DNA of 64,000 nucleotides from Mustelus asterias (Eukaryota): assembly GCF_964213995.1 (NCBI RefSeq), contig NW_027590121.1, positions 186,001 through 250,000 of the forward strand, read 5' to 3'. How positions within the stretch are numbered: the stretch's first letter is position 1; every line of letters begins with the position of its first letter. Position numbers and translations under genes: made by a program. This document shows positions 1 to 64,000 of the stretch, in pieces. The notes under the pieces are model-generated. The model ran no database searches. It was given only the letters and a program-made list of their open reading frames with translations, and was not told the DNA's origin.

Positions 1-2215
1 TTCCTTTCTTAAACAGTGGCGTAACATTAGCCGTTTTCCAATCCGCCGGCACTGCCCCAAAATCCAACGAATTTTGACAAATAACCACTAACGCATCCGT
101 TATTACCTCTGACATTTCTTTCAGTACCCTGGGATGCATTCCATCCGGGCCCGGTGACTTGTGCACCTTCAGTCCCGTTAGTCTACCAAGCACTGCCTCC
201 CTGGTAACATTAATTGTATTGAGTACCTCTCCTCCTACCAACCCTCTATCGTTAATATTCGGTAAACTATTTGTGTCTTCCACCATGAAGACCGACACAA
301 AAAACTTATTTAAAGTTTCAGCCATTTCCTCATTTCCCACTATTCAATCCCCCCTCTCGTCTTCCAACGGTCCAACATTCACTCTTGCCACTCTATTCCT
401 TTTTATATATTTGTAAAGCTTTTACTATCATTTTTTATATTTAGAGCTAGCCTGGCTTCATAACCTATCTTTCCTTTCTTTATCGCTTTCTTAGTCGTTC
501 TTTGTTGTTTCTTAAAGTTTTCCCAATCTTCCGATTCTTCACTATTTTTGGTCACTCTGTACGCATCGGTCTTTAATTTAATACTTTCCTTAATTTCCTT
601 CGTTATCCACGGCTGGTTGTCCCTTTCCTGACAGTCCTTCTTTATCACCGGAGTATATTGTTGCTGAGTACTGAAAAGGATCTCCTTAAAAATCCTCCAC
701 TGTTCCTCAGCTGTCCTACCTACCAGCTGCTCTCCCAGTCCACCTTAGCCAATTCAGCCCTCATCCTATCGTACTTCCCTCTGTTCAAACAGAGGACACT
801 GGTATGGGAGTCTACTTTCTCCTCTTCCATTTGTATCAGCAATTCGACCATATTGTGATCACTTGACCCAAGAGGGTCCTTCACAAAAACATCCTTAATT
901 CTACCTACCTCGTTACACATTACCAGATCTAAGATAACTCGTTCCCTCGTCGGTTCTGTAACATACTGTTCAAGGTAACTATCCCGACAGCATTCTAAGA
1001 ACTCTTCCTCCATCCCACCCCTTCCAACTTGATATGCAGGTTGAAGTCCCCCATGATTATTGCCGTTCCGTTTTCGCATCCATTATTTGCTTGTTTATAG
1101 CCTTCCCACCTCAACATTGTTATTTGGGGGCCTATAGACCACGCCTACTAGTGTCTTTCTCCCCCTACTATTCCTTATCTCTACCCATAACGATTCCACG
1201 TTTTGTTCCTTCGAGCCTATGTCATCCCTCACTTCTACCCTGATATTATATTTTATTAACAGAGCTACCCCACCACCTTTTCCTTCCTGTCTATTCTTCC
1301 TAAATGCCTGATACCCCTGGATATTCATCTCCCAGTCCTGGTCTCCATGCAGCCACGTTTCTGTAATGGCCACTAGATCATACTCATTTGTGCTGATTTG
1401 CACCATCAACTCATTAACTTTGTTCCGAATGCTTCGTGCATTCAGGCAAAGTGTCTTTATTCCAGCTTTTATCTGGACCCGATTTGATGAAATGCTATCA
1501 ACCTCTCCCTCGCCCTCTCCTCCTTTAACTACTTGAATGCCCTCATTCACTTGCACTCGCTCCCTCTCCTCTACCATTGATTTCGTAATTCCTCTGACCT
1601 CTGCACCCTCCCCCCATAAATTAATTTAAAGCCCTATCTACAGCCCTCGTGATACGATGCGCTAGGACTCTGGTCCCAGCACGGTTCAAACGGAGACCCT
1701 CCCATCTATACAGGTCCCATCTGCCCAAATACTGGTGCCAATGCCACATGAATTCGAAACCATTCCTTCCACTCCAATCCTTGAGCAATGCATTCGTCTT
1801 CTTAATCCTATTAACCCTGCGCCAATTCGCGCGTGGCTCAGGTAGTAATCCAGAGATTACCACCTTGTTGGTTCTGCTTTTAATTTGTTCCCAAGCTCTT
1901 CGTACTCCCTCTGCAGATCCTTAGTTCCTGTTTTGTCTATGTCATTGGCACCTACATGGACCACGACAACTGGATTTTGACTCTCCCACTCCAAATTTCT
2001 CTGCAGCCCAGATGATACATCCTGGACCCGAGCACCAGGCAGGCAACACAACCTCCGGTATTCCTTATCCTGGTCACAGAGAACAGTGTCTATGCCCTTA
2101 ACTACACTATCCCCAATTACTACTACGTTTCTCTTTGATTTCTCCATTGCAGCAGTACCCTGCACCCTCGTACTGCCGACAGTTTGCTCGACCTTCTCGC
2201 AGTCATTTTTCCCAT
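1..2215 (-). mobile_element. Degraded CR1-clade LINE: ORF1 SGNH/GDSL esterase part and ORF2 AP-endonuclease part
   Basis: Minus ORFs 1857-2165 and 1621-1863 (VVIGDS, HVGAND, GLRLNRAG) and 1095-1577, 720-1079, 403-648 (NARSIRNK, ITETWL, VYRPP, SDHN); frameshifted. Confidence 0.9.
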
Positions 2216-3002
2216 CCTCTTTTGTTGAAATCTAAAAGGCTTCCAAGCCTCAGACTTGCTAATTATTTTGCAATTTTATATATTTTCTAAGTAAAATGGA
2301 AAGTTCCCGCTCCTGAAGGACATTAGTGAAAAGATTTGACGAAATGTTGGCACCTTTGTCATTCATATTAATTGCATAAGGATTTTTGTTTCAGCTTCTT
2401 CAATGAATTGAATTGAAATTCCCCAGCAACTCGGGTAGAATTTGAACTCCTATCTCCAGAGCATTGTTTCAAGATTGTGGATTACGAATTTAGTAATTAT
2501 ATACTATACTATATGCTATACTACCTCGAGGAATATCATCACATCTAAAGTGGAACAACTGAAACTACCACTCTCCTTGAGCACAGGACCAAAGGTTGAA
2601 TCATAAATTCAGGCATCTGTTATGGGAGTTGAACACATTACCATTTGGATGAGAAGCGATGTTGATTCCACTAAAAAGAAGACTTTTAGCTGATCACAGT
2701 TAGCATTTTGACATTCTGACATTTAGCTCAGTGTGTCTAGAGTTTCGGACCTGTGTGCAGTATTACACGGATGCATATAGTTGTCAGAAGCTGGCCTTCT
2801 CTCTGTACCTCAGAATTTGTAATCTTTCACCGTTTAAATATTAAACGTATTTTATATTCATCCTGCCAAATTGGACGTTTTCACAATTTACCACATTATA
2901 CTCAACTTGGCGGGGCTTTGCCAATTAATTTACCCGATTTATGTCCCTTTATCTTCTTCTTACACGCACTTCACCATTTATTTAAGACCTATCTTTTTCT
3001 TT

Positions 3003-4003
3003 TTCTAAATGGAGGTCGGTCACCAGTGGTGTGCCCCAGGGATCTGTTCTGGGACCCTTGCTGTTTGTCATTTTCATAAATGACCTGGATGAGGAAGCGG
3101 AGGGATGGGTTGGTAAGTTTGCCGACGACACGAAGGTTGGTGGGGTTGTAGATAGTCTGGAGGGATGTCAGAAGTTACAGAGGGACATAGATAGGATGCA
3201 AGACTGGGCGGACAAGTGGCAGATGGACTTCAACCCAGATAAATGCGTCGTGGTCCATTATGGTAGGTCAAATGGGATGAAGGAGTACAATATAAAGGGA
3301 AAGACTCTTAGTGCGGTAGAGGATTAGAAGGACCTTGGAGTCCGGGTCCATAGGACTCTAAAATCGGCCCCGCAGGTGGAGGAAGTGGTTAAGAAGGCGT
3401 ATGGTGTGCTGGCCTTTATCAATCGAGGGATTGAGTTTAGGAGTCCGGGGATAATGATGCAGCTATATAAGACCCTCGTCAGACCCCACTTGGAGTACTG
3501 TGCTCAGTTCTGGTCGCCTCACTATAGGAAGGATGTGGAAAAGATTGAAAGGGTGCAGAGGAGATTTACAAGGGTGTTGATTGAGTGGCATGCCTTCTGA
3601 GGATAGGGTGAGGGAGCTCCGTCTTTTCTCCTTGGAGAGACGAAGGATGAGAGGTGTATAAGATGTTGAGAGGCATAGATCGGGTGGACTCTCAGAGGCT
3701 TTTTCCCAGGGTGGAAATGTCTGCTACGAGAGGACACAGGTTTAAGGTGCTGGGGGGTAGGTACAGGGGAGATGTTAGGGGTAAGTTTTTCACACAGACG
3801 GTGGTGGGCGAGTGGAATCGGCTGCCGTCAGTGGTGGTGGAGGCGAACTCAATGGGTCTTTTAAGAAACTCCTGGATGAGTACATGGAGCGTAATAGGAT
3901 GGAGGGTTATAGGTAAGTCTAGAAGATAGGGATGTGTTCGGCACAACTTGTGGGCCGAACGGCCTGTTTGTGCTGTAGTTTTTCTATGTTTCTATGTTTC
4001 TAT
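3003..4003 (+). mobile_element. 5'-truncated CR1 LINE (RT C-terminus and 3' tail)
   Basis: [24 protein letters not shown] motifs; (TTTCTATG)n tail near 3980-4003. Confidence 0.9.
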
Positions 4004-4039
4004 CTTTGTGTTGTCTGCAAATTTATCATCCATATCTGC

Positions 4040-4320
4040 TCAGTAAATATTACAGTGTATTCTTACAATTAATCCAGTTCTCCTTGATTACTGCTCTGCA
4101 ACATATCGGTCTGTAATCTAACAATTAATCCAGTTCTCCTGGGCAACTGCTCTGTGACACATCATGTTTAATTCAGTTCTCCTAGATTTCTGCTCTGTAA
4201 CATATCATTGTGTATTCCAACAATTAAAGCAGTTCTCCTACATTATTGCTCTCTATCATTTCACTGTGTAATTGAATAATTCATCCTGTTCTCTTGGATT
4301 ATGGCTCCCTAACATATCAA
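4040..4320. repeat. Degenerate ~55-bp tandem repeat, about 5 copies
   Basis: Recurring AATTAATCCAGTTCTCCT..A.TACTGCTCTG.AACATATC. Confidence 0.7.
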
Positions 4321-4370
4321 TTTGTTTTGCAACCCGCTCCTGAAACAGTGTACACAAAAACACGGCGAGG

Positions 4371-4386
4371 GATCGCCCTCTGGTGG
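4371..4386 (-). promoter_or_regulatory. CTCF motif
   Basis: Reverse complement CCACCAGAGGGCGATC matches the CCASYAGRKGGCR core. Confidence 0.7.
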
Positions 4387-5253
4387 TGATGTGAGGTAAA
4401 TGGCCTCTTCTGGGGAGATCAGTAAATTCTCAGATTACTGAAGGATCTTGTTGCAGGATTTTGCTGCTGTATTTTTTTCTTGTTCTCATGATTCTTATTA
4501 TAACATACTTACATTCAGGTGTAACCATGCACGGAACTAACACAAACTTCAGTCTGAATCCTCATCAATTCATTGCTTTAGCTGTTTTGAATGTTCCAGG
4601 CATTTCTGTTAAACTATATTCGTGTTACAAAATTTGAAACCACGCAATGCTGATAAGATTCGAACTCTTAATAAAGTTCTCTCCACACATTGAAAGGATA
4701 TAAATTTGACTCCAACCTCACATTTATCTGACAGATTGTCGGATTTCAGTGCACCTGCTTCAATTTTAAACTTTCCTCAGAGTTGTCATTATGATGTTTT
4801 GGCTACCATATCAGCTGTCCTCTAATGGGGCTTGGGGAATTTATTGAAATGGGAGACTGGGAGAAATTGTATGTTCTAAATTCTGCACGCTCCTGGAAAA
4901 CGGTTGAGGGAGAGAGGGGCTTTGAGACACAGAGACGAGACAGATGCTAGCGGCCAAAATATTGAGAGTGCAGCATGGACACCGAGGTGAACAGAGAACG
5001 AGGCACAGAGATAGACAGGCAGGAGTAGACATAGAAACAGTTAGATAAAGTCATTGGGCTACAATCAATGTTGTTCGATGGCCAATTCTTGACAACACTG
5101 AGCAACAAGCCAATCCTTTCATTGGGCAACGCCCCTTAGTTTCCCAATGAGTGAAGACTGCCCATGATATAAAATTACTTTTTTACATCAGAGTACAAGA
5201 GTTGACATAATTTTACAATTCTGCTGATTTTGTGGAATTCTTAAGCAGGAAGC

Positions 5254-5685
5254 ATGTTCTCCCAATTTTCTTTACTAATATTGGTTGGTTTTCCTGCCCG
5301 GTGAGTCTGTGTTTAAATAGTCACTGCCTGTTCCCAGCGTTCTCCACCAGATATTTAAGAGATTCTGTAATTTGTTGCAGGCAAAGATGAAGTGTCCCAA
5401 GATCCCCCTAAATTAACGGTTCAGGAAGGACAGACCATAACACTGCACTGCAGTTACTGCTCTGGTACATCCAGTCTCATGGGGAAGCTCCGATTTATTT
5501 ATTGACGATTTTTAACACAGGAGACATCGCTGAAGATTCTCCGAATAGATTTTCTGCTGTTTGTACAAAAGAAACAAAGCGGTCCTTTTAAGTATCGCCG
5601 GAACGCTTCTCTCTGACAGCGCACTGTATTTCTGTGCCATGGAGCCCACACTGGTGCAGAGATATAGCGAACCCCAGACTGGGAA
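5254..5685 (+). pseudogene. TCR alpha/delta-type V pseudogene (leader exon 5254-5300, V exon from 5381, degenerate RSS)
   Basis: Leader MFSQFSLLILVGFPA then GTGAGT; acceptor TTTGTTGCAG; KDEVSQDPPKLTVQEGQTITLHCSY / LWYIQSHGEAPILLL...RFSA / LSDSALYFCAM split by frameshifts, CDR1 deleted; heptamer CACACTG 5647-5653, nonamer lost. Confidence 0.85.
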
Positions 5686-5698
5686 TTCCAGTTAGTGG

Positions 5699-5712
5699 TC
5701 AGCAGAGGGCGC
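5699..5712 (+). promoter_or_regulatory. CTCF motif just downstream of the pseudo-V RSS
   Basis: TCAGCAGAGGGCGC. Confidence 0.7.
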
Positions 5713-6171
5713 GCCCGCACTGATAAACAGAAGCAATTATTTAGCCTGTGAGAGTTCAAGGTCGTAACTAAAATAACACAACACAACATTCAACATGAAC
5801 AGATGAGCAGCAACAGAGGGATTGTATTAGGTGTGTTGTAACTAACATTTATACTGCAAAATTATTTTGCAAATCAATTTATTATGCCCTCACTCACGTT
5901 TTGTATTTTCATGATCTTTTCCTGTCTATCTGATTTAATGAGCAAAACATTCTCAATCTCTACTCTCTGTATCCCATTTATCAGAGCCGGTGCATAGTGT
6001 CTATATGATTAGACCGTGCTGTTGGTTTAGACAGTTTATAGAAAATTAATGCGTTTCACAATGTACCGATTACACTCTTTAGTTAAATCAATGTTTATTT
6101 TCCTTTCGATTGAATGTTTTCTGACAGAATTGGCAGCCCAGTGTTTTGAGCTTAAAATAACCAGGCTTTAA

Positions 6172-6515
6172 CCATAAGACCAAATGACAAAGGCCAGGGT
6201 TAGGCCTCTCGACCTCTCGAGCCTGCCCTGTCATTCAATGGAATCATGGCTGTTCCAACATTCCTCACGTACACTTTACTGCCCGTTCCCCGTAACCTTC
6301 GATTCGCTTACTGATCAAAAATCTATCGAAATCTGTCTTACATATACACAATGACTCTACCCGCGCAGCTCGCTGTAGAAGTGAGTTCCAAACACTCACA
6401 ACTCTCTGAAAAAAGATATTGCTCCTCTTCTCAGTTTTCAATTAGCGCTCGCTTACTCTGAGACGATGTCCCCTGTTCCCAGACGCTTCCACGAGGGGAA
6501 ACATCCTCTCAGCAT
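6172..6515 (-). mobile_element. CR1 3' fragment
   Basis: CCATAAGACC tail and 3' UTR similar to the CR1 at 43010-43830. Confidence 0.7.
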
Positions 6516-6517
6516 TT

Positions 6518-6662
6518 TGTAAATTGAGTTTGTGTCTTTATATGCCCTGTTTGTGAACACAACACCCACTCACCTGATGAAGGGGCAGTGCTCCGAAAGC
6601 TTGTGGCTTGTGCTACCAAATAAATATGTTGGACTTTAACCTGGTGTTGTGAGGCGTCTTAC
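6518..6662 (+). mobile_element. Penelope-like element terminal fragment
   Basis: Ends ...GCTACCAAATAAA..TGTTGGACTTTAACCTGGTGTTGTGAG..TCTTAC, like the terminus attached to the GIY-YIG fragment at 44640-45155. Confidence 0.8.
6570..6606 (+). ncRNA. Minimal hammerhead ribozyme motif (Penelope type)
   Basis: CAC-CTGATGA-A-GGGGC agt GCTCC-GAAA-GC-TT-GTG: core boxes, stem II, palindromic stem III, stem I CAC/GTG. Confidence 0.7.
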
Positions 6663-7034
6663 GTCGATTGATAAAGACCTTATGCCTTTTTCATCATCCT
6701 ACTAACATGCCCTTCCGATTTCAGAGATCTGTGGCCAAAGCCGCCAAGGTTCCTTTGTTCCACAGAACACAAACTTCCAAACTTTATGGTCACGTTCTTA
6801 CCGTGGTCGAACATGTTGATTATCAGCCTGTAAATCCTTTCAGTATTGCTGAAGACTGGTGATAGGGGCGGAGCAGATTCCTGGTCAACAAAACTGCAGA
6901 GGTCAATGGCAAACCGCTGGAGTACTTTGAAATGAACAATCACAGAATGATCTAATGGACGTCCATGTTCACCAATTCCCTCTTAGGGCATGGTAACTGG
7001 AAGAGGAGGAGGTGGATGTCACAAGAGGCTTAGA

Positions 7035-7645
7035 AAGTGGACACTAAAAATTGGCAAATCATGCTGCAGCTTTATATAAGCTTAGTTAGGCCGCACTTGG
7101 AATATAGTGTTCAATTCTGGTCGCCACACTACCAGAAGGACGTGGAGGCTTTGGAGAGGTTACAGAAAAGATTTACCAGGATGTTGCCTGGTATGGAGGG
7201 CATTAGCTATGAGGAGAGGTTGGAGAAACTTGGTTTATTCTCACTGGAGCGACGGACGTTGAGGAGGACCTGATAGAAGTCTACAAGATTATGAGAGGCA
7301 TGGACAGAGTGGATAGTCAGAAGCTTTTTCCCAGGGTGGAACAGTCAATTACTCGGAGGCATAGGTTTATGGTGTGAGGGGCAAGGTTTTAAAGAGATGT
7401 ACGAGGCAGAATTTTTACACAGAGAGTGGTGGGTGCCTGGAGCTCGTTGCCGCGGGAGGTAGTGGAAGCGGATACGATAGTGACTTTTAAGGGCGTCTTG
7501 ACAAGTACATGAATGAGATGGGCATAGAGGGATATGGTCTCCAGAAGGGTAGGGGATTTTAGTTAAGTCGGGCAGCATGGTCGGTGCAGGCTTGGAGGGC
7601 GAAGGGCCTGTTCCTGTGCTGTAAGTTTCTTTGTTCATTGTTCTA
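7035..7645 (+). mobile_element. CR1 3' fragment
   Basis: LVRPHLEYSVQFWSP, LGLFSLERR; TTCTTTG-type tail. Confidence 0.9.
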
Positions 7646-8282
7646 GTGTATTCCGATGTGACTGGGCAGTCTGGATAACAATGGTTGCATAACGTTTTTC
7701 ATCAATAAAAAAATCTGATTAAAAATAATGGCAGCCACAATTCCTTATTTGTTAACCAACAAAACAACAATCTTCCATCAGAATTTAATGTATGCACTTG
7801 AAACTGAATATATTAATCCGTCAAGCCTGTTTCGACAGCACCTTGCGAACCCGGAATCTCTTCCATCGAGAAGGATAAGAGGAACAGCTGCATGAGAACA
7901 CCATATTTTGCGGGCACCCCTTCAAGCCGCACACCATCCTCATTTTGAACCATATCGCCGCTCCCTTGCGTCAAAATTCTGGAATTCATTTTCTGTTTAT
8001 GAGTACGGGCAGAGGACAACAAATTTAAAAAAGTATGGAAGGAGAATTGAAAGAAAGTGAGACATTACGAGTGCGAAATACACAACCAAATGATGCGAGA
8101 AGGACAGAAAGGAAGAGATTCAGAAACGACCCAGAATGCATTGTTCTTTCAAATTACTCATATTTCCCTAGCGTCTATTTATGTAGTTGAATTATTTGAA
8201 AACACGTCTCTCAATAAAAGACCGCCAGCGACGGTCCATCGACAACCTTGCACTTGCGGACAGTGTCACGTACCCTGAGTCA

Positions 8283-8296
8283 CCATCAGAGGGCGT
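8283..8296 (+). promoter_or_regulatory. CTCF motif in a CpG-rich stretch between the V segments
   Basis: CCATCAGAGGGCGT. Confidence 0.55.
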
Positions 8297-8446
8297 TGTC
8301 GTCACGTGTTTCTCCCAACTTTAAATGATGGCGACAAAACCTATAGTACCATTCGCATACCGTTGCTGTTGGCAGTAACATCCGCAGTCCCATTTTTCTG
8401 CTCCCTCTCTCTCTGGTCCACCTCACGTGCCCCCCATTACGAAATG

Positions 8447-8733
8447 GCCGGCACGCTGGCACAGTGGTTAATAGTCCTGCCTCATTGCAAAGGGGGCCCA
8501 GTTTCAATTCCGGCCTTGGGCAACTGTGTGAAGTTTTGACGTTCTTCCCGTGTCTGCGTGCGTTTCCTCCCACAGTCCAAAAATGTGCAAGTTAGGTGGA
8601 TTAGTCATGCTAAATTAGGGGGAATAAGGTGAGTAAATACGTGGGCTTACGGGGATAGGGTCTTGGTGTGACTGTTGTCGGTGCAAGCTTAATGGGCCGA
8701 ATGGCCTCCGTCGGCACTGTAGTGATTCTATGA
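8447..8733 (+). mobile_element. HE1-like V-SINE with CR1-derived tail
   Basis: tRNA-like head, TTCTTCCCGTGTCTGCGTG core, GGGCCGAATGGCC...GATTCTATG tail. Confidence 0.85.
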
Positions 8734-10189
8734 AGAGACTTCTGTCGAATTACTTGTTTGGCACTGGTTGTATCAGAAATGCGGGCGGAGCTATGGGCGT
8801 TGTGCGGGCGTGAGTCTGCAGTTCCACTCCAGGAGAATATTTCCTGAACTGCAGCGTTACTGATTCGGGAGAAGGAAGCAGAAGGACAGCAGTCAATATT
8901 TTTCACTTTTTCAATTAGCGTTTCCTTCCCAATTAAAAGTAAAGAACATGCTGTTATCGTGACTGTTGTAATTTAGGTATTGCTATTCGTCAAATGATGA
9001 CTACTCTTCTTTTAAAAATTATTAATTGGGCGTCAGTCACAAGACCAAGACTTTGTCGATCACTAATTGTCCTCGAAACGGCCTGGGCAATTTGAGAGTT
9101 AGTCATATGGTTGTTGATCTGCAGTTACACACAGACAAGGCCAGGCTAGGAAGGCAGATTTCCTTCCACAAAGTGCATTAGTGAACCAAGCGGATTTGCA
9201 GTGACAGCGTTCGCAACCATCAATGCGAGTAGCTTTCAATATCAATTAATCACATTTACATTGAACCAGCTGCTGGGGTAGAATTTTGACTGCTTTTATC
9301 CAAAATCGAAGTTAAATGTAACCAGTTGATATGATGGGATTGAACTACTTTTCCCAAAGCATAATTCTGGGTCCCTGAACTACTTGTCCGTGACCCCATG
9401 TTGATAATGATTAAGAAGAAAAAGCGGAAGTTCTTGAAGTTGACTCGTCCCAGTATATTATATGAGAATGGGGCCACAACTACAAAGTGCATCTTGTCGT
9501 CCCTGAGTGGACCTTTGAAAAGGAAGTGTCATAATTAGCTGCACCATGACAATTTGCTATCCTAACCCTACTGATTTCAGGCATGGTCAGGTTTCAGTAC
9601 AGCATCCACAGTACGCGTTTTACATTATCTCAGGAACAATAAACAGGCAACTAGAGCTCACTGATCGATTTCCCTGTTCCTTTAGTAAAACAAGGACGAT
9701 TACAAAGCCCATCCACCGATATCTGAACATTGGAACATAAAACTTAGGCTGCCTGCGAATCCGCTCGACCCTTCAGTCAGATTACAGTTCATCTGATCTT
9801 CCTTTTAAATCCACTTTACTGCATTGATCCTCATGAACCGTGACATAAATTTTAGTTAAAATGTTGGTTTCACTCAGCTTTAAACTTATTCTGTGACCCA
9901 AAGCCTCCACCGTTCTCTGGACTCTCACTGGAGTCACAGGCACGAATGCTCGGATGCTAAAGCTAAGAGAATGTGCACAGAACATTGATTGGAAATCCAC
10001 CAAATCAATCAACACTCCTTGCCCTTCCGTTCCAATAACAAAATGAAGGTCTTTTTCTTGATATCCCGTTTCCAAAGCGGAACAAATCGCCCAACAGGGA
10101 CACCGCATAGATTACAAGTTGGAGAGCTTCCATTCACTGACAGTCCTCTTATCAACTACCAATCTCACGGTGGCACTGGTGAGACACGG

Positions 10190-10232
10190 AATTGACGCAT
10201 GAGCATTCTGAGACACGTCATCAGATTATAAA
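10190..10232 (+). promoter_or_regulatory. V-segment promoter: two CRE-like sites and a TATA box
   Basis: TGACGCA, ACACGTCA and TATAAA about 65-105 bp upstream of the leader ATG; CRE sites are typical of TCR V promoters. Confidence 0.6.
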
Positions 10233-10296
10233 GGGTGGGGATTAGAATGGGTTTCTTCAAATATCGGATTCCCCCTTTACAGAGCGGACAGAGACA

Positions 10297-10754
10297 ATGC
10301 GGGTACTCGGCATCTGGATTGTGTGGGGGGCATTTCTAACAGGTATTTCTGTACATCACGTATGTTTTCTCATTTCCAAAATTTGGGTTGAATCTTACTG
10401 TTGAGTCACGTCACTCTATTCTTTATCTATTTGAACATATTTTCCAGATCTGACCCATGGAGATTCTGTCACTCAGTCGCTGTCCTCAGATGTTAAGACA
10501 GAAGGAGACGCGGTGACATTAAACTGCAACTATGATACTGCAGAAACCTACTATTATTTATACTGGTATCGACAGCATCCAGACTCCCAGCCCGAGTACA
10601 TTCTGAGGAAATATTCGGAGGGTAATGAATATAAAGCAGATTTTGCTAAAATCCGTTTCTCGACTGATCTCCAGACCTCGAAGAAATCCATCAGTTTGAC
10701 TATCTCGGATCTGCAGTTGTCTGACGCGGCCGTGTATTACTGCGCTTTCAGCCT
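10297..10754 (+). CDS. Intact TCR alpha/delta-type V gene segment (leader exon 10297-10342, phase-1 intron, V exon 10448-10754)
   Basis: MRVLGIWIVWGAFLT|DLTHGDSVTQ...VTLNCNY...LYWYRQ...RFS...LQLSDAAVYYCAFS; GT-AG intron; open frame with both Cys and the conserved Trp. Confidence 0.95.
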
Positions 10755-10793
10755 CACAGTGATGGAAAGCAGCCTGACTCCTGTACAAAAACT
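10755..10793 (+). other. Recombination signal sequence with 23-bp spacer
   Basis: CACAGTG (10755-10761), 23 nt, ACAAAAACT (10785-10793). Confidence 0.95.
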
Positions 10794-11170
10794 GTCTCAG
10801 CAAGATAAGTTAGAGCTCCTCGCTGCTGTATAGAACTTCTGGCAGATGCAGCCACAATGAGCAGCGGCGCTGTCAGCCGCTCAAACATGCGCTGACAGGA
10901 AACCACATTCACCTCGGATCAACTGTCACCCAACTGGTTCCAGGAGAGGCTGAGAAAACAAACTGCAGAATCAATTAGGGCGACAGGTCCATCACATAGT
11001 CAATGCATCAATTAAATCGTCCCTTCTGCTACTAATCAGTTCTGTATTCCTCTATAATCAAATCTGGATTTTAAAATCAAGCCGAGAAATAGATTGCTAA
11101 CACCAAATATCCGTCAAACCTCGCCGTGAAGCGTCACACAGACAGCAGGCGTACAGCTTACCATGTTTGT

Positions 11171-11255
11171 GGCTCGTTGGTCTGGGGTATGATTCTCGCT
11201 TGGGACAATTGCATTTAGATGCGATAGAACTTGGGTTCGTATCCTGGCCGAGCCT
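11171..11255 (+). tRNA. Degenerate tRNA-Pro with a 14-15 nt insert at the canonical intron site (probable pseudogene)
   Basis: GGCTCGTTGGTCT-GGGGTATGATTCTCGCTT...GGGTTCG.ATCC.GG.CGAGCC matches vertebrate tRNA-Pro; T6 terminator at 11263; weak T-stem. Confidence 0.75.
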
Positions 11256-11267
11256 AAAACACTTTTT

Positions 11268-11390
11268 TATGAATAGGATGGGAATCCCGGAAGGGTCGGG
11301 GGTTTAAGTTCAGTCGGGCAGCATGGTCGGTGCACGTTTGGAGGGCCAAAGGGCCTGTTCCTGTGCTGTAATTTTCTTTGTTCTTTGTTC
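11268..11390 (+). mobile_element. Short CR1 3' end
   Basis: GGGCCTGTTCCTGTGCTG followed by (TTCTTTG)n. Confidence 0.8.
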
Positions 11391-11839
11391 CTCTGATTCC
11401 GAAGTCCCTATTAAATAGAAACATTCACAGTTTACAAATAAACAGAACAGAAACCTCCCTCGAAACACATCATGATATTCTCATTTTACAGGATATTGAA
11501 AGAGGAATTACAGGCTGAAATCTCAAATGTCACGTCTAGATCTGGCAGTCATATTCCTTGGGAGTGAAATATCATCGGCCTTTGAATCTTGAAGGGGAAA
11601 TGTTTGTCCAGTCTGTCGATTTGAAAAAAAATTCAAACATCAGTGTGACTGGAACAGCACCAACACACTGCCACACTCGAGTGAGAGTGTTCCAATGCAC
11701 TGACTGAAGAGCTTTAACCAGTTACACAGCCTGAATAAATATCACACCATTCACAGTGAGGAGAGACCGTACTGGTGTTGTGCCTGGACGAGGTTTCAAC
11801 TGATTGTCCACCCAAGAGAGCGGCAAGGACACCTGCACC

Positions 11840-13100
11840 ATGGAGAAACCATGGAAATGTGCGGACTGTGGGAAGAGATACAGAGCCCCATCTCAGCTGG
11901 AAGCTCATCGGCGCAGTCACACTGGGGAGAGGCCATTCATCTGCTCTCAGTGTGGGGAGGGATTCGCTCTGTTATCCACGTTGCAGAAACACCAGCGAGT
12001 TCACACTGGAGAGAGACCGTTCACCTGCTCTCAGTGTGGTAACAAGTTCACTCGGTTATCCAATCTGCAGACACACCAGCGAGTTCACACTGGGGAGAGG
12101 CCATTCACCTGCTCTCAGTGTGGGAAGGGATTCAGTCAGTTTTCCAGCCTGCGGACACACCAGCGAGTTCACACCGGGGAGAGACCATTCACCTGCTCTC
12201 AGTGTGGGGAAGGATTCGCTCTGTTATCCACGTTGCAGAAACACCAGCGAGTTCACACTGGAGAAAGACCGTTCACCTGCTCTCAGTGTGGGAACAAGTT
12301 CACTCGGTTATCCAATCTGCAGTCACACCAGCGAGTTCACACTGGGGAGAGGCCATTTACCTGCTCTCAGTGTGGGAAGGGATTCAGTCAGTTTTCCAGC
12401 CTGCGGACACACCAGTGAGTTCACACCGGGGAGAGACCATTCACCTGCTGTCAGTGTGGGGAGGGATTCAGAGCTTCATCCAGCCTGCTGATACACCAGC
12501 GAGTTCACACTGGGGAGAGGCCCTTCACCTGCTCTCAGTGTGGGGAGGGATTCAGAGCTTCATCCAGCCTGCGGACACACCAGCAAGTTCACACTGGGGA
12601 GAGACCGTTCACCTGCTCTCAGTGTGGGAAGGGATTCACTCGGTCATCCAGCCTGCGGACACACCAGCGAATTCACACTGGGGAGAGGCCGTTCACCTGC
12701 TCTCAGTGTGGGAAGGAATTCATAACTTCATCCAACCTGCGGACACACCAACGAGTTCACACTGGGGAGAGGCCGTTCACCTGCTCTCAGTGTGGGAAGG
12801 AATTCATAACTTCATCCCACCTGTGGAGGCACCAGCGAGTTCACACTGGGGAGAGACCATTCACCTGCTCTGTGTGGGAAGCGGTTCAGTGATTCATCCA
12901 TCCAGCAGAAACACCAACAAGTTCACACTGGGGAGAAACCGTTCATCTGCTCTGTGTGTGGGAAGGGATTCTCTCGGTTATTCTGCCTGCAGACACACCA
13001 GGGAGTTCACACTGGGGAGAGACCGTTCAGCTGCTCTGTGTGTGAGAAGAGATTCAGTCTTTCATCTCAGCTGTTGGTACACCAGCGAGTTCACGAGTGG
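11840..13100 (+). pseudogene. ZNF-A: C2H2 array of about 15 fingers with TGA at 12416-12418 and a frameshift near 12870 (pseudogene or truncated 6-finger protein)
   Basis: MEKPWKC start, [13 protein letters not shown] linkers, fingers continue in frame past the stop; acceptor TTTTACAG at 11491. Confidence 0.85.
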
Positions 13101-13447
13101 TTCCAGTGTTCGATTTTGCTGTTCTTGTTTCTGCTTTCAATTATATCGGTCAATGGGGAGAGTTGGAGGGTTTCTTTCTGCTGGACTGGCCGGTCTCACA
13201 ACTTTGCCTCCATTGGGCTGATGCTCTTTGAGTTTTGTTGCGAATACCTGGTTTCAGATTTCACAAGGATCACAGAGTGACGGTGTTAGGAAGTTCAGAG
13301 ATATTTAGTCAGCATTTCTGTTTGAAACCCCCCAAATGCCCATCCAATTTCCTTTGTAATTGTTTATTGTCTCCACTTCCTCCTCCCTCGTAGGCAGCGA
13401 GTTCCAGGTCATTACCATTCGCTGCATCAAAATATTCTTCCTCACAT

Positions 13448-13765
13448 GGGCAGCACGGTAGCACAGTGGTTAGCACTGCTGCTTCACAGCTCCAGGGACC
13501 TGGGTTCGATTCCCGGCTTGGGTCACTGTCTGTGTGGAGTTTGCACATTCTCCTCGTGTCTGTGTGGGTTTCCTCCGGATGCTCTGGTTTCCTCCCACAG
13601 TCCAAAGATGTGTGGGTTAGGCTGATTGGGCATGCTAAAAATTGCCCCTTAGAGTCCTGAGATGCGGAGGTTAGAGGGATTAGCGGGTAAATGTGTAGGG
13701 GTAGGGCCTGGGTGGGATTGTGGTCGGTGCAGACTCGATGGGCCAAATGGCCTCTGATCCTATGA
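13448..13765 (+). mobile_element. HE1-like V-SINE
   Basis: tRNA head (TAGCACAGTGG, GGTTCGATTCC), core and CR1-type tail. Confidence 0.9.
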
Positions 13766-13769
13766 TCCC

Positions 13770-13922
13770 ACCCAAAACTTTAAATTTGCTTGTCATCCTT
13801 GTCCCATCAGCTAATAGGAACAGCTTTTCTTTGTCCACCTTATCTAAACCTGTCAGAATCTTGTCCACCTCTATCAAATCTCCCCTCAACCTCCTTTGCT
13901 CCAAGGGGAACAACCCCAGCCT
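13770..13922 (-). mobile_element. CR1 fragment
   Basis: LGLFPLEQRRLRGDLIEV. Confidence 0.75.
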
Positions 13923-14267
13923 GACATTGACAATAAAGATCAATCCAACAGAATATGTTACCTTCTGAAATCAAATGGAATGTTCAATTTCTGTTTTAAA
14001 GGTACTGTGAATATATTGTCCTGGATAATAACGGAATTGGAATAACTAACCTTGGGTGTGGTTGAATGGAATATATCAATCTGGAACCCACTTACAGACT
14101 AGTGAAAGTCTGGAATGTGTCGCTGGAAATCCCTCCGGAACAGCACTTTGGGTCACCTATACCTCAGGCATTGCAGTAGTTCAAGAAGGCAGTGTTGGGG
14201 TTGACATATTCTGTTATAATTGATGGACTGTAGTTTGAATGTGAGGCATTATAGGACTGGACTATGG

Positions 14268-15515
14268 AGTCATAGAGGTTTACAGCATGGAAATAGGCCC
14301 ATCAGCCCAACTTGTCCATGCTGCCCTTTTTTTAAAACCCCTTAGCTAATCCCAATTGCCCGCATTTGGCCCATATCCCTCTATACCCATCTTATCCATG
14401 TAACTATCTAAAAGCTTTTTAAAAGACAAAATTGTACCCGCCTCTCCTACTACCTCTGGCACTTGGTCCAGACACTCACCACCCTCTGTGTGAAAAAATT
14501 GCCCCTTTCGACACTTTTGTATCTCTCCCCTCTCACCTTAAACCTATGCCTTCTAGTTTTAGACTCCCCTACTTTTGGGAAAAGATATTGACTATCTACC
14601 TGATCTATGCCCCTCATTATTTTATAGCCCTCTATAAGGTCACCCCTCAGCCTCCTGCGCTCCAGAGAAAAAAGTCCCAGTCTATCCAGCCTCTCCTTAT
14701 AACTCAAACCATCCAGTCCCAGTAGCATCCTAGTAAATCTTTTCTGCACTATTTCTAGTTTAATAATACCCTTTCTATAATAGGATGACCAGAACTGCAC
14801 GCAGTATTCCACGTGTGGCCTTACCAATGTCTTGTACAACTTCAACAAGACATCCCAACTCCTGTATTCAATGTTCTGACCGATGAAACCAAGCATGCCG
14901 AATGCCTTCTTCACCATTCTGTCCACCTGTGACTCCACTTTCAAGGAGCTATGAACCTGTACCCCTAGATCTCTGTTCTGTAACTCTCCCCAACACCCTA
15001 CCATTAACTGAGTAAGTCCTGCCCTGGTTCGATCGCCCAAAATGTATCACCTCGCATTTATCTGAATTAAACTCCATCTGCCATTCGTCAGCCCACTGGC
15101 ACAATTGATCAAGATCCCGTTGCAATCAGAGATAACTTTCTTCACTGTCCACTATGCCACCAATCTTGGTGTCATCTGCAAACTTACTAACCGTGCCTCC
15201 TATATTCTCATCCAAATCATTAATATAAATGACAAATAACAGTGGACCCAGCACTGATCCCCGAGGCACACTGCTGGTCACAGGCCTCCAGTTTGAAAAA
15301 CAACCCTCTACAACCACCCTCTGGCTTCTGTCAAGAAGCCAATTTTGTATCCATTTAGATACCTCACCCTGGATCCCGTGAGATTTTAACCTTATGCAAC
15401 AACCTACCATGCGGTACTTTGTCAGAGATCTTGCTAAAGTTCATGTTGACAACATCAACTGCACTGCCCTCATCTATCTTCTTAGTTACCCCTTCAAAAA
15501 ACTCAATCAAATTTG
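14268..15515 (-). mobile_element. 5'-truncated CR1 LINE
   Basis: Minus ORFs 15126-15410 (GSVLGP, FADD) and 14450-15040. Confidence 0.9.
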
Positions 15516-15649
15516 ACCACAGCTCAGTTTCTGCAATCATGGACCATTAAAGCTGCTTAGCAGTGCCCTGACAGAGGACCTGGTGAGAATATTTCCTCAT
15601 TGAGTTAGAATTAAACTTATTCCAGGACTGGCTGGTGTTCAGTGGCTGA

Positions 15650-16140
15650 GATACCCAAATCTGTGAAAAGGGGGTCCGACCAATCAACAAACAGTGGTAG
15701 GTAGTTGATTAAGAAGTTAAGAAGCGTTCTCAGGCATTGTTTAAATTATTTTATCATAAATTTGTGATGAGAACTGTGAGGGGCTATGACCCAATAGTCA
15801 CTGAAGTGACGGTATACTCCAAGTAGCACTGGACTGAAAAGCGAGAGTAGATTCTAATGAATGGTTATAATCCTACCCTAGCATGGCCAGTGAAAAATCA
15901 GAGCTCGAGTGATCAAGAATAATAATGTGATAAGGTGCGAAGGAATAAGATCTCACCGTGTAAAAATCAAGTTGGGATGACATTTGTATCACATAGGAGT
16001 CAATGAATGGAATACATTGGGTATTGCACATTCCCTAGCCTGGCCCGATTGAACACATGAATGGGCTATTGAAACAACAAATCAAGCTTGACCACACACT
16101 CAAAGAGTGGCAAAGGCCTTACATAATTTGAATAATAGGC
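15650..16140 (+). mobile_element. Possible heavily decayed retroviral pol (integrase) remnant
   Basis: 16018-16090 reads WVLHIP*PGPIEHMNGLLKQQIK, resembling the integrase W..HIPY.P...G.IER.NG.LK motif. Confidence 0.4.
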
Positions 16141-16152
16141 CACAAAAAGGAG

Positions 16153-16471
16153 GGGTGGCACGGCAGCACAGTGGTTAGCACTGCAGCCTCACAGCACCAG
16201 GGACCTGGATTTGACTCCTGGCTTGTGTCACCGTCTGTGTGGAGTTTGCACATTCTCCCCGTGTCTGCGTGGGTTTCATCCAAGTGCACCGGTTTCCTTC
16301 CACACTCCAAAGATGTGGGTTAGGTTGATTGGCCATGATAAATTGCCCTTTAGTGTCAGGGTGTTATAGGGTAAATAAGTATGGTTATGGGGGTAGGGCC
16401 TGGGTGGGATTGTGGTCGGTGCAGATTGGATGGGCCGAATGGCCTCCTTCTGCACTGTAGGGATTCTATGA
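16153..16471 (+). mobile_element. HE1-like V-SINE
   Basis: Head, core and CR1-type tail. Confidence 0.9.
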
Positions 16472-16929
16472 ACCCTCTTGAGTAAGATGATAAAACAACC
16501 TGTCCCTTCAATTCTTCCTCCAGACAGGGAATATGACACACCTGTATGTAAGGGTGGCAAGGTGTGGGTACATATCTCAAACCAAACCCCACAGAAAAGG
16601 GGAAATAATTTCTGCTGGACATGCTTGGCTTGTATCTCCTAAGCTGCGTTCACTCCCGATGCATGGGGGATGGAAGGCATCCAGTAAAATATGCACTCAA
16701 AACAAATGTACTTGTGCAGAAGGACAGAAATATTATTTGTATAACATCACTGTCCAGGCATCCGTGCTCAATGTGGCGGATTGTAGCCAATGGCCTTTTG
16801 TGGTGGTATGTCCTCTCCATAACTCCTCATACATGAAGCTTGTACCTTACAGCTGAGTCATGGCCAATGTCAATAGGAATTATCGCCAGTTAATGATACT
16901 ATTATGCATGAATTTGGACAAGTTTGGTG

Positions 16930-17176
16930 GGGAGGCGATGGCCTCGTGATATTATCGCTAGATTACTAATTCAGAACTCAGCTAATGTTCTGGGGACCCA
17001 GGTTCAAATCCCACCACAGCAGATGGTGAAATTTAATGAAAAAGATCTGGAAATAAGAATCTACTGATGACCATGAAACCATGGTCGATTGTCAGAAAAA
17101 AACCCATCTGATTCACAATGTCCTTTCAGGAAGGAAATCTGCCATCCTTAACTGGTCTGGCCCACATGTGACTCCA
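16930..17176 (+). mobile_element. Second tRNA-headed SINE family (other fragments near 2.3-2.5, 9.1-9.2, 25.8-25.95, 27.35-27.78, 48.3-48.4 and 55.2-55.5 kb)
   Basis: GGTTCAAATCCC B-box and recurrent ATGTCCTTT.AGG.AAGGAAATCTGCC body. Confidence 0.65.
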
Positions 17177-18167
17177 CGAATAATTTTTTAAAAACTATGT
17201 CTGCATTACCAGCACTCTCAATGTACATCTGAATGCCAGATAGCTTGAACCCCCTGTAAACCAATGTTGGAAAGATGCATGGGACATATTTGATGTACAT
17301 ACTAATAGAACATATTATTTGATATAGACACACCCACGGTATTGTGCATCTGCCTTCAATTGAACTTGATAAATTATGCAGGTTTATTGAACAAAATACT
17401 CAAGTTTCTGCACACCTAAGTCAAGACAGGCAACATCTTCTTAGGCAGAGTGTGGAAATGACCTGTGCTTAAGGCAAACTTCACCAAACATCGGATGAAC
17501 TTAATTGCCTCAGTTTTCACCTTTGGTGGGGTGTTTTTAATGGATGGTCATCCAAAGCATCCGCTGTTTTTACTTTAATGTTACATCCTGTTGTCATACT
17601 GCGTCTTTGTACCCTTTTGTTCATTTTAATTGTCTTGTGGTGCAGAGTGCGTGCATTGTTCACACAGGTCATTGCTGTGAAGGAACTTATACAGGTACAG
17701 ATGGGATTGCTGCGTTGACTGCTGAATCTCAGGATGTAATGTATAGAAAGTAAAGAGTTAAGATATTCACCAGTCAACTCAGCATTTATTCATGCTGTGA
17801 GAACCTAAAGAAGCAGCTGTGCTACAGAAACAAGCTGACCTTCCAGTGCTGTGTTTGTATATTGTTTCCCAAGCCTGGGAATTGACCAAATCTCCTGTCA
17901 GGTTGTTTGTGCCGCACTGTAAAACACGGGGGGCGGGGCTTCGACCCGGGTACGTTGGTAGTCACCTTGGACCGGGATCACGAATGTTGCCAGGACCTCT
18001 CGAGCTCCAGACCAGCTGTCGTCAGAAGGGTCCCTGACAGGCAGAAGGCAGTGAGACTCATTGTTTTAATTTCTCTCGTATTATTTACTCTTTTTTGAAT
18101 AAACCATTATAATAGTTGAGAGATCATAATTCTGGTCTGTCTCTTATTTAACATTCACGTGGATCAT

Positions 18168-18443
18168 TGGTGGCACGGTGGCACAGCAGTTAGCTGCCTC
18201 ACAGTGCCAGGGACCTGAGTTTGATTCCCAGCTTGGGTCACTGTCTGTGTTCTCCCCGTGTCTGTGTGGGTTTCCTCCAGGTGCTCCAGTTACCTACCAC
18301 AGTCTGAAAGACGTGCTGGTTCGGTGCATTGGCAATGCCAAATTCTCCCTCAGTGTCACCGAACAGGTGCAGGAGTGTGGCGACTAGGGGATTTTCACAG
18401 TGACTTCATTGCAGTGTTAATGTAAACCTACTTGTGACACTAA
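18168..18443 (+). mobile_element. V-SINE variant with an alternative 3' tail
   Basis: Same head and core, but tail TTCATTGCAGTGTTAATGTAA.CCTACTTGTGAC; an inverted SINE fragment follows at 18444-18560. Confidence 0.8.
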
Positions 18444-19099
18444 CCGGAGGAAGCCCATGCAGACATGGGGAGAACATGCAAACTCCATCCAGACAATCAC
18501 CCAAGGCTGGAATTGAACTCGGCTCCCTGGAGCTGTGAGACAGCAGTGCGAACCACCATGTCAGCCCATGTTTGCGACCAGGTGTCCCTGGAAAGGAAGC
18601 ATGTGGTGCCGACCAACACAAGGTCTTCAGTGGGCACTGTGGGGGCTGGAGAGCTTCATTCCTCCCCAGAACCACATCATAGTTTTACATTTGTAACTTT
18701 TCATTCAGGGTTTAGTTTGTGGCTGTCCCTTTAAAGGATTCTCCGCCCCCCCCCCCCCCCCCCCCGCCTTCCCATTCATTTAATTTGATAATTTGATCCA
18801 AATTTCGATGTTAAAGAGTACAGAAGGGGAATTCATTATTGACCCCAAATCACAGAGAATATGGAACTTGGTCCATGGTGAGTGGTTGAGGTGAACAGCA
18901 TGAATACATTGAAATGAAAGTTAGATCCACACATGAGGGACACAGTAACAGAAGGATATGCTGATAGGGAGGAGATGCAGTGGGGTAGGTGGAGGCTGAT
19001 GTGGAGCAAATTACTGACAGACCGATTGAGCCGGCTGGCCCGGCCCTGTGCTGGAGAGTCAATGGAACAGAGACTCATGTATTTATCTGAGATCTGACT

Positions 19100-20040
19100 G
19101 CAGGATCGATCAAACAAACTCAGACCAGTCTTAAGGATCATGGTGTTGTGATCTCAGTGAAAACAGTGTGGAGCAGACACAGCATCTCGGTTACAATGAA
19201 TATTCACCTTCTGAAAGCCCTTGTGTTGCCGTGACAATGTGTGTCTGTGAAAGCTGGACTATCGAGAAGAGTGACGAGGCTCCAATAAAAGTGTTTGAAA
19301 TGGAAGGAGTCGGACGGATATTCCGTGTGTCACGGACGGCAAAGTGGATGAATGAGTGGGTGCTGGAGAAAGCTGGTGTTCACCGGAACCTGTTTGAGGC
19401 TCTCACATCCCGGAAGCTCACCTACTTTGGACATAAGAACATAAGAAATAGGAGCAGGAGTCGGCCATCTAGCCCCTCGAGCCTGCCCCGCCATTCAATA
19501 AGATCATGGCTGATCTGAAGTGTATCAGTTCCACTTACCCGCCTGCTCCCCATAACCCTTAATTCTCTTACCGATCAGGAATCCATCTACCTGTGACTTA
19601 AACATATTTAACGAGGTAGCCTCCACTGCTTCAGTGGGCAGAGAATTCCAGAGATTCACTACCCTCTGAGAGAAGAAGATCCTCCTCAACTCTGTACTAA
19701 ACTGACTCCCCTTTATTTTGAGGCTGTGTCCTCTAGTTCAAGCTTCCTTTCTAAGTGGAAAGAGTCTCTCTGCCTCTACCCTGTCGAGCCCCTTCATTAT
19801 CTTATATGTCTCTATAAGATGTGTTGTGAATAGGGAGGGTGTGTTTGGAAAAAGAGGTAATGTGAGACAGAACACCTGGAAAATGTGTGCAAGGAAGGCC
19901 CGAGATGGGTGGATAATATCAGAATGTGGACCGGCCTCTCGATGGGACAGGCAGTGAGAGCAGCTGAGAAATCAGTGGAGAAAAACTGTTTAGAGTGCGG
20001 CCAACCCTCAGAACGAGGACGGATAAACGACAAGACACCT
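19100..20040 (+). mobile_element. RTE/BovB-clade LINE 3' fragment interrupted by a CR1
   Basis: CESWTIEKSDEAPIKVFEM...RIFRVSRTAKWMNEWVL...RKLTYFGH, resuming after 19820 with PRWVDNIRMWTGLSM. Confidence 0.75.
19431..19820 (-). mobile_element. CR1 3' fragment nested in the RTE element
   Basis: (ACATAAGA)n tail and CR1 3' UTR. Confidence 0.85.
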
Positions 20041-20094
20041 GTAGTGGTAGGAAAAAGACTTTATTATTCAGGATAAAATTAATGTACTCTATAG

Positions 20095-20328
20095 AAACTA
20101 AGAGCAGGCCATTCGAGTCTGCTCCACCATTCAATATGATCATGGCTGATCCTCGATCTCAATGCCATATTCTCCCCACACCGCTTGAAGCCATTAAAAT
20201 CTAAAACAAAATCTATCTCTTCCTTGAACATATTCAGTGATTGGGATTCCACAGCCTTCGGTGGTGGAGAATTCCACAAGTTCACTACCCTTTGAGTTAA
20301 GAATTTTTTCCTCATCTCGGTCTCATCT
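20095..20328 (-). mobile_element. CR1 3' fragment
   Basis: FLTQRVVNLWNSPP. Confidence 0.75.
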
Positions 20329-20545
20329 GACATCTGCTTTTGTGGATCATTTCAGTGGAAATGTGCCCTCGCTCAAAGAGAATCAGCCACTGGAATGAAA
20401 ATTTGAGAGACCGGCCAGTCCAACAGCAAGAAACCCTCTGACCCCCCCCCCCCCCCCCCCCCACTTCACCAACTGTCAGAATGAACATGCTTCAGTCCTG
20501 GATGTGATTAACAGCAGCAATAACAGCAGAATCCAACCCCAGTCA

Positions 20546-21478
20546 TCACTTGTGAACTCGCTGGTGTCTCTGCAGGTGGGATGACTGAGTGAATCCCTTC
20601 CCACACACAGAGCAGGTGAATGGTCTCTCCCCAGTGTGAACTCGCTGGTGTGTCAGCAGGTTCGATGACCGATTGAATCCCTTCCCACACACAGAGCAGA
20701 TAAATGGCTTCTCCCCAGTGTGAACCCGCTGGTGTGTCAGCAGGGTAGATAACTCACAGAATCCCATCTCACACTCTGAGCAGGTGAAAGGCCTCTCCCT
20801 GTCCCTGCTGTGAATTTGCTGATGTCTCAGCAGGTTGGCTAACTGAGTGAATCCCTTCCCACAGTTGGAGCAGGTGAACGGCCTCTCCCCAGTGTGAACT
20901 CGCTGGTGTGTCAGCAGGGTGGAGGAATCTCCGAATCCTTTCCCACACACGGAGCAGATGAACGGCCTCTCTCCAGTGTGAACTCGCTGACGTGTCAGCA
21001 GGTCAGATGAATCTCTGAATCCTTTCCCACACTCTGAGCAGGTGAATGGTCTCTCCCCAGTGTGAACTCGATGGTGCCTCTGCAGACTGGATGACCGAGT
21101 GAATCTCTTCCCACAGTCAGAGCAGATGAATTGCCTCTCCTTGGTGTGAACTTGTTGGTGTACCAGTAGGGTGGATGAATCTCTGCATCTTTTCCCACAC
21201 ACTGAGCAGCTGAATGGTCTCATCCCTGTGTGAACTCGATGGTGTCTCACTAGGTTGGATGAAATACTGAATTTCTTCCCACACACACAGCAGGTGAATG
21301 GCCTCTCCCTGCTGTGAACTCGCTGGTGTGTAAGCAGGTCGGATGCATTAGTAAATCTCTTCCCACACTGAGAGCAGGTGAATGGTCTTTCCCCGGTGTG
21401 ACTGCGTCGATGAATTTCCAACTCAGATGGGGACTTGAATCCCTTTCCACAATCCTCACATTTCCACGGTTTCCCCAT
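20546..21478 (-). CDS. ZNF-B: C2H2 protein, 310 aa, 11 fingers (one His to Arg)
   Basis: Intact ORF MGKPWKC...VHK*; acceptor near 21621; family 3' UTR at 20345-20545. Confidence 0.85.
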
Positions 21479-22299
21479 GGTGTTGGTGTCTGTGTCTCGG
21501 TGCTTTTCCAGTCACAGGAATGGTAAAATGGGCGATGGTTTGCCTCATCCTATTAAATCGAGTGACTCTGGTGTGAAGTTTGGTTTGAGATTTCTTAAAG
21601 GATATTCCCTTTTAATATCCTGTAAAAGAAGTTTGCAAATGTCATCACTGTCAGTTCAGCTCAGAAATTCAGAACAGACAACCAGTCACTGATGGGATAC
21701 ATTCTGCCACATGGATAATTATGGATTGTAACATTGTCATTAAAACATGTGATACCAAAGCCACAGCAATGTGGTTGAATCTTAAGTGCCCACCAAGGGC
21801 AACTAGAGATGGGCAACCAATGCTGGCAACCAGCGACGCCCGTGTCCCACAAATGAATACAAAAGTGATTGAGTGTAAATAATTTACATTTAAAAATGTC
21901 TTCTGTCAACGGTGTAAATGCTCATTTATAAATTTATATATGTATATATTTACATATTTATAAATGCTCATTTTGTCATTGATTTCCTGAAGCTCCTGTT
22001 TTGAGTTTCAGACAGTTCTATGCCAAGTGTTTGAGGTGATTAAAAGTCTTTCATCTTACTCTTTGCATATCGATATTCACTAAAGCTACACAGATTGATT
22101 TTCTTCTCATTATAAATATATTTTCAATACCTAAAAGGACAGTCTTTCAGCAATCCCCATTTTCCTTCTTTCTGGTTGATAATTAAGGGTCTGTACACTT
22201 GGCTTTATTTATGACTTTGTTCCTAATTTTATCGGTTTCCCCACCCGCCACAATCTCCACAACACAGCAAAAATAATCACTATTCACTCATTGGGATTG

Positions 22300-22420
22300 T
22301 CAATGGCGGGCTTTATACCCAGCATTCCCCGCGATGCTGAAAGTCCCCTTTCTCCACTGCAGGAGTGTAGTGCGCAGGCCCAATGCTCATCCAGTTGGAG
22401 CATGCGCAGTATGAGTGATG
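22300..22420. promoter_or_regulatory. Probable ZNF-B promoter (ZNF143/Staf-like site and NRF1-like sites)
   Basis: TACCCAGCATTCCCCGCG 22316-22333; GTGCGCAGG; GCATGCGCA. Confidence 0.5.
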
Positions 22421-22968
22421 TCTCCTGAGACAAAGACGTTTCTTTGGTTAACAGGCAGTCGGTAAGGATGCGTGTGTCGATGTCTCAGCAGATTATCACT
22501 GTTTTTAAAGCTCTCCTCACAGTCAGGACATTTAAAAGTTCTTGCATCAGAGTGAGTACGCTGGTGTCTCAACAGGTTGGATGAATTAATGAACCCCTTC
22601 CCACACATGGAGCAGGTGAATGGCCTCTCCCCAGTGTGAGTGCGCTGGTGTACAGTGAATTCAGATGATTTCCTGAACCCAGTCCCGCAGTGTGAGCACC
22701 TGAATGGCCTCTGGTCAGTGTGAACACATTGATGGGACATCAGGTCCCCAGAACTTTTATAGCCCTTCCCGCAGTCTGGACATTTGAAAGGTCTCAGGTC
22801 AGTGTGAACTCGCTGGTGTTGCAGCAGGTTGGATGACTCTCTGAAGCCCTTCCCACACATGGAGCAGGTGAATGGCCTCTCCCCAGTGTGAGTGCGCTGA
22901 TGGATTTCCAGCTGGGACGGCCATTTGAATCCCTTCCCACAATCCTCACATTTCCACGGTTTCTCCAT
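22387..22968 (-). CDS. ZNF-C: C2H2 protein, 6 fingers, apparently 3'-truncated
   Basis: MEKPWKC at 22968; six fingers then non-finger sequence; acceptor near 23315. Confidence 0.7.
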   Translation of the reverse strand: MEKPWKCEDCGKGFKWPSQLEIHQRTHTGERPFTCSMCGKGFRESSNLLQHQRVHTDLRPFKCPDCGKGYKSSGDLMSHQCVHTDQRPFRCSHCGTGFRKSSEFTVHQRTHTGERPFTCSMCGKGFINSSNLLRHQRTHSDARTFKCPDCEESFKNSDNLLRHRHTHPYRLPVNQRNVFVSGDITHTAHAPTG

Positions 22969-23599
22969 GGTGCCGATGTGTCTCTCCAGGTTGATGATCA
23001 GTTGAAAGCTCATCACACACACACGTGTACAGTTTCTCCCCAATGTGAATGGTGTGATGTTTTTTCAGGGTGTGTAACTGGTTAAAGCTCTTTCCAGTCA
23101 GTTCACTGGAACACCTTCACTCGGGTGTGTTTGTGTGTGTGTCTCGGTGCTTTTCCAATCACACTGATGTCTGAAATCTTTTCCCACAGACAGAACAAAC
23201 AAACATTTCTCCTTCCACATTGATATTCAGGTCCTGATGAATCGAGTGACTGTCAGATCTCAATGTGATGTTTGATTTAAGTTTCCCACCTGTCAATCCT
23301 CCCATCCTAATCCCCTGTAAAAGGAGTTTACAGAAGTTATCAGTGTAAATACAGGATAGAAATTCAAAACAGACAATTCTAGTTCGGATGGAACATCCTT
23401 TCCTTTCTTATTCCCTCCAATCATATGGTCCAAACGAACTGAAAGACAAAAATCAACAACCAAGCATCAACAAAACCAAAGGGAACCTTCCTCACTGAAC
23501 CAGAAAGTTCGGACCAGTGTCTCTGAACCTTTTATGTGGCCTCGGGCACTAGGACCCAGTAAAAACAGAAATCCTGAATCCCGTCCACTCTCTGTTGTG

Positions 23600-23915
23600 T
23601 CACAATGGGCGTCACCAAGACGCCAGCGCATGCGCTCTGCCCTCCGCTGAACTCAGATGGCGGCTGGTAACCGGGGTCTTCGCCCCGGGAGGACAAACCG
23701 GAGCTGCAAACGCGGAACCTGCAGGTCCGTATTCGCGGTTTGAGGCTTTCAGCAGGTATTTAGAAACCCTCCCCGTTCACCCGCCGACTCCATCGGCCCT
23801 GCGCGTTTCCACATCTTTACCGGCTGCGGATCAGACAAAAGGATCCTCCCTTCGCCATCACTAACATCGCGCATGCTCCATACCATGTTCGGTACGGCGC
23901 CTGCGCACTGTTCCC
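23600..23915 (-). promoter_or_regulatory. CpG promoter/first-exon cassette of ZNF-C
   Basis: GCGCATGCGC and GCGCCTGCGCA (NRF1-like), AGATGGCGGC (YY1-like); homologous to 43930-44140 and 56690-57090. Confidence 0.65.
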
Positions 23916-23932
23916 CTATGGTGTGGATAGTG

Positions 23933-24505
23933 GATAAAGAATAAAGAACAGTACAGCACAGGAACAGGCCCTTCGGCCCACAAGCCTGTGCCCATCACGT
24001 TGTCCTATCTAGACCAACCGCCTGTATCTCTCTACCCCGTCTGTTCATGTGTCAATCCAGATAAGTTTTAAATGTTGCTAATGTATCTGCCCCGAACCAC
24101 CTTCCTTGGCAGTGCATTCCAGGCCCCCACCACCCTCTGTGTAAAAAACTTCCCCCTCATGTCTCCACTGAACCTTTCCCCCCCCTTACTTTGAATTGTG
24201 CTCTCTTTATGATTGTCATTTTTGCCCAGGGAAAAAGCTTCCAACTGTTACCTTATCTATGCACCTCATAATTTTATAAACTTCTATCAGGTCACCCCAT
24301 GGCCTCCGTCTTTCCAGTTATTCAGCCTTTCCTCATAGCTAATGCCCTCCATGCCGTGCAACATCCAGGTAAACATTTTCTGTACTCCCTCCAAAGCCAC
24401 CACGTCCTTCTGATAGAGTGCAGACCACAATTGGACACAGTATTCCAAACGTGACCTAACCAATATTTTATATAACTGTAACATAATTTGCCAACTTTTA
24501 AACTC
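23933..24505 (-). mobile_element. CR1 3' fragment
   Basis: LVRSRLEYCVQLWS; (ATAAAGA)n tail on the + strand. Confidence 0.85.
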
Positions 24506-24597
24506 AACATTCACCACCATGGGGAATGTTGGTTAAAATCACCTCCTTTGAAAGTCCCAAATAGTTAAGTCACTGTTTTTGCTTTGATGTGAACATT

Positions 24598-24892
24598 AAG
24601 GTGACACGGTGGTTAGCCCTGCTGCCTCACAGTGCCAGGGACCCGGATTCGATTCCCAGCCTTGTGGAGTCTGTGTGGAGTTTGCACGTTCTCTTCGTGT
24701 CTGCGTGAGTTCCCTCTGGGTGCTCTGGTTTCCTCCCACAGTCCGAAAGACGTGCTGGTTCGGTACATTGGCCATGCTGAATTCTCCCTCAGTGAACCCG
24801 AGCAGGCGCCGGAGTGTGGCGACTATGGGGTTTTCACAGTAACTTCATTGCAATGTGAATGTAAGCCTACTTATGATGCTAATAAATAAATA
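24598..24892 (+). mobile_element. V-SINE, alternative-tail variant
   Basis: Head and core plus AATGTAAGCCTACTT...AATAAATAAA. Confidence 0.85.
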
Positions 24893-25079
24893 GACTGTGT
24901 CCTTTCACTAACAAGACCAGCAGCAAACATTCCCCATCCCCAGGTATCTGTGGGCAAGATGATCTTTGGCTTTCTTGAACTTTGCAGCCCATGTGGTGAA
25001 GATGCTCCCACAATGCGTTAGGTAAGAGTTACAGGTTATTCACCCAGTGATGATGAAGGAACGATGATACATGTCAATA

Positions 25080-25640
25080 ATAACTATCTCTATTTATATG
25101 TCTTCCATTTCATAGACTTTCCCAGGGCATTTCAAAGAAGTGTTGTACATTAAGTGCCTTTGCAGGTCAGTGAGCTCAGGGGTGATGATGAACAAGACTT
25201 GGTGTGAGTAAGCACACGGCCAGCAGAGATTTGGATGAGAAGTCTTAAAGACTTCAGGGAGATTGAATGTAGGAGGCCGGGAATGCATTCAGATAGTTAA
25301 GTCTGGAGTTCTCGAAGGGATGGATGAGAGTTCCAGCTGCAGATGAGCAGAATCAAGGACAGAGTCAGATGATGTTACTGAGATGGAAATTGGCAGTCTT
25401 GGTGATTATTCAGATATGAGGTCAGGAGCTCAGTTTAGAGTGAAAGCTGTTGTTGAGGCTGGGAACAGTCCGGTTCAGTCTCAGACAGTTGTCAGGGAGA
25501 AGGATGGAGTCAGTAGTTTGGGAGTGGAGTTTGTAGCGGGGACTGAAGAGAAACAATGGTTTTCTTCTTTCCAGTAGTTAAATGGAGCACATTGCTGTTC
25601 ATTCAGTACTGGATATCCGACAGGGCAGGACAGTGTGCGA
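25080..25640 (-). mobile_element. Old L2-like LINE fragment, repeated at about 26600-27130
   Basis: Shared text AGGTCAGTGAGC.CAGGGGTGATG...GTTACTGAG.TGGAAAT...CTCAGACAGTTG.CAGGGAGA; clade assignment tentative. Confidence 0.5.
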
Positions 25641-26019
25641 GTTGGAGGGGAATTTGGAGATTATGGTGTTCGAATGCAACTGGTCCTCCTTGGTGCGGAA
25701 GTTGAAGGTTTGGAGAATTTTGTCAAAGTTCTAGAATTCAAAATAGAAAATCACCTCCTTTGCCCCTGCGTCTTTCACCTCTCTCCCCTCCCGTAGAGGC
25801 CAGAGTCTTGTGTAGGCCCAGACTGGGTGGTAAGTCCCCTTCCCTAAAGGACATTAGTGAACCAGTTGGGTTTTTATGACAATCCAGGAGCTTCCATGAT
25901 CACTTTTTCCTAGTGTCGACCCCACAGATTACCAGATTCATTCAGCTCAATTTCATAACCTGCCTTTGTGTTTTTGTGGGCACTCTCTCACTCCCTTTTC
26001 TCTGTTTTAAATTAATTTC

Positions 26020-26562
26020 ATGAGGTATTGAAAGAGGAGGATATGTAGTCAGGAAACTCAAACCAAACATTCACATCAGGATCTGATGGAGTGTCCAAAT
26101 TATGGGATTTTGACCATTGAAGGAAAAAGCACTGTTCACAGTGGGGAAAAACCGTACACATGTTCTATGTGTGGATGAGGCTTCAACCAATCGTCTAACC
26201 TGTCGAGACACTATCACACCGGGGAAAACTGTGGAAACATGAGGACTGTGAGAAGGCCTTCAGTTACCGTCTAAACTGGAGACTCAGCGATGCAGTCACA
26301 CAAGGGAGAGGCTGTGAACTGGCTCTGAGTGTGGGTTGGGATTCAATAAGTCAAACAACCTGTTGAAACACCAGCAGGTTCACTCGGGGGAGAGGCCATT
26401 CACCTGCTCTGTATGTGGGAAACGATTCACTCAGTCATCATTGCCCGTGACACAACAGCGAGTTCACACTGACAAGAGACCTTTTAAATGCCCAGACTGT
26501 GGGAAGTGCTATAAAAGTTCCCAGGAACTGACATCCCATCAATATGTTCACACTGAAGAGAG
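26020..26562 (+). pseudogene. Decayed ZNF paralog of ZNF-D
   Basis: Mutated acceptor and start, stops and frameshifts; residual fingers in ORF 26336-26608. Confidence 0.85.
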
Positions 26563-27407
26563 GCTGGAATTAGGGGAGAGCATCGATGATGGAGAATTGT
26601 GTGACTGAAGGATATTACAGAGGGAGGAGTGGTCGCAGTCATGGAGAAATTTGGAAACAAGAACAGGAATTTTAAAATGTTAGTGGTTCTTAAACAGGAA
26701 CCTTTATAGGTCAGTGAGCACAGGGGTGATGGGTGAACAAGTCTTGAATAATTACACAGACAGCAGAGTTTTGGATGACCTCAGGATTGCAGGGAGGCTG
26801 AATGCGGGAGGCCAGCAAAGAGTGCTCTGGGAGAGTTAAGTCCAGAAGTAACAAAGGAATGGATGAGAGTTTCTGAACAAGATGATTTGAGACTCGGGCG
26901 ATGTTACTGAGGTGGAAATAGACATTCTGGGTGATGGTGAGGATATGTGGCTGGAAGCTCAGTTTGGGATGAGCCAGGACACTGAGGTTGTGAGAAGTCT
27001 GGTTCAGCCTCAGACAGTTGCCAGGGAGAGAGAGTGGAGTCTGTTGTGAGGACTGAAGACAACGGCTTTGTTCTTAATATTCAATTGGGGGAAGTTTCTG
27101 TTCATCCAGTACTGGATGTCAGACACGTCAGGATGGTGTGTGAGTTGAAAAGGAACTTGGAGATGATGGTGTTCCCATACGCCTGCTTCATTGCTCCATC
27201 GAGGTGGTGGAGGTTGTGGGAGTTTGAAATATTTGAAATTCCTTTTTTCCTGTGCTGCCCAATTCTGTCTCGCCCTCTCCTACTTCTGTCTCTCTGCCTC
27301 TTCCCCCTCGATCTCTTCTCCCAGATTGTCCAGAGTCTTGTGTCACCCCTGACCAGGGAGCAGGTTTCCTTCCCTGAAGGACATTAGTGAATCAGTTGCG
27401 TTTTTTT

Positions 27408-27692
27408 AAAGTTAAAAGTTTATTCATTAGTCACAAGTAGGCTTACATTAACACTGCAATGAAGTTACTGTGAAATTACCCGAGTCTCCACAGTCCGGCG
27501 CCTGTTCGGGTCAATGCACCTAACCAGCACGTCTTTCAGACTGTGGGAGGAAACCGGAGCACCCGGAGGAAACCCACACAAACTCCGGGAGAACGTGCAA
27601 ACTCCACACAGACTATGACCCAAGCCGGGAATTGAACCTGGGTCCCTGGCACTGTGAGGTAGCAGTGCTGATCACTGTGCCACCGTGGCGCC
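27408..27692 (-). mobile_element. V-SINE, alternative-tail variant
   Basis: Reverse complement of the 24598-24892 type. Confidence 0.85.
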
Positions 27693-27953
27693 TAATGACA
27701 ATCCGGCAGTTTCCATGGTCACTTTTTCCTGGTGCCGGCCCCACAAATGACCAGATTAATTCAGCTCAATTTCACAACCTGTCTTTGAGTTTCTGTGGGT
27801 TCTCTCTCACTGCCTTTTTTCCATTTAAATCAATTTCACAGGGTTTTAGAAGAGGAGGATTTTCAGTCAGGAAACACAAAGCGAACATCACATCAGGATC
27901 TGATGGAGTCGCCCAATTTATTGTAACCATTGTATCATTATTGGATTTTGAAC

Positions 27954-29228
27954 ATGGAAGAAAAAAGCATCGATTGCAGTGGGGAGAATCTGTACACGTG
28001 TTCTGTGTATGAATCATCTGACCCCACGAACCACAAGTGCCGTCACACTGAAGAGAAGCCGTTGAAATGTGGGGACTGCGAGGAAGGATTCCATTCCCCA
28101 TCTGAACTGGAAATTCACCAGCGAGTTCATGCTGGGGAGAGGCCGTTCACCTGCTCTGTGTGTGGGAAAGGATTCACTCAGTCGTTCAACCTGCTGAGAC
28201 ACCGGCAAGTTCACACTGGAGAGAGACCATTCACCTGCTCCAAATGTGGGAAGGGATTCACTCAGTCCTCCAATCTGCTGGTACACCAGAGAGTTCACAC
28301 CGGGGAGAGGCCATTCACCTGCTCCCAGTGTGGGAAGGGATTCATTCACACAAGCAACCTGCTATCACACCAGCGAGTTCACACTGACAAGAGACCTTTT
28401 AAATGTCCAGCATGTGGGAAGTGCTTTAAAAGTTCCCGGGAACTGACACACCATCAGCAAGTTCACACTGAGGAAAGACCTTTTTACTGTTCAGAATGTG
28501 GAAAGGGCTATAAAAGTTCCTGGGAACTGACGTACCACCAACGTGTTCACACTGAGGAGAGACCGTTCAGGTGCTCTCACTGCGGGACTGGGTTCAGGCA
28601 ATCATCTCAACTCACTGTACACCAGCGAATTCACACTGGGAAAAGGCCATTCACCTGCACGGAGTGTGGGAAGGGATTAAGTCGGTCATCCCAACTCATG
28701 GTGCACCAGCGGGTTCACTCTGGAGAGAGACCTTTCAAGTGCCTCGACTGTGGGAATTACTATAAAAGTTCTGGAGAACTGAAATCCCATCAGCATGTTC
28801 ACACTGACAAGAGACCGTTCAGATGCTCTCACTGTGCAATTGGATTCAGGCAATCATCCCATCTCACTGAACACCAGCGAATTCACACTGGGGAGAGACC
28901 GTTCACCTGCTCCAATTGTGGGAAGGGATTCACTCAGTCCTCCCAACTCATGGCTCACCAGCGGGTTCACACTGAGGAGAGACCTTTCAAATGCCCAGAC
29001 TGTGGGAAGTGCTACAAACGATCTGGAGATCTGAGGTCCCACCAACGTGTTCACACTGACGAGAGGCCATTCATGTGCTCTCAATGTGGGACTGGGTTCA
29101 GTCGATCGTCGATACTAATTGAACACCAGCGAGTTCACACTGGGGAGAAACCATTCACCTGCTCCAAGTGTGGGAAGGGATTTACTCGGAAATCCAACCT
29201 GCTGACGCATCAGCAAATTCATAAGTGA
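27954..29228 (+). CDS. ZNF-D: C2H2 protein, 14 fingers
   Basis: Intact ORF from MEEKSIDC to IHK*; acceptor TTTCACAG at 27841. Confidence 0.9.
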
Positions 29229-29829
29229 AGGCAGGAGTTAGAGTTTGCTGTTAATCACACCCAGGACTGAACAACATTCATTAGGGTCCTATTCTGCTGG
29301 TGTTCATAAACTGCAGCTCGGTAATAGGTGTTAATGTTCTGGATAAAATTAAACTGAATCAGTTTTGTGTCAAACAATATGTGGCAAATGTTTTTAATAT
29401 TAACACAAGTTAGTTGCTTTTGAAGTGAGCTTTCTCTGGACCAAGATTTACTCTGGCTACTTGTTTCCTGTTGTTTCCTTTTTTTTACACTGCTTGGATA
29501 GGTATGATCCCATTCAATAAGAACAATATGCAACGAGAGAGTTCGGGGAGTCCATTCAGCCCTCATCATTTGACTGTCAAGTTGACTTGGACGAAATGCA
29601 TCATCTGTAAGGCTGTATTTATATCACATTCATAGCCCGTCCACCAAGTCACAGCTCATACTGAGCCAGAGGATCTACCATTTTACAGCCATAGGGGTGT
29701 CACACCATGCCAAATATATGAACATTTCCATTAGTGGATGGAAATGATGGCAGTCTGGGGGCCCAATTGGAGACACAAGCACAGAAATATGGGGGAATTG
29801 ACCATGTTAATGTGGGGATTTGTCACAAA

Positions 29830-30600
29830 CCTTCGTCTTCATCAATGACATGTTGAAGGCTCCAGAGGAGATGCCGTAGCTTCTCCGCTCCGGGGAAGTA
29901 CTGGACGACAAAGGGTATTCTGTCCACCATGTCCCGTGTTTGTCTTCTGAGGAGGTCGGTGCGGTTTATCGCTGTGGCACGTCGGAACTGTTGATCGATG
30001 AGTTGAGCGCCATATCCTGTTCTTTATGAGGGCATCTTTCAGCGCCTGGAGGTGTCTGTTGCGATCATCCGAGCAGATCCTGTGTATACGGAGGGCTTGT
30101 CCATAGGGGGTGGCTTCTTTAACGTGTTTAGGGTGGAAGCTGGAGAAGTGGAGCATCGTGAGGTTATCCATGGGCTTGCAGTATAGTGAGGTGCTGAGGT
30201 GACCATCCTTAATGGAGATGTGTGTGTCCAAGAATGCAACCGATTCCGGAGAGTAGTCCATGGTGAGTCTGATGGTGGGGTGGAACTTGTTGATGTCATC
30301 ATATAGTTGTCTCAGTGATTGTTCCCCATGAGTCCAAAGGAAGAAAATGTCATCAATGTATCTAGTGTATAGCATCGGTTGAAGGTCCTGTGCGGTGAAG
30401 ATGTCTTGTTTGAACCTGTGCATGAAGATGTTGGCATATTGAGGTGCGAATTTGGTCCCTATGGCTGTTCCGTGTGTCTGGATGAAGAACTGGTTGTTGA
30501 AGGTGAAGACATTGTGGTCCAGGATGAAGCGGATGAGTTGTAAAATTGCATCTGGAAACTGGCAGTTGTCGGCGCTGAGCACTGAAACGGCCTGAGTGGC
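29830..30600 (-). mobile_element. Penelope-like element RT fragment
   Basis: FTFNNQFFIQTHGTAIGTKFAPQYANIFM...RYIDDIF...FLDTHI...SFHPKH. Confidence 0.85.
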
Positions 30601-30739
30601 CTGCTCATAGTTCGTTTGTTCATATATTCTTATGTCTCTTTTCCTGGAAATCTCTCTCTCTCTCTTGGGAATGTGCATCACACAACTTTTCCATTCGCAC
30701 TGATGATTGAAATCTTTTTGAACAGGGCATCAGTGTTCC

Positions 30740-30915
30740 TCTGACATTTGATCGCTGATGATAGTCGTGTCCAAATGAATCAAGATGTTTCTGACTGAAA
30801 ATCCTTCCATTCTAATCCCTTGTAAATAAAAACATCTATCAAAGCAATGAATGTAAGCACAGGATAGAAATTTGAAACTGATATTCTGGTTGTCACGTAA
30901 CATTCTCCTCCCTTT
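30740..30915 (-). pseudogene. Orphan ZNF-family acceptor/exon-start remnant
   Basis: CAGGATAGAAATT..AAAC and TGTAAA segments homologous to 23310-23400 and 42695-42780; no fingers follow. Confidence 0.5.
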
Positions 30916-30934
30916 CTGGAAAGCATTCTTTCTG

Positions 30935-31385
30935 GTTGTATCACAACTTGATATTGCTCCTGCTCTGTCCAAGACCACAAGAAACTACAAAGGGTCATGA
31001 ATGACCTAATCCATCATGCAAACCAGCCTCCTATCCATTGACTCTGTCTACATTTCCCACTGTCTTAGAAAAGCAGCCAGCGTAATCAAGGACCCCACGC
31101 ACCCTGGACATTCTTTCTTCCACCTTCTTCCATCGGGAAAAAGATATAAAGGTCTGAGAACATGTATAACCAAATCGAGAACAGCTTCTTCCCTGAGGCC
31201 ATCAAACTTTTGAATGGAACTACCTCACATTAATTTGATCTTTCTCTATATCCTAGCTATGACTGTAATACTACATTCTGCACCCTCTTCTTTCCTTCTC
31301 TTTGTCAGTAAAACGTACAAGAAACAAAACTTCTCACTGTCTACTAATACATGTGACAATAATAAATCAAATCTAATCAAATTTC
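30935..31385 (+). mobile_element. Rex1/Babar-like LINE 3' fragment
   Basis: KAASVIKDPTHPGHSFFHLLPSGKRYK; AATAAATCAAATCTAATCAAAT tail. Confidence 0.75.
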
Positions 31386-31689
31386 AAACTTTAAACATCT
31401 GCCTCCTCCCTATCAATTGTAAGCCTAATTCTTTTGACCATCCTCCTTATTTTTCCCCAGTTCTCCCCCAAGGACGCTGCTGACTCTGGGGTTCAGTTTC
31501 ACATTGAGCTATTCCACTCCCCAATATGTCACCCAGGTGTCGAAATTTTTACACCTGAATTTTGCGAAGGCGGCTTCGCTATCAATTCCAGTGACTACCC
31601 AGATGTACATTATATCCGGATGGAGTCACTTCGCCTCCTCCCCATCCCATCCATCACAATCCCAGGTGTTTGGAGACTGGGCTCCGGCC

Positions 31690-31960
31690 AAGTAATGGCA
31701 GCCGCAGCTCCCACAATCCCCCGCGCTGAGAAAATCGCTCTCTTCGCCGGGTGGGACTGCGCATGATTAACCCAGAGAAGTTCTGCGCATGTGCGGAGGA
31801 TAGCGTTTCCCATTGGCCAACAACTTCGAGCGATCCGGGGTCAAAGTGTCTCCCACTCACTTCCGCTGCACCACTGTCTTCATGAGGGCATTGACCAATG
31901 GGAGGAATTGGAGGACCGGAAGAATACTGGTCCTCCAGCCAATCAGAGTGCGGGCTTTGT
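31690..31960. promoter_or_regulatory. CpG promoter of ZNF-E, probably bidirectional
   Basis: ZNF143/Staf-like CTCCCACAATCCCCCGCG 31708-31725; two TGCGCATG; CACTTCCG (ETS); several CCAAT boxes. Confidence 0.7.
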
Positions 31961-33439
31961 GACAATGCAGATTGGATTTCAGACAGACTGAAACCTCCTC
32001 CTGTCGTCAACATCTGTCAGTAAAACACTTTGTTTTCTTCTCTCCTTTTTCTTCTCATTCTGGGGTTAAATTGGGGACTTGCAGCAACTGAAGGGAAAGG
32101 AAGTGAATTCAGGGAGGCTGCAGACTCTGGAAAGGTTGGCCCAGGTATCTCTCTCCCTCTTAAAGACATTGACATCCTTTGCTTCCCCAACTTGTCACAT
32201 TTATTTGTCTGGTTAAGAGGATGGTCTCTTTCCTAATGTTCACAATTTAAAGGGATGATTTCCCGAGGAAATAGCTGAAATTTAAGGGGCAGTAAATTAA
32301 TATAGGACAGAGATGTGTGCAGTCTTGTAATATGGTACAAATTAGATATATTATGCATGGTCCAGTAATAAAGTTCATTTTTTATTATTTTTAGTTTTGT
32401 TAATACTGTAACTAAGTAGTTTATTTTCAGTAATCGGGTTATTGTATCACACAAGGAGTCGATTCAGCAACTCAAGTCCATGCTAACTCTCTGTAGAGCA
32501 ATCCAGTCAGTCCCATTCCCCCTTAAGTTCATAAGATATAGGAGTATAATTAGGCTATTTGGCCCATCGAGTCCACTCCGCCATTCACTCATGGCTGATA
32601 TGCTCCTCATCCCGTCTGTATCCCTGTTCCCCTGCCAGTCTATTTTGACTGCCCATCTAATTTCATTTTGAAATATTGAATGTATCAAAATGCACCACCC
32701 TCATAGCCAAAAAATTTATATTCAAGAACGTTCACTGTTGAAATGTTCTATCTCATAGCCTTGCTGTACTTCTAATTATTAAACTGGTCCCCTATGTTAC
32801 ATACATTTTACTTCGCTAAGTATATTTAGGTATTTAGACGAGCAACCTGCATGAAGATATCTCAGTGCTGGAGAAGAAGGACTGAGCATGGATTTGTTGA
32901 TCAGCATGAATCAACACCTTCAGGAGAATTGGAAGGGTGTATTATACATACAGCAGAGTGAGGAGACAGGGATAGGGTGTGGGATGGAGATGTACAGATC
33001 CAGAGGAACGAGAAAGGAAGAAATGTTCCACAGAAACTAGAATTGTCTATTCTGAATTTCTGTTTGATACTGACAGTGATGACTTTTGTAAACTCATTTT
33101 ACAGGAAGTTATAAGGGGAAGATTTGCTACCAGCAATCTCAAAACATGTTAAGGCTTAATAGAGTCACTCAAATTATCAGAACCTGAATATCATCAGACT
33201 TTGAATCGAGAAGAAGAAATATTTATCTGTTTTTTCTGTCACATCAGTGTGACTGGAAAGGCACCAAGGAACACAGAGCTGAGTGAGAGTGTCCAGTACA
33301 CTGACTGTCAAAAGACCAGTTACACAGATTGCAAAAATATCACATCATTTACAGCGGGGACAGACAGTGCACATGCTCTATGTGTGGATGAGGATTTAAC
33401 TGATTGTTAAACCTGGAAAGACACAAGGACATCCACACC

Positions 33440-34654
33440 ATGGAGAAATCGGGGAAAGATGAGGATTGTGGTAAGGAATTCCGTATCCCGTCTGCACTGC
33501 AAACTCATCAACATATTCACACTGGGGAGAGACTGTTCCCCTGCTCCAAGTGTGGGGAAGGAGACTGCTCCCCATCTGCCCTGAAGATTCATCAATGCAG
33601 CCACACTGGGGAGAGGCCCTTCATCTGCTCCGAGTGTGGGAAGGGTTTTCTCCAGGCAGCCGACCTGTGGAATCACCAAGCAGTTCACAGTAGGGAGAGG
33701 CTGTACACCTGCTCTGATTGTGGGAAGGGATTCACTCAGTTATCCCACCTGCTGACACACCAGCAAGTTCACACTGGGGAAAAACCGTTCAACTGCTCTG
33801 AGTGTGGGAAGCAATTCAATCATTCATCTGAACTTTTGAATCACCAACAAATCCACACCGGAGAGCGACCATTCACCTGCTCCGACTGTGGAAAGGGTTT
33901 CACTCAGTCATCTCACCTGCAGATACACCAGCGAGCCCACACTAAGGAGAGGCCTTTCAACTGCTCTGAGTGCAGGAAGTGTTTTATTCAGTTATCACAC
34001 CTAGTGACTCACCAGGGAGTCCACAGGAGGGAGAGGCCGTTCCCCTGCTCCGAGTGTGGGAAGCGTTTTATTCAGTTATCACACCTAGTGACACACCAAG
34101 GAACCCACACAAGGGAGAGGCCATTCAGCTGCCCCGAATGTGGGAAACGTTTTATCCAATCGTCACACCTAATGTCACACCAGGGAGTTCACAGCAGGGA
34201 GAGGCCATTCGTCTGCTCCGAGTGTGGGAGGCGTTTTATTCAATCATCCCACCTAGTGTCACACCAGGAGGTTCACACCAGGGAGAGGCCATTCACCTGT
34301 TCCGAGTGTGGCAGGGGATTCATTCAGTTATCCGACCTGCAGAATCACCAGCAAGTTCACACCGGGGAGAGGCCGTTCACCTGCTCTGAGTGTGGGAAGG
34401 GATTCACTCGTTCAGCTAACCTGCAGGCACACCGACGTGTTCACACCAGGGAGAGACCATTCACCTGCTCTGAGTGTGGGAAAGGATTCGCTCTTTCATC
34501 TTATCTGCAGAGTCACCAGCAAGTTCACACTGGAGAGAGGCCGTTTATCTGCTCTGAGTGTGGAAAGGGATTCATGCAGTCATCCCACCTGCTGACACAC
34601 CAGCGAGTTCACAAGGATTCACAAAGGGATTCACTCAGTCATCCCACCTGCTGA
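33440..34654 (+). CDS. ZNF-E: C2H2 protein, about 14 fingers (first one degenerate)
   Basis: Intact ORF from MEKSGK; acceptor TTTTACAG near 33104; family 3' UTR at 34670-34870. Confidence 0.9.
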
Positions 34655-35873
34655 GACACCAGTAAGTTCACAAGTGATGACAGTGGTTGGATTCTGCTGT
34701 TATTGCTGCTGTTAATCACATCCAGGACTGAACTATGTTCATTTTGACAATTGGTGAAGTGGGAGGGTTGGAGGGTTTCTTTCTGCTGGACTGGCCGGTC
34801 TCACAACTTTGTTTTCAGTGGACTGATGCTCTTTGAGTTTGGGAGAGCACATTTCCACTGAAATGATCCACAAAAAAAAAGCTGATGAATGTGCCAACTC
34901 GACACAGCCACCCAAGGCCCGAATCAAACCTGGGTCCCTGGGGCTGTGAGCCAACTGGTCTAACCACTGTGCCACCATATCATGGACCCCGAGCAAAACT
35001 GGAATCAATGGATATCAAGGGGCAAACTCTCTGCTGGTTGGACTTATACCTGGCAATTAGGAAGATGGTTGTGGTTGTGGAGGGTCAGTCATCTCAGCTC
35101 CAGGACATCAATGCAGGGATCTCTCAGGGTAGTGTCCGAGGCCCAACCATCTTCAGCTGCTTCATCAATAACCTTCCCTCCGTCATAAGGTCAGAAGTGG
35201 GGATGTCCGCCAATGAATACACAATGTTCAGCACCATTTGTGATTCCTCAGATACTGAAGCAGTCCATGTCCAAATACAACAATATCCAGGCTTGGGCTG
35301 ACAAGTGGCAAGTAACATTCATGCCACATAAGTCCGAGGCAATGACCATCTCTAACAGGAGAAGATCTAACCATCACCCCTTGAGATTCAAGGGCATTAC
35401 CATCACTGAATCCCCCTTCCACTATCAACATCCTGGGGGGTTACATTGACCAGAAACCCATAGATACTGTGGCTACCAGAGCAGGTCAGAGACTGGCAGC
35501 CCTGAGGAGAGTAACTCACCTTCTGACTCCCCCACCCAAAGCCCGTCCACCATCTACATGACACAAGTCAGGAATGTGATGGAATACTCTCCACTTGCCT
35601 GAATGAGTGCAGCTCCCAACAACACTCAAGAAGCTCAAAACCATCCAGGACAAAGCAGCCCCACTTGATCAACACACTAACCACAAACATTCACTCCCTC
35701 TACCACCGACGGACAGTAGCAACAGTGTGTACCATCTACAAAATGCACTGCAGGAACTCACCAAGACTCCTTAGGCAGCATCTTACAGACCCAGAAACAT
35801 TACCATCTAGAAGGACAAGAGCAGCAGATACATGAGAATATCACCACCTGGAAGTTCCTCTCTAAGTCACTCA

Positions 35874-37892
35874 TGTCAGGAAAACACAGATAGTTTTAAG
35901 TGATCTATGTTTCTATTGTTAAATATTAGAAATAAAGTATAGATTTAAGTAAGTTTGATTTAGTGTTTCTGTGTAGGAAGAGGAGAACTTTGGTTGGATT
36001 AATGTTGAACAAAGGTGTTTGCATGTGTGGGGGATAGGTTTCAATTGAAATTGTATTCCTGTTGTGCTGAGAGAGTTTATGGCGTGAAAAATAAACGTGA
36101 AGTTGGAGAAGTAATGCATTGTTGCATAGCAACCAGGGGCACCTTTAGGGTGAGAAGGTTTTTGAGTGTAGTATTAGTTGAATTTATAGTCTTTGGTCGT
36201 GACTTTTAAGGGGCGTCTTGACAAATACATGAATAGGATGGGAATAGAGGGATATGGTCCCCGGAAGGGGAGGGGGTTTTAGTTCAGTCGGGCAGCATGG
36301 CCGGTGCAGGCTTGGAGGGCTGAAGGGCCTGTTCCTGTGCTCTGGTGCGGCCGCACTTGGAGTACTGTGTGCAGTTCTGGTCCCCACATTACAGGAAGGA
36401 TGTGGAGGCTTTGGAGAGGGTGCAGAGGAGGTTTACCAGGATGTTGCCTGGTATGGAGGGGAGATCCTATGAGGAGAGGCTGAGGGATTTGGGATTGTTT
36501 TCGCTGGAAAGGCGGCGGCTAAGAGGGGATCTTATTGAAACATATAAGATGATTAGAGGTTTAGATAGGGTGGATAGTGATAGCCTTTTTCCTCTGATGG
36601 AGAAATCCAGCACGAGGGGGCATGGCTTTAAATTGAGGGGGGGTAGTTATAGAACCGATGTCAGGGGTAGGTTCTTTACCCAGAGGGTGGTGAGGGATTG
36701 GAATGCCCTGCCAGCATCAGTAGTAAATGCGCCTAGTTTGGGGGCGTTTAAGAGATCCGTAGATAGGTTCATGGACGAAAAGAAATTGGTTTAGGTTGGA
36801 GGGTCACAGTTTTTTTTTTTAACTGGTCGGTGCAACATCGTGGGCCGAAGGGCCTGTTCTGCGCTGTAATGTTCTATGTTCTATGTTCTATGTTCTATGT
36901 AATTTTCTTTGTTCTTTGTTCTATAGCAGTTGGGGTGAGGAAACGAGAGAGTGAGCAGCTCTCAGCTCTACTAGAAGCAGGAAAGCCATACAATGGAGTA
37001 ATGTGTGCGAAAGCAAGCTCCAGAGGAACTAAAGGACAGTTAGTTTGAGAAACCCGGGAATGGAAAAGAAGCTCCAGGAATATTGAAGAAAAAAAGGAAC
37101 AGCATTGTCTTTTGAACAGGATACTATTCATGGAAGTTAAACTCAGACCTGGGAAGAAAAGAACTGATGAGGTTGGTGACAGACAAACCGCATATCTGAA
37201 TAGTGGGAAGGTTTGATGTCCTTAAATCCAGATTTTGAAGCAATTGTATTCTGTTACGGACTGATGATCTGAGTTTATGCAGAATTTTGGAAGCATGTTG
37301 CAATTCAAGGCAAAGGAATTCTGAGAGTTAAAAACCTAGAGGCAGCTTCTTGCTAAAAGAGTGGAGAGAAAGGCTTGTTTGAAAGGATAATTGGAAGACC
37401 TGGAAGTGGATCTTTGTTGAAAGCAATGGAGAGAAACTTGGTTTGGAAGGAGATATTAACACGTGTCTTTCTGAGAGCGGAGTTTGAAAACACTCGAGAC
37501 AATCATCTGGGGGGGAAATTTGAGGAGAAATCCACAGAGGATCGATTGAGTTGCATCTGCCACTTGGTTTCAGAGTGGGGGTTGTCTGATCACAGCTAAC
37601 CTGTGGGTTTAAAGGAACCATGTGTTTACTGAGAACATTATAGCATAAGGAATTTTAAATCTATGTTATCCTTGAAATCTGGATACATTTGTGAAGGTAA
37701 GTGTGAGTCAAGGAGTATTTTGTTATCGTCAAACTCTTCGTGTTTAATAAATATTTTATTAAAAGCTAATTGGCAGTCCTGAGATTCTGTTCCTTTATGT
37801 TTTCTACAAAAAGTAAAAGTTGCGGTCTTTTGAGCCAGTGTTCCATCCTGGAATCGTCCTGTCCAATTATAACATCAACTGGGATCGTAACA
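35874..37892. mobile_element. Solo LTR (about 1.3 kb net of nested CR1s)
   Basis: TGTCA...TAACA ends; 4-bp target duplication CTCA at 35870-35873 and 37893-37896. Confidence 0.75.
36199..36922 (+). mobile_element. Two nested CR1 3' fragments (inner copy about 36343-36899)
   Basis: Outer tail CCTGTGCT|GTAATTTTCTTTG interrupted by a copy with open ORF 36345-36794 and a (TTCTATG)n tail. Confidence 0.85.
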
Positions 37893-38629
37893 CTCACATC
37901 TTGACTTCAAAATATATCGCTGTTCCTTTGCTGTCACTGGACCAGAATCCTGGAGCTTCCTCCCAAACAACAGTGTGGGTGTACCTACACCACAGGGATT
38001 GCTGTGGTTCTAGAAGGCAGCTCAACACCACCTTCTCAAGGCCATTTAGAAATGGGCAATAAATGCTGACCTAGCCAGTGAGGCCCACCTTTTATTATTC
38101 AGGGCAGACTGTGGGCTTTGACCTCTGTAAACGAATAAAAAATAAGGTAATACCTGTTTTTAGCCGATTGAATTGGATTTCAATGACAGCATTGTCTTCT
38201 CCCTTGTTCTTATGTCCTGGGCCTATTACACGGTTATACTTGAAGGAATAGAGCCAGCCTGACTCCACTGTGTTATCTCTGACACTGTTATCATTCCCTA
38301 AGCTGCTACAGACTAGTTCATTAGCTCAAACAAACGCATTTTTCTCACAGTGTGAGGCCAGTTTCCTGCACAATTTAATTCATTTTGCAGACATTGCTAA
38401 TTCCAGCAAGGCTGCGACTTGACTACATTGACCAGCATGCTTTGCACATTGAACCCACAATGCAGTTCTTCAGATATGCTCAGTCTGGGTTCTTCTATCA
38501 CCCTCGATATTCCCTGTTACCACCATGAGAGACTCGACACAGAGCATTACACCACAACCCGTGAACACTGATTAATATAAAATAAATAAAGTTACAAACT
38601 GACTGCACATTAAAAAGGTCCATAATACA

Positions 38630-38930
38630 TTGGTTTCCAACAGAGCCATTGTAATAAAAGCCAATGAAGTTATGCTGAAGCTTTATGAAGCACTGTTTAA
38701 ACCACAATGGGAATATTGTGTTCATATCCAGACAGCACGCTTTAGGAATGATGGGATGGTCCTTGAGAAGGTGCGGAGGTTCACCAGAATGGTTCCAGCA
38801 ATGAAGGATTTTAACTCCAAGGTCAGGTTCGAGAAGTTGGAGTTATTCTCCCTGGAATGAAGGAGGCTAAGGGAAGATCTGATAGAGGTGAACACTATTA
38901 TGACAGGTTTAGATCAAGTGGATACAGAAA
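38630..38930 (+). mobile_element. Old CR1 fragment
   Basis: VMLKLYEALFKPQWEYCV...LELFSLE. Confidence 0.7.
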
Positions 38931-39689
38931 TTGGCCACGATTGACAGAGACTGCTGGAGGCAAGGCTATTGGTTAATATAACTTTTTATTGCACCTTCTT
39001 CTAAATATGTACAGCACAAGGCTCAGCATAGAACCATCTCTCAGCAAACTCTTATCATCTGATCTTACATCACTGGGTAGAATATTTACAAATTTAACAT
39101 TAACCCTTTACACTGCACCAAGTCTTCAGTCAGCCTCCTAACATCCCCTCAGTGCCAGTTGTCTGATTTATCAATTGATGTTTCTGAGATTCACCTTGGG
39201 ACACTCTCCTACATTGAAGGTCTGATGTAAACAAAAGTTATTTTAAAAATCTCATTGTAACAGACTGAGGAAGTCAGGATTAAAACAATATCTGGGTAAA
39301 TGGAGTTAGGTCACAGATCAGCCATGACCTCAGTGAATGAGAGAACAGGCTTGAGGGATAAATGACCTCCTCCTGTTCCTGGTAAACTTGGACTCAGACA
39401 CCAGCTGATGAATGGAAAGTGATGGGAGACCTGGGGAGAAGAGACTTCATCAGAAACCAGCACTGGAGCAGAGTTAGAGAGTGGGAGAATCCTGGGGAGA
39501 AACTACACAGGAACTGGAGCAGGTTGTTCAGCCCTTCCAGTCTGCTCTGTCATTCAGTTAGACCCTGGCTGGTCAATTAGTTTATCATCAAGATTTATTT
39601 GATTCTATTCTGTAGATTAAGCTGCAGCTCAGTTTTTTGGGAAATTAACATCAGCAGAAACAAACTCCAACTATCACAATGGGAACATG

Positions 39690-40990
39690 TGAATTAGGAG
39701 CAGGAGAAGGCCACTCGGCCCCTCGAGCCTGCTCCACCATTCAATAGGATCCCGGCTGATGTGATTGTAGCTTCAACTCCACTTTCCTTCTTACCCCTCA
39801 CACCCTTTGACTCTCTTGTCAATCAAGAATCTATTAAATTCAGACTTCAGAATATTCAGTGAGCCAGCCTCCACCACTCTCTGTGGAAGAGAATTCCACA
39901 CTGTAACAACCCTCTGAGAGAAAAGGTTTCTCCTCATCCCAGTCTTAAATGGGAGACCCCTTATTTTTAAACTGTGCCTCTAGTTCTCCTCTCTCGACAA
40001 TCAACATCCACTCTGTCAAGTCCCCTCTGAATTTTATGTTTCAATCAGATCCTCTCTCATTCTTCTAAACCCCAATAGATACAGGCCAAACATGTCCAAC
40101 TTTTCCTCGTATGATAACTCCCTCATCCCAGGAATCAGTCAAGTAAACCTTCTCTGAACTACTTCTCACACAAGTCCTCTCTTAAGTAAGGAGACCAAAA
40201 CTGTACACCGTGCTCTAGATGTGGTCTCACCAATACCCTGAACAAATATAGCAAAACATCCCTGCAATAAACAACAATTCATTTACCTTTCTAATCATTT
40301 GCTGTGTCCACACACTAACGTTTCCTGATTACAGTACCAGGACACCCAGATCCCTCTGTACCTCAAAGTTCTGCAATCGCTCGCTTTAAATAATCAACTG
40401 CTTTTCCATCCTTCCTGTCCAAATGGACAAGTTCACATTATCCAAAAATCTTGTTCCAGCTGCCAACCTTTTACCCACTCACTGACCCTATCTATATTAC
40501 TTTACAGGCTTGTTATGGTCATTCACATCTCACTTTCCTACCTACCTTTGTGTTATCAACAAATTTTGATCCTGTCATCCACATCATGAAAATAGTTTGT
40601 CAATAGTTGAGGGCCCAGCACTGGTCCCTGTGGCACTCCACAGGCTACATTTTGCCATCCCAAAAATGACTCATTTCTCCCTCCTGTTTCCTATTAGCTC
40701 ATCAATCCTCTATCCATGCTAATATAAAGAATCAAAGTGGATGGGATGCTAATATGTTATGCCTTATGCTACAAATTCTTATTTAGTGTGGTGAACTTTG
40801 ATGTGGCACCTTGTCAAATGCCTTCTGGAAATCTAAATACACCACATCCACAGGTTCCACTTTATCCACATTGCTTGTTACTTCCTCAAAGAAATCCAAT
40901 AAATCAATTAACATGATTTCCCTTGCACAAAACCATGTTGACTCTGCCTGATTGCACAGAGATTATCTGTGTCCCACCCCAGTCTCCTTA
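39690..40990 (-). mobile_element. Degraded CR1 inserted in the ZNF-F 3' region
   Basis: CR1 3' UTR (GGAGCAGGAG.AGGCCA.TCGGCCCCTCGAGCC) and RT remnants (reverse of FQKAFDKVPH). Confidence 0.8.
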
Positions 40991-40997
40991 ATAACAG

Positions 40998-41162
40998 AAT
41001 GAACATGATTCAGTCCTGCATGGGATTACTTATTTACTAATTACTTAAATAATAGATAGATAAATAAATGAACATGATTCAGTCCTGCATGGGATTACTT
41101 ATTAATTACTTCAATAACAGATAGATAAATAAATAAATGAACATGATTCAGTCCTGCATGGG
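40998..41162. repeat. Three copies of a 27-bp 3' UTR motif, period about 69 bp
   Basis: AATGAACATGATTCAGTCCTGCATGGG x3. Confidence 0.85.
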
Positions 41163-42512
41163 GTGAGCAGCAACAGCAGAATCCAATCCCTGCAGTGACT
41201 TGTGAACTTGCAGGTGTCTCAGTAGATTGGCTGACCGAGCAAATCTCTTCCCACATACGGAGCAGGTGAACGATCTCTCTCCTGTGTGAACCTGCTGGTG
41301 TCTCAGCAGGTGGGATGACTGAGTGAACCTTTTCCCACACATGGAGCAGGTGAATGATCTCTCTCCAGTGTGAATTTGCTGGTGTCTCAGCAGGTCCTTA
41401 GAGCTTTTAAAGCTTTTCTCACAGTCAGAACACTTAAAAGGTCTCTGATCAGTGTGGACTAGTTGATGTGCAATGAGCTGGGGTGGCTGAGTGAATCGTT
41501 TCCCACATGTGGAGCAAGCGAAGGGTTTCTCCCCAGTGTGAATTCGCTCGTGTATCAGGAGCTGGGCTGAATCAGTGAATCCCTTCCCACACACACAGCA
41601 AATGAATGGCTTCTCCCCGGTGTGAACTCGCTGGTGTCTCAGACGGTGGGATGAATGGGTGAATCCCATCCCACACACCGAGCAGGTGAACGGTTTCTCC
41701 CCAGTGTGAACTCGCTGGTGTGTCACCAAATCCTGTTTACTTTTAAAGCTCTTCTCACAGTCAGAACACTGAAATGGTCTCTTATCAGAGTGAACTCGCT
41801 GGTGTGTTTGCAGCTGGGATAAACGTCCGAATCTCCTCTCACACACGGAGCAGGTGAATGGCTTCTCCCCAGTGTGAGTGCGCTGATGGACTTGTAAATC
41901 ATTTTTACTTTTAAATCTCTTCTCACAGTCAGAACATTGAAATGGTCTCTGATCAGTGTGAACAAGTTGGTGTGTCAGAAGGTGGGATGACTGAGTGAAT
42001 CCCTTCCCACACACTGAGCAGGTGAACGGTCTCACCGCCATGTGAGTGCGCTGGTGTCTCAGGAGGTCCTTTGTGCTTTTAAAGCTTTTCTCACAATCAG
42101 AACACTGAAACAGTCTCTGATCGGAGTGAACCTGCCGGTGAATCAGGAGGCTTGATAAAGCATGACATCTCCTCCCACATTCGAGGCAGGTGAATGGCCT
42201 CTCACCAGTGTGAACACGCCGGTGTGTATAGAGGCTGGATGAGTAAGCAAATCCTTTCCCACACTCAGAGCAGGTGAACGGCCTCTCTCCAGTGTGAATG
42301 CGACGATGAATATCCAATTCGGACGGGTAATTGAATCCCCTCCCACAGTCCCCACATTTCAATGGTTTCTCTGTGGAGCGGGTATCCTCATGTGACTCCA
42401 GATTGGATGATGAGTTGATGCCTTGTTTACACAGAATGTGTGTCGGGTCACTAATCACTGAGAATTGTGTGGGTTTTTCCAGCCTGTTTAAAGCTCTTTC
42501 CACATTCAGCAC
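41148..42512 (-). CDS. ZNF-F: C2H2 array, 14 fingers, open frame but the family ATG is missing
   Basis: STEKPLKC in place of MEKPWKC; track ORF starts at GTG; family stop changed to TCA, so it reads into the 3' UTR. Confidence 0.7.
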   Translation of the reverse strand: MLNVERALNRLEKPTQFSVISDPTHILCKQGINSSSNLESHEDTRSTEKPLKCGDCGRGFNYPSELDIHRRIHTGERPFTCSECGKGFAYSSSLYTHRRVHTGERPFTCLECGRRCHALSSLLIHRQVHSDQRLFQCSDCEKSFKSTKDLLRHQRTHMAVRPFTCSVCGKGFTQSSHLLTHQLVHTDQRPFQCSDCEKRFKSKNDLQVHQRTHTGEKPFTCSVCERRFGRLSQLQTHQRVHSDKRPFQCSDCEKSFKSKQDLVTHQRVHTGEKPFTCSVCGMGFTHSSHRLRHQRVHTGEKPFICCVCGKGFTDSAQLLIHERIHTGEKPFACSTCGKRFTQPPQLIAHQLVHTDQRPFKCSDCEKSFKSSKDLLRHQQIHTGERSFTCSMCGKRFTQSSHLLRHQQVHTGERSFTCSVCGKRFARSANLLRHLQVHKSLQGLDSAVAAHPMQD

Positions 42513-43007
42513 AATGGAAACTCTCAGGTGTGTGTCTTGGCGCTTTTTCAGTCACACTGATGTTTGAAATCTTCACCCACAAACAGAACAAACATTTCTT
42601 CTTCTGTAGACAAAGTCTGATGATATTCAGTTTCCGATGAATTAAATCACTGAAACAGAGCTTGATTTGAAGTTTGTAAATCCAGCTACAGAATACCCTG
42701 TAAAAACAGTTTACAAAAGTCATCACTTTCAGTCCAGGATAGAAACTCTGAACAATTCTAATTTCTCCGGAACATTTTTTTCCTCTTGTCGCCCCCTAAA
42801 TCCCATGCTCCCTGGGCTGAAATCCAAACCCATCTGCACGATCTCTTCCCCCACTCCCTGTTTTCTCTCTCCCTCTCCTCTGTCTGGGTTCAGTTCTCCA
42901 GCTGCTGTCTGCAGACTGACAATAAAACCAATGGGTCTTATTGGGGGTGTTGGGACCTCCAGCGGGTGTTTGTGAATCCTCCCCGCCCACCTCCCAGGGT
43001 TTCCTTC

Positions 43008-43832
43008 CTTAAGACCATAAGACCATAAGACATAGGAGCGGAAGTAAGGCCATTCGGCCCATCGAGTCCACTCCACCATTCAATCATGGTTGATTTCAAC
43101 TCCATTTACCCGCTCTCTCCCCATAGCCCTTAATTCCTCGAGAAATCAAGAATTTATCAATTTCTGTCTTGAAGACGCTCAACGTCTCGGCCTCCACAGC
43201 CCTCTGTGGCAATGAATTCCACAGACCCACCACTCTCTGGCTGAAGAAATTTCTCCTCATCTCTGTTCTAAAGTGACTCCCTTTTATTCTAAGGCTGTGC
43301 CCCCGCGTCCTAGTCTCCCCTGTTAATGGAAACAACTTCCCTACGTCCATCCTATCTAAGCCGTTCATTATCTTGTAAGTTTCTATCAGATCTCCCCTCA
43401 ACCTCCTAAACTCCAATGAATATAATCCCACGATCCTCAGACGTTCATCGTATGTCAGGCCTACCATTCCTGGGATCATCCGTGTGAATCTCCGCTGGAC
43501 CCGCTCCAGTGCCAGTATGTCCTTCCTGAGGTGTGGGGCCCAAAATTGCTCACAGTACTCCAAATGGGGCCTAACCAGTGCTTTATAAAGCCTCAGAAGT
43601 ACATCCCTGCTTTTGTATTCCAAGCCTCTTGAGATAAATGACAACATTACATTTGCTTTCCTAATTACGGACTCAACCTGCAAGTTTACCTTTAGAGAAT
43701 CCTGGACTAGGACTCCCAAGTCCCTTTGCACTTTAGCATTATGAATTTTGTCACCGTTTAGAAAATAGTCCATGCCTCTATTCTTTTTTCCAAAGTGTAC
43801 GACCTCGCACTTGCCCACGTTGAATTTCATCC
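43008..43832 (-). mobile_element. Young 5'-truncated CR1 in the 5' region of ZNF-F
   Basis: Uninterrupted 244-aa ORF2 C-terminus; (AAGACCAT)n tail. Confidence 0.9.
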
Positions 43833-43929
43833 TTCCCAGAGATCAGAGTCCTCATTGATTTGAGGCCAAAGTGTAACCTCTTATTTATTGTCCCCCTCCC
43901 CCATCCTCTGATGTGAACCATCCTCCAGT

Positions 43930-44540
43930 GGCTGAGCCAGGATGGGGCCGTTAACCTGGGCCTGTTCCCGGGAGGGAGGGAGGGAGAAGCCCCGCAGCTG
44001 CAAACCAGGGAGCTGACAATGATTCTGAAGGGTTTCCAAAGTGTTTCCAAATCCTCCCAGCCACCGCCTAACGCTGACTCCGCTTCTCCGGGACAAACAA
44101 GCACCAAGGACAGCAATGACACTGCGCATGCTCCACATCACAATGCCCGGGCACTGATTGACGGCAGCACCGGACCAATAGGAAGAGGGGGCGGGGCTGG
44201 AGGACCGAGCGGGAGTGGCTGGTCCTCCAACCAATCGGAGTGAATGAGGGGCGGGGCCGGGCTGCGACTGAAGCATGCGCAGTGTGAGGGATGGCAACGC
44301 AGAGAAGCTTCTGTCGCTCTTCCACAATTGATGAGGTGAGATTGTCGATGTGGAGGGTGTGAAGAACCGGGAGTTTTCTGAAACGTGTTCTGTAAACAGC
44401 AAGCCCCCAAAACAAACGGACCGCAATCATTTACAATGAACGTGTCCGCAGTTCTTCAGATTCGGCCCGAGTTAGCGTACGCCATCTTTATTCGGGGCAA
44501 CATGCAGCAGAAGGCATGCCTGTCCGCCATCTTTGTAGGG
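43930..44540. promoter_or_regulatory. CpG promoter of ZNF-F
   Basis: TGCGCATGC, GCATGCGCA, GC boxes, two CCAAT boxes, two CGCCATCTT (YY1-like). Confidence 0.7.
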
Positions 44541-44639
44541 GGCAATGCTTCATTCAGATGCAATTCAACCCCTCGTTCCTGCTCCACCATTCAATAAACT
44601 GATTTCAGTCTCCACTGCGCTCTGGGGTCGAGAATTACA

Positions 44640-45160
44640 GTAAGAAGTCTCACAACACCAGGGTAAAGTCCAACAGGTTTATTTGGTAGCAAATACCATA
44701 AGCTTTCGGAGCGCTGCCCCTTCGTCAGATGGAGTGAAAATCTGTTCTCCAACAGTGCACAGAGACACAACATCAAGTTACAGAATACTGATTAGAATGC
44801 AAATCTCTACAGCCAGCCAGGTCTTAAAGGTACAGATAATGTGGGTGGAGGGAACATTAAACACAGGTTAAAGAGATGTGTATTGTCTCCAGACAGAACA
44901 GCTAGTAAGATTCTGCAAGATCAGGAGGCAAGCTGTGGGGGTTACTGATAATGTGACATAAATCCAACATCCCGGTTTAGGCCGTCCTCATGTGTGCGGA
45001 ACTTGGCTATCAGTTTCTGCTCAGCGACTCTGCGCTGTCGTGTGTCGTGAAGGCCGCCTTGGAGAACGCTTACCTGAAGATCCAAGGCTGAATGTCCGTC
45101 ACTGCTGAAGTGCTCCCCCACAGGAAGAGAACAGTCTTGCCTGGTGATTGTTGAGCGGAT
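44640..45160 (-). mobile_element. Penelope-like element 3' part (GIY-YIG C-terminus and terminus)
   Basis: LPVGEHFSSDGHS...AEQKLIAKFRTHEDGLNRD. Confidence 0.85.
44696..44732 (-). ncRNA. Minimal hammerhead ribozyme motif
   Basis: CCAT-CTGACGA-A-GGGGC agc GCTCC-GAAA-GC-TT-ATGG. Confidence 0.75.
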
Positions 45161-45629
45161 TGTCTCAATCTTAGTGACAAAGAAACTCCATGAGCTTCTC
45201 AGACTTGTTGGAGGTGAGGATGGAGAGAATAGGGGAAAGGGAGAGCTTTTCAATAAGGAACTGACTGACGTGTAAATCCTTCCCTTTCAATCCCCTGACT
45301 GGTGTCAGAGATAATAAAAATGCTCAGCACACTTGTGTGTTTAACACAAACCTTATTTATTTGACTTATATCCAGAATATCAATCACTATAACTGGGCTG
45401 GAGTTGATTAACCTGCTCTGTAGGAATTCTATGAACATCACAGAAAGAAACCCCAAAGCATATGTTTCTATCCTGGATGTGATGTACGAATCACTGTGTT
45501 TCTTCCTATTTCAGGAGAAAAAACATAATTAAACTAAATCAAATAAATTGAGGAAAAAATGAAGGGAGCAGCCCCTTAAAGGGATACCGCCTTAAACAAA
45601 AAACAAATCATGAATGAAACTTAAAACAT

Positions 45630-46700
45630 CACAAAGTATGTAGAGTGGCAGATAGTATTGAGGAAGCAGGGGGGCTGCAGAAGGACTTGGACAGGCTAGG
45701 AGAGTGGGCAAAGAAGTGGCAGATGGAATACAATGTGGGAAAGTGTGAGGTTATGCACTTTGGAAGGAGGAATGGAGGCTAGACTAATTTCTAAATGGGG
45801 AAATGCTTCGGAAATCAGAAACACAAAGGGACTTGGGAGTCCTTGTTCAGGATTCTCTTAAGGTTAACGTGCAGGTTCAGTCGGCAGTTAGGAAGGCAAA
45901 TGCAATGTTGGCATTCATGTCGAGAGGGCTAGAATACAAGTAAGAAGTCTCACAACACCAGGTTAAAGTCCAACAGGTTTATTTGGTAGCAAATACCATA
46001 AGCTTTCGGATCTTGCTGCTCCTTCGTCAGAAGGAGGGGTCTCTGTTCTTCAACAGTGCACAGACACAGAAATCAAGTTACAGAATACTAATTAGAATGC
46101 AAATCTCTACGCAGGGATGTATTTCTGAGGCTGTATGAAGCTCTGGCAGACTGCATTTGAAATACTGTGAGCAGTTTTGGGCCCCGTATCTAAGGAAGGA
46201 TGTGCTGGCCTTGGAAAGGATCCAGAGAAAGTTCACAAGAATGATCCCTGGAATGAAGAGCTTGTCATATGAGGAATGGTTGAGGATTCTGGGTCTGTAC
46301 TCGTTGGAGTTTAGAAGGATGAGGGGGGATCTTATTGAAATCTACAGGATACTGCGAGGCCTGGATTGAGTGGACGTGGAGAGGATGTTTCCACTAGTAG
46401 GAAAAACTAGAACCAGAGGGCACAACCTCAGACTAAAGGGACGATGCTTTAAAACAGAGATGAGGAGGAATTTCTTCAGCCAGAGAGTGTTGAATCTGTG
46501 GAACTCTTTGCCGCAGGAGGCTGTGGAGGCCAGGTCATTGGGTACCTTTAAGACAGAGACAGATAGGTTCTTGATTAATGAGGGGATCAGGGGTTATGGG
46601 GAAAAGGCAGAATAGGGATGAGAAAAATATCAGCCATGATTGAATGGCAGAGCAGACTTGATGGGCTGAGTGGCCTTCTGCTCTTATGTCTTATGGTCTA
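45630..46700 (+). mobile_element. CR1 fragment with a nested Penelope terminus (45940-46110, minus, degenerate hammerhead)
   Basis: CR1 ORF2 pieces 46157-46615; insert matches 44640-44810. Confidence 0.85.
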
Positions 46701-47280
46701 AATAAAACGTGATTAAAAGGGTTGATAAGGCACCCCAGGCCCCATGGTGCCCAATGAGCACGGAAAGCCTCGACAGTGCCAGTAGACACCACATGCTCCC
46801 TCTCTCAGGATACTAGGCTGTGAATGTAGAGGTGGTAGAGGGGTGGACAGTCGAGTTGGACAACTCCTGCGGTCACCCCACTGCCCATCCTGTTGATGGC
46901 ACATTTGGCGAGGCCCAAAGCAGGCCGAGCAATCCATTTCAGGGCAATTAGGGATGGCCCACAGCTGACAAATTACTAAAAAAGGTTTAAAAGGAGGTCT
47001 TCCTTCTTTCTCACCCCTCTCTGCACAGGATGTCGCTATGTTTACTCATGAACTTGCAGGTATCTGAACAACTTCGTTCAATTAACAAATCCTTTCACAC
47101 CGTGTGCAGGTTAATGCCTTCTTCCCAGTGGGAAATCCCTGTTGTACAGCGAGTTCGGATGATTCCCTGAACTTGTCCCACAATGACAGCACCTGAACAG
47201 TACCTGGTCAGCATGCATCTGTTGATGGAACACAGGTTCTTTCCTCAGGGTGAACAGACTGTTGGAATGAACAAGTGAAT

Positions 47281-48183
47281 TCATTTCCCCACAGGGCAGG
47301 TGAACAGCTTCACCCTGGTGTGAACTCGCTGGTGTCTCAGCAAGCTGAATGACTGGGTGAATCCCTTTCCACACACTGAGCAGATGAATGGCCTCTCCCC
47401 AGTGTGAACTCGCTGGTGTGTCAGCAAGCTGGATGACTTAACGAATCCTTGCCCACACTCCATGCAGATGAATGGTCTCTCCCCAGTGTGAATTCGCTGG
47501 TGTTCAGTGAGGTCAGATGATTGCTTGAACCCAGTCCCACAGTGAGAGCATCCGAATGGTCTCTCGTCAGTGTGAACTCGCTGGTGTCTCACTAATCTGG
47601 ATGATTTAGTGAATCCTTTCCCACACTCCATGCAGACGAACGGTCTCTCCCCAGTGTGAATTCGCTGGTGTTCAGAGAGTTCAGATGATCGCTTGAACCC
47701 AGTCCCACAGTGAGAGCACCTGAACGGTCTCTCGTCAGTGTGAACAACTTGATGGCGCATCAATTCCCCAGAACTTTTATAGCACTTCCCACAGTGTGGG
47801 CACTGAAATGGTCTCTCCTCAGTGTGAACTCGTTGATGGTCCATGAGGTGATCTGACCGAGTGAATCTCTTCCCACAGATGGAGCAGGCGAATGGCCTCT
47901 CCCCAGTGTGAACACCCTGGTGTCTCAGCATTTGGGATGATTGAGTAAATCCCTTCCCACACTCAGAGCAGATAAACGGCCTGTCTCCAGTGTGAATGTG
48001 CTGCTGAGTTTCCAGCTTTACAGAATAATTGAGTCCCTTCTCACAGTGCTCACAGTTCCAGGGTTTCTCCATGCTGCTCGTGTCCTTGTGTCTCTCCAGG
48101 TTGGAGGTAAAGTTGAAAGCTTGTCCACACCCAGAGCATATGTACAGTTCCTCTCCGCTGTGAACGGTGCTTTTTTCTTCCAT
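47281..48183 (-). CDS. ZNF-G: C2H2 protein, 8 intact fingers and 2 degenerate N-terminal fingers; decayed fingers follow to about 47040
   Basis: [11 protein letters not shown] start homologous to ZNF-D; 3' UTR remnant at 45320-45490. Confidence 0.8.
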
Positions 48184-48949
48184 GGTCACAATGTGATGAT
48201 GATATTCAGATAGCGATAAATTGGGTGACTCTGCTGGACCTGATGTGATGTTTGGTTTCAGTTTCCTGAAATTGAATAAAGGGAGTGTGAGAGAACCCAC
48301 AAAAATACAAAGGCAGGTTGTGACATTGAACTGAATAAATCTGGTAATTTGTAGGGCCGGCACTAGGAAAAAGTGACCATGAAAGCTGTTGGATTGTCTC
48401 CCTCAGGGAAGACACAAGTCACTGGTCGAGGGAGAGAGAGGGAGTTAATGCGGTGAAGGACCAAACTCTTTAAGCAACTTCAGATCACCTGCCCGAATAT
48501 CTCCTTCCGTGGCTCAGTGTGAAGTGTTGGTTTGAAATGTTAAAAGTGCGATATAAATAAATCTTGTTATTGATTTGGAAATATGTCGCCATTCCTTCAT
48601 CATCACTGTCTGAAAATCCTGTAACCCTCCCCCTCACCAAGCAGCGGTTCAAGATGATCAAACACCACCTTCTCCAAAGGTAACTGGGGATGGGGAATAT
48701 TTGCTGCTGATCTAGTTAATGACACCCAAATCACAAAAATAAATTTTAAAATATGTAAAATAGATTAAAAGCATTTATGGAAATGCTAGTTCCTGAAAGA
48801 ATGCTCTTTTCCTGTGTATGGACAGTGTCCGCTTAGCAACCCGATCTCCCCTCGGATTTACCTCCCCTGACAATTTCACACTGGAAATTGCTGTTAGCTA
48901 CTGGATACCAAAATCCTCGGGGTTAAACCCAGCAGCTTCTCCTCCATCC

Positions 48950-49840
48950 AGATGACACCAAGATTGGTGGCATAGTTGACAGTGAAGAAGGTCATCTAGG
49001 TTTGCAGCAGGATCTTGATCAATTGAACCAGTGGGCTGATGAATGGCAGGTGGAATTTAATTTAGATTAATGTGAGGTGATGCATTTTAGTAAATCGAAC
49101 GAGGGCAGGACTTACTCAGTTAACAGTAGGGTGTTGGGGAAAGTTATAGAACAAAGAGATCGGGGGGTACATGTTCATAGCTCTTTGAAAGTGGAGTCAC
49201 AGGTGGACAGAGTGGTGAAGAAGGCATTCAGCATGCTTGGTTTCATTGGTCAGAACATTGAATACAGGAGTTGGGACGTCATGTTGAAGTTGTACAAGAC
49301 ATTGGTAAGGCCACACTTGGAATATTGTGTACAAATCTGGTCACCCTATTATAGAAAGGATATTATTAAACGAGAAAGAGTGCAGAAAAGATTTACTAGG
49401 GTGTTACTGAGACTTGATGCTGGTTAGACTGGGACTTTTTTCCCTAGAGCGTAGGAGGCTGAGGAGTGATCTTATAGAGGTCTATAAAATAATGAGGGGC
49501 ATAGATCAGCTAGATAGTCAACATCTTTTCCCAAAGGTAGGGTAGTCTAAAAGTAGAGGGCGCAGGTTTAAGGTGAGAGTGGAGACTTACAAAAGGGTCC
49601 AGAGGGCCATTGTTTTCACACAGAGGGTGGTGAGTGTCTGGAACAAGCTGCCAGAGGCAGTATTGGAGTTGGGTACAATTTTATCTTTTAAAAAGCATTT
49701 AGACAGTTACATGGGTCAGATGGATGCAGAGGGATATGGGCCAATCACGGGCAGTTGAGACTAGCTTAGTGGCAAAAAAAGTGTGAATGGACAAGTTGGG
49801 CTGAAAGGCCTGTTTCCATGCTGTAAACCTCAATGACTTT
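48950..49840 (+). mobile_element. CR1 3' fragment
   Basis: DDTKIGG through LVRPHLEYC to the 3' UTR. Confidence 0.9.
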
Positions 49841-50576
49841 TATCTCCTCCCCACTCCAGCTCAGAACGAAGCAAAAGAAAAGGGAATTAGTCAAGCCACT
49901 GAAGGGAAAGGGAATGCTGGAATGTGATGTAAGGGCAGGGGAGTGGGACAAACTGATTTGTTCTTGCAGAATACCAGCATGGGCATGATGGGCTCAATGG
50001 CCTCCTTCTGTAGTGTAATCATTCCATGGCTGCATGAAAAATGACCTACGCAGGAGGTCAGGAACCAAACTCTGCAACTAACACCCACCCCGACACAAAT
50101 CAGCTCAAAATTAGTTCATAAAAGCAAAATACTGCAGATGCTGGAAATCGGAAATGAAAACAAAAAATCCTGGGAAACACAGAGCAGGTGTGGTGGCATC
50201 TGCAAAGAGAGAAACAGAGTTAACATTTCACATCTGTGAGACTCTTTAGAGCTAAAGAGAGGGAGAAATGTGATGGATTGTATAAAATAGAGGTGAAGCA
50301 GAGTAGAAGGTCAGTGATAGATGGGAGCTAGGAGAGATTGTAACAAGGATGTGTGGGACACAAGACAGAGGAAGCATTCAGGGCAGTGTGAAGGACTATG
50401 GAAGGTGCTAATAGTGTCATAAAGATAAAATAGCAGAATGTTAACAGGAGAAAAAAGGTCAGTCCTCAGTGAAAGCAAAACTTAAGAAGAAATGACCGAT
50501 GGCCCAGTGGTATTGGGTCAATTTTTTCTTGGATAAAATAAAACAGATCAAAACGGAGGAGGCAGTTCACAGTCTA

Positions 50577-50895
50577 AGGTGACGCAGTGGTTAGCACTGC
50601 TGCTTCACAGCGCCAGGGACCCGGGTTCAATTCCAGCCTCGGGTCGCTGTCTGTGCAGAGTTTCTACATTCTCCTCATGTCTGTGTGGGTTTCCTCCGGG
50701 TGTTCCGGTTTCCTGCCACAGTCCAAAGATGTGTGGGTCAGGTTGATTGGCCATGATAAATTGCCCCTAGTATCAGGGGGATTAGCACAGTAAATATGTG
50801 GGGTTACGGGAATAGGGCCTGGTTGGGATTGTGGTCGGTGCAGCTCGATGGGCTGAATGGCCTCCTGCACTGTAGGATTCTATGATAATTCTATG
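50577..50895 (+). mobile_element. HE1-like V-SINE
   Basis: Head, core and CR1-type tail. Confidence 0.9.
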
Positions 50896-51449
50896 AGTTT
50901 AGGAGGCTGTATTCGGAGCAACAAATACAGCAAATCAAATTGAAGGAGGTGCCAGTGAAATGTTGCTTCACCTGAAGGGAGTGTTTGGTGCAATGAGGAG
51001 AAAGGAGAGTAAAGGGGTCGGCGTTAAACTGTCTGAGATTACAAAGGAAGGTGCCATGGGAAAGGGATGAGGAAATGGGGATAATTCAGGAGTGGAGCAG
51101 GGTGTCACGGATTTCAAACATCAACTCTCTCTCTTCAGAGATGCTGCCACACCTTGGGCTTTTCCAGCCTTTTCTGCTTTTAGTCTTCATTGGTTCATTT
51201 CTGTTTTGAGATTTGGTTGTGAAAAACATTTGCAATAAAAGAAAATATTGTGGTTGCTGGAAATCAGCAATAACAAGAGCAAATGCAGGAAATACTCAGC
51301 AGTATCTGCAGAAAGAGAAAGAAGATTAATGGTTCAGGTTGGGCAGGATGAATTACAGGGAATAAAAATGCATCAGATTTTGTTGGTCAATATAAGCTCA
51401 GAAGTGGAAGGGAAATAATCTCCAGTGGAAGAGAAACAATTCCTCAACA

Positions 51450-54085
51450 GGAGGGGGAGTTGCACTTTTGATTAGGGAAAACATCACGGCAGTACTGAGA
51501 GGGGATATATCCGAAGGTTCAGCCACTGAGTCTATATGGGTAGAACTGAGAAATAAGAAGGGGGAAATCACTTTGATAGGGTTGTACTATAGGCCCCCAA
51601 ACAGTCAGCGGGAAATTGAGGAGCAAATATGTAAGGAGATTACAGATAGCTCCAAGAACAATAGGGCGATAATAGTAGACGATTTTAACTTTCCCAACGT
51701 TGACTGGGACAGCCATTGTATTAGAGGGTTGGATGGAGAGAGATTTGTTGAGTGTATTCAGGAGGAATTTCTCATTCAGTATGTGGATGGCCTGACTACA
51801 GAGGGAGCAAAACCTGACCTCCTCTTGGGAAATAAGGAAGGGCAGGTGACAGAAGTGTTAGTGAGGGATCACTTTGGACCAGTGACCATAATTCCATTAG
51901 TTTTAAGATAGCTATGGAGAATGATAGGTCTGGCCCAAAAGTTAAAATTCTAAATTGGGGCAAAGCCAATTTTGATGGTATTCGACAGGAACTTTCAAAA
52001 GTTAATTGGGGGAGTCTGTGGGGAGGCAAAGTGACGTCTGGTAATTGGGAGGCTTTCAAAAGTGTGTTGACCATGGTTCAGGGTAAGCACATTCCTCTTA
52101 GACTGAAGGGCAAGGTTGGTAGAAGTAGGGAATCCTGGATGACTCGGGATATTGAGGCCCTGGTCAAGAAGAAGGAGGAGGCACATGACATGCATACGCA
52201 GTAAATCCCTTGAAGGGTATTGGGGGTGAAGGAGTAAAGTTAAGAGAGAAATCAGGAGGGCAAAAAAGGGACACGAGATTGTTTAGGCAGAGAAGGCAAA
52301 GGAAAATCCAAAGAGCTTCTACAAATAAATAAAGGCCAAAAGAATAACTAGGGAGAGAGTAGGGTCTCTTAAGGATCAACAAGGCCATCTATGTGTGGGT
52401 CCAAAAGAGATGGGTGAGAACCTAAATGAATATTTGTCCTCAGTATTTACTGTTGAGACAAGCATGGGACGTTAGGGAATTGGGGAAATAAATAGTGATA
52501 TTTTTGAGCAGTGTACATATTACAGAGAAGGAGGTGCTGGAAGTCTTAAAGTGCATCAAGGTAGATAAATCCCCGGGACCTGATGAAGTGTATCCCAGGA
52601 CTTTGTGGGAGGCTAGGGAGGAAATTGAGGGTCCCCGAGCAGAGATATTTAAATCATCGATAGTCACAGGTGAGGTACCTGAAGATTGGAGGGTGACAAA
52701 TGTTGTGCCTTTGTTTAAAAAGGGCTGCAGGGAAAAGCCTGGGAACTACAGGCCAGTGAGCCTCACATCTGTGGTGGGTAAGTTGTTGGAAGGTATTTTG
52801 AGAGACAGGATCTACAGGCATTCAGAGACTCAAGGACTGATTAGGGACAGTCAGCATGGCTTTGTGAGTGGAAAATCATGTCTCACAAAGTTGATTGAGT
52901 TGTTTGAAGGTGTTTATGTTGTCTACATGGACTTTAGCAAGGCCTTTGACAAGGTACCGCATGGTAGGTTGTTGCATAAGGTTACGTCTCACGGGATCCA
53001 GGGTGAGGTAGCTCATTGGATACAAAATTGGCTTGATGACAGAAGACAGAGGTGGTTGTAGAGGGTTGTTTTTCAAACTGGAGACCTGTGACCAGCCTCA
53101 GGGATCAGTGCTGGGCCCACTGTTATTTGTCATTTATATTAATGATTTGGATGAGAATATAGGAGGCATGGTTAGTAAGTTTGCAGATGACACCAAGTTT
53201 GGTGGCATAGTGGACAGTGAAGGTTATCTCGGATTGCAACGGGATCTTGATCGATTGGGCCAGTGGGCTGACGAATGGTAGATGGAGTTTAATTTAGATA
53301 AATGTGAAGCGATGCATTTTGATAGGTTGAACCAGGGCAGGACTTACTCAGTTAATGGCAGGGTGTTGGGGAGAGTGACAGAGAAAGAGATCTGGGGGTA
53401 CATGTTCATAGCTCCTTGAAAGTGGAGTCACAGGTGGACAGAGTGGTGAAGAAGGCATTCAGCATGCTTGGTTTCATTGGTCAGAACATTGAATACAGGA
53501 GTCTTGTTGAAGTTGTACAAGACATTGGTAAGGCCACACTTGGAATACTATGTACAGTTCTGGTCAACCTGTTATAGAAAGGATATTATTAAACTAGAAA
53601 GAGTACAGAAAAGATTTACTAGGATGCTACCAGGACTTGATAGTTTGAGTTATAAGGAGAGGCTGGATAGACTGGGACTTTTTTCTCTGGAGTGTAGAAG
53701 GCTGAGGGGTGATCTTACAGACGTCTATAAAATAGAGGGGCACAGATCAGCTAGATAGTCTATTGCTTTTCCCAAAGGTAGGGGGGTCTAAAACTAGAGG
53801 GCATAGGTTTAAGGTGAGGGGGGAGAGATACAAAAGGGTCCAGAGGGGCAATTTTTTCACACACAGAGGGTGGTAAGTATCTGAAACAAGCTGCCAGAGG
53901 TGGTAGTAGAGGCGGGTACAATTTTGTCTTTGAAAAAGCGTTCAGACAGTTACATGGGTAAGAGGGTACAGAGGGATATGGGCCAAACGCGGGCAATTGG
54001 GACTAGCTTAGGGGTTTAAAAAAAAGGGTGGCATGTTGGGCCGAAGGGCCTGTTTCCATGCTGTAAACCTCTATGACACTATAAC
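51450..54085 (+). mobile_element. Degraded CR1 ORF2 (endonuclease to 3' end)
   Basis: YYRPP, DFNFP, KSPGPD, NYRPVSLTS, DFSKAFDKV, FADD; many frameshifts. Confidence 0.9.
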
Positions 54086-54274
54086 ATTTTAAGACTTAGC
54101 TGGTAAATCAGCAGTGAATAGAGTTGTGAAGCAGTAGAAACAAGACATAACTTGTGGAAATAACAGTTAAAATACACCCAATAATTAGAGGCAGAGGGAA
54201 TTAGACAATGGCAGGGAACTGATCAGGTAGATTAGAGGTGAAACAGCGAAATGGATAGCTGGTTAAAAATTCAT

Positions 54275-55232
54275 TCATGGATGTACAAAGCATGGTTAGT
54301 AAATTTGCAGACGATACTAAATTAGGAGCTGATAGCGAAGAAAGTTATCAAAAATTACAGGGGGATCTTGATCAGTTAGGGAAGTGGGCCGAGAATTGGC
54401 AGATGGATTTCAGTACAGACAAGTGTGAGTGTTGCATTTTGGAAAGTCAAACCAGGGTAGGACTTATACAGTGAATGGTAAGGCCCTGGGGAGTGTTGAG
54501 GAACAGAGGGACCCAGGAGTACAGAGGAACCCAGGAGTACAAGTACATAGTTCGTTGAATGTGGCATCACAGGTAGACAGAGTGGTGAGGAAGGCATTTA
54601 GCACACCGGCCTTCATCAGTCAGGGCACTGAATATTGGAGTTGGGACATTATGTTACAGTTGTATAAGTCACTGGTGAGGCCGCACTTGGAGTATTGTGT
54701 ACAGTTTTTGTAACACTTTTATAGGAAAGACATTGATAAACTGGAAAGAGTGCAAAGAAGATTTATGAGAATCTTGCCAGGACTAATGGGCCCGAGTGAT
54801 CGCGAGGCGTTGGACAGGTAAGGGCTTTATTCCTTCGAACGTAGGAGAATGTGGGGTGACTATATTGAGGTGTATTAAATCATGGGGGGCATAGATAGGA
54901 TGAACCCACATAGTCTTTTTGCCAGGGTAGGGCAATTGAAAACTAGAGGGCAAAGGTTTAAGGTGAGAGGGGAAAGATTTAAAAGGGACCCAAGGGACAA
55001 CTTCTTCACGCAGAGGATGGTGTGTGTATGGAATGAGCTGCCAGAGAAAGTGGTTGAGGCAGGTTTAATAGCAACATTTAAAAAGCATTTGGAGAAGTAC
55101 ATGGATTGGAAAGGATTAGAGGGAAATGGGTCAAACACGGGCAATTGAAACTAGCTGGGAGGGCACCATGGTTGGCATGGATCAGTTGGGCTGAAGGGCC
55201 TGTTTCCATGCGTATTGTTCTATGACTCTATG
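54275..55232 (+). mobile_element. CR1 3' fragment
   Basis: KFADDTK, LVRPHLEYC, FFTQRMV. Confidence 0.9.
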
Positions 55233-55689
55233 TGCTGGCTGCGTCAGCATCTATTGCCCATAACTCATTGCCCTTGAACTGAGTGGCTTGCATTGCTGGG
55301 GGATGTGGTAATTTCCTTCTTTAAAGGACATTATTAAATCAGATGGATTTTCATGACAATTGTCATCAATGGACTTCTAATTCTAGATTTTTACTGAATT
55401 CAAATTGCAACATCTGCAGTTGTGGGATTCGAACCCAGGGTTCACAGTGCATTGCCCTGGATCCCTGTATTACTAATCCAATGAAACTATCTCTGCGCCA
55501 TTGCCTCCCCATCCATGGTAAAGGAGTCAGCCTGAGATCCATAGAATCAGAGAATGCACTAAATTTAATTAATGTCCAGTAACACTCACCCCAAAATAAT
55601 TTCACTGTTTTCACATTTTAAATCTCCTGCTGGAGTCTGCAGCTGCAAAGATCTCAGAGAATTGGTGTCCGGGGAAAAATGTTGAAATC

Positions 55690-55870
55690 TTCAAATCTTC
55701 TCCCTGTAAATGACAGAAGTTATAGATGTAATTCAAGGTGAGAAATTCAGGACAGACAAACATTTCTTTTGGTCTGAGTTTCTTGTGTGTAAATCCTCCC
55801 CTTCTAACCTCCTGTAAAAGGAGTTTCCAAGATCCATCAGCATCTGTCCAGAACAGAAATTCAAAACATT
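55690..55870 (-). other. ZNF-family acceptor/non-coding exon, possibly an upstream exon of ZNF-G
   Basis: AAATCCTCCCCTTCTAACCTCCTGTAAAAGGAGTTT homologous to 23295-23330. Confidence 0.5.
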
Positions 55871-56060
55871 CTCTCCTCCTTTAACCTGGCACAGAATTAC
55901 TTCAGCTGGGACAAAATTGCAGTGGAAACAGTTCAGAGAAGATTCAGTTGGTTGATTCCTGAAATGAGGAGTTTTATCTTTCAGGTTGAGCAGTTTGGGC
56001 CTGTACTCTTTGGAGTTTAGAAGACTGAGAAGTAATCCTATTGAAATATCTGGGAATTTA

Positions 56061-56366
56061 AGGGCGGCACGGTGGTTAGCACTGCTGCCTCACAGCGCCA
56101 GGGTCCCAGGTTCAATTCCGGCCTTGGGTCACTGTCTGTGTGGAGTTTGCACATTTTCTGTGCACTGTCTGTGTGGGTTTCCTCCAGGTGCTCTGGTTTC
56201 CTCCCACAGTCCAAAGACTGTGGTTCGGTGGATTGGCTATGCTAAATTGACCCTCGTGTCAAATGCATGGGGTTGTGGGAATGGGGCTTGGGTGGGATTG
56301 TGGTCGGCACAGACTCGATGGGCCAAATGGCCTCCTTCTGCACTGTAGGGATTCTGTGATTCATAT
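56061..56366 (+). mobile_element. HE1-like V-SINE nested in a CR1 fragment (about 55920-56680)
   Basis: Full head, core and tail; flanks encode LGLYSLEFRRLR. Confidence 0.85.
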
Positions 56367-56689
56367 GATATAAGGTGCTTGACAAGGTAGATGCTGAGAG
56401 GATGTTTCCTCAGGTGTGGGAATCAAGTAAAAATAAAGGATCTCAAATTTAAGATTAAGATGAAGAGAGATCTTTTCTCTCAGCGGGTTGTTGATCTTTG
56501 GAACTCTGTCTTCACCAGTGAGGATTGGGGGCAGGTCATTGAATATATTCAAAGCTGAGGTTTTGATCCACAAGAGAGTTAAGGGTATGGACGGGCTGGG
56601 GGTAGCAAAGTAGACATGATCTTATTGAATGATGCAGCAGGCTCGATGGGCCAAATGACGGGCTCCTGTTTCGAATTCTTATTCCGATG

Positions 56690-57090
56690 TTCTTGGATAG
56701 CTGCGCATGCGCCCTGCTCCCTATTGTCCCTCTGAAGATAGAGGTTCTGAACCAGCCCCCGAAACCACGCCCATTGTGACCCGTCACAGACAGCAGCGCA
56801 TGTGCCCTCCTTCCCCGCTGAAACAAGATGGCGGCCGATAACCGGGGCCTGTTCCCGAGATAAAAGCCTGGGAGCTGTAAACCCGGGACCTGCAGGGTCT
56901 GATTCGGGCCGTGCAGCCTACAGCGGATGTTTGTGAAGCCTCCGCTCGCTCCCTCCCTACCCCAACTCCCGGCTCCACTTCTCCCGCAGCCCAACCGACT
57001 CACCCACTGAAAAAAGCGTCTCCCGCATTCAGGACTCTGAGCAGTGACACTGCGCATGCCCCAGATACAGCACTGCGCCTGCGCAATAGG
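56690..57090 (-). promoter_or_regulatory. CpG promoter cassette, candidate ZNF-G promoter
   Basis: TGCGCATGCGC, CAAGATGGCGGC (YY1), TGCGCCTGCGCA; homologous to 23600-23915. Confidence 0.65.
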
Positions 57091-57247
57091 CTCCTGTGGA
57101 ATGACTATAGAACATAGAACATTACAGCGCAGTACAGGCCCTTCGGCCCTCAATGTTGCACCGACCTGTGAAACGAATCTAAACCCATCCAACCTACACT
57201 ATTCCAATCTCATCCATATGTTTATCCAATGACCCTTTAAATGCCCT

Positions 57248-60022
57248 TCATGTTGACGAGTCCACTACTGTTGCAGGCAGGGCATTCCACACCCTTACTA
57301 CTCTCTGAGTAAAGAACCTACCTCTGACATCTGATCTATATCTATCACCCCTCAATTTAAAGCTATGCCCCCTCGTGCTAGCCATCATCATCCGAGGAAA
57401 AAGGCTTACACTGTCCAACTTATCTAATCCTCTGATCATCTTGAATGCCTCTATTAAGTCACCTCTTAAACTTCTTCTCTCCAACGAAAAAAGCCTCAAG
57501 TCACTCAGCCTTTCCTCATAAGACCTTCCCACCATACCAGGCAACATCCTGGTAAATCTCCTCTGCACCCTTTCCAATGCTTCCACATCCTTCCTATAAT
57601 GCGGCGACCAGAACTGTACGCAATAGTCCAAGTGCGGCCGCACCAGAGTTTTGTACAGCTGCAACATGACAGCATGGCTCCGAAACTCAATCCCTCTTCT
57701 AATAAAAGCTAACACACTGTACGCCTTCTTAGCAACCCTATCAATCTGGGTGCCAACTTTCAGGGATCTATGCACATGGACATCGAGATCTCTCTGCTCA
57801 TCCACACTACCAAGTATCTTACCATTAGCCCAGTACTCTGTATTCCTGTTACTCCTTCCAAAGTGAATCACCTCACACTTTTCCACATTAAACTCCATTT
57901 GCCACCTCTCAGCCCAGCACTGCAGCTTATCTATGTCCCTCTGTAACCTGCAACATCCTTCCACACTGTCCTCAACTCCACCGACTTTAGTGTCATCCGC
58001 AAATTTACTAACCCATCCTTCTACGCCCTCATCCAGACCATTTATAAAAATGACAAACAAAAGTGGCCCCAAAACAGATCCTTGCGGTACACTAGTAACT
58101 GAACTCCAGGATGAACATTTCCCATCAACCACCACCCTCTGTCTTCTTACAGCTCGCCAATTTCTGATCCAAATCTCAAAATCACCCTCAATCCCATGCC
58201 TCCGTATTTTCTGCAATAGCCTACCGTGGGGAACTTTATCAAATGCTTTACTTAAATCCATAAACACCACATCAACTGCTTTACCCTCATCCACCTCTTT
58301 GGTCACCTTCTCAAAGAACTCAATAAGGTTTGTGAAGCACGAACTTCCCTTCACAAAACCGTGCTGACTATCCCTAATCAAATTATTAATTTCGAGATGA
58401 TTATAAATCCTATCTCTTATAATCCTTTCCAAAACTTTGCCCACAACAGAAGTAAGGCTCACTGGTCTATAATTACCAGGGTTGTCTCTACTCCCCTTCT
58501 TGAACAAGGGGACAACATTTGCTATTCTCCAGTCTTCTGGCACTATTCCTGTAGACAATGACATAAAAATCAAAGCCAAAGGCTCTGCAATCTCCTCCCT
58601 AGCTTCCCAGCGAATGCTAGGATAAATCCCATCCGGCCCAGGGGACTTATCTATTTTCACACTTTCCAGAATTGCTAACATCTCCTCCTTATGAACCTCA
58701 ATCCCGTCTAGTCCAATAGCCTGTATCTCAGTATTCTCTTCGACAACATTGTCTTTTTCCTGTGTGAATACTGACGAAAAATATTCATTTAGCGCCTCGC
58801 CTATCTCTTCAGACTCCACGCACAACTTCCCACTACTGTCCTTGACTGGCCCTAATCTTACCCTAGTCATTCTTTTATTCCTGACATACCTGTAGAAAGC
58901 GTTAGGATTTTCCTTGATCCTACCTGCCAAAGACTTCTCATGTCCCCTCCTGGCTCTTCTTAGCTCTCTCTTCAGCTCCTTCCTGGCAAACTTGTAACTC
59001 TCAAGCGCCCTTACTGAGCCTTCACGTCTCATCTTTACATAAGTCTCCTTCTTCCTCTTCACAAGAGATTCAACTTCTTTAGTAAACCACGGTTCCCCCG
59101 CTCGACCACTACCTCCTTGCCTGACAGGTACATACTTATCAAGGACACGCAGTAGCTGTTCATTGAACAAGCTCCACATTTCAATTGTGCCCATCCCCTA
59201 CAGATTTCTTCCCCATCCTGTGCATCCTAAATCTCGCCTAATCGCATCATAATTTCCTTTCCCCCAGCTATAATACTTGCCCTGCGGTGTATACCTATCC
59301 CTTTCCATTGCTAAAGTAAACGTAACCGAATTGTGGTCACTATCACCAAAGTGTTCACCTACCTCCAAATCTAACACCTGGCCTGGTTCATTACCCAGTA
59401 CCAAATCCAATGTGGCCTCGCCTCTTGTTGGTCTATCTACATACTGTGTCAGCAAACCCTCCTGCACACATTGGACAAAAACTGACCCATCTAAAGTACT
59501 CGAACTATAGCATTTCCAGTCAATATTTGTAAAGTTAAAGTCCCCCATAACAACTGCCCTGTTACTTTCGCTCCTATCCAGAATCATCTTTGCAATCTTT
59601 TCCTCTACATCTCTGGAACATTTCGGAGACCTATAGAAAACTCCCATCAGGGTGACCTCTCCTTTCCTGTTTCTAACCTCAGCCCATACTACCTCAGTAG
59701 ACGAGTCCTCATCAAACATCCTTTCTGCCACCGTAATACTGTCCTTGACTAACAATGCCGCACCTCCTCCTCTTTTACCACCTTCCCTGATCTTACTGAA
59801 ACATCTAAACCCCGGAACCTGCAACAACCATTCCTGTCCCTGCTCTATCCATGTCCCCGAAATGGCCACAACATCGAAGTCCCAGGTACCAGCCCATGCT
59901 GCAAGTTCACCCACGTTATTCCGGATGCTCCTGGCATTGAAGTAGACACACTTCAAAGCACCTTCCTGCCTGCCGGTACACTCCTGCGACCTTGAAATCT
60001 TATTCATCACCTCACCACTCAC
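57248..60022 (-). pseudogene. CR1 ORF2 (APE and RT) with in-frame TAG at 59198-59200 and an early stop near the C-terminus
   Basis: ORFs 59198-60022 and 57248-59194 are in the same frame. Confidence 0.9.
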
Positions 60023-60071
60023 TCCTCCTGTACACTGGAGCAGAAATCCAGGTTCCCACCCCCCTGCCGAA

Positions 60072-60995
60072 TTAGTTTAAACCCTCCCGAAGAGCATTAG
60101 CAAATTTCCCCCCCAGGATATTAGTACCCCTCTGGTCCAGGTGAAGACCATCCCGTTTGTAGAGGTCCCACCTACCCCAGAATGAGCGCCAATTATCCAG
60201 GTATCTAAATCCTTCCCTCCTGCACCATTCCTGTAGCCACGTGTTCAACTGCTCTCTCTCCCTATTCCTCTCCTCACTAGCACGTGGCACGGGTAACAAA
60301 CCAGAGATAACAACTCTATTTGTTCTCGCTCTAAGCTTCCACCCTAACTCCCTGAATTTCTGCCTTACATCCCCATCTCTTTTCCTACCTATGTCATTGG
60401 TGCCTGTGTGGACCACAATTTGGGGCTGGTCCCCTTCCCCCTTAAGGATCTTGAAAACACGATCCGAGACATCAAAGACCCTGGCACCTGGGAGGCAACA
60501 CACCAGCCGCGAGTCCCTCTCGCTCTCACAGAATCTCCGATCTGTCCCCCTAACTATGCAGTTCCCAATGACTAATGCTCTACTCCTCCCCCCCTTTCCC
60601 TTCTGAGCAACAGGGACAGACTCTGTGCCAGAGACCTGTACCCCATGGCTTACCCCTGGTAAGTCGCCCACCCCAACAGGATCCAAAACGGTATACTTGT
60701 TATACAGAGGAACGGCCACAGGGGATCGCTGCACTGTCTGCTTCTTACCCTTTCTAACAGTCACCCAAGTATCCTCATTCCTAGGAGTATGAACCTCCCT
60801 GTAGCTTTTATCTATAACTGTCTCTGCCTCCCAAATGATCCTGAGTTCATCCAGTTCCAACTCCAGATCCCTAACACAGTCTTCAAGGAGCTGGAATTGG
60901 GTGCACTTCCTGCAGGTGTACTCAGCTGGGACACTAATGGTGTCCCTCACCTCACACATCCCACAGGAGGAACATTGCACTGCCTGCACTGACAT
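60072..60995 (-). CDS. CR1 ORF1p (Cys zinc finger, leucine zipper, SGNH esterase), 307 aa
   Basis: CSSC...CRKC, heptad leucines, HTGTND, DGLHL. Confidence 0.9.
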   Translation of the reverse strand: MSVQAVQCSSCGMCEVRDTISVPAEYTCRKCTQFQLLEDCVRDLELELDELRIIWEAETVIDKSYREVHTPRNEDTWVTVRKGKKQTVQRSPVAVPLYNKYTVLDPVGVGDLPGVSHGVQVSGTESVPVAQKGKGGRSRALVIGNCIVRGTDRRFCESERDSRLVCCLPGARVFDVSDRVFKILKGEGDQPQIVVHTGTNDIGRKRDGDVRQKFRELGWKLRARTNRVVISGLLPVPRASEERNREREQLNTWLQEWCRREGFRYLDNWRSFWGRWDLYKRDGLHLDQRGTNILGGKFANALREGLN

Positions 60996-62314
60996 CCCTG
61001 CTAACTTCCCGAACTAATAAATGAAAGAGAAAAGAAAAAGAAAAAGAAAGCTCACCTGCTCTCACGCAGAGTCTTTTTTTTTAGGTTAGAGGAGGAGGGA
61101 GGGTGGGAGACTCTACACGTGTAGAGTCTCGGGTTACCTCCCCGTTCAAATTTAGTGGGCAAAAAAAAAACCGTCCCAGGTCTCCCTACGGCTGACTTCC
61201 GGTTTCCTGTTTCTCAGGAAAAAAACAACTCCGAAAAAAGTAAGTAAAAATAAATTCAGCTTATCTTCCAGTTCTGCCCTCCAAAAATCACTCCCCTCTC
61301 TGCCCGCTTCACCGGAAGAATAGGGCACGTTCACAACCGCAGGGGCACCTGGGAATTAACAGCGCCATTGTCAATCAAAGACATAATAGAAAATTATCTT
61401 GTGCAATTGAGATCAATTAATTTTTAAAAATACATTCCTCTGAATTTGTGCACTGCCATTCTCTATTTCTAAAATTGATTTAAACCAGTGCTCTCCTGTG
61501 GGAATACCCCGAGTTTTTAAAACATTTCTCACTGGTTTCCCCCCTCCCCCCCCCTCTCTGCTCTCCTGAAGGTGCTCATACTGATTGGGTAAATCCCCCA
61601 GAAACTGGTTTATTTCACTTTCTTTCTCCTGAGACTGAATATTCTGTTTTATGCAATGATACATCACAGATGGAAACCATTTGGCTCACGTTTCCATGCT
61701 GTAAACCTCTGTGACTCTATCCTGCCCAGCCGGGCTCTCTTTAAGATCGATCCAATTAATTCCACAGCCTTGCTGGCAGAGTCAGAACAATGTATATTTA
61801 CTGCAGCAATGCAGGAGGTAAATAGAGAATGTTTTTCGTTGTATATTTCTCAGACACACACCCCTGGAAAGATCAATCGGCCGGTGTACCAAGCAAATAT
61901 TAAGGTTCCACTTAAAATTAAAACAGAAGGTACAGAGAAAAAACAGCAGTTACCAGGGCCGAGTTGATGGTCAAAATGATGGTGCTGAGTTGCCTTTAGA
62001 AAATAACCAGCAATCCAACAAGTCACTCACAATATTGAATCAAACAAAATTGATCAAAGATTCAGATAAAGTATTCTGTTTTCCAACATGATGCTGTGAT
62101 ATTTTGTGATGGTTTCAATGTTCTCAAAATTACTTGGTGTAGTCCTGGTTTATTTAATACTCACTCCCACCCATCGCTGTCCATGAAGCACATTACCCCC
62201 ACTCTGATTCTCCATCCCATCAGAGACAACTCAGTCACTGACTGGAAATTAGGGCTTTTAATGAGAGCTCTGATAACCGAGAATGCACCGTAGGCAAAAT
62301 CAACCCGAGCTAAC

Positions 62315-64000
62315 AAACCCCAGACAGTGAACATTATCTCCCAGACCCGAATATAAAACAGTGAACATTATCCCCCCCAGACCCAAATATAAAACAGTGA
62401 ACATTATCCCCCCCAGACCCGAATATAAAACAGTGAACATTATCCCCCCCCAGACCCGAATATAAAACAGTGAACATTATCCCCCAGACCCGAATATAAA
62501 ACAGTGAACATTATCTCCCCCAGACCCGAATATAAAACAGTGAACATTATCCCCCAGACCGAATATAAAACAGTGAACATTATCCCCCCCAGACCCAAAT
62601 AAAGAACAGTGAACATTATCCCCCAGACCCGAATATAAAACAGTGAACATTATCCCCCCCAGACCCGAATATAAAACAGTGAACATTATCCCCCAGACCC
62701 GAATATAAAACAGTGAACATTATCCCCCAGACCTGAATATAAAACAGTGAACATTATCCCCCCCAGACCCGAATATAAAACAGTGAACATTATCCCCCCC
62801 CAGACCGAATATAAAACAGTGAACATTATCCCCCCCAGACCCAAATAAAGAACAGTGAACATTATCCCCCAGACCCGAATATAAAACAGTGAACATTATC
62901 CCCCCCAGACCCGAATATAAAACAGTGAACATTATCCCCCAGACCCGAATATAAAACAGTGAACATTATCCCCCAGACCTGAATATAAAACAGTGAACAT
63001 TATCCCCCCCAGACCCGAATATAAAACAGTGAACATTATCTCCCAGACCCGAAAATAAAACAATGAACATTATCCTCCCCAGACCCGAATATAAAACAGT
63101 GAACATTATCCCCCCCAGACCCGAATCTAAAACAGTGAACATTATCCCCCAGACCCGAATATAAAACAGTGAACATTATCCTCCCCAGACCCGAATATAA
63201 AACAGTGAACATTATCTCCCAGACCCAAATATAAAACAGTGAACATTATCCCCCAGACCCGAATATAAAACAGTGAACATTATCCCCCAGACCCGAATAT
63301 AAAACAGTGAACATTATCCCCCCGAGACCCGAATATAAAACAGTGAACATTGTCCCCCCCAGACCCGAATATAAAACAGTGAACATTATCCCCCAGATCC
63401 GAATATAAAACAGTGAACATTATCCCCCCCCCAGACCCGAATATAAAACAGTGAACATTATCCCCCAGACCCGAATATAAAACAGTGAACATTATCCCCC
63501 CCAGACCCGAATATAAAACAGGGAACATTATCCCCCAGACCCAAATATAAAACAGTGAACATTATCACCCCCAGACCCGAATATGAAACAGTGAACATTA
63601 TCCCCCCCATACCCGAATATAAAACAGTGAACATTATCCCCCAGACCCGAATATAAAACAGTGAACATTATCCCCCAGACCCGAATATAAAACAGTGAAC
63701 ATTATCCCCCCCAGACCCGAATATAAAACAGTGAACATTATCCCCCCCAGACCCGAATATAAAACAGTGAATATTATCCCCCCCAGACCCGAATATAAAA
63801 CAGTGAACATTATCCCCCCCAGACCCGAATATGAAACAGTGAACATTATCACCCCCAGACCCAAATATGAAACAGTGAACATTATCACCCCCAGACCCGA
63901 ATATAAAAGTGAACATTATCCCCCAGACCCAAATATAAAACAGTGAACATTCTCCCCCAGACCCGAATATAAAACAGTGAACATTATCCCCCCCAGACTC
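62315..64000. repeat. Tandem array, 34-36 bp unit, about 48 copies, running off the window
   Basis: CCCGAATATAAAACAGTGAACATTAT(C)5-9AGA. Confidence 0.98.

What the first reader, a model, noticed from the sequence alone, without database searches (positions are those of the whole stretch)
5254..57090. Intact TCR V segment whose RSS points into a zinc-finger gene cluster
Seen: a V segment with intact promoter, leader, frame and 23-RSS lies about 700 bp before the first ZNF exon, and I found no D, J or C segment in the remaining 53 kb. Inference: there are three options. (a) D/J/C lie further right, so deletional recombination would excise seven ZNF arrays from that allele in T cells. (b) These Vs recombine by inversion with segments to the left. 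(c) They are orphons. Option (a) would be programmed somatic loss of transcription-factor genes. The V has its own leader and no extra CDR1 Cys, so it is not a NAR-TCR supporting V-delta.
Basis: partly seen in the sequence, partly recalled or inferred. Interest (0 to 1): 0.7.

Follow-up and report, generated by a model that had tools for sequence, protein, structure and literature searches.

The report
Shark V gene amid multiplied TCR-delta
An intact shark T-cell-receptor variable gene faces zinc-finger genes across an apparently inherited DNA junction, inside a huge duplicated region whose assembly holds 19 delta-chain constant exons; its twin on the chromosome-scale scaffold would join by flipping rather than deleting those genes, while other variable genes are predicted to delete zinc-finger genes as bystanders.

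Summary
In detail: an intact TCR alpha/delta V (10297-10754) with a 23-RSS lies 698 bp before a zinc-finger (ZNF) exon, with seven arrays and no D/J/C in the window. That first array is broken, and the V-ZNF contact is a 3-bp microhomology junction found in three copies. The window's contig (C89) gave no Cdelta, Calpha, Ddelta or Jdelta hit in the 2.6 Mb to the right. A 99.7% twin on scaffold C71 is opposite to every D-J-C there, so it would join by inversion. The window's own copy is unplaced, so its mode stays open. ZNF deletion is predicted for other Vs, because ZNF genes lie 5' of both Jalpha arrays; human IGL is a precedent. The larger result lies outside the window: 19 Cdelta exons (at least 8 loci if alleles are counted generously) and two Calpha paralogues. 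Three compact NAR-TCR cassettes have their own Cdelta and a germline-joined supporting V-D, resembling marsupial TCRmu clusters. The scan noted V-among-ZNF and germline-joined NAR-TCR before on other DNA of this genome; a word search found no note on multiplied Cdelta. Copy number and expression are untested.

The parts
1..19432 (.). Part of a duplicated block, 99.7% identical to C71:13.995-14.014 Mb (reverse) and to C124 (forward). Similarity falls to 95% at 19.8-22.5 kb and is lost beyond.
5254..5685 (+). Decayed V pseudogene: leader, intron, V exon lacking WYRQ, out-of-frame end, heptamer CACACTG without nonamer
10193..10232 (+). Promoter-like motifs (two TGACG half-sites, TATAAA); function untested
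   Evidence: sequence
10297..10342 (+). V leader exon
10343..10447 (+). GT-AG intron
10448..10754 (+). Intact TCR alpha/delta V exon; 39 of 150 scored genome matches are at least 86% identical and have no stop
10755..10793 (+). 23-RSS (perfect heptamer, 1 nonamer mismatch)
10794..11482 (+). V 3' flank shared with paralogous Vs on C104, C105 and C122, which continue into other sequence
11480..11482 (.). Junction (CTC microhomology) joining the V flank to a ZNF exon about 10 nt before its acceptor; it removes the ZNF's own pyrimidine tract and upstream DNA
11492..13100 (+). ZNF array 1, broken (6 fingers, stop at 12416, 5 fingers, frameshift, 2 fingers)
20549..21511 (-). ZNF array 2, open, 10 fingers
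22390..23064 (-). ZNF array 3, open, 6 fingers
26318..26605 (+). ZNF remnant
27927..29225 (+). ZNF array 4, open, 14 fingers
33404..34651 (+). ZNF array 5, open, 13 fingers
41151..42551 (-). ZNF array 6, open, 14 fingers, no ATG before the fingers in this frame
47284..48402 (-). ZNF array 7, open, 8 fingers

Best explanation
The window is a duplicated piece of a very large shark TCR alpha/delta region in which V segments and C2H2 ZNF genes are interleaved in both orientations with many Ddelta-Jdelta-Cdelta cassettes and two Jalpha-Calpha groups; this V is intact and likely joins a partner megabases away, by inversion for its chromosome-placed twin, so the facing ZNF genes would be flipped rather than lost. 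Shown: V anatomy; the microhomology junction that put a broken ZNF exon behind the RSS; partner positions and strands in the assembly; ZNF ORFs 5' of both Jalpha arrays. Inferred: that the V is used in T cells; that scaffold orientation is right; that plus-strand Vs delete ZNF clusters on one allele as bystanders, buffered by the other allele and many paralogues; that segmental duplication, with some germ-line RAG activity, built the region.
For: The twin V at C71:14.003 Mb is on the minus strand. Cdelta cassettes at 7.14, 11.04 and 12.27 Mb and Jalpha-Calpha at 18.37-18.43 Mb are all plus. Of 24 V-RSS pattern hits on C71, 14 are plus and 10 minus. ZNF ORFs lie at C71:18.29-18.36 Mb with no gap before the first of 37 J motifs. 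On C546 they lie at 68-94 kb before 139 J motifs, with one 200-N gap between. The V-flank/ZNF junction is in 3 of 42 matches (40 of 5791 candidates scored) and shows CTC microhomology. Related Vs appear in gene models with Calpha (P0002, 59%) and with a Cdelta-class C (P0014, 68%). Mixed-orientation V fields over megabases are listed for white shark, stingray and epaulette shark (PMC12227049 Table S1). Inversional TRA/D joining is described in salmonids (PMC8559430).
Against: The window's own copy is not the C71 copy. It shares only about 75 kb with C71, and none of 7 probes at C89 300-900 kb was collinear. C71 and C124 are collinear over 45.9 kb at 99.4% and may be the allelic pair. So the C71 orientation does not settle C89. 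I read only small parts of C71, and scaffold orientation in a repeat-rich region can be wrong. No rearranged transcript of this V was seen. The searches are lower bounds, and the D and J patterns miss divergent segments (the D pattern missed intact Ds on C138).
Confidence: 0.62

Rival explanations
1. Deletional model: a same-strand Ddelta or Jalpha lies beyond the right end of C89, so this V deletes the seven arrays and more than 2.6 Mb.
For: C89 is unplaced. Cassettes are numerous and occur on either strand of their contigs. All four on C71 share one strand, so head-to-tail units exist.
Against: No partner hit in the 2.63 Mb to the right. The placed twin is inverted. The array next to the V is already broken.
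Confidence: 0.17
2. The V is intact only because the duplication is recent; it is rarely or never used (an orphon in practice).
For: The block is 99.7% identical to its twins. The nearest inferred cassette, about 200 kb left, is on the same strand and upstream, which cannot give a chromosomal coding joint. The neighbouring V is decayed.
Against: 39 close family members all lack stops. Leader, splice sites and RSS are intact. In salmon most same-strand downstream TRAV are reported expressed, though the authors allow an assembly error (PMC8559430).
Confidence: 0.15
3. The many copies are assembly redundancy (unpurged haplotigs and mis-scaffolding) of a conventional locus with one or two Cdelta.
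For: Two groups of Cdelta copies are at least 99.8% identical. Most copies are on unplaced contigs. No independent read-depth test was obtained.
Against: 16 distinct copies remain at a 99.8% cut and 9 clusters at 99.0-99.3%. Three differ by 10-16% from the rest. A diploid gives at most two alleles per locus. The cassettes differ in D sequence and upstream V content. The Calpha exons are 84% identical.
Confidence: 0.06

Closest known systems
Elasmobranch antigen-receptor complex, TCR alpha/delta V field (PMC12227049; passages, section 6 and the whole of Table S1 read)
   Same: TCR alpha/delta Vs scattered in both orientations over megabases; NAR-TCR Vs among them; a germline-joined NARTCR entry in white shark.
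   Different: The paper calls TCR alpha/delta a translocon; its table lists one Cdelta-bearing entry each for catshark and stingray and none labelled so for white or epaulette shark; 'zinc finger' and 'znf' occur 0 times in its text. Here the assembly has 19 Cdelta exons, two Calpha, and ZNF genes rather than a Cdelta directly 5' of both Jalpha arrays.
Human IGL passengers ZNF280A, ZNF280B, PRAME, GGTLC2 (PMC9282919; passages covering most of the letter read)
   Same: Non-receptor genes, including ZNFs, lie between V and J and are lost when a distal V rearranges.
   Different: Four genes in a B-cell locus versus many ZNF arrays in a T-cell locus; for this V the placed twin predicts inversion.
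Teleost TRA/D inversional locus (PMC8559430; passages read)
   Same: Vs opposite to D-J-C rearrange by inversion and keep the intervening DNA.
   Different: Teleosts have one D-J-C-J-C block in about 1 Mb; here many cassettes over more than 13 Mb, with both orientations.
Marsupial TCRmu clusters [V-D-J-Vj-C] (PMC7615758; passages read)
   Same: Repeated self-contained units with a rearranging outer V, a pre-joined supporting V and their own C (C119, C436, C96); ZNF genes flank the marsupial locus.
   Different: The outer V is NAR-type, not VH-type. Only V-D is pre-joined, so J still needs RAG. The units are inside the alpha/delta region. Convergence, not membership.
Germline-joined shark Ig genes (PMC2193156; abstract and outline only)
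   Same: RAG-type joints inherited in the germ line.
   Different: Here at TCRdelta, and including a retained signal joint.

Membership tests
TCR alpha/delta V segment | V-set domain with both Cys and WYRQ, open frame | tested here: met
TCR alpha/delta V segment | Leader exon, GT-AG intron, 3' 23-RSS | tested here: met
TCR alpha/delta V segment | Closest relatives are alpha/delta chains; linked to Jalpha/Ddelta | tested here: met
   twin on C71
TCR alpha/delta V segment | Found in rearranged transcripts | tested here: inconclusive
   see Tried and rejected
NAR-TCR supporting V-delta (features recalled from Criscitiello 2006, paper not held) | No leader of its own | tested here: not met
   leader present
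NAR-TCR supporting V-delta | Extra CDR1 Cys; lies behind NARV-D-J | tested here: not met
   40% identical to this genome's supporting V, which has the Cys; no NARV in the window
Orphon V | Outside the locus, no D/J/C in cis | tested here: inconclusive
   not met for the C71 twin; C89 is unplaced but starts in a Cdelta 3' flank
Passenger genes deleted by V(D)J joining (IGL type) | Genes lie between this V and a same-strand J or D | tested here: inconclusive
   not met on C71; none found on C89; met for 14 plus-strand V-RSS hits on C71 relative to Jalpha
Passenger genes deleted by V(D)J joining (IGL type) | Copy loss shown in lymphocytes | not testable with these tools
   needs T-cell DNA
TCR Cdelta (the 19 exons) | Preceded by 12/23 D and a few J; groups with known Cdelta, not Calpha | tested here: met
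   47-51% to catshark P0015 (its NCBI name matches the Table S1 entry IgWVTCRD) versus 20-28% to Calpha
TCRmu (TRM) locus | Cluster V-D-J, second V, own C | tested here: met
   C119, C436, C96
TCRmu (TRM) locus | VH-type outer V; fully joined supporting VJ; unlinked from TRA/D | tested here: not met
   NAR-type V, only V-D joined, same Cdelta class

The most novel reading that the evidence does not exclude
This shark has turned TCRdelta from one translocon into an Ig-like multi-cluster system: eight or more expressed Ddelta-Jdelta-Cdelta cassettes, some of them self-contained NAR-TCR units with an inherited supporting V-D (a shark counterpart of marsupial TCRmu clusters), set in a ZNF field that RAG flips or deletes in T cells and has also remodelled in the germ line, so T-cell clones differ in ZNF gene dosage.
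Probability: 0.4. Interest if true: 0.72.

Novelty: new variant of a known kind. Interest (0 to 1): 0.5.

Why it matters
The narrow claim, one V pointing into ZNF genes, is ordinary. Scattered Vs are known in sharks and passenger ZNF loss is known in human IGL. The context matters more. TCR loci in cartilaginous fish are described as translocons. Many Cdelta cassettes and two Calpha in one shark would raise testable questions: how allelic exclusion works across clusters, whether the Cdelta isotypes differ, and whether the cluster-versus-translocon split between Ig and TCR is real. The compact NAR-TCR units extend the known NAR-TCR/TCRmu convergence from protein shape to gene organisation. Retained signal and coding joints give direct traces of RAG acting on a TCR locus in what is probably the germ line.

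Tried and rejected
Expression; no RNA holder listed. laid four contig sets. Run X1 (RNA is the tool's guess; another organism) has two V contigs at 86-92% identity that stop at 10749-10751, one with 54 further unlaid letters, and no cover of the intron or RSS flank; at most a weak hint for a related V, not used as evidence. The junction letters behind these contigs were not obtained, so the J partner is unknown. Summed depths were not used as copy number.

Placing C89. Seven 5-kb probes at 300-900 kb found no collinear match on C71 (one 1-kb repeat-like hit). The last 10 kb of C89 matched only low-complexity DNA. Its first 3 kb is closest to the C106 (99.7%) and C850 (99.5%) Cdelta flanks among 17 tested; C115 ends at its TM exon and could not be tested.

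RAG origin of the V-ZNF junction was rejected: it is about 690 bp from the RSS and shows microhomology. A reciprocal link between the C110 signal joint and the C71:11.02 coding joint was rejected: the signal joint carries a NAR-V RSS. A Cdelta directly 5' of Jalpha was not found in 110 kb on C71 or 95 kb on C546. PDB search gave generic V domains only.

Literature. Eight searches listed no paper whose title or abstract opening describes multiple Cdelta cassettes or ZNF interleaving in a shark. The key nurse-shark locus papers were not held and subscription journals are not searched, so absence from print is not established. The PDF supplement of PMC12227049 was not read. PMC6795676, PMC5931798 and PMC3457774 were seen as passages only.
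Full report
OBSERVATION. The window is G000:C89:186001-250000. It holds a decayed V at 5254 and an intact V: leader 10297-10342, intron, exon 10448-10754, open after splicing, Pfam V-set. Its 23-RSS is the only near-perfect RSS in the window; 200 shuffles gave none. Seven C2H2 arrays follow; six are open and the first is broken by a stop and a frameshift. No J motif or C homologue is present. The closest longer proteins are shark and ray TCR alpha/delta chains at 55-66%. The V is not a NAR-TCR supporting V: it has a leader, lacks the CDR1 Cys and is 40% identical to the supporting V of this genome.

WHY THE V FACES A ZNF. A DNA search with 10750-11900 split the stretch in two (40 of 5791 candidates scored). 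Bases up to 11482 match V paralogues on C104, C105 and C122. Bases from 11480 match 36 ZNF exons elsewhere. Only C89, C71 and C124 carry both. At the switch is a CTC microhomology about 10 nt before the ZNF acceptor; the paralogous ZNFs have a pyrimidine tract there that the window lacks. I infer an inherited rearrangement unrelated to the RSS, copied by later duplication. The C71 copy shares the stop; the C124 copy has an open 9-finger frame.

WHERE THE PARTNERS ARE. The V has 39 matches at 86% or more among 150 scored, on many contigs. C-region searches found two classes. Calpha lies at C71:18.42 Mb behind 37 J motifs and at C546 behind 139 J motifs. The two exons are 84% identical, so they are paralogues. 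A second C has 19 exons, three on C71 (7.14, 11.04, 12.27 Mb, all plus). It is Cdelta by anatomy, with a 12/23 D and a few J upstream. It also groups with a catshark protein whose NCBI name matches the TCRD entry in PMC12227049 Table S1. Eight database models at 81-99% identity carry the label Mustelus asterias.

DELETION OR INVERSION. The C71 twin at 14.003 Mb is on the minus strand, opposite to all four partner groups, so any joint is inversional (12/23 rule and orientation logic, established knowledge). The window is a third copy: it matches C71 and C124 only to 19.4 kb, while those two stay collinear over 45.9 kb. The shared block starts near C89:131 kb. C89 begins about 5.5 kb behind a Cdelta TM exon, by 97-99.7% identity to such flanks, on the same strand as the V. 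A same-strand cassette upstream of a V would put the coding joint on the excised circle and would not touch the ZNFs to the right. To the right, 2.63 Mb gave no partner hit. So deletion of these arrays by this V needs an unseen partner more than 2.6 Mb away, and the window copy's mode is open.

BYSTANDER ZNF LOSS. On C71, 14 of 24 V-RSS hits are plus and all lie upstream of Jalpha. Eight ZNF frames, five with 8-12 fingers, sit at 18.29-18.36 Mb with no gap before the first J; C546 has four open ZNF frames between its Vs and Js, with one gap. Joining of those Vs would delete ZNF genes on one allele. Eleven of the 14 lie left of 13.9 Mb and would also remove the C71 counterpart of this cluster. 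This is predicted, not observed. Human IGL does the same to ZNF280A/B and PRAME (PMC9282919). Many ZNF paralogues at 91-98% exist, so a dosage effect is likely small.

MULTIPLIED CDELTA. Over 3.3 kb the 19 copies form 16 groups at 99.8% and 9 at 99.0-99.3%; three are 84-90% from the rest. With two alleles per locus, 16 distinct copies need at least 8 loci. This rests on one assembly and no read depth. Cassettes differ upstream. C71:12.2 has NARV-D-J, a supporting V and Ddelta. C119, C436 and C96 have NARV-D-J, then an open supporting V already joined to a D remnant with the D 23-RSS, then Jdelta and their own Cdelta within about 16-23 kb. The joint is identical in all three although C436 differs by about 10% around its Cdelta exon, so it is very likely inherited. 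This layout works like marsupial TCRmu clusters (PMC7615758) but fails membership: NAR-type V and only V-D joined.

OTHER RAG-TYPE JOINTS. Pseudo-V to Ddelta at C71:11.0238 Mb, whose closest unjoined V is 98.4% identical at C71:4.70 Mb, minus strand. Pseudo supporting V to Ddelta on C401. A perfect Ddelta-12/NARV-22 signal joint at C110:113696, with the NARV coding end fused to a trimmed J RSS 0.8 kb on. Each of these three was seen once, so somatic capture is not excluded. Germ-line joining is known for shark Ig (PMC2193156, abstract) and is tagged for a white-shark NARTCR.

COMPARISON AND NOVELTY. Mixed-orientation V fields are in print for three elasmobranchs, and inversional TRA/D joining for teleosts. 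Reviews call the shark TCR locus a translocon. Among Cdelta-class models, one search found 8 under one species label, 2 for Heptranchias and 1 each for three other sharks; this is weak evidence, since the search depends on shared words and annotation. The nurse-shark locus papers could not be read. Earlier scan notes reached the 'ordinary scattered V' and 'IGL bystander' readings and noted germline-joined NAR-TCR; one search found none on multiplied Cdelta.

VERDICT. Observation confirmed; interpretation partly supported; new variant of a known kind. The V-into-ZNF geometry alone deserves about 0.25. The multi-cluster TCRdelta context raises the overall score to 0.5.

Noticed in passing
G000:C119:550058-576543; C436:210109-229781; C96:1458687-1433754: Compact NAR-TCR units with own Cdelta and the same germline-type supporting V-D joint; NARV frames open on C119 and C436, supporting V open in all three.
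   Followed up: partly
G000:C110:113680-114900 (L104, L112): Perfect signal joint (Ddelta 12-RSS to NARV 22-RSS) and, 0.8 kb on, an inverted NARV joined to a trimmed J RSS with three extra bases; fits two successive RAG events (inferred).
   Followed up: partly
G000:C71:11023484-11023818 (L050); C401:585-910 (L130): V-Ddelta coding joints on pseudogene Vs, with the D 23-RSS kept.
   Followed up: partly
G000:C546:137570-242101 and C71:18370833-18431907: Two Jalpha-Calpha groups, Calpha 84% identical; neither has a Cdelta in the 95-110 kb read upstream, where ZNF genes lie instead.
   Followed up: partly
G000:C71:12229725-12229886 and 7091239-7091339: Supporting V followed by three (or two) tandem perfect 23-RSS, 61 bp apart.
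   Followed up: no
G000:C71:10999030-10999300: V-like hit followed by an IgH-type J motif (WGPGT) about 25 kb upstream of a delta cassette; may be a joined Ig-type exon.
   Followed up: no
G000:C138:217701-218176: A V with RSS only about 440 bp upstream of an intact Ddelta.
   Followed up: no
G000:C7:140.65-140.69 Mb; C22:53.0-53.1 Mb; C24:52.55-52.82 Mb: Other V-23RSS groups on large scaffolds, probably TCR gamma and beta (unchecked); the beta-like ones are on two scaffolds and in both orientations.
   Followed up: no
proteins P0013, P0016: Two Cdelta-class models (83% identical) in Heptranchias, one with a supporting V, suggesting Cdelta duplication in a distant shark.
   Followed up: partly
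window 63280-63950: Tandem repeat of about 33 bp near the right end; many decayed LINE-like reverse transcriptase fragments throughout the window.
   Followed up: no

Follow-up and report, generated by a model that had tools for sequence, protein, structure and literature searches.

We propose that the C2H2 proteins encoded in this stretch of Mustelus asterias DNA belong to a finger-only family with thousands of copies, and that their conserved lead finger is a DNA-binding anchor of the array front and not a separate effector module, a reading to which we assign a probability of about one half. The lead finger carries the signature W-K-C..P-S-x-L-E-x-H-R-R, and genome-wide the codon pattern P-S-x-L-E-x-H-[RQH]-R has 2,986 matches and its reversed control none, so that the six helices quoted in the preliminary description, all of them present, occur far beyond chance. 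No published description of this lead finger was found in the literature, shark zinc-finger counts being already in print, and a PDB sequence search and the ESM Atlas gave nothing for it beyond generic fingers.

Seven C2H2 genes that encode fingers only, together with a single pseudogene, lie in the window, that is the whole stretch of 64,000 nucleotides that was analyzed. The preliminary description presented the first finger as conserved; a clean start with an intact copy is limited to the genes at 11840, 21478 and 22968, and a clean translated first copy is absent in the other four of the seven (genes 5, 6, 7, and 8). Gene 1 (plus strand) has a splice acceptor at 11492, a 348-nt leader of decayed linker and fossil fingers (11492..11839) with five stops in the ATG frame, and an ORF at 11840..12418 (192 aa, six fingers) with the intact lead finger RAPSQLEAH at 11852..11920, its array being cut by a stop after those six fingers and followed by more fingers to about 13260. 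Gene 2 (minus strand, 20546..21478, 310 aa, 10 fingers) lies behind an acceptor at 21619 and a 141-nt leader with two in-frame stops, and its intact lead finger KSPSELEIH is at 21398..21466. Gene 3 (minus strand, 22387..22968, 193 aa, six fingers) has its acceptor at 23314, a 346-nt leader with five in-frame stops and the intact lead finger KWPSQLEIH at 22888..22956; upstream of it a CpG-rich stretch (23560..23920, minus strand) that may serve as its promoter contains motifs which we take to be NRF1-like and YY1-like. A frameshifted type-B pseudogene (26020..26608, plus strand) is a paralog of genes 5 and 8. The type-B gene 5 (plus strand, 27954..29228, 424 aa) has 14 fingers behind a decayed finger 0, an acceptor at 27842, a 112-nt leader with one in-frame stop, and the signature finger HSPSELEIH in second position (28062..28130) with Trp replaced by Leu. 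Gene 6 (plus strand, 33440..34654, 404 aa, 13 fingers; acceptor 33105, five in-frame stops) has a lead finger, RIPSALQTH at 33452-33520, that is without the first Cys, Trp and Glu+5, and gene 7 (minus strand, 41148..42374, acceptor 42697) is an open array of 14 fingers with ACA at the ATG site and the signature finger NYPSELDIH at 42294-42362. The type-B gene 8 (minus strand, 47281..48183, 300 aa, eight fingers) has a decayed finger 0 and a decayed signature finger (47992-48060), and it is the only window gene in which the frame is open from the acceptor (48265) to the ATG.

The coding part of each gene sits behind a conserved splice acceptor. In type-A genes the exon front consists of a decayed linker and three fossil fingers followed by the lead finger, and the open frame begins at an ATG located where a TGEKP linker would be; its context is strong, with A at -3 in 37/40 genes. 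Of 57 ORFs, 42 have the ATG six residues ahead of the first Cys, the tails behind the arrays measure 0-77 aa, and as read from genomic frames the proteins are C2H2 fingers alone. In type A the frame between acceptor and ATG is closed in every one of the 40 genes, and hence no domain can be contributed by an exon joined at that acceptor; it is also closed in 11 of 13 type-B genes. This frame evidence argues against a FiNZ-style upstream coding exon. Initiation at a CUG ahead of the ATG was rejected, as stops or frameshifts occur there in several intact genes. The description of near-pure finger arrays lacking KRAB, SCAN or BTB also stands: none of the three is among the Pfam matches listed for the seven ORFs (25 of 36 families for one ORF), our own KRAB profile found nothing below E 0.1 over 1.264 Mb (held-out controls 8/8), a SCAN profile had no genomic match below E 1 over the same 1.264 Mb (controls 5/5), and a genome-wide Pfam scan, run without a positive control, found KRAB in 0 of 76 candidates. 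At the genomic level it is thus supported that the family is effector-less.

What its members share is the lead finger, carried first or second behind a Met in 46 of 57 ORFs. Its mean identity across 40 non-redundant genes is 0.76 compared with 0.58-0.59 for later fingers, with Trp before the first Cys in 39, Pro+1 in 37, Glu+5 in 39 and Arg+9 in 39 of these genes, and Lys-5 and the linker Gly in all 40. Pro+1 is combined with Glu+5 in 37/40 first fingers, 2/40 second fingers and 0/274 later fingers. The Pro at +1 and the preceding Trp are therefore as first described, as is the acidic residue at +5, the only consistently acidic position, whereas +3, also said to be acidic, is so in just 10/40 lead fingers versus 16% of internal ones. 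Basic residues at -1/+3/+6, described as lacking, are rarer (7/40 versus 124/274 internal) but not absent, and the net charge is +2.4 versus +2.35 for the whole finger and -1.0 versus +0.5 for helix -1 to +6. Nor does the signature finger lead every array, since it does so in type A, where fossil fingers precede it, and is second in type-B genes. Among type-B loci with at least five open fingers it is broken in 16 of 27, representing few independent events, and hence it is not indispensable. Arg+8 and Arg+9 are each kept in 8/19 broken copies (40/48 and 44/48 in intact copies), and Trp, Pro+1 and Glu+5 are still present in 17, 18 and 19 of the 19; since these three are as frequent as in intact copies, that control does not by itself point to selection on them.

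The lead finger is two-faced, in that its base-facing side diversifies like that of internal fingers and its other side is under purifying selection. The selection estimates are pairwise counts only, with pN/pS taken from 20 disjoint gene pairs. At contact positions dN/dS is 1.93 in finger 1 and 1.36-2.22 in finger 2, the last finger and the internal classes, and at -1/+3/+6 pN/pS is 1.33 in finger 1 (P = 0.014), 1.42 in finger 2 and 1.09 in finger 3, not significant, with no difference between fingers 1 and 2 (P = 0.12); the entropy of the lead finger at these positions (2.7/2.5/2.3 bits) resembles that of internal fingers. At helix positions +1/+5/+8/+9, a group picked after seeing the data, dN/dS is 0.16 in finger 1 and 0.46-1.25 in the internal classes, and for the same post hoc group 12/168 sites are changed in finger 1 versus 66/176 (P = 5e-12). 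The linker behind finger 1 is more conserved than that behind finger 2 (P = 0.0006). Leader divergence was set aside as a yardstick for finger 1 because the gene pairs had been selected on the leader. Finger 1 is accordingly more conserved than internal fingers, as initially claimed. With a fast-changing DNA-facing side and a conserved other side, however, the finger likely still reads DNA, to judge from the substitution pattern, and the proposal that it no longer does so is not sustained.

The structural features point the same way. The lead finger fits the Cys2His2 pattern with an aromatic core, Leu+4 and, in the predicted model, the beta-beta-alpha fold; that of gene 2 is predicted to be canonical (pLDDT 88.6), with 1MEY, a DNA-bound designed finger protein, as top fold match (rmsd 1.5). 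A two-copy complex prediction gave a score of 0.01 and a mark of 0.32. A basic residue at -5 is counted among the canonical features of DNA-binding C2H2 fingers, and it is present here together with a TGEKP-type linker, variable -1/+3/+6 positions and an Arg+9 boundary pair (RT, RS, RA, or RN with -2 of finger 2 in 34/40 genes). In the anchor reading that we prefer, the array including its lead finger would read DNA targets that vary, plausibly repeats. Backbone contact and the geometry between fingers 1 and 2 may be why Lys-5, Arg+9 and the TGERP linker are retained, stabilization of the terminal finger may be why Trp, Pro+1, Glu+5 and Arg+8 are, and the proteins would work through occupancy or via partners. 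In general, a Trp can enlarge the core, a Pro can start the helix and Glu/Arg pairs can form i/i+3 and i/i+4 salt bridges. Arg+9 with -2 boundary pairs is a common mode-1 DNA-binding geometry (PMC7293014), and DNA binding requires the TGEKP linker (PMC4427657). Against the anchor reading, +1/+5/+8/+9 are far more constrained than any internal class. The signature is also kept where the finger is second, which a role as terminal cap alone would not account for. The exposed Glu, retained in 12/13 signature fingers that come from sharks (horn, basking, saw and bamboo), a skate and one further record, is not accounted for by DNA docking.

In a dual role, one face would read DNA and the other (Trp, Asp, Pro+1, Glu+5, Arg+8) would dock a shared cofactor and so act as a built-in effector. 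The lead finger is the only part common to nearly all members, its non-contact constraint exceeds every internal class, splicing at the acceptor can bring in no other effector, and Pro+1 with Glu+5 occurs in 0/3,102 fingers (142 proteins) outside cartilaginous fish and in 11/161 (15 proteins) of chondrichthyan type, the outgroup set being the output of a profile search for longer relatives and dominated by long generic arrays. A precedent exists in finger 4 of Kipferl, which binds Rhino (PMC11245307). DNA geometry, however, already accounts for Arg+9 and the linker, broken copies keep Trp, Pro+1 and Glu+5, and the amplified type-B subfamilies have lost the signature finger; we regard a dual role as possible but less likely than the anchor reading. 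The strong form of the preliminary proposal would make the lead finger purely a cofactor-binding module that no longer reads DNA, with the scarcity of basic contact residues, the negative helix and Pro+1 in its favor; the excess of amino-acid change falls precisely at base-facing positions, however, and since Lys-5, the canonical linker and the boundary pairs, all hallmarks of a DNA-docked finger, are kept, this strong form is highly improbable.

Conservation could also be a passive edge effect, in which a cassette is duplicated with finger 1 as its fixed front, spared by finger shuffling, such that common descent and fold constraint suffice. The cassette can indeed be aligned across paralogs from the intron end through finger 1, dS of finger 1 is below that of later fingers, near-invariance extends to 29% of its third codon positions, and one internal class nearly matches its surface dN/dS (0.38 versus 0.33). 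But the last finger, at the opposite edge, is less conserved (0.64), codon positions one and two show smaller differences than position three (0.12, 0.16, and 0.28), and the signature is present across sharks and a skate, all of which make an edge effect an unlikely explanation. A further exon that adds an effector, by another acceptor beside the ATG or downstream, has very little likelihood. From the acceptor onward the majority leader sequence can be read as an acidic linker in open frame, as if the ancestor had an upstream coding exon, and gene 8 and 2/13 type-B genes have an open frame, but two open 36-codon leaders are about the chance expectation, the frame is otherwise closed, and no KRAB or SCAN was found in the 1.264 Mb. 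Moreover, five contigs from four presumed RNA runs of relatives (RNA status guessed, paralogs at ≥80%) join the fossil leader to the lead finger. Comparison of the paralogs brought out no upstream coding block common to them, no RNA sequencing runs carrying this stretch were listed, and of the 1,379 joints in relatives' contigs on 21000-28400, a set swamped by repeats and paralogs, the 15 listed include no first-exon joint; a search with the natural leader peptide for proteins coding for the leader gave two weak candidates, neither of them scored.

KRAB-ZNF proteins bind transposons and recruit TRIM28-type silencing. Like the KZNF genes of tetrapods and lobe-finned fish, the shark genes are C2H2 arrays in tandem clusters, with TGEKP-type linkers, numerous pseudogenes and, by pairwise counts only, diversifying base-contact residues, and unlike them they show neither an N-terminal KRAB nor an open frame for an upstream domain. 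Loss of KRAB gene families is reported in cartilaginous fish (PMC8455134), yet these fish have 475-3,586 ZNF ORFs, and the tandem zinc-finger repertoires of sharks are among the largest counted (both from the supplement to PMC10547256). One finger common to nearly all members is a direct handle on whether an effector hides in the array: if it does, the family would be a solution independent of KRAB and FiNZ; otherwise, an explanation is needed for thousands of DNA readers that lack an effector and are under diversifying selection. It is conceivable, though rather doubtful in our view, that about 2,500 finger-only proteins constitute an elasmobranch transposon-silencing system whose KRAB equivalent, recruiting a common corepressor, is the outer, conserved side of a single finger that reads DNA and is common to sharks and skates. 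The cyprinid FiNZ-ZNF genes (Wells et al., 2023; PMC10547256) have similarly expanded in one lineage without KRAB, and they too combine a short conserved stretch at the N terminus with positively selected contact residues, but FiNZ is a separate 28-aa domain with its own upstream exon, whereas the conserved part in the shark is a finger with a variable DNA face, and silencing is a demonstrated activity of FiNZ genes and a candidate activity of the shark family. ZNF146/OZF likewise consists of C2H2 fingers only, has no KRAB and binds LINE-1 (PMC8896011), although it is a conserved human gene and the shark family has thousands of copies. The model for a dual role remains Kipferl, in which a C2H2 finger (finger 4) within a DNA-binding array docks a heterochromatin protein through the Rhino chromodomain; this Drosophila protein is a ZAD-ZNF with a demonstrated interaction, and the comparison with the shark lead finger is one of analogy.

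We propose that the lead finger of this shark family (the C2H2 finger W-K-C..P-S-x-L-E-x-H-R-R, usually the first in its array) binds DNA and anchors the front of the array, a reading to which we assign a probability of about 0.5. Pro at helix position +1 is combined with Glu at +5 in 37 of the 40 first fingers and in 2 of the 40 second ones, and in none of 274 later fingers. This combination recurs in 11 of the 161 fingers of 15 chondrichthyan-type proteins (including Heterodontus, Cetorhinus, Chiloscyllium and the skate Rhinoraja, with chimaeras and lampreys outside the sample) and is absent from all 3,102 fingers of 142 other fetched proteins, mostly tetrapod. The signature is real, selected and elasmobranch-wide and belongs to a huge effector-less family. 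Across the 3.68-Gb assembly a helix codon pattern matched 2,986 places (reversed control, 0), and 40 of its 47 matches in 1.264 Mb of contiguous tiles (five contigs, picked around earlier matches and a non-random sample) open into at least five fingers, which suggests some 2,500 intact arrays, near-identical copies counted. These tiles hold 57 ORFs with at least five fingers; 42 are type A, with Met six residues ahead of the first Cys, and the 40 left after removal of near-duplicates are the genes counted here, the selection tests using type-A ORFs and excluding the other 15 of 57. The signature finger stands first in 43 of the 57 and second behind a Met in 3, the 11 exceptions being array segments cut off by a stop or by the edge of a tile, genes that lack a start, and genes whose lead finger is broken or atypical. 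It is tandemly duplicated at the gene front at three loci (L106:9251-9514, L082:1793-2056, and L119:4705-4968).

Six-frame translation of the window revealed seven arrays of fingers plus a single decayed copy at 11.8-48.2 kb, and recovered all six lead-finger helices quoted in the preliminary description. An intact lead copy opens the array only in the genes starting at 11840, 21478 and 22968; the other four starts are flawed, as the lead finger at 33440 lacks its first Cys, the array at 42374 has ACA at the start-codon position, the signature finger at 27954 is preceded by a decayed finger, and that at 48183 is itself decayed. Promoter-like motifs of NRF1 type upstream of gene 2 (21478) overlap the 3′ end of the ORF of gene 3 (22968) at 22370-22410. 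The family's intron end and splice acceptor also occur as an orphan copy at 55700-55900 (minus strand), with no finger array behind it. The stretch at 11165-11236 resembles, by eye, a decayed tRNA-Pro; ARAGORN found no tRNA. In a LINE at 57197-61013 (minus strand), ORF1 is GDSL-like (Pfam 5.5e-12) and the reverse transcriptase frame spans 649 aa, with further LINE fragments across the whole window, and a satellite of ~36-bp units (47.7 copies, 91% matches) occupies 62324-63998, reaching the window end. An intact V segment at 10297-10793 (plus strand; Pfam V-set 1.8e-17), by eye of T-cell-receptor alpha/delta-like type, has its leader exon and a canonical 23-nt-spacer recombination signal and lies 700 nt upstream of the acceptor of gene 1. 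It has at least 150 relatives, largely on the same ZNF-rich contigs; a term search of PMC12227049 returned no zinc-finger term.

The type-A splice acceptor mostly lies ~330-370 nt ahead of the ATG (AG at the aligned column in 30/40), the front of the exon resembles an acidic linker, now decayed, plus three fossil fingers, and all 40 leaders have at least two stops in the ATG frame. Type-B genes begin with MEGKST and an extra finger, and their leader is closed in 11 of 13 non-redundant cases drawn from 30 loci. The absence of KRAB and SCAN domains noted earlier was borne out, since profiles that recovered 8/8 KRAB and 5/5 SCAN held-out controls matched nothing in the 1.264 Mb of tiles. In relatives, the joint between fossil leader and lead finger is spanned by five contigs drawn from four sequencing runs presumed to be RNA, which hints that the leader stays in transcripts. 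Taken together, closed leaders, missing KRAB and SCAN and bridging contigs indicate that the proteins are probably finger-only, and it is very improbable that a hidden exon adds an effector through another acceptor or a 3′ exon. In type-A leaders (e.g., 22969-23314 in the window) conservation is higher in the fossil-finger part, where p is 0.28 vs 0.39 in the linker and 0.34 at the intron end; the last residues of the fossil-finger part are recognizable in Heterodontus and Pristiophorus models, and most leaders contain several upstream ATGs. The non-coding leader is possibly under UTR constraint. The extra type-B finger has a nearly fixed, QSSGLSRH-like helix in L121-L150 and in other sharks, partly a query effect; it may serve as another conserved lead finger, one that relaxes the Trp finger next in the array. 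Of the 27 type-B loci with at least five open fingers, 16 carry a broken signature finger, most of them belonging to one amplified subfamily.

Within finger 1, Trp, Asp, Lys−5, Pro+1, Ser+2, Glu+5 and Arg+9 are near-fixed (each 37-40/40), a basic residue at −5 making a phosphate contact, and positions −2, −1, +3 and +6 are variable (entropy 2.3-2.7 bits). Of the acidic +3/+5 pattern described previously Glu+5 stands, but an acid at +3 occurs in just 10/40, and the supposed lack of basic residues at −1/+3/+6 fails in 7/40. Over all pairs, dN/dS at −1/+3/+6 in finger 1 is 1.93, which falls within the 1.36-2.22 spanned by internal classes, finger 2 and the last finger; the corresponding values at +1/+5/+8/+9 are 0.16 and 0.46-1.25. 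Restricting the comparison to 20 disjoint pairs gives 66/135 changes at the contact sites of finger 1 (pN/pS 1.33, P = 0.014), and the +1/+5/+8/+9 group, defined post hoc, shows 12/168 vs 66/176 in finger 2, which is not strictly orthologous across genes. Against a special surface we count that one internal class is nearly as conserved overall (0.38 vs 0.33), that 29% of finger 1 third codon positions are nearly fixed, and that in 19 broken copies only Arg+8 and Arg+9 decay while Trp, Pro+1 and Glu+5 persist.

Fingers 1-3 are canonical in a predicted model, with DNA-bound arrays as nearest fold matches. Binding geometry is set by Arg+9 and the −2 residue of the next finger, with RS, RA, RT and RN as common mode-1 pairs (PMC7293014), and one of these pairs stands at the finger 1-finger 2 boundary in 34/40 genes; the linker, required for DNA binding (PMC4427657), shows stronger conservation behind finger 1 than behind finger 2. 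From the model, boundary pairs, kept linker and basic −5, the lead finger is likely to bind DNA. Under the anchor reading, Trp, Pro+1, Glu+5 and Arg+8 may, on general principles, stabilize the finger. Alternatively these residues could form a docking face like that of Kipferl finger 4, for which there is precedent (PMC11245307), and the finger would then both read DNA and dock a partner; this dual role, argued by analogy, is possible though tentative, and is the sole form in which the effector module of the preliminary description may survive. Its pure cofactor form is highly unlikely, as the finger likely binds DNA, and a passive edge effect is unlikely, if a little less so.

No description of the lead finger was found in the literature searched, with subscription journals largely outside it. 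Wells et al. (2023) link ZNF numbers to retroelement numbers, and their supplement lists 1,223-3,586 ZNF ORFs in several chromosome-level elasmobranch assemblies (PMC10547256); sharks go unmentioned in the main text. KRAB families were lost in cartilaginous fish, according to the whale shark paper (PMC8455134), TRIM33 was tested with ray-finned fish KRAB-like and FiNZ proteins (PMC11603059), and ZNF146/OZF is a finger-only protein that binds LINE-1 (PMC8896011). The shark family is of the tandem-ZNF kind and is not a KRAB-ZNF family.
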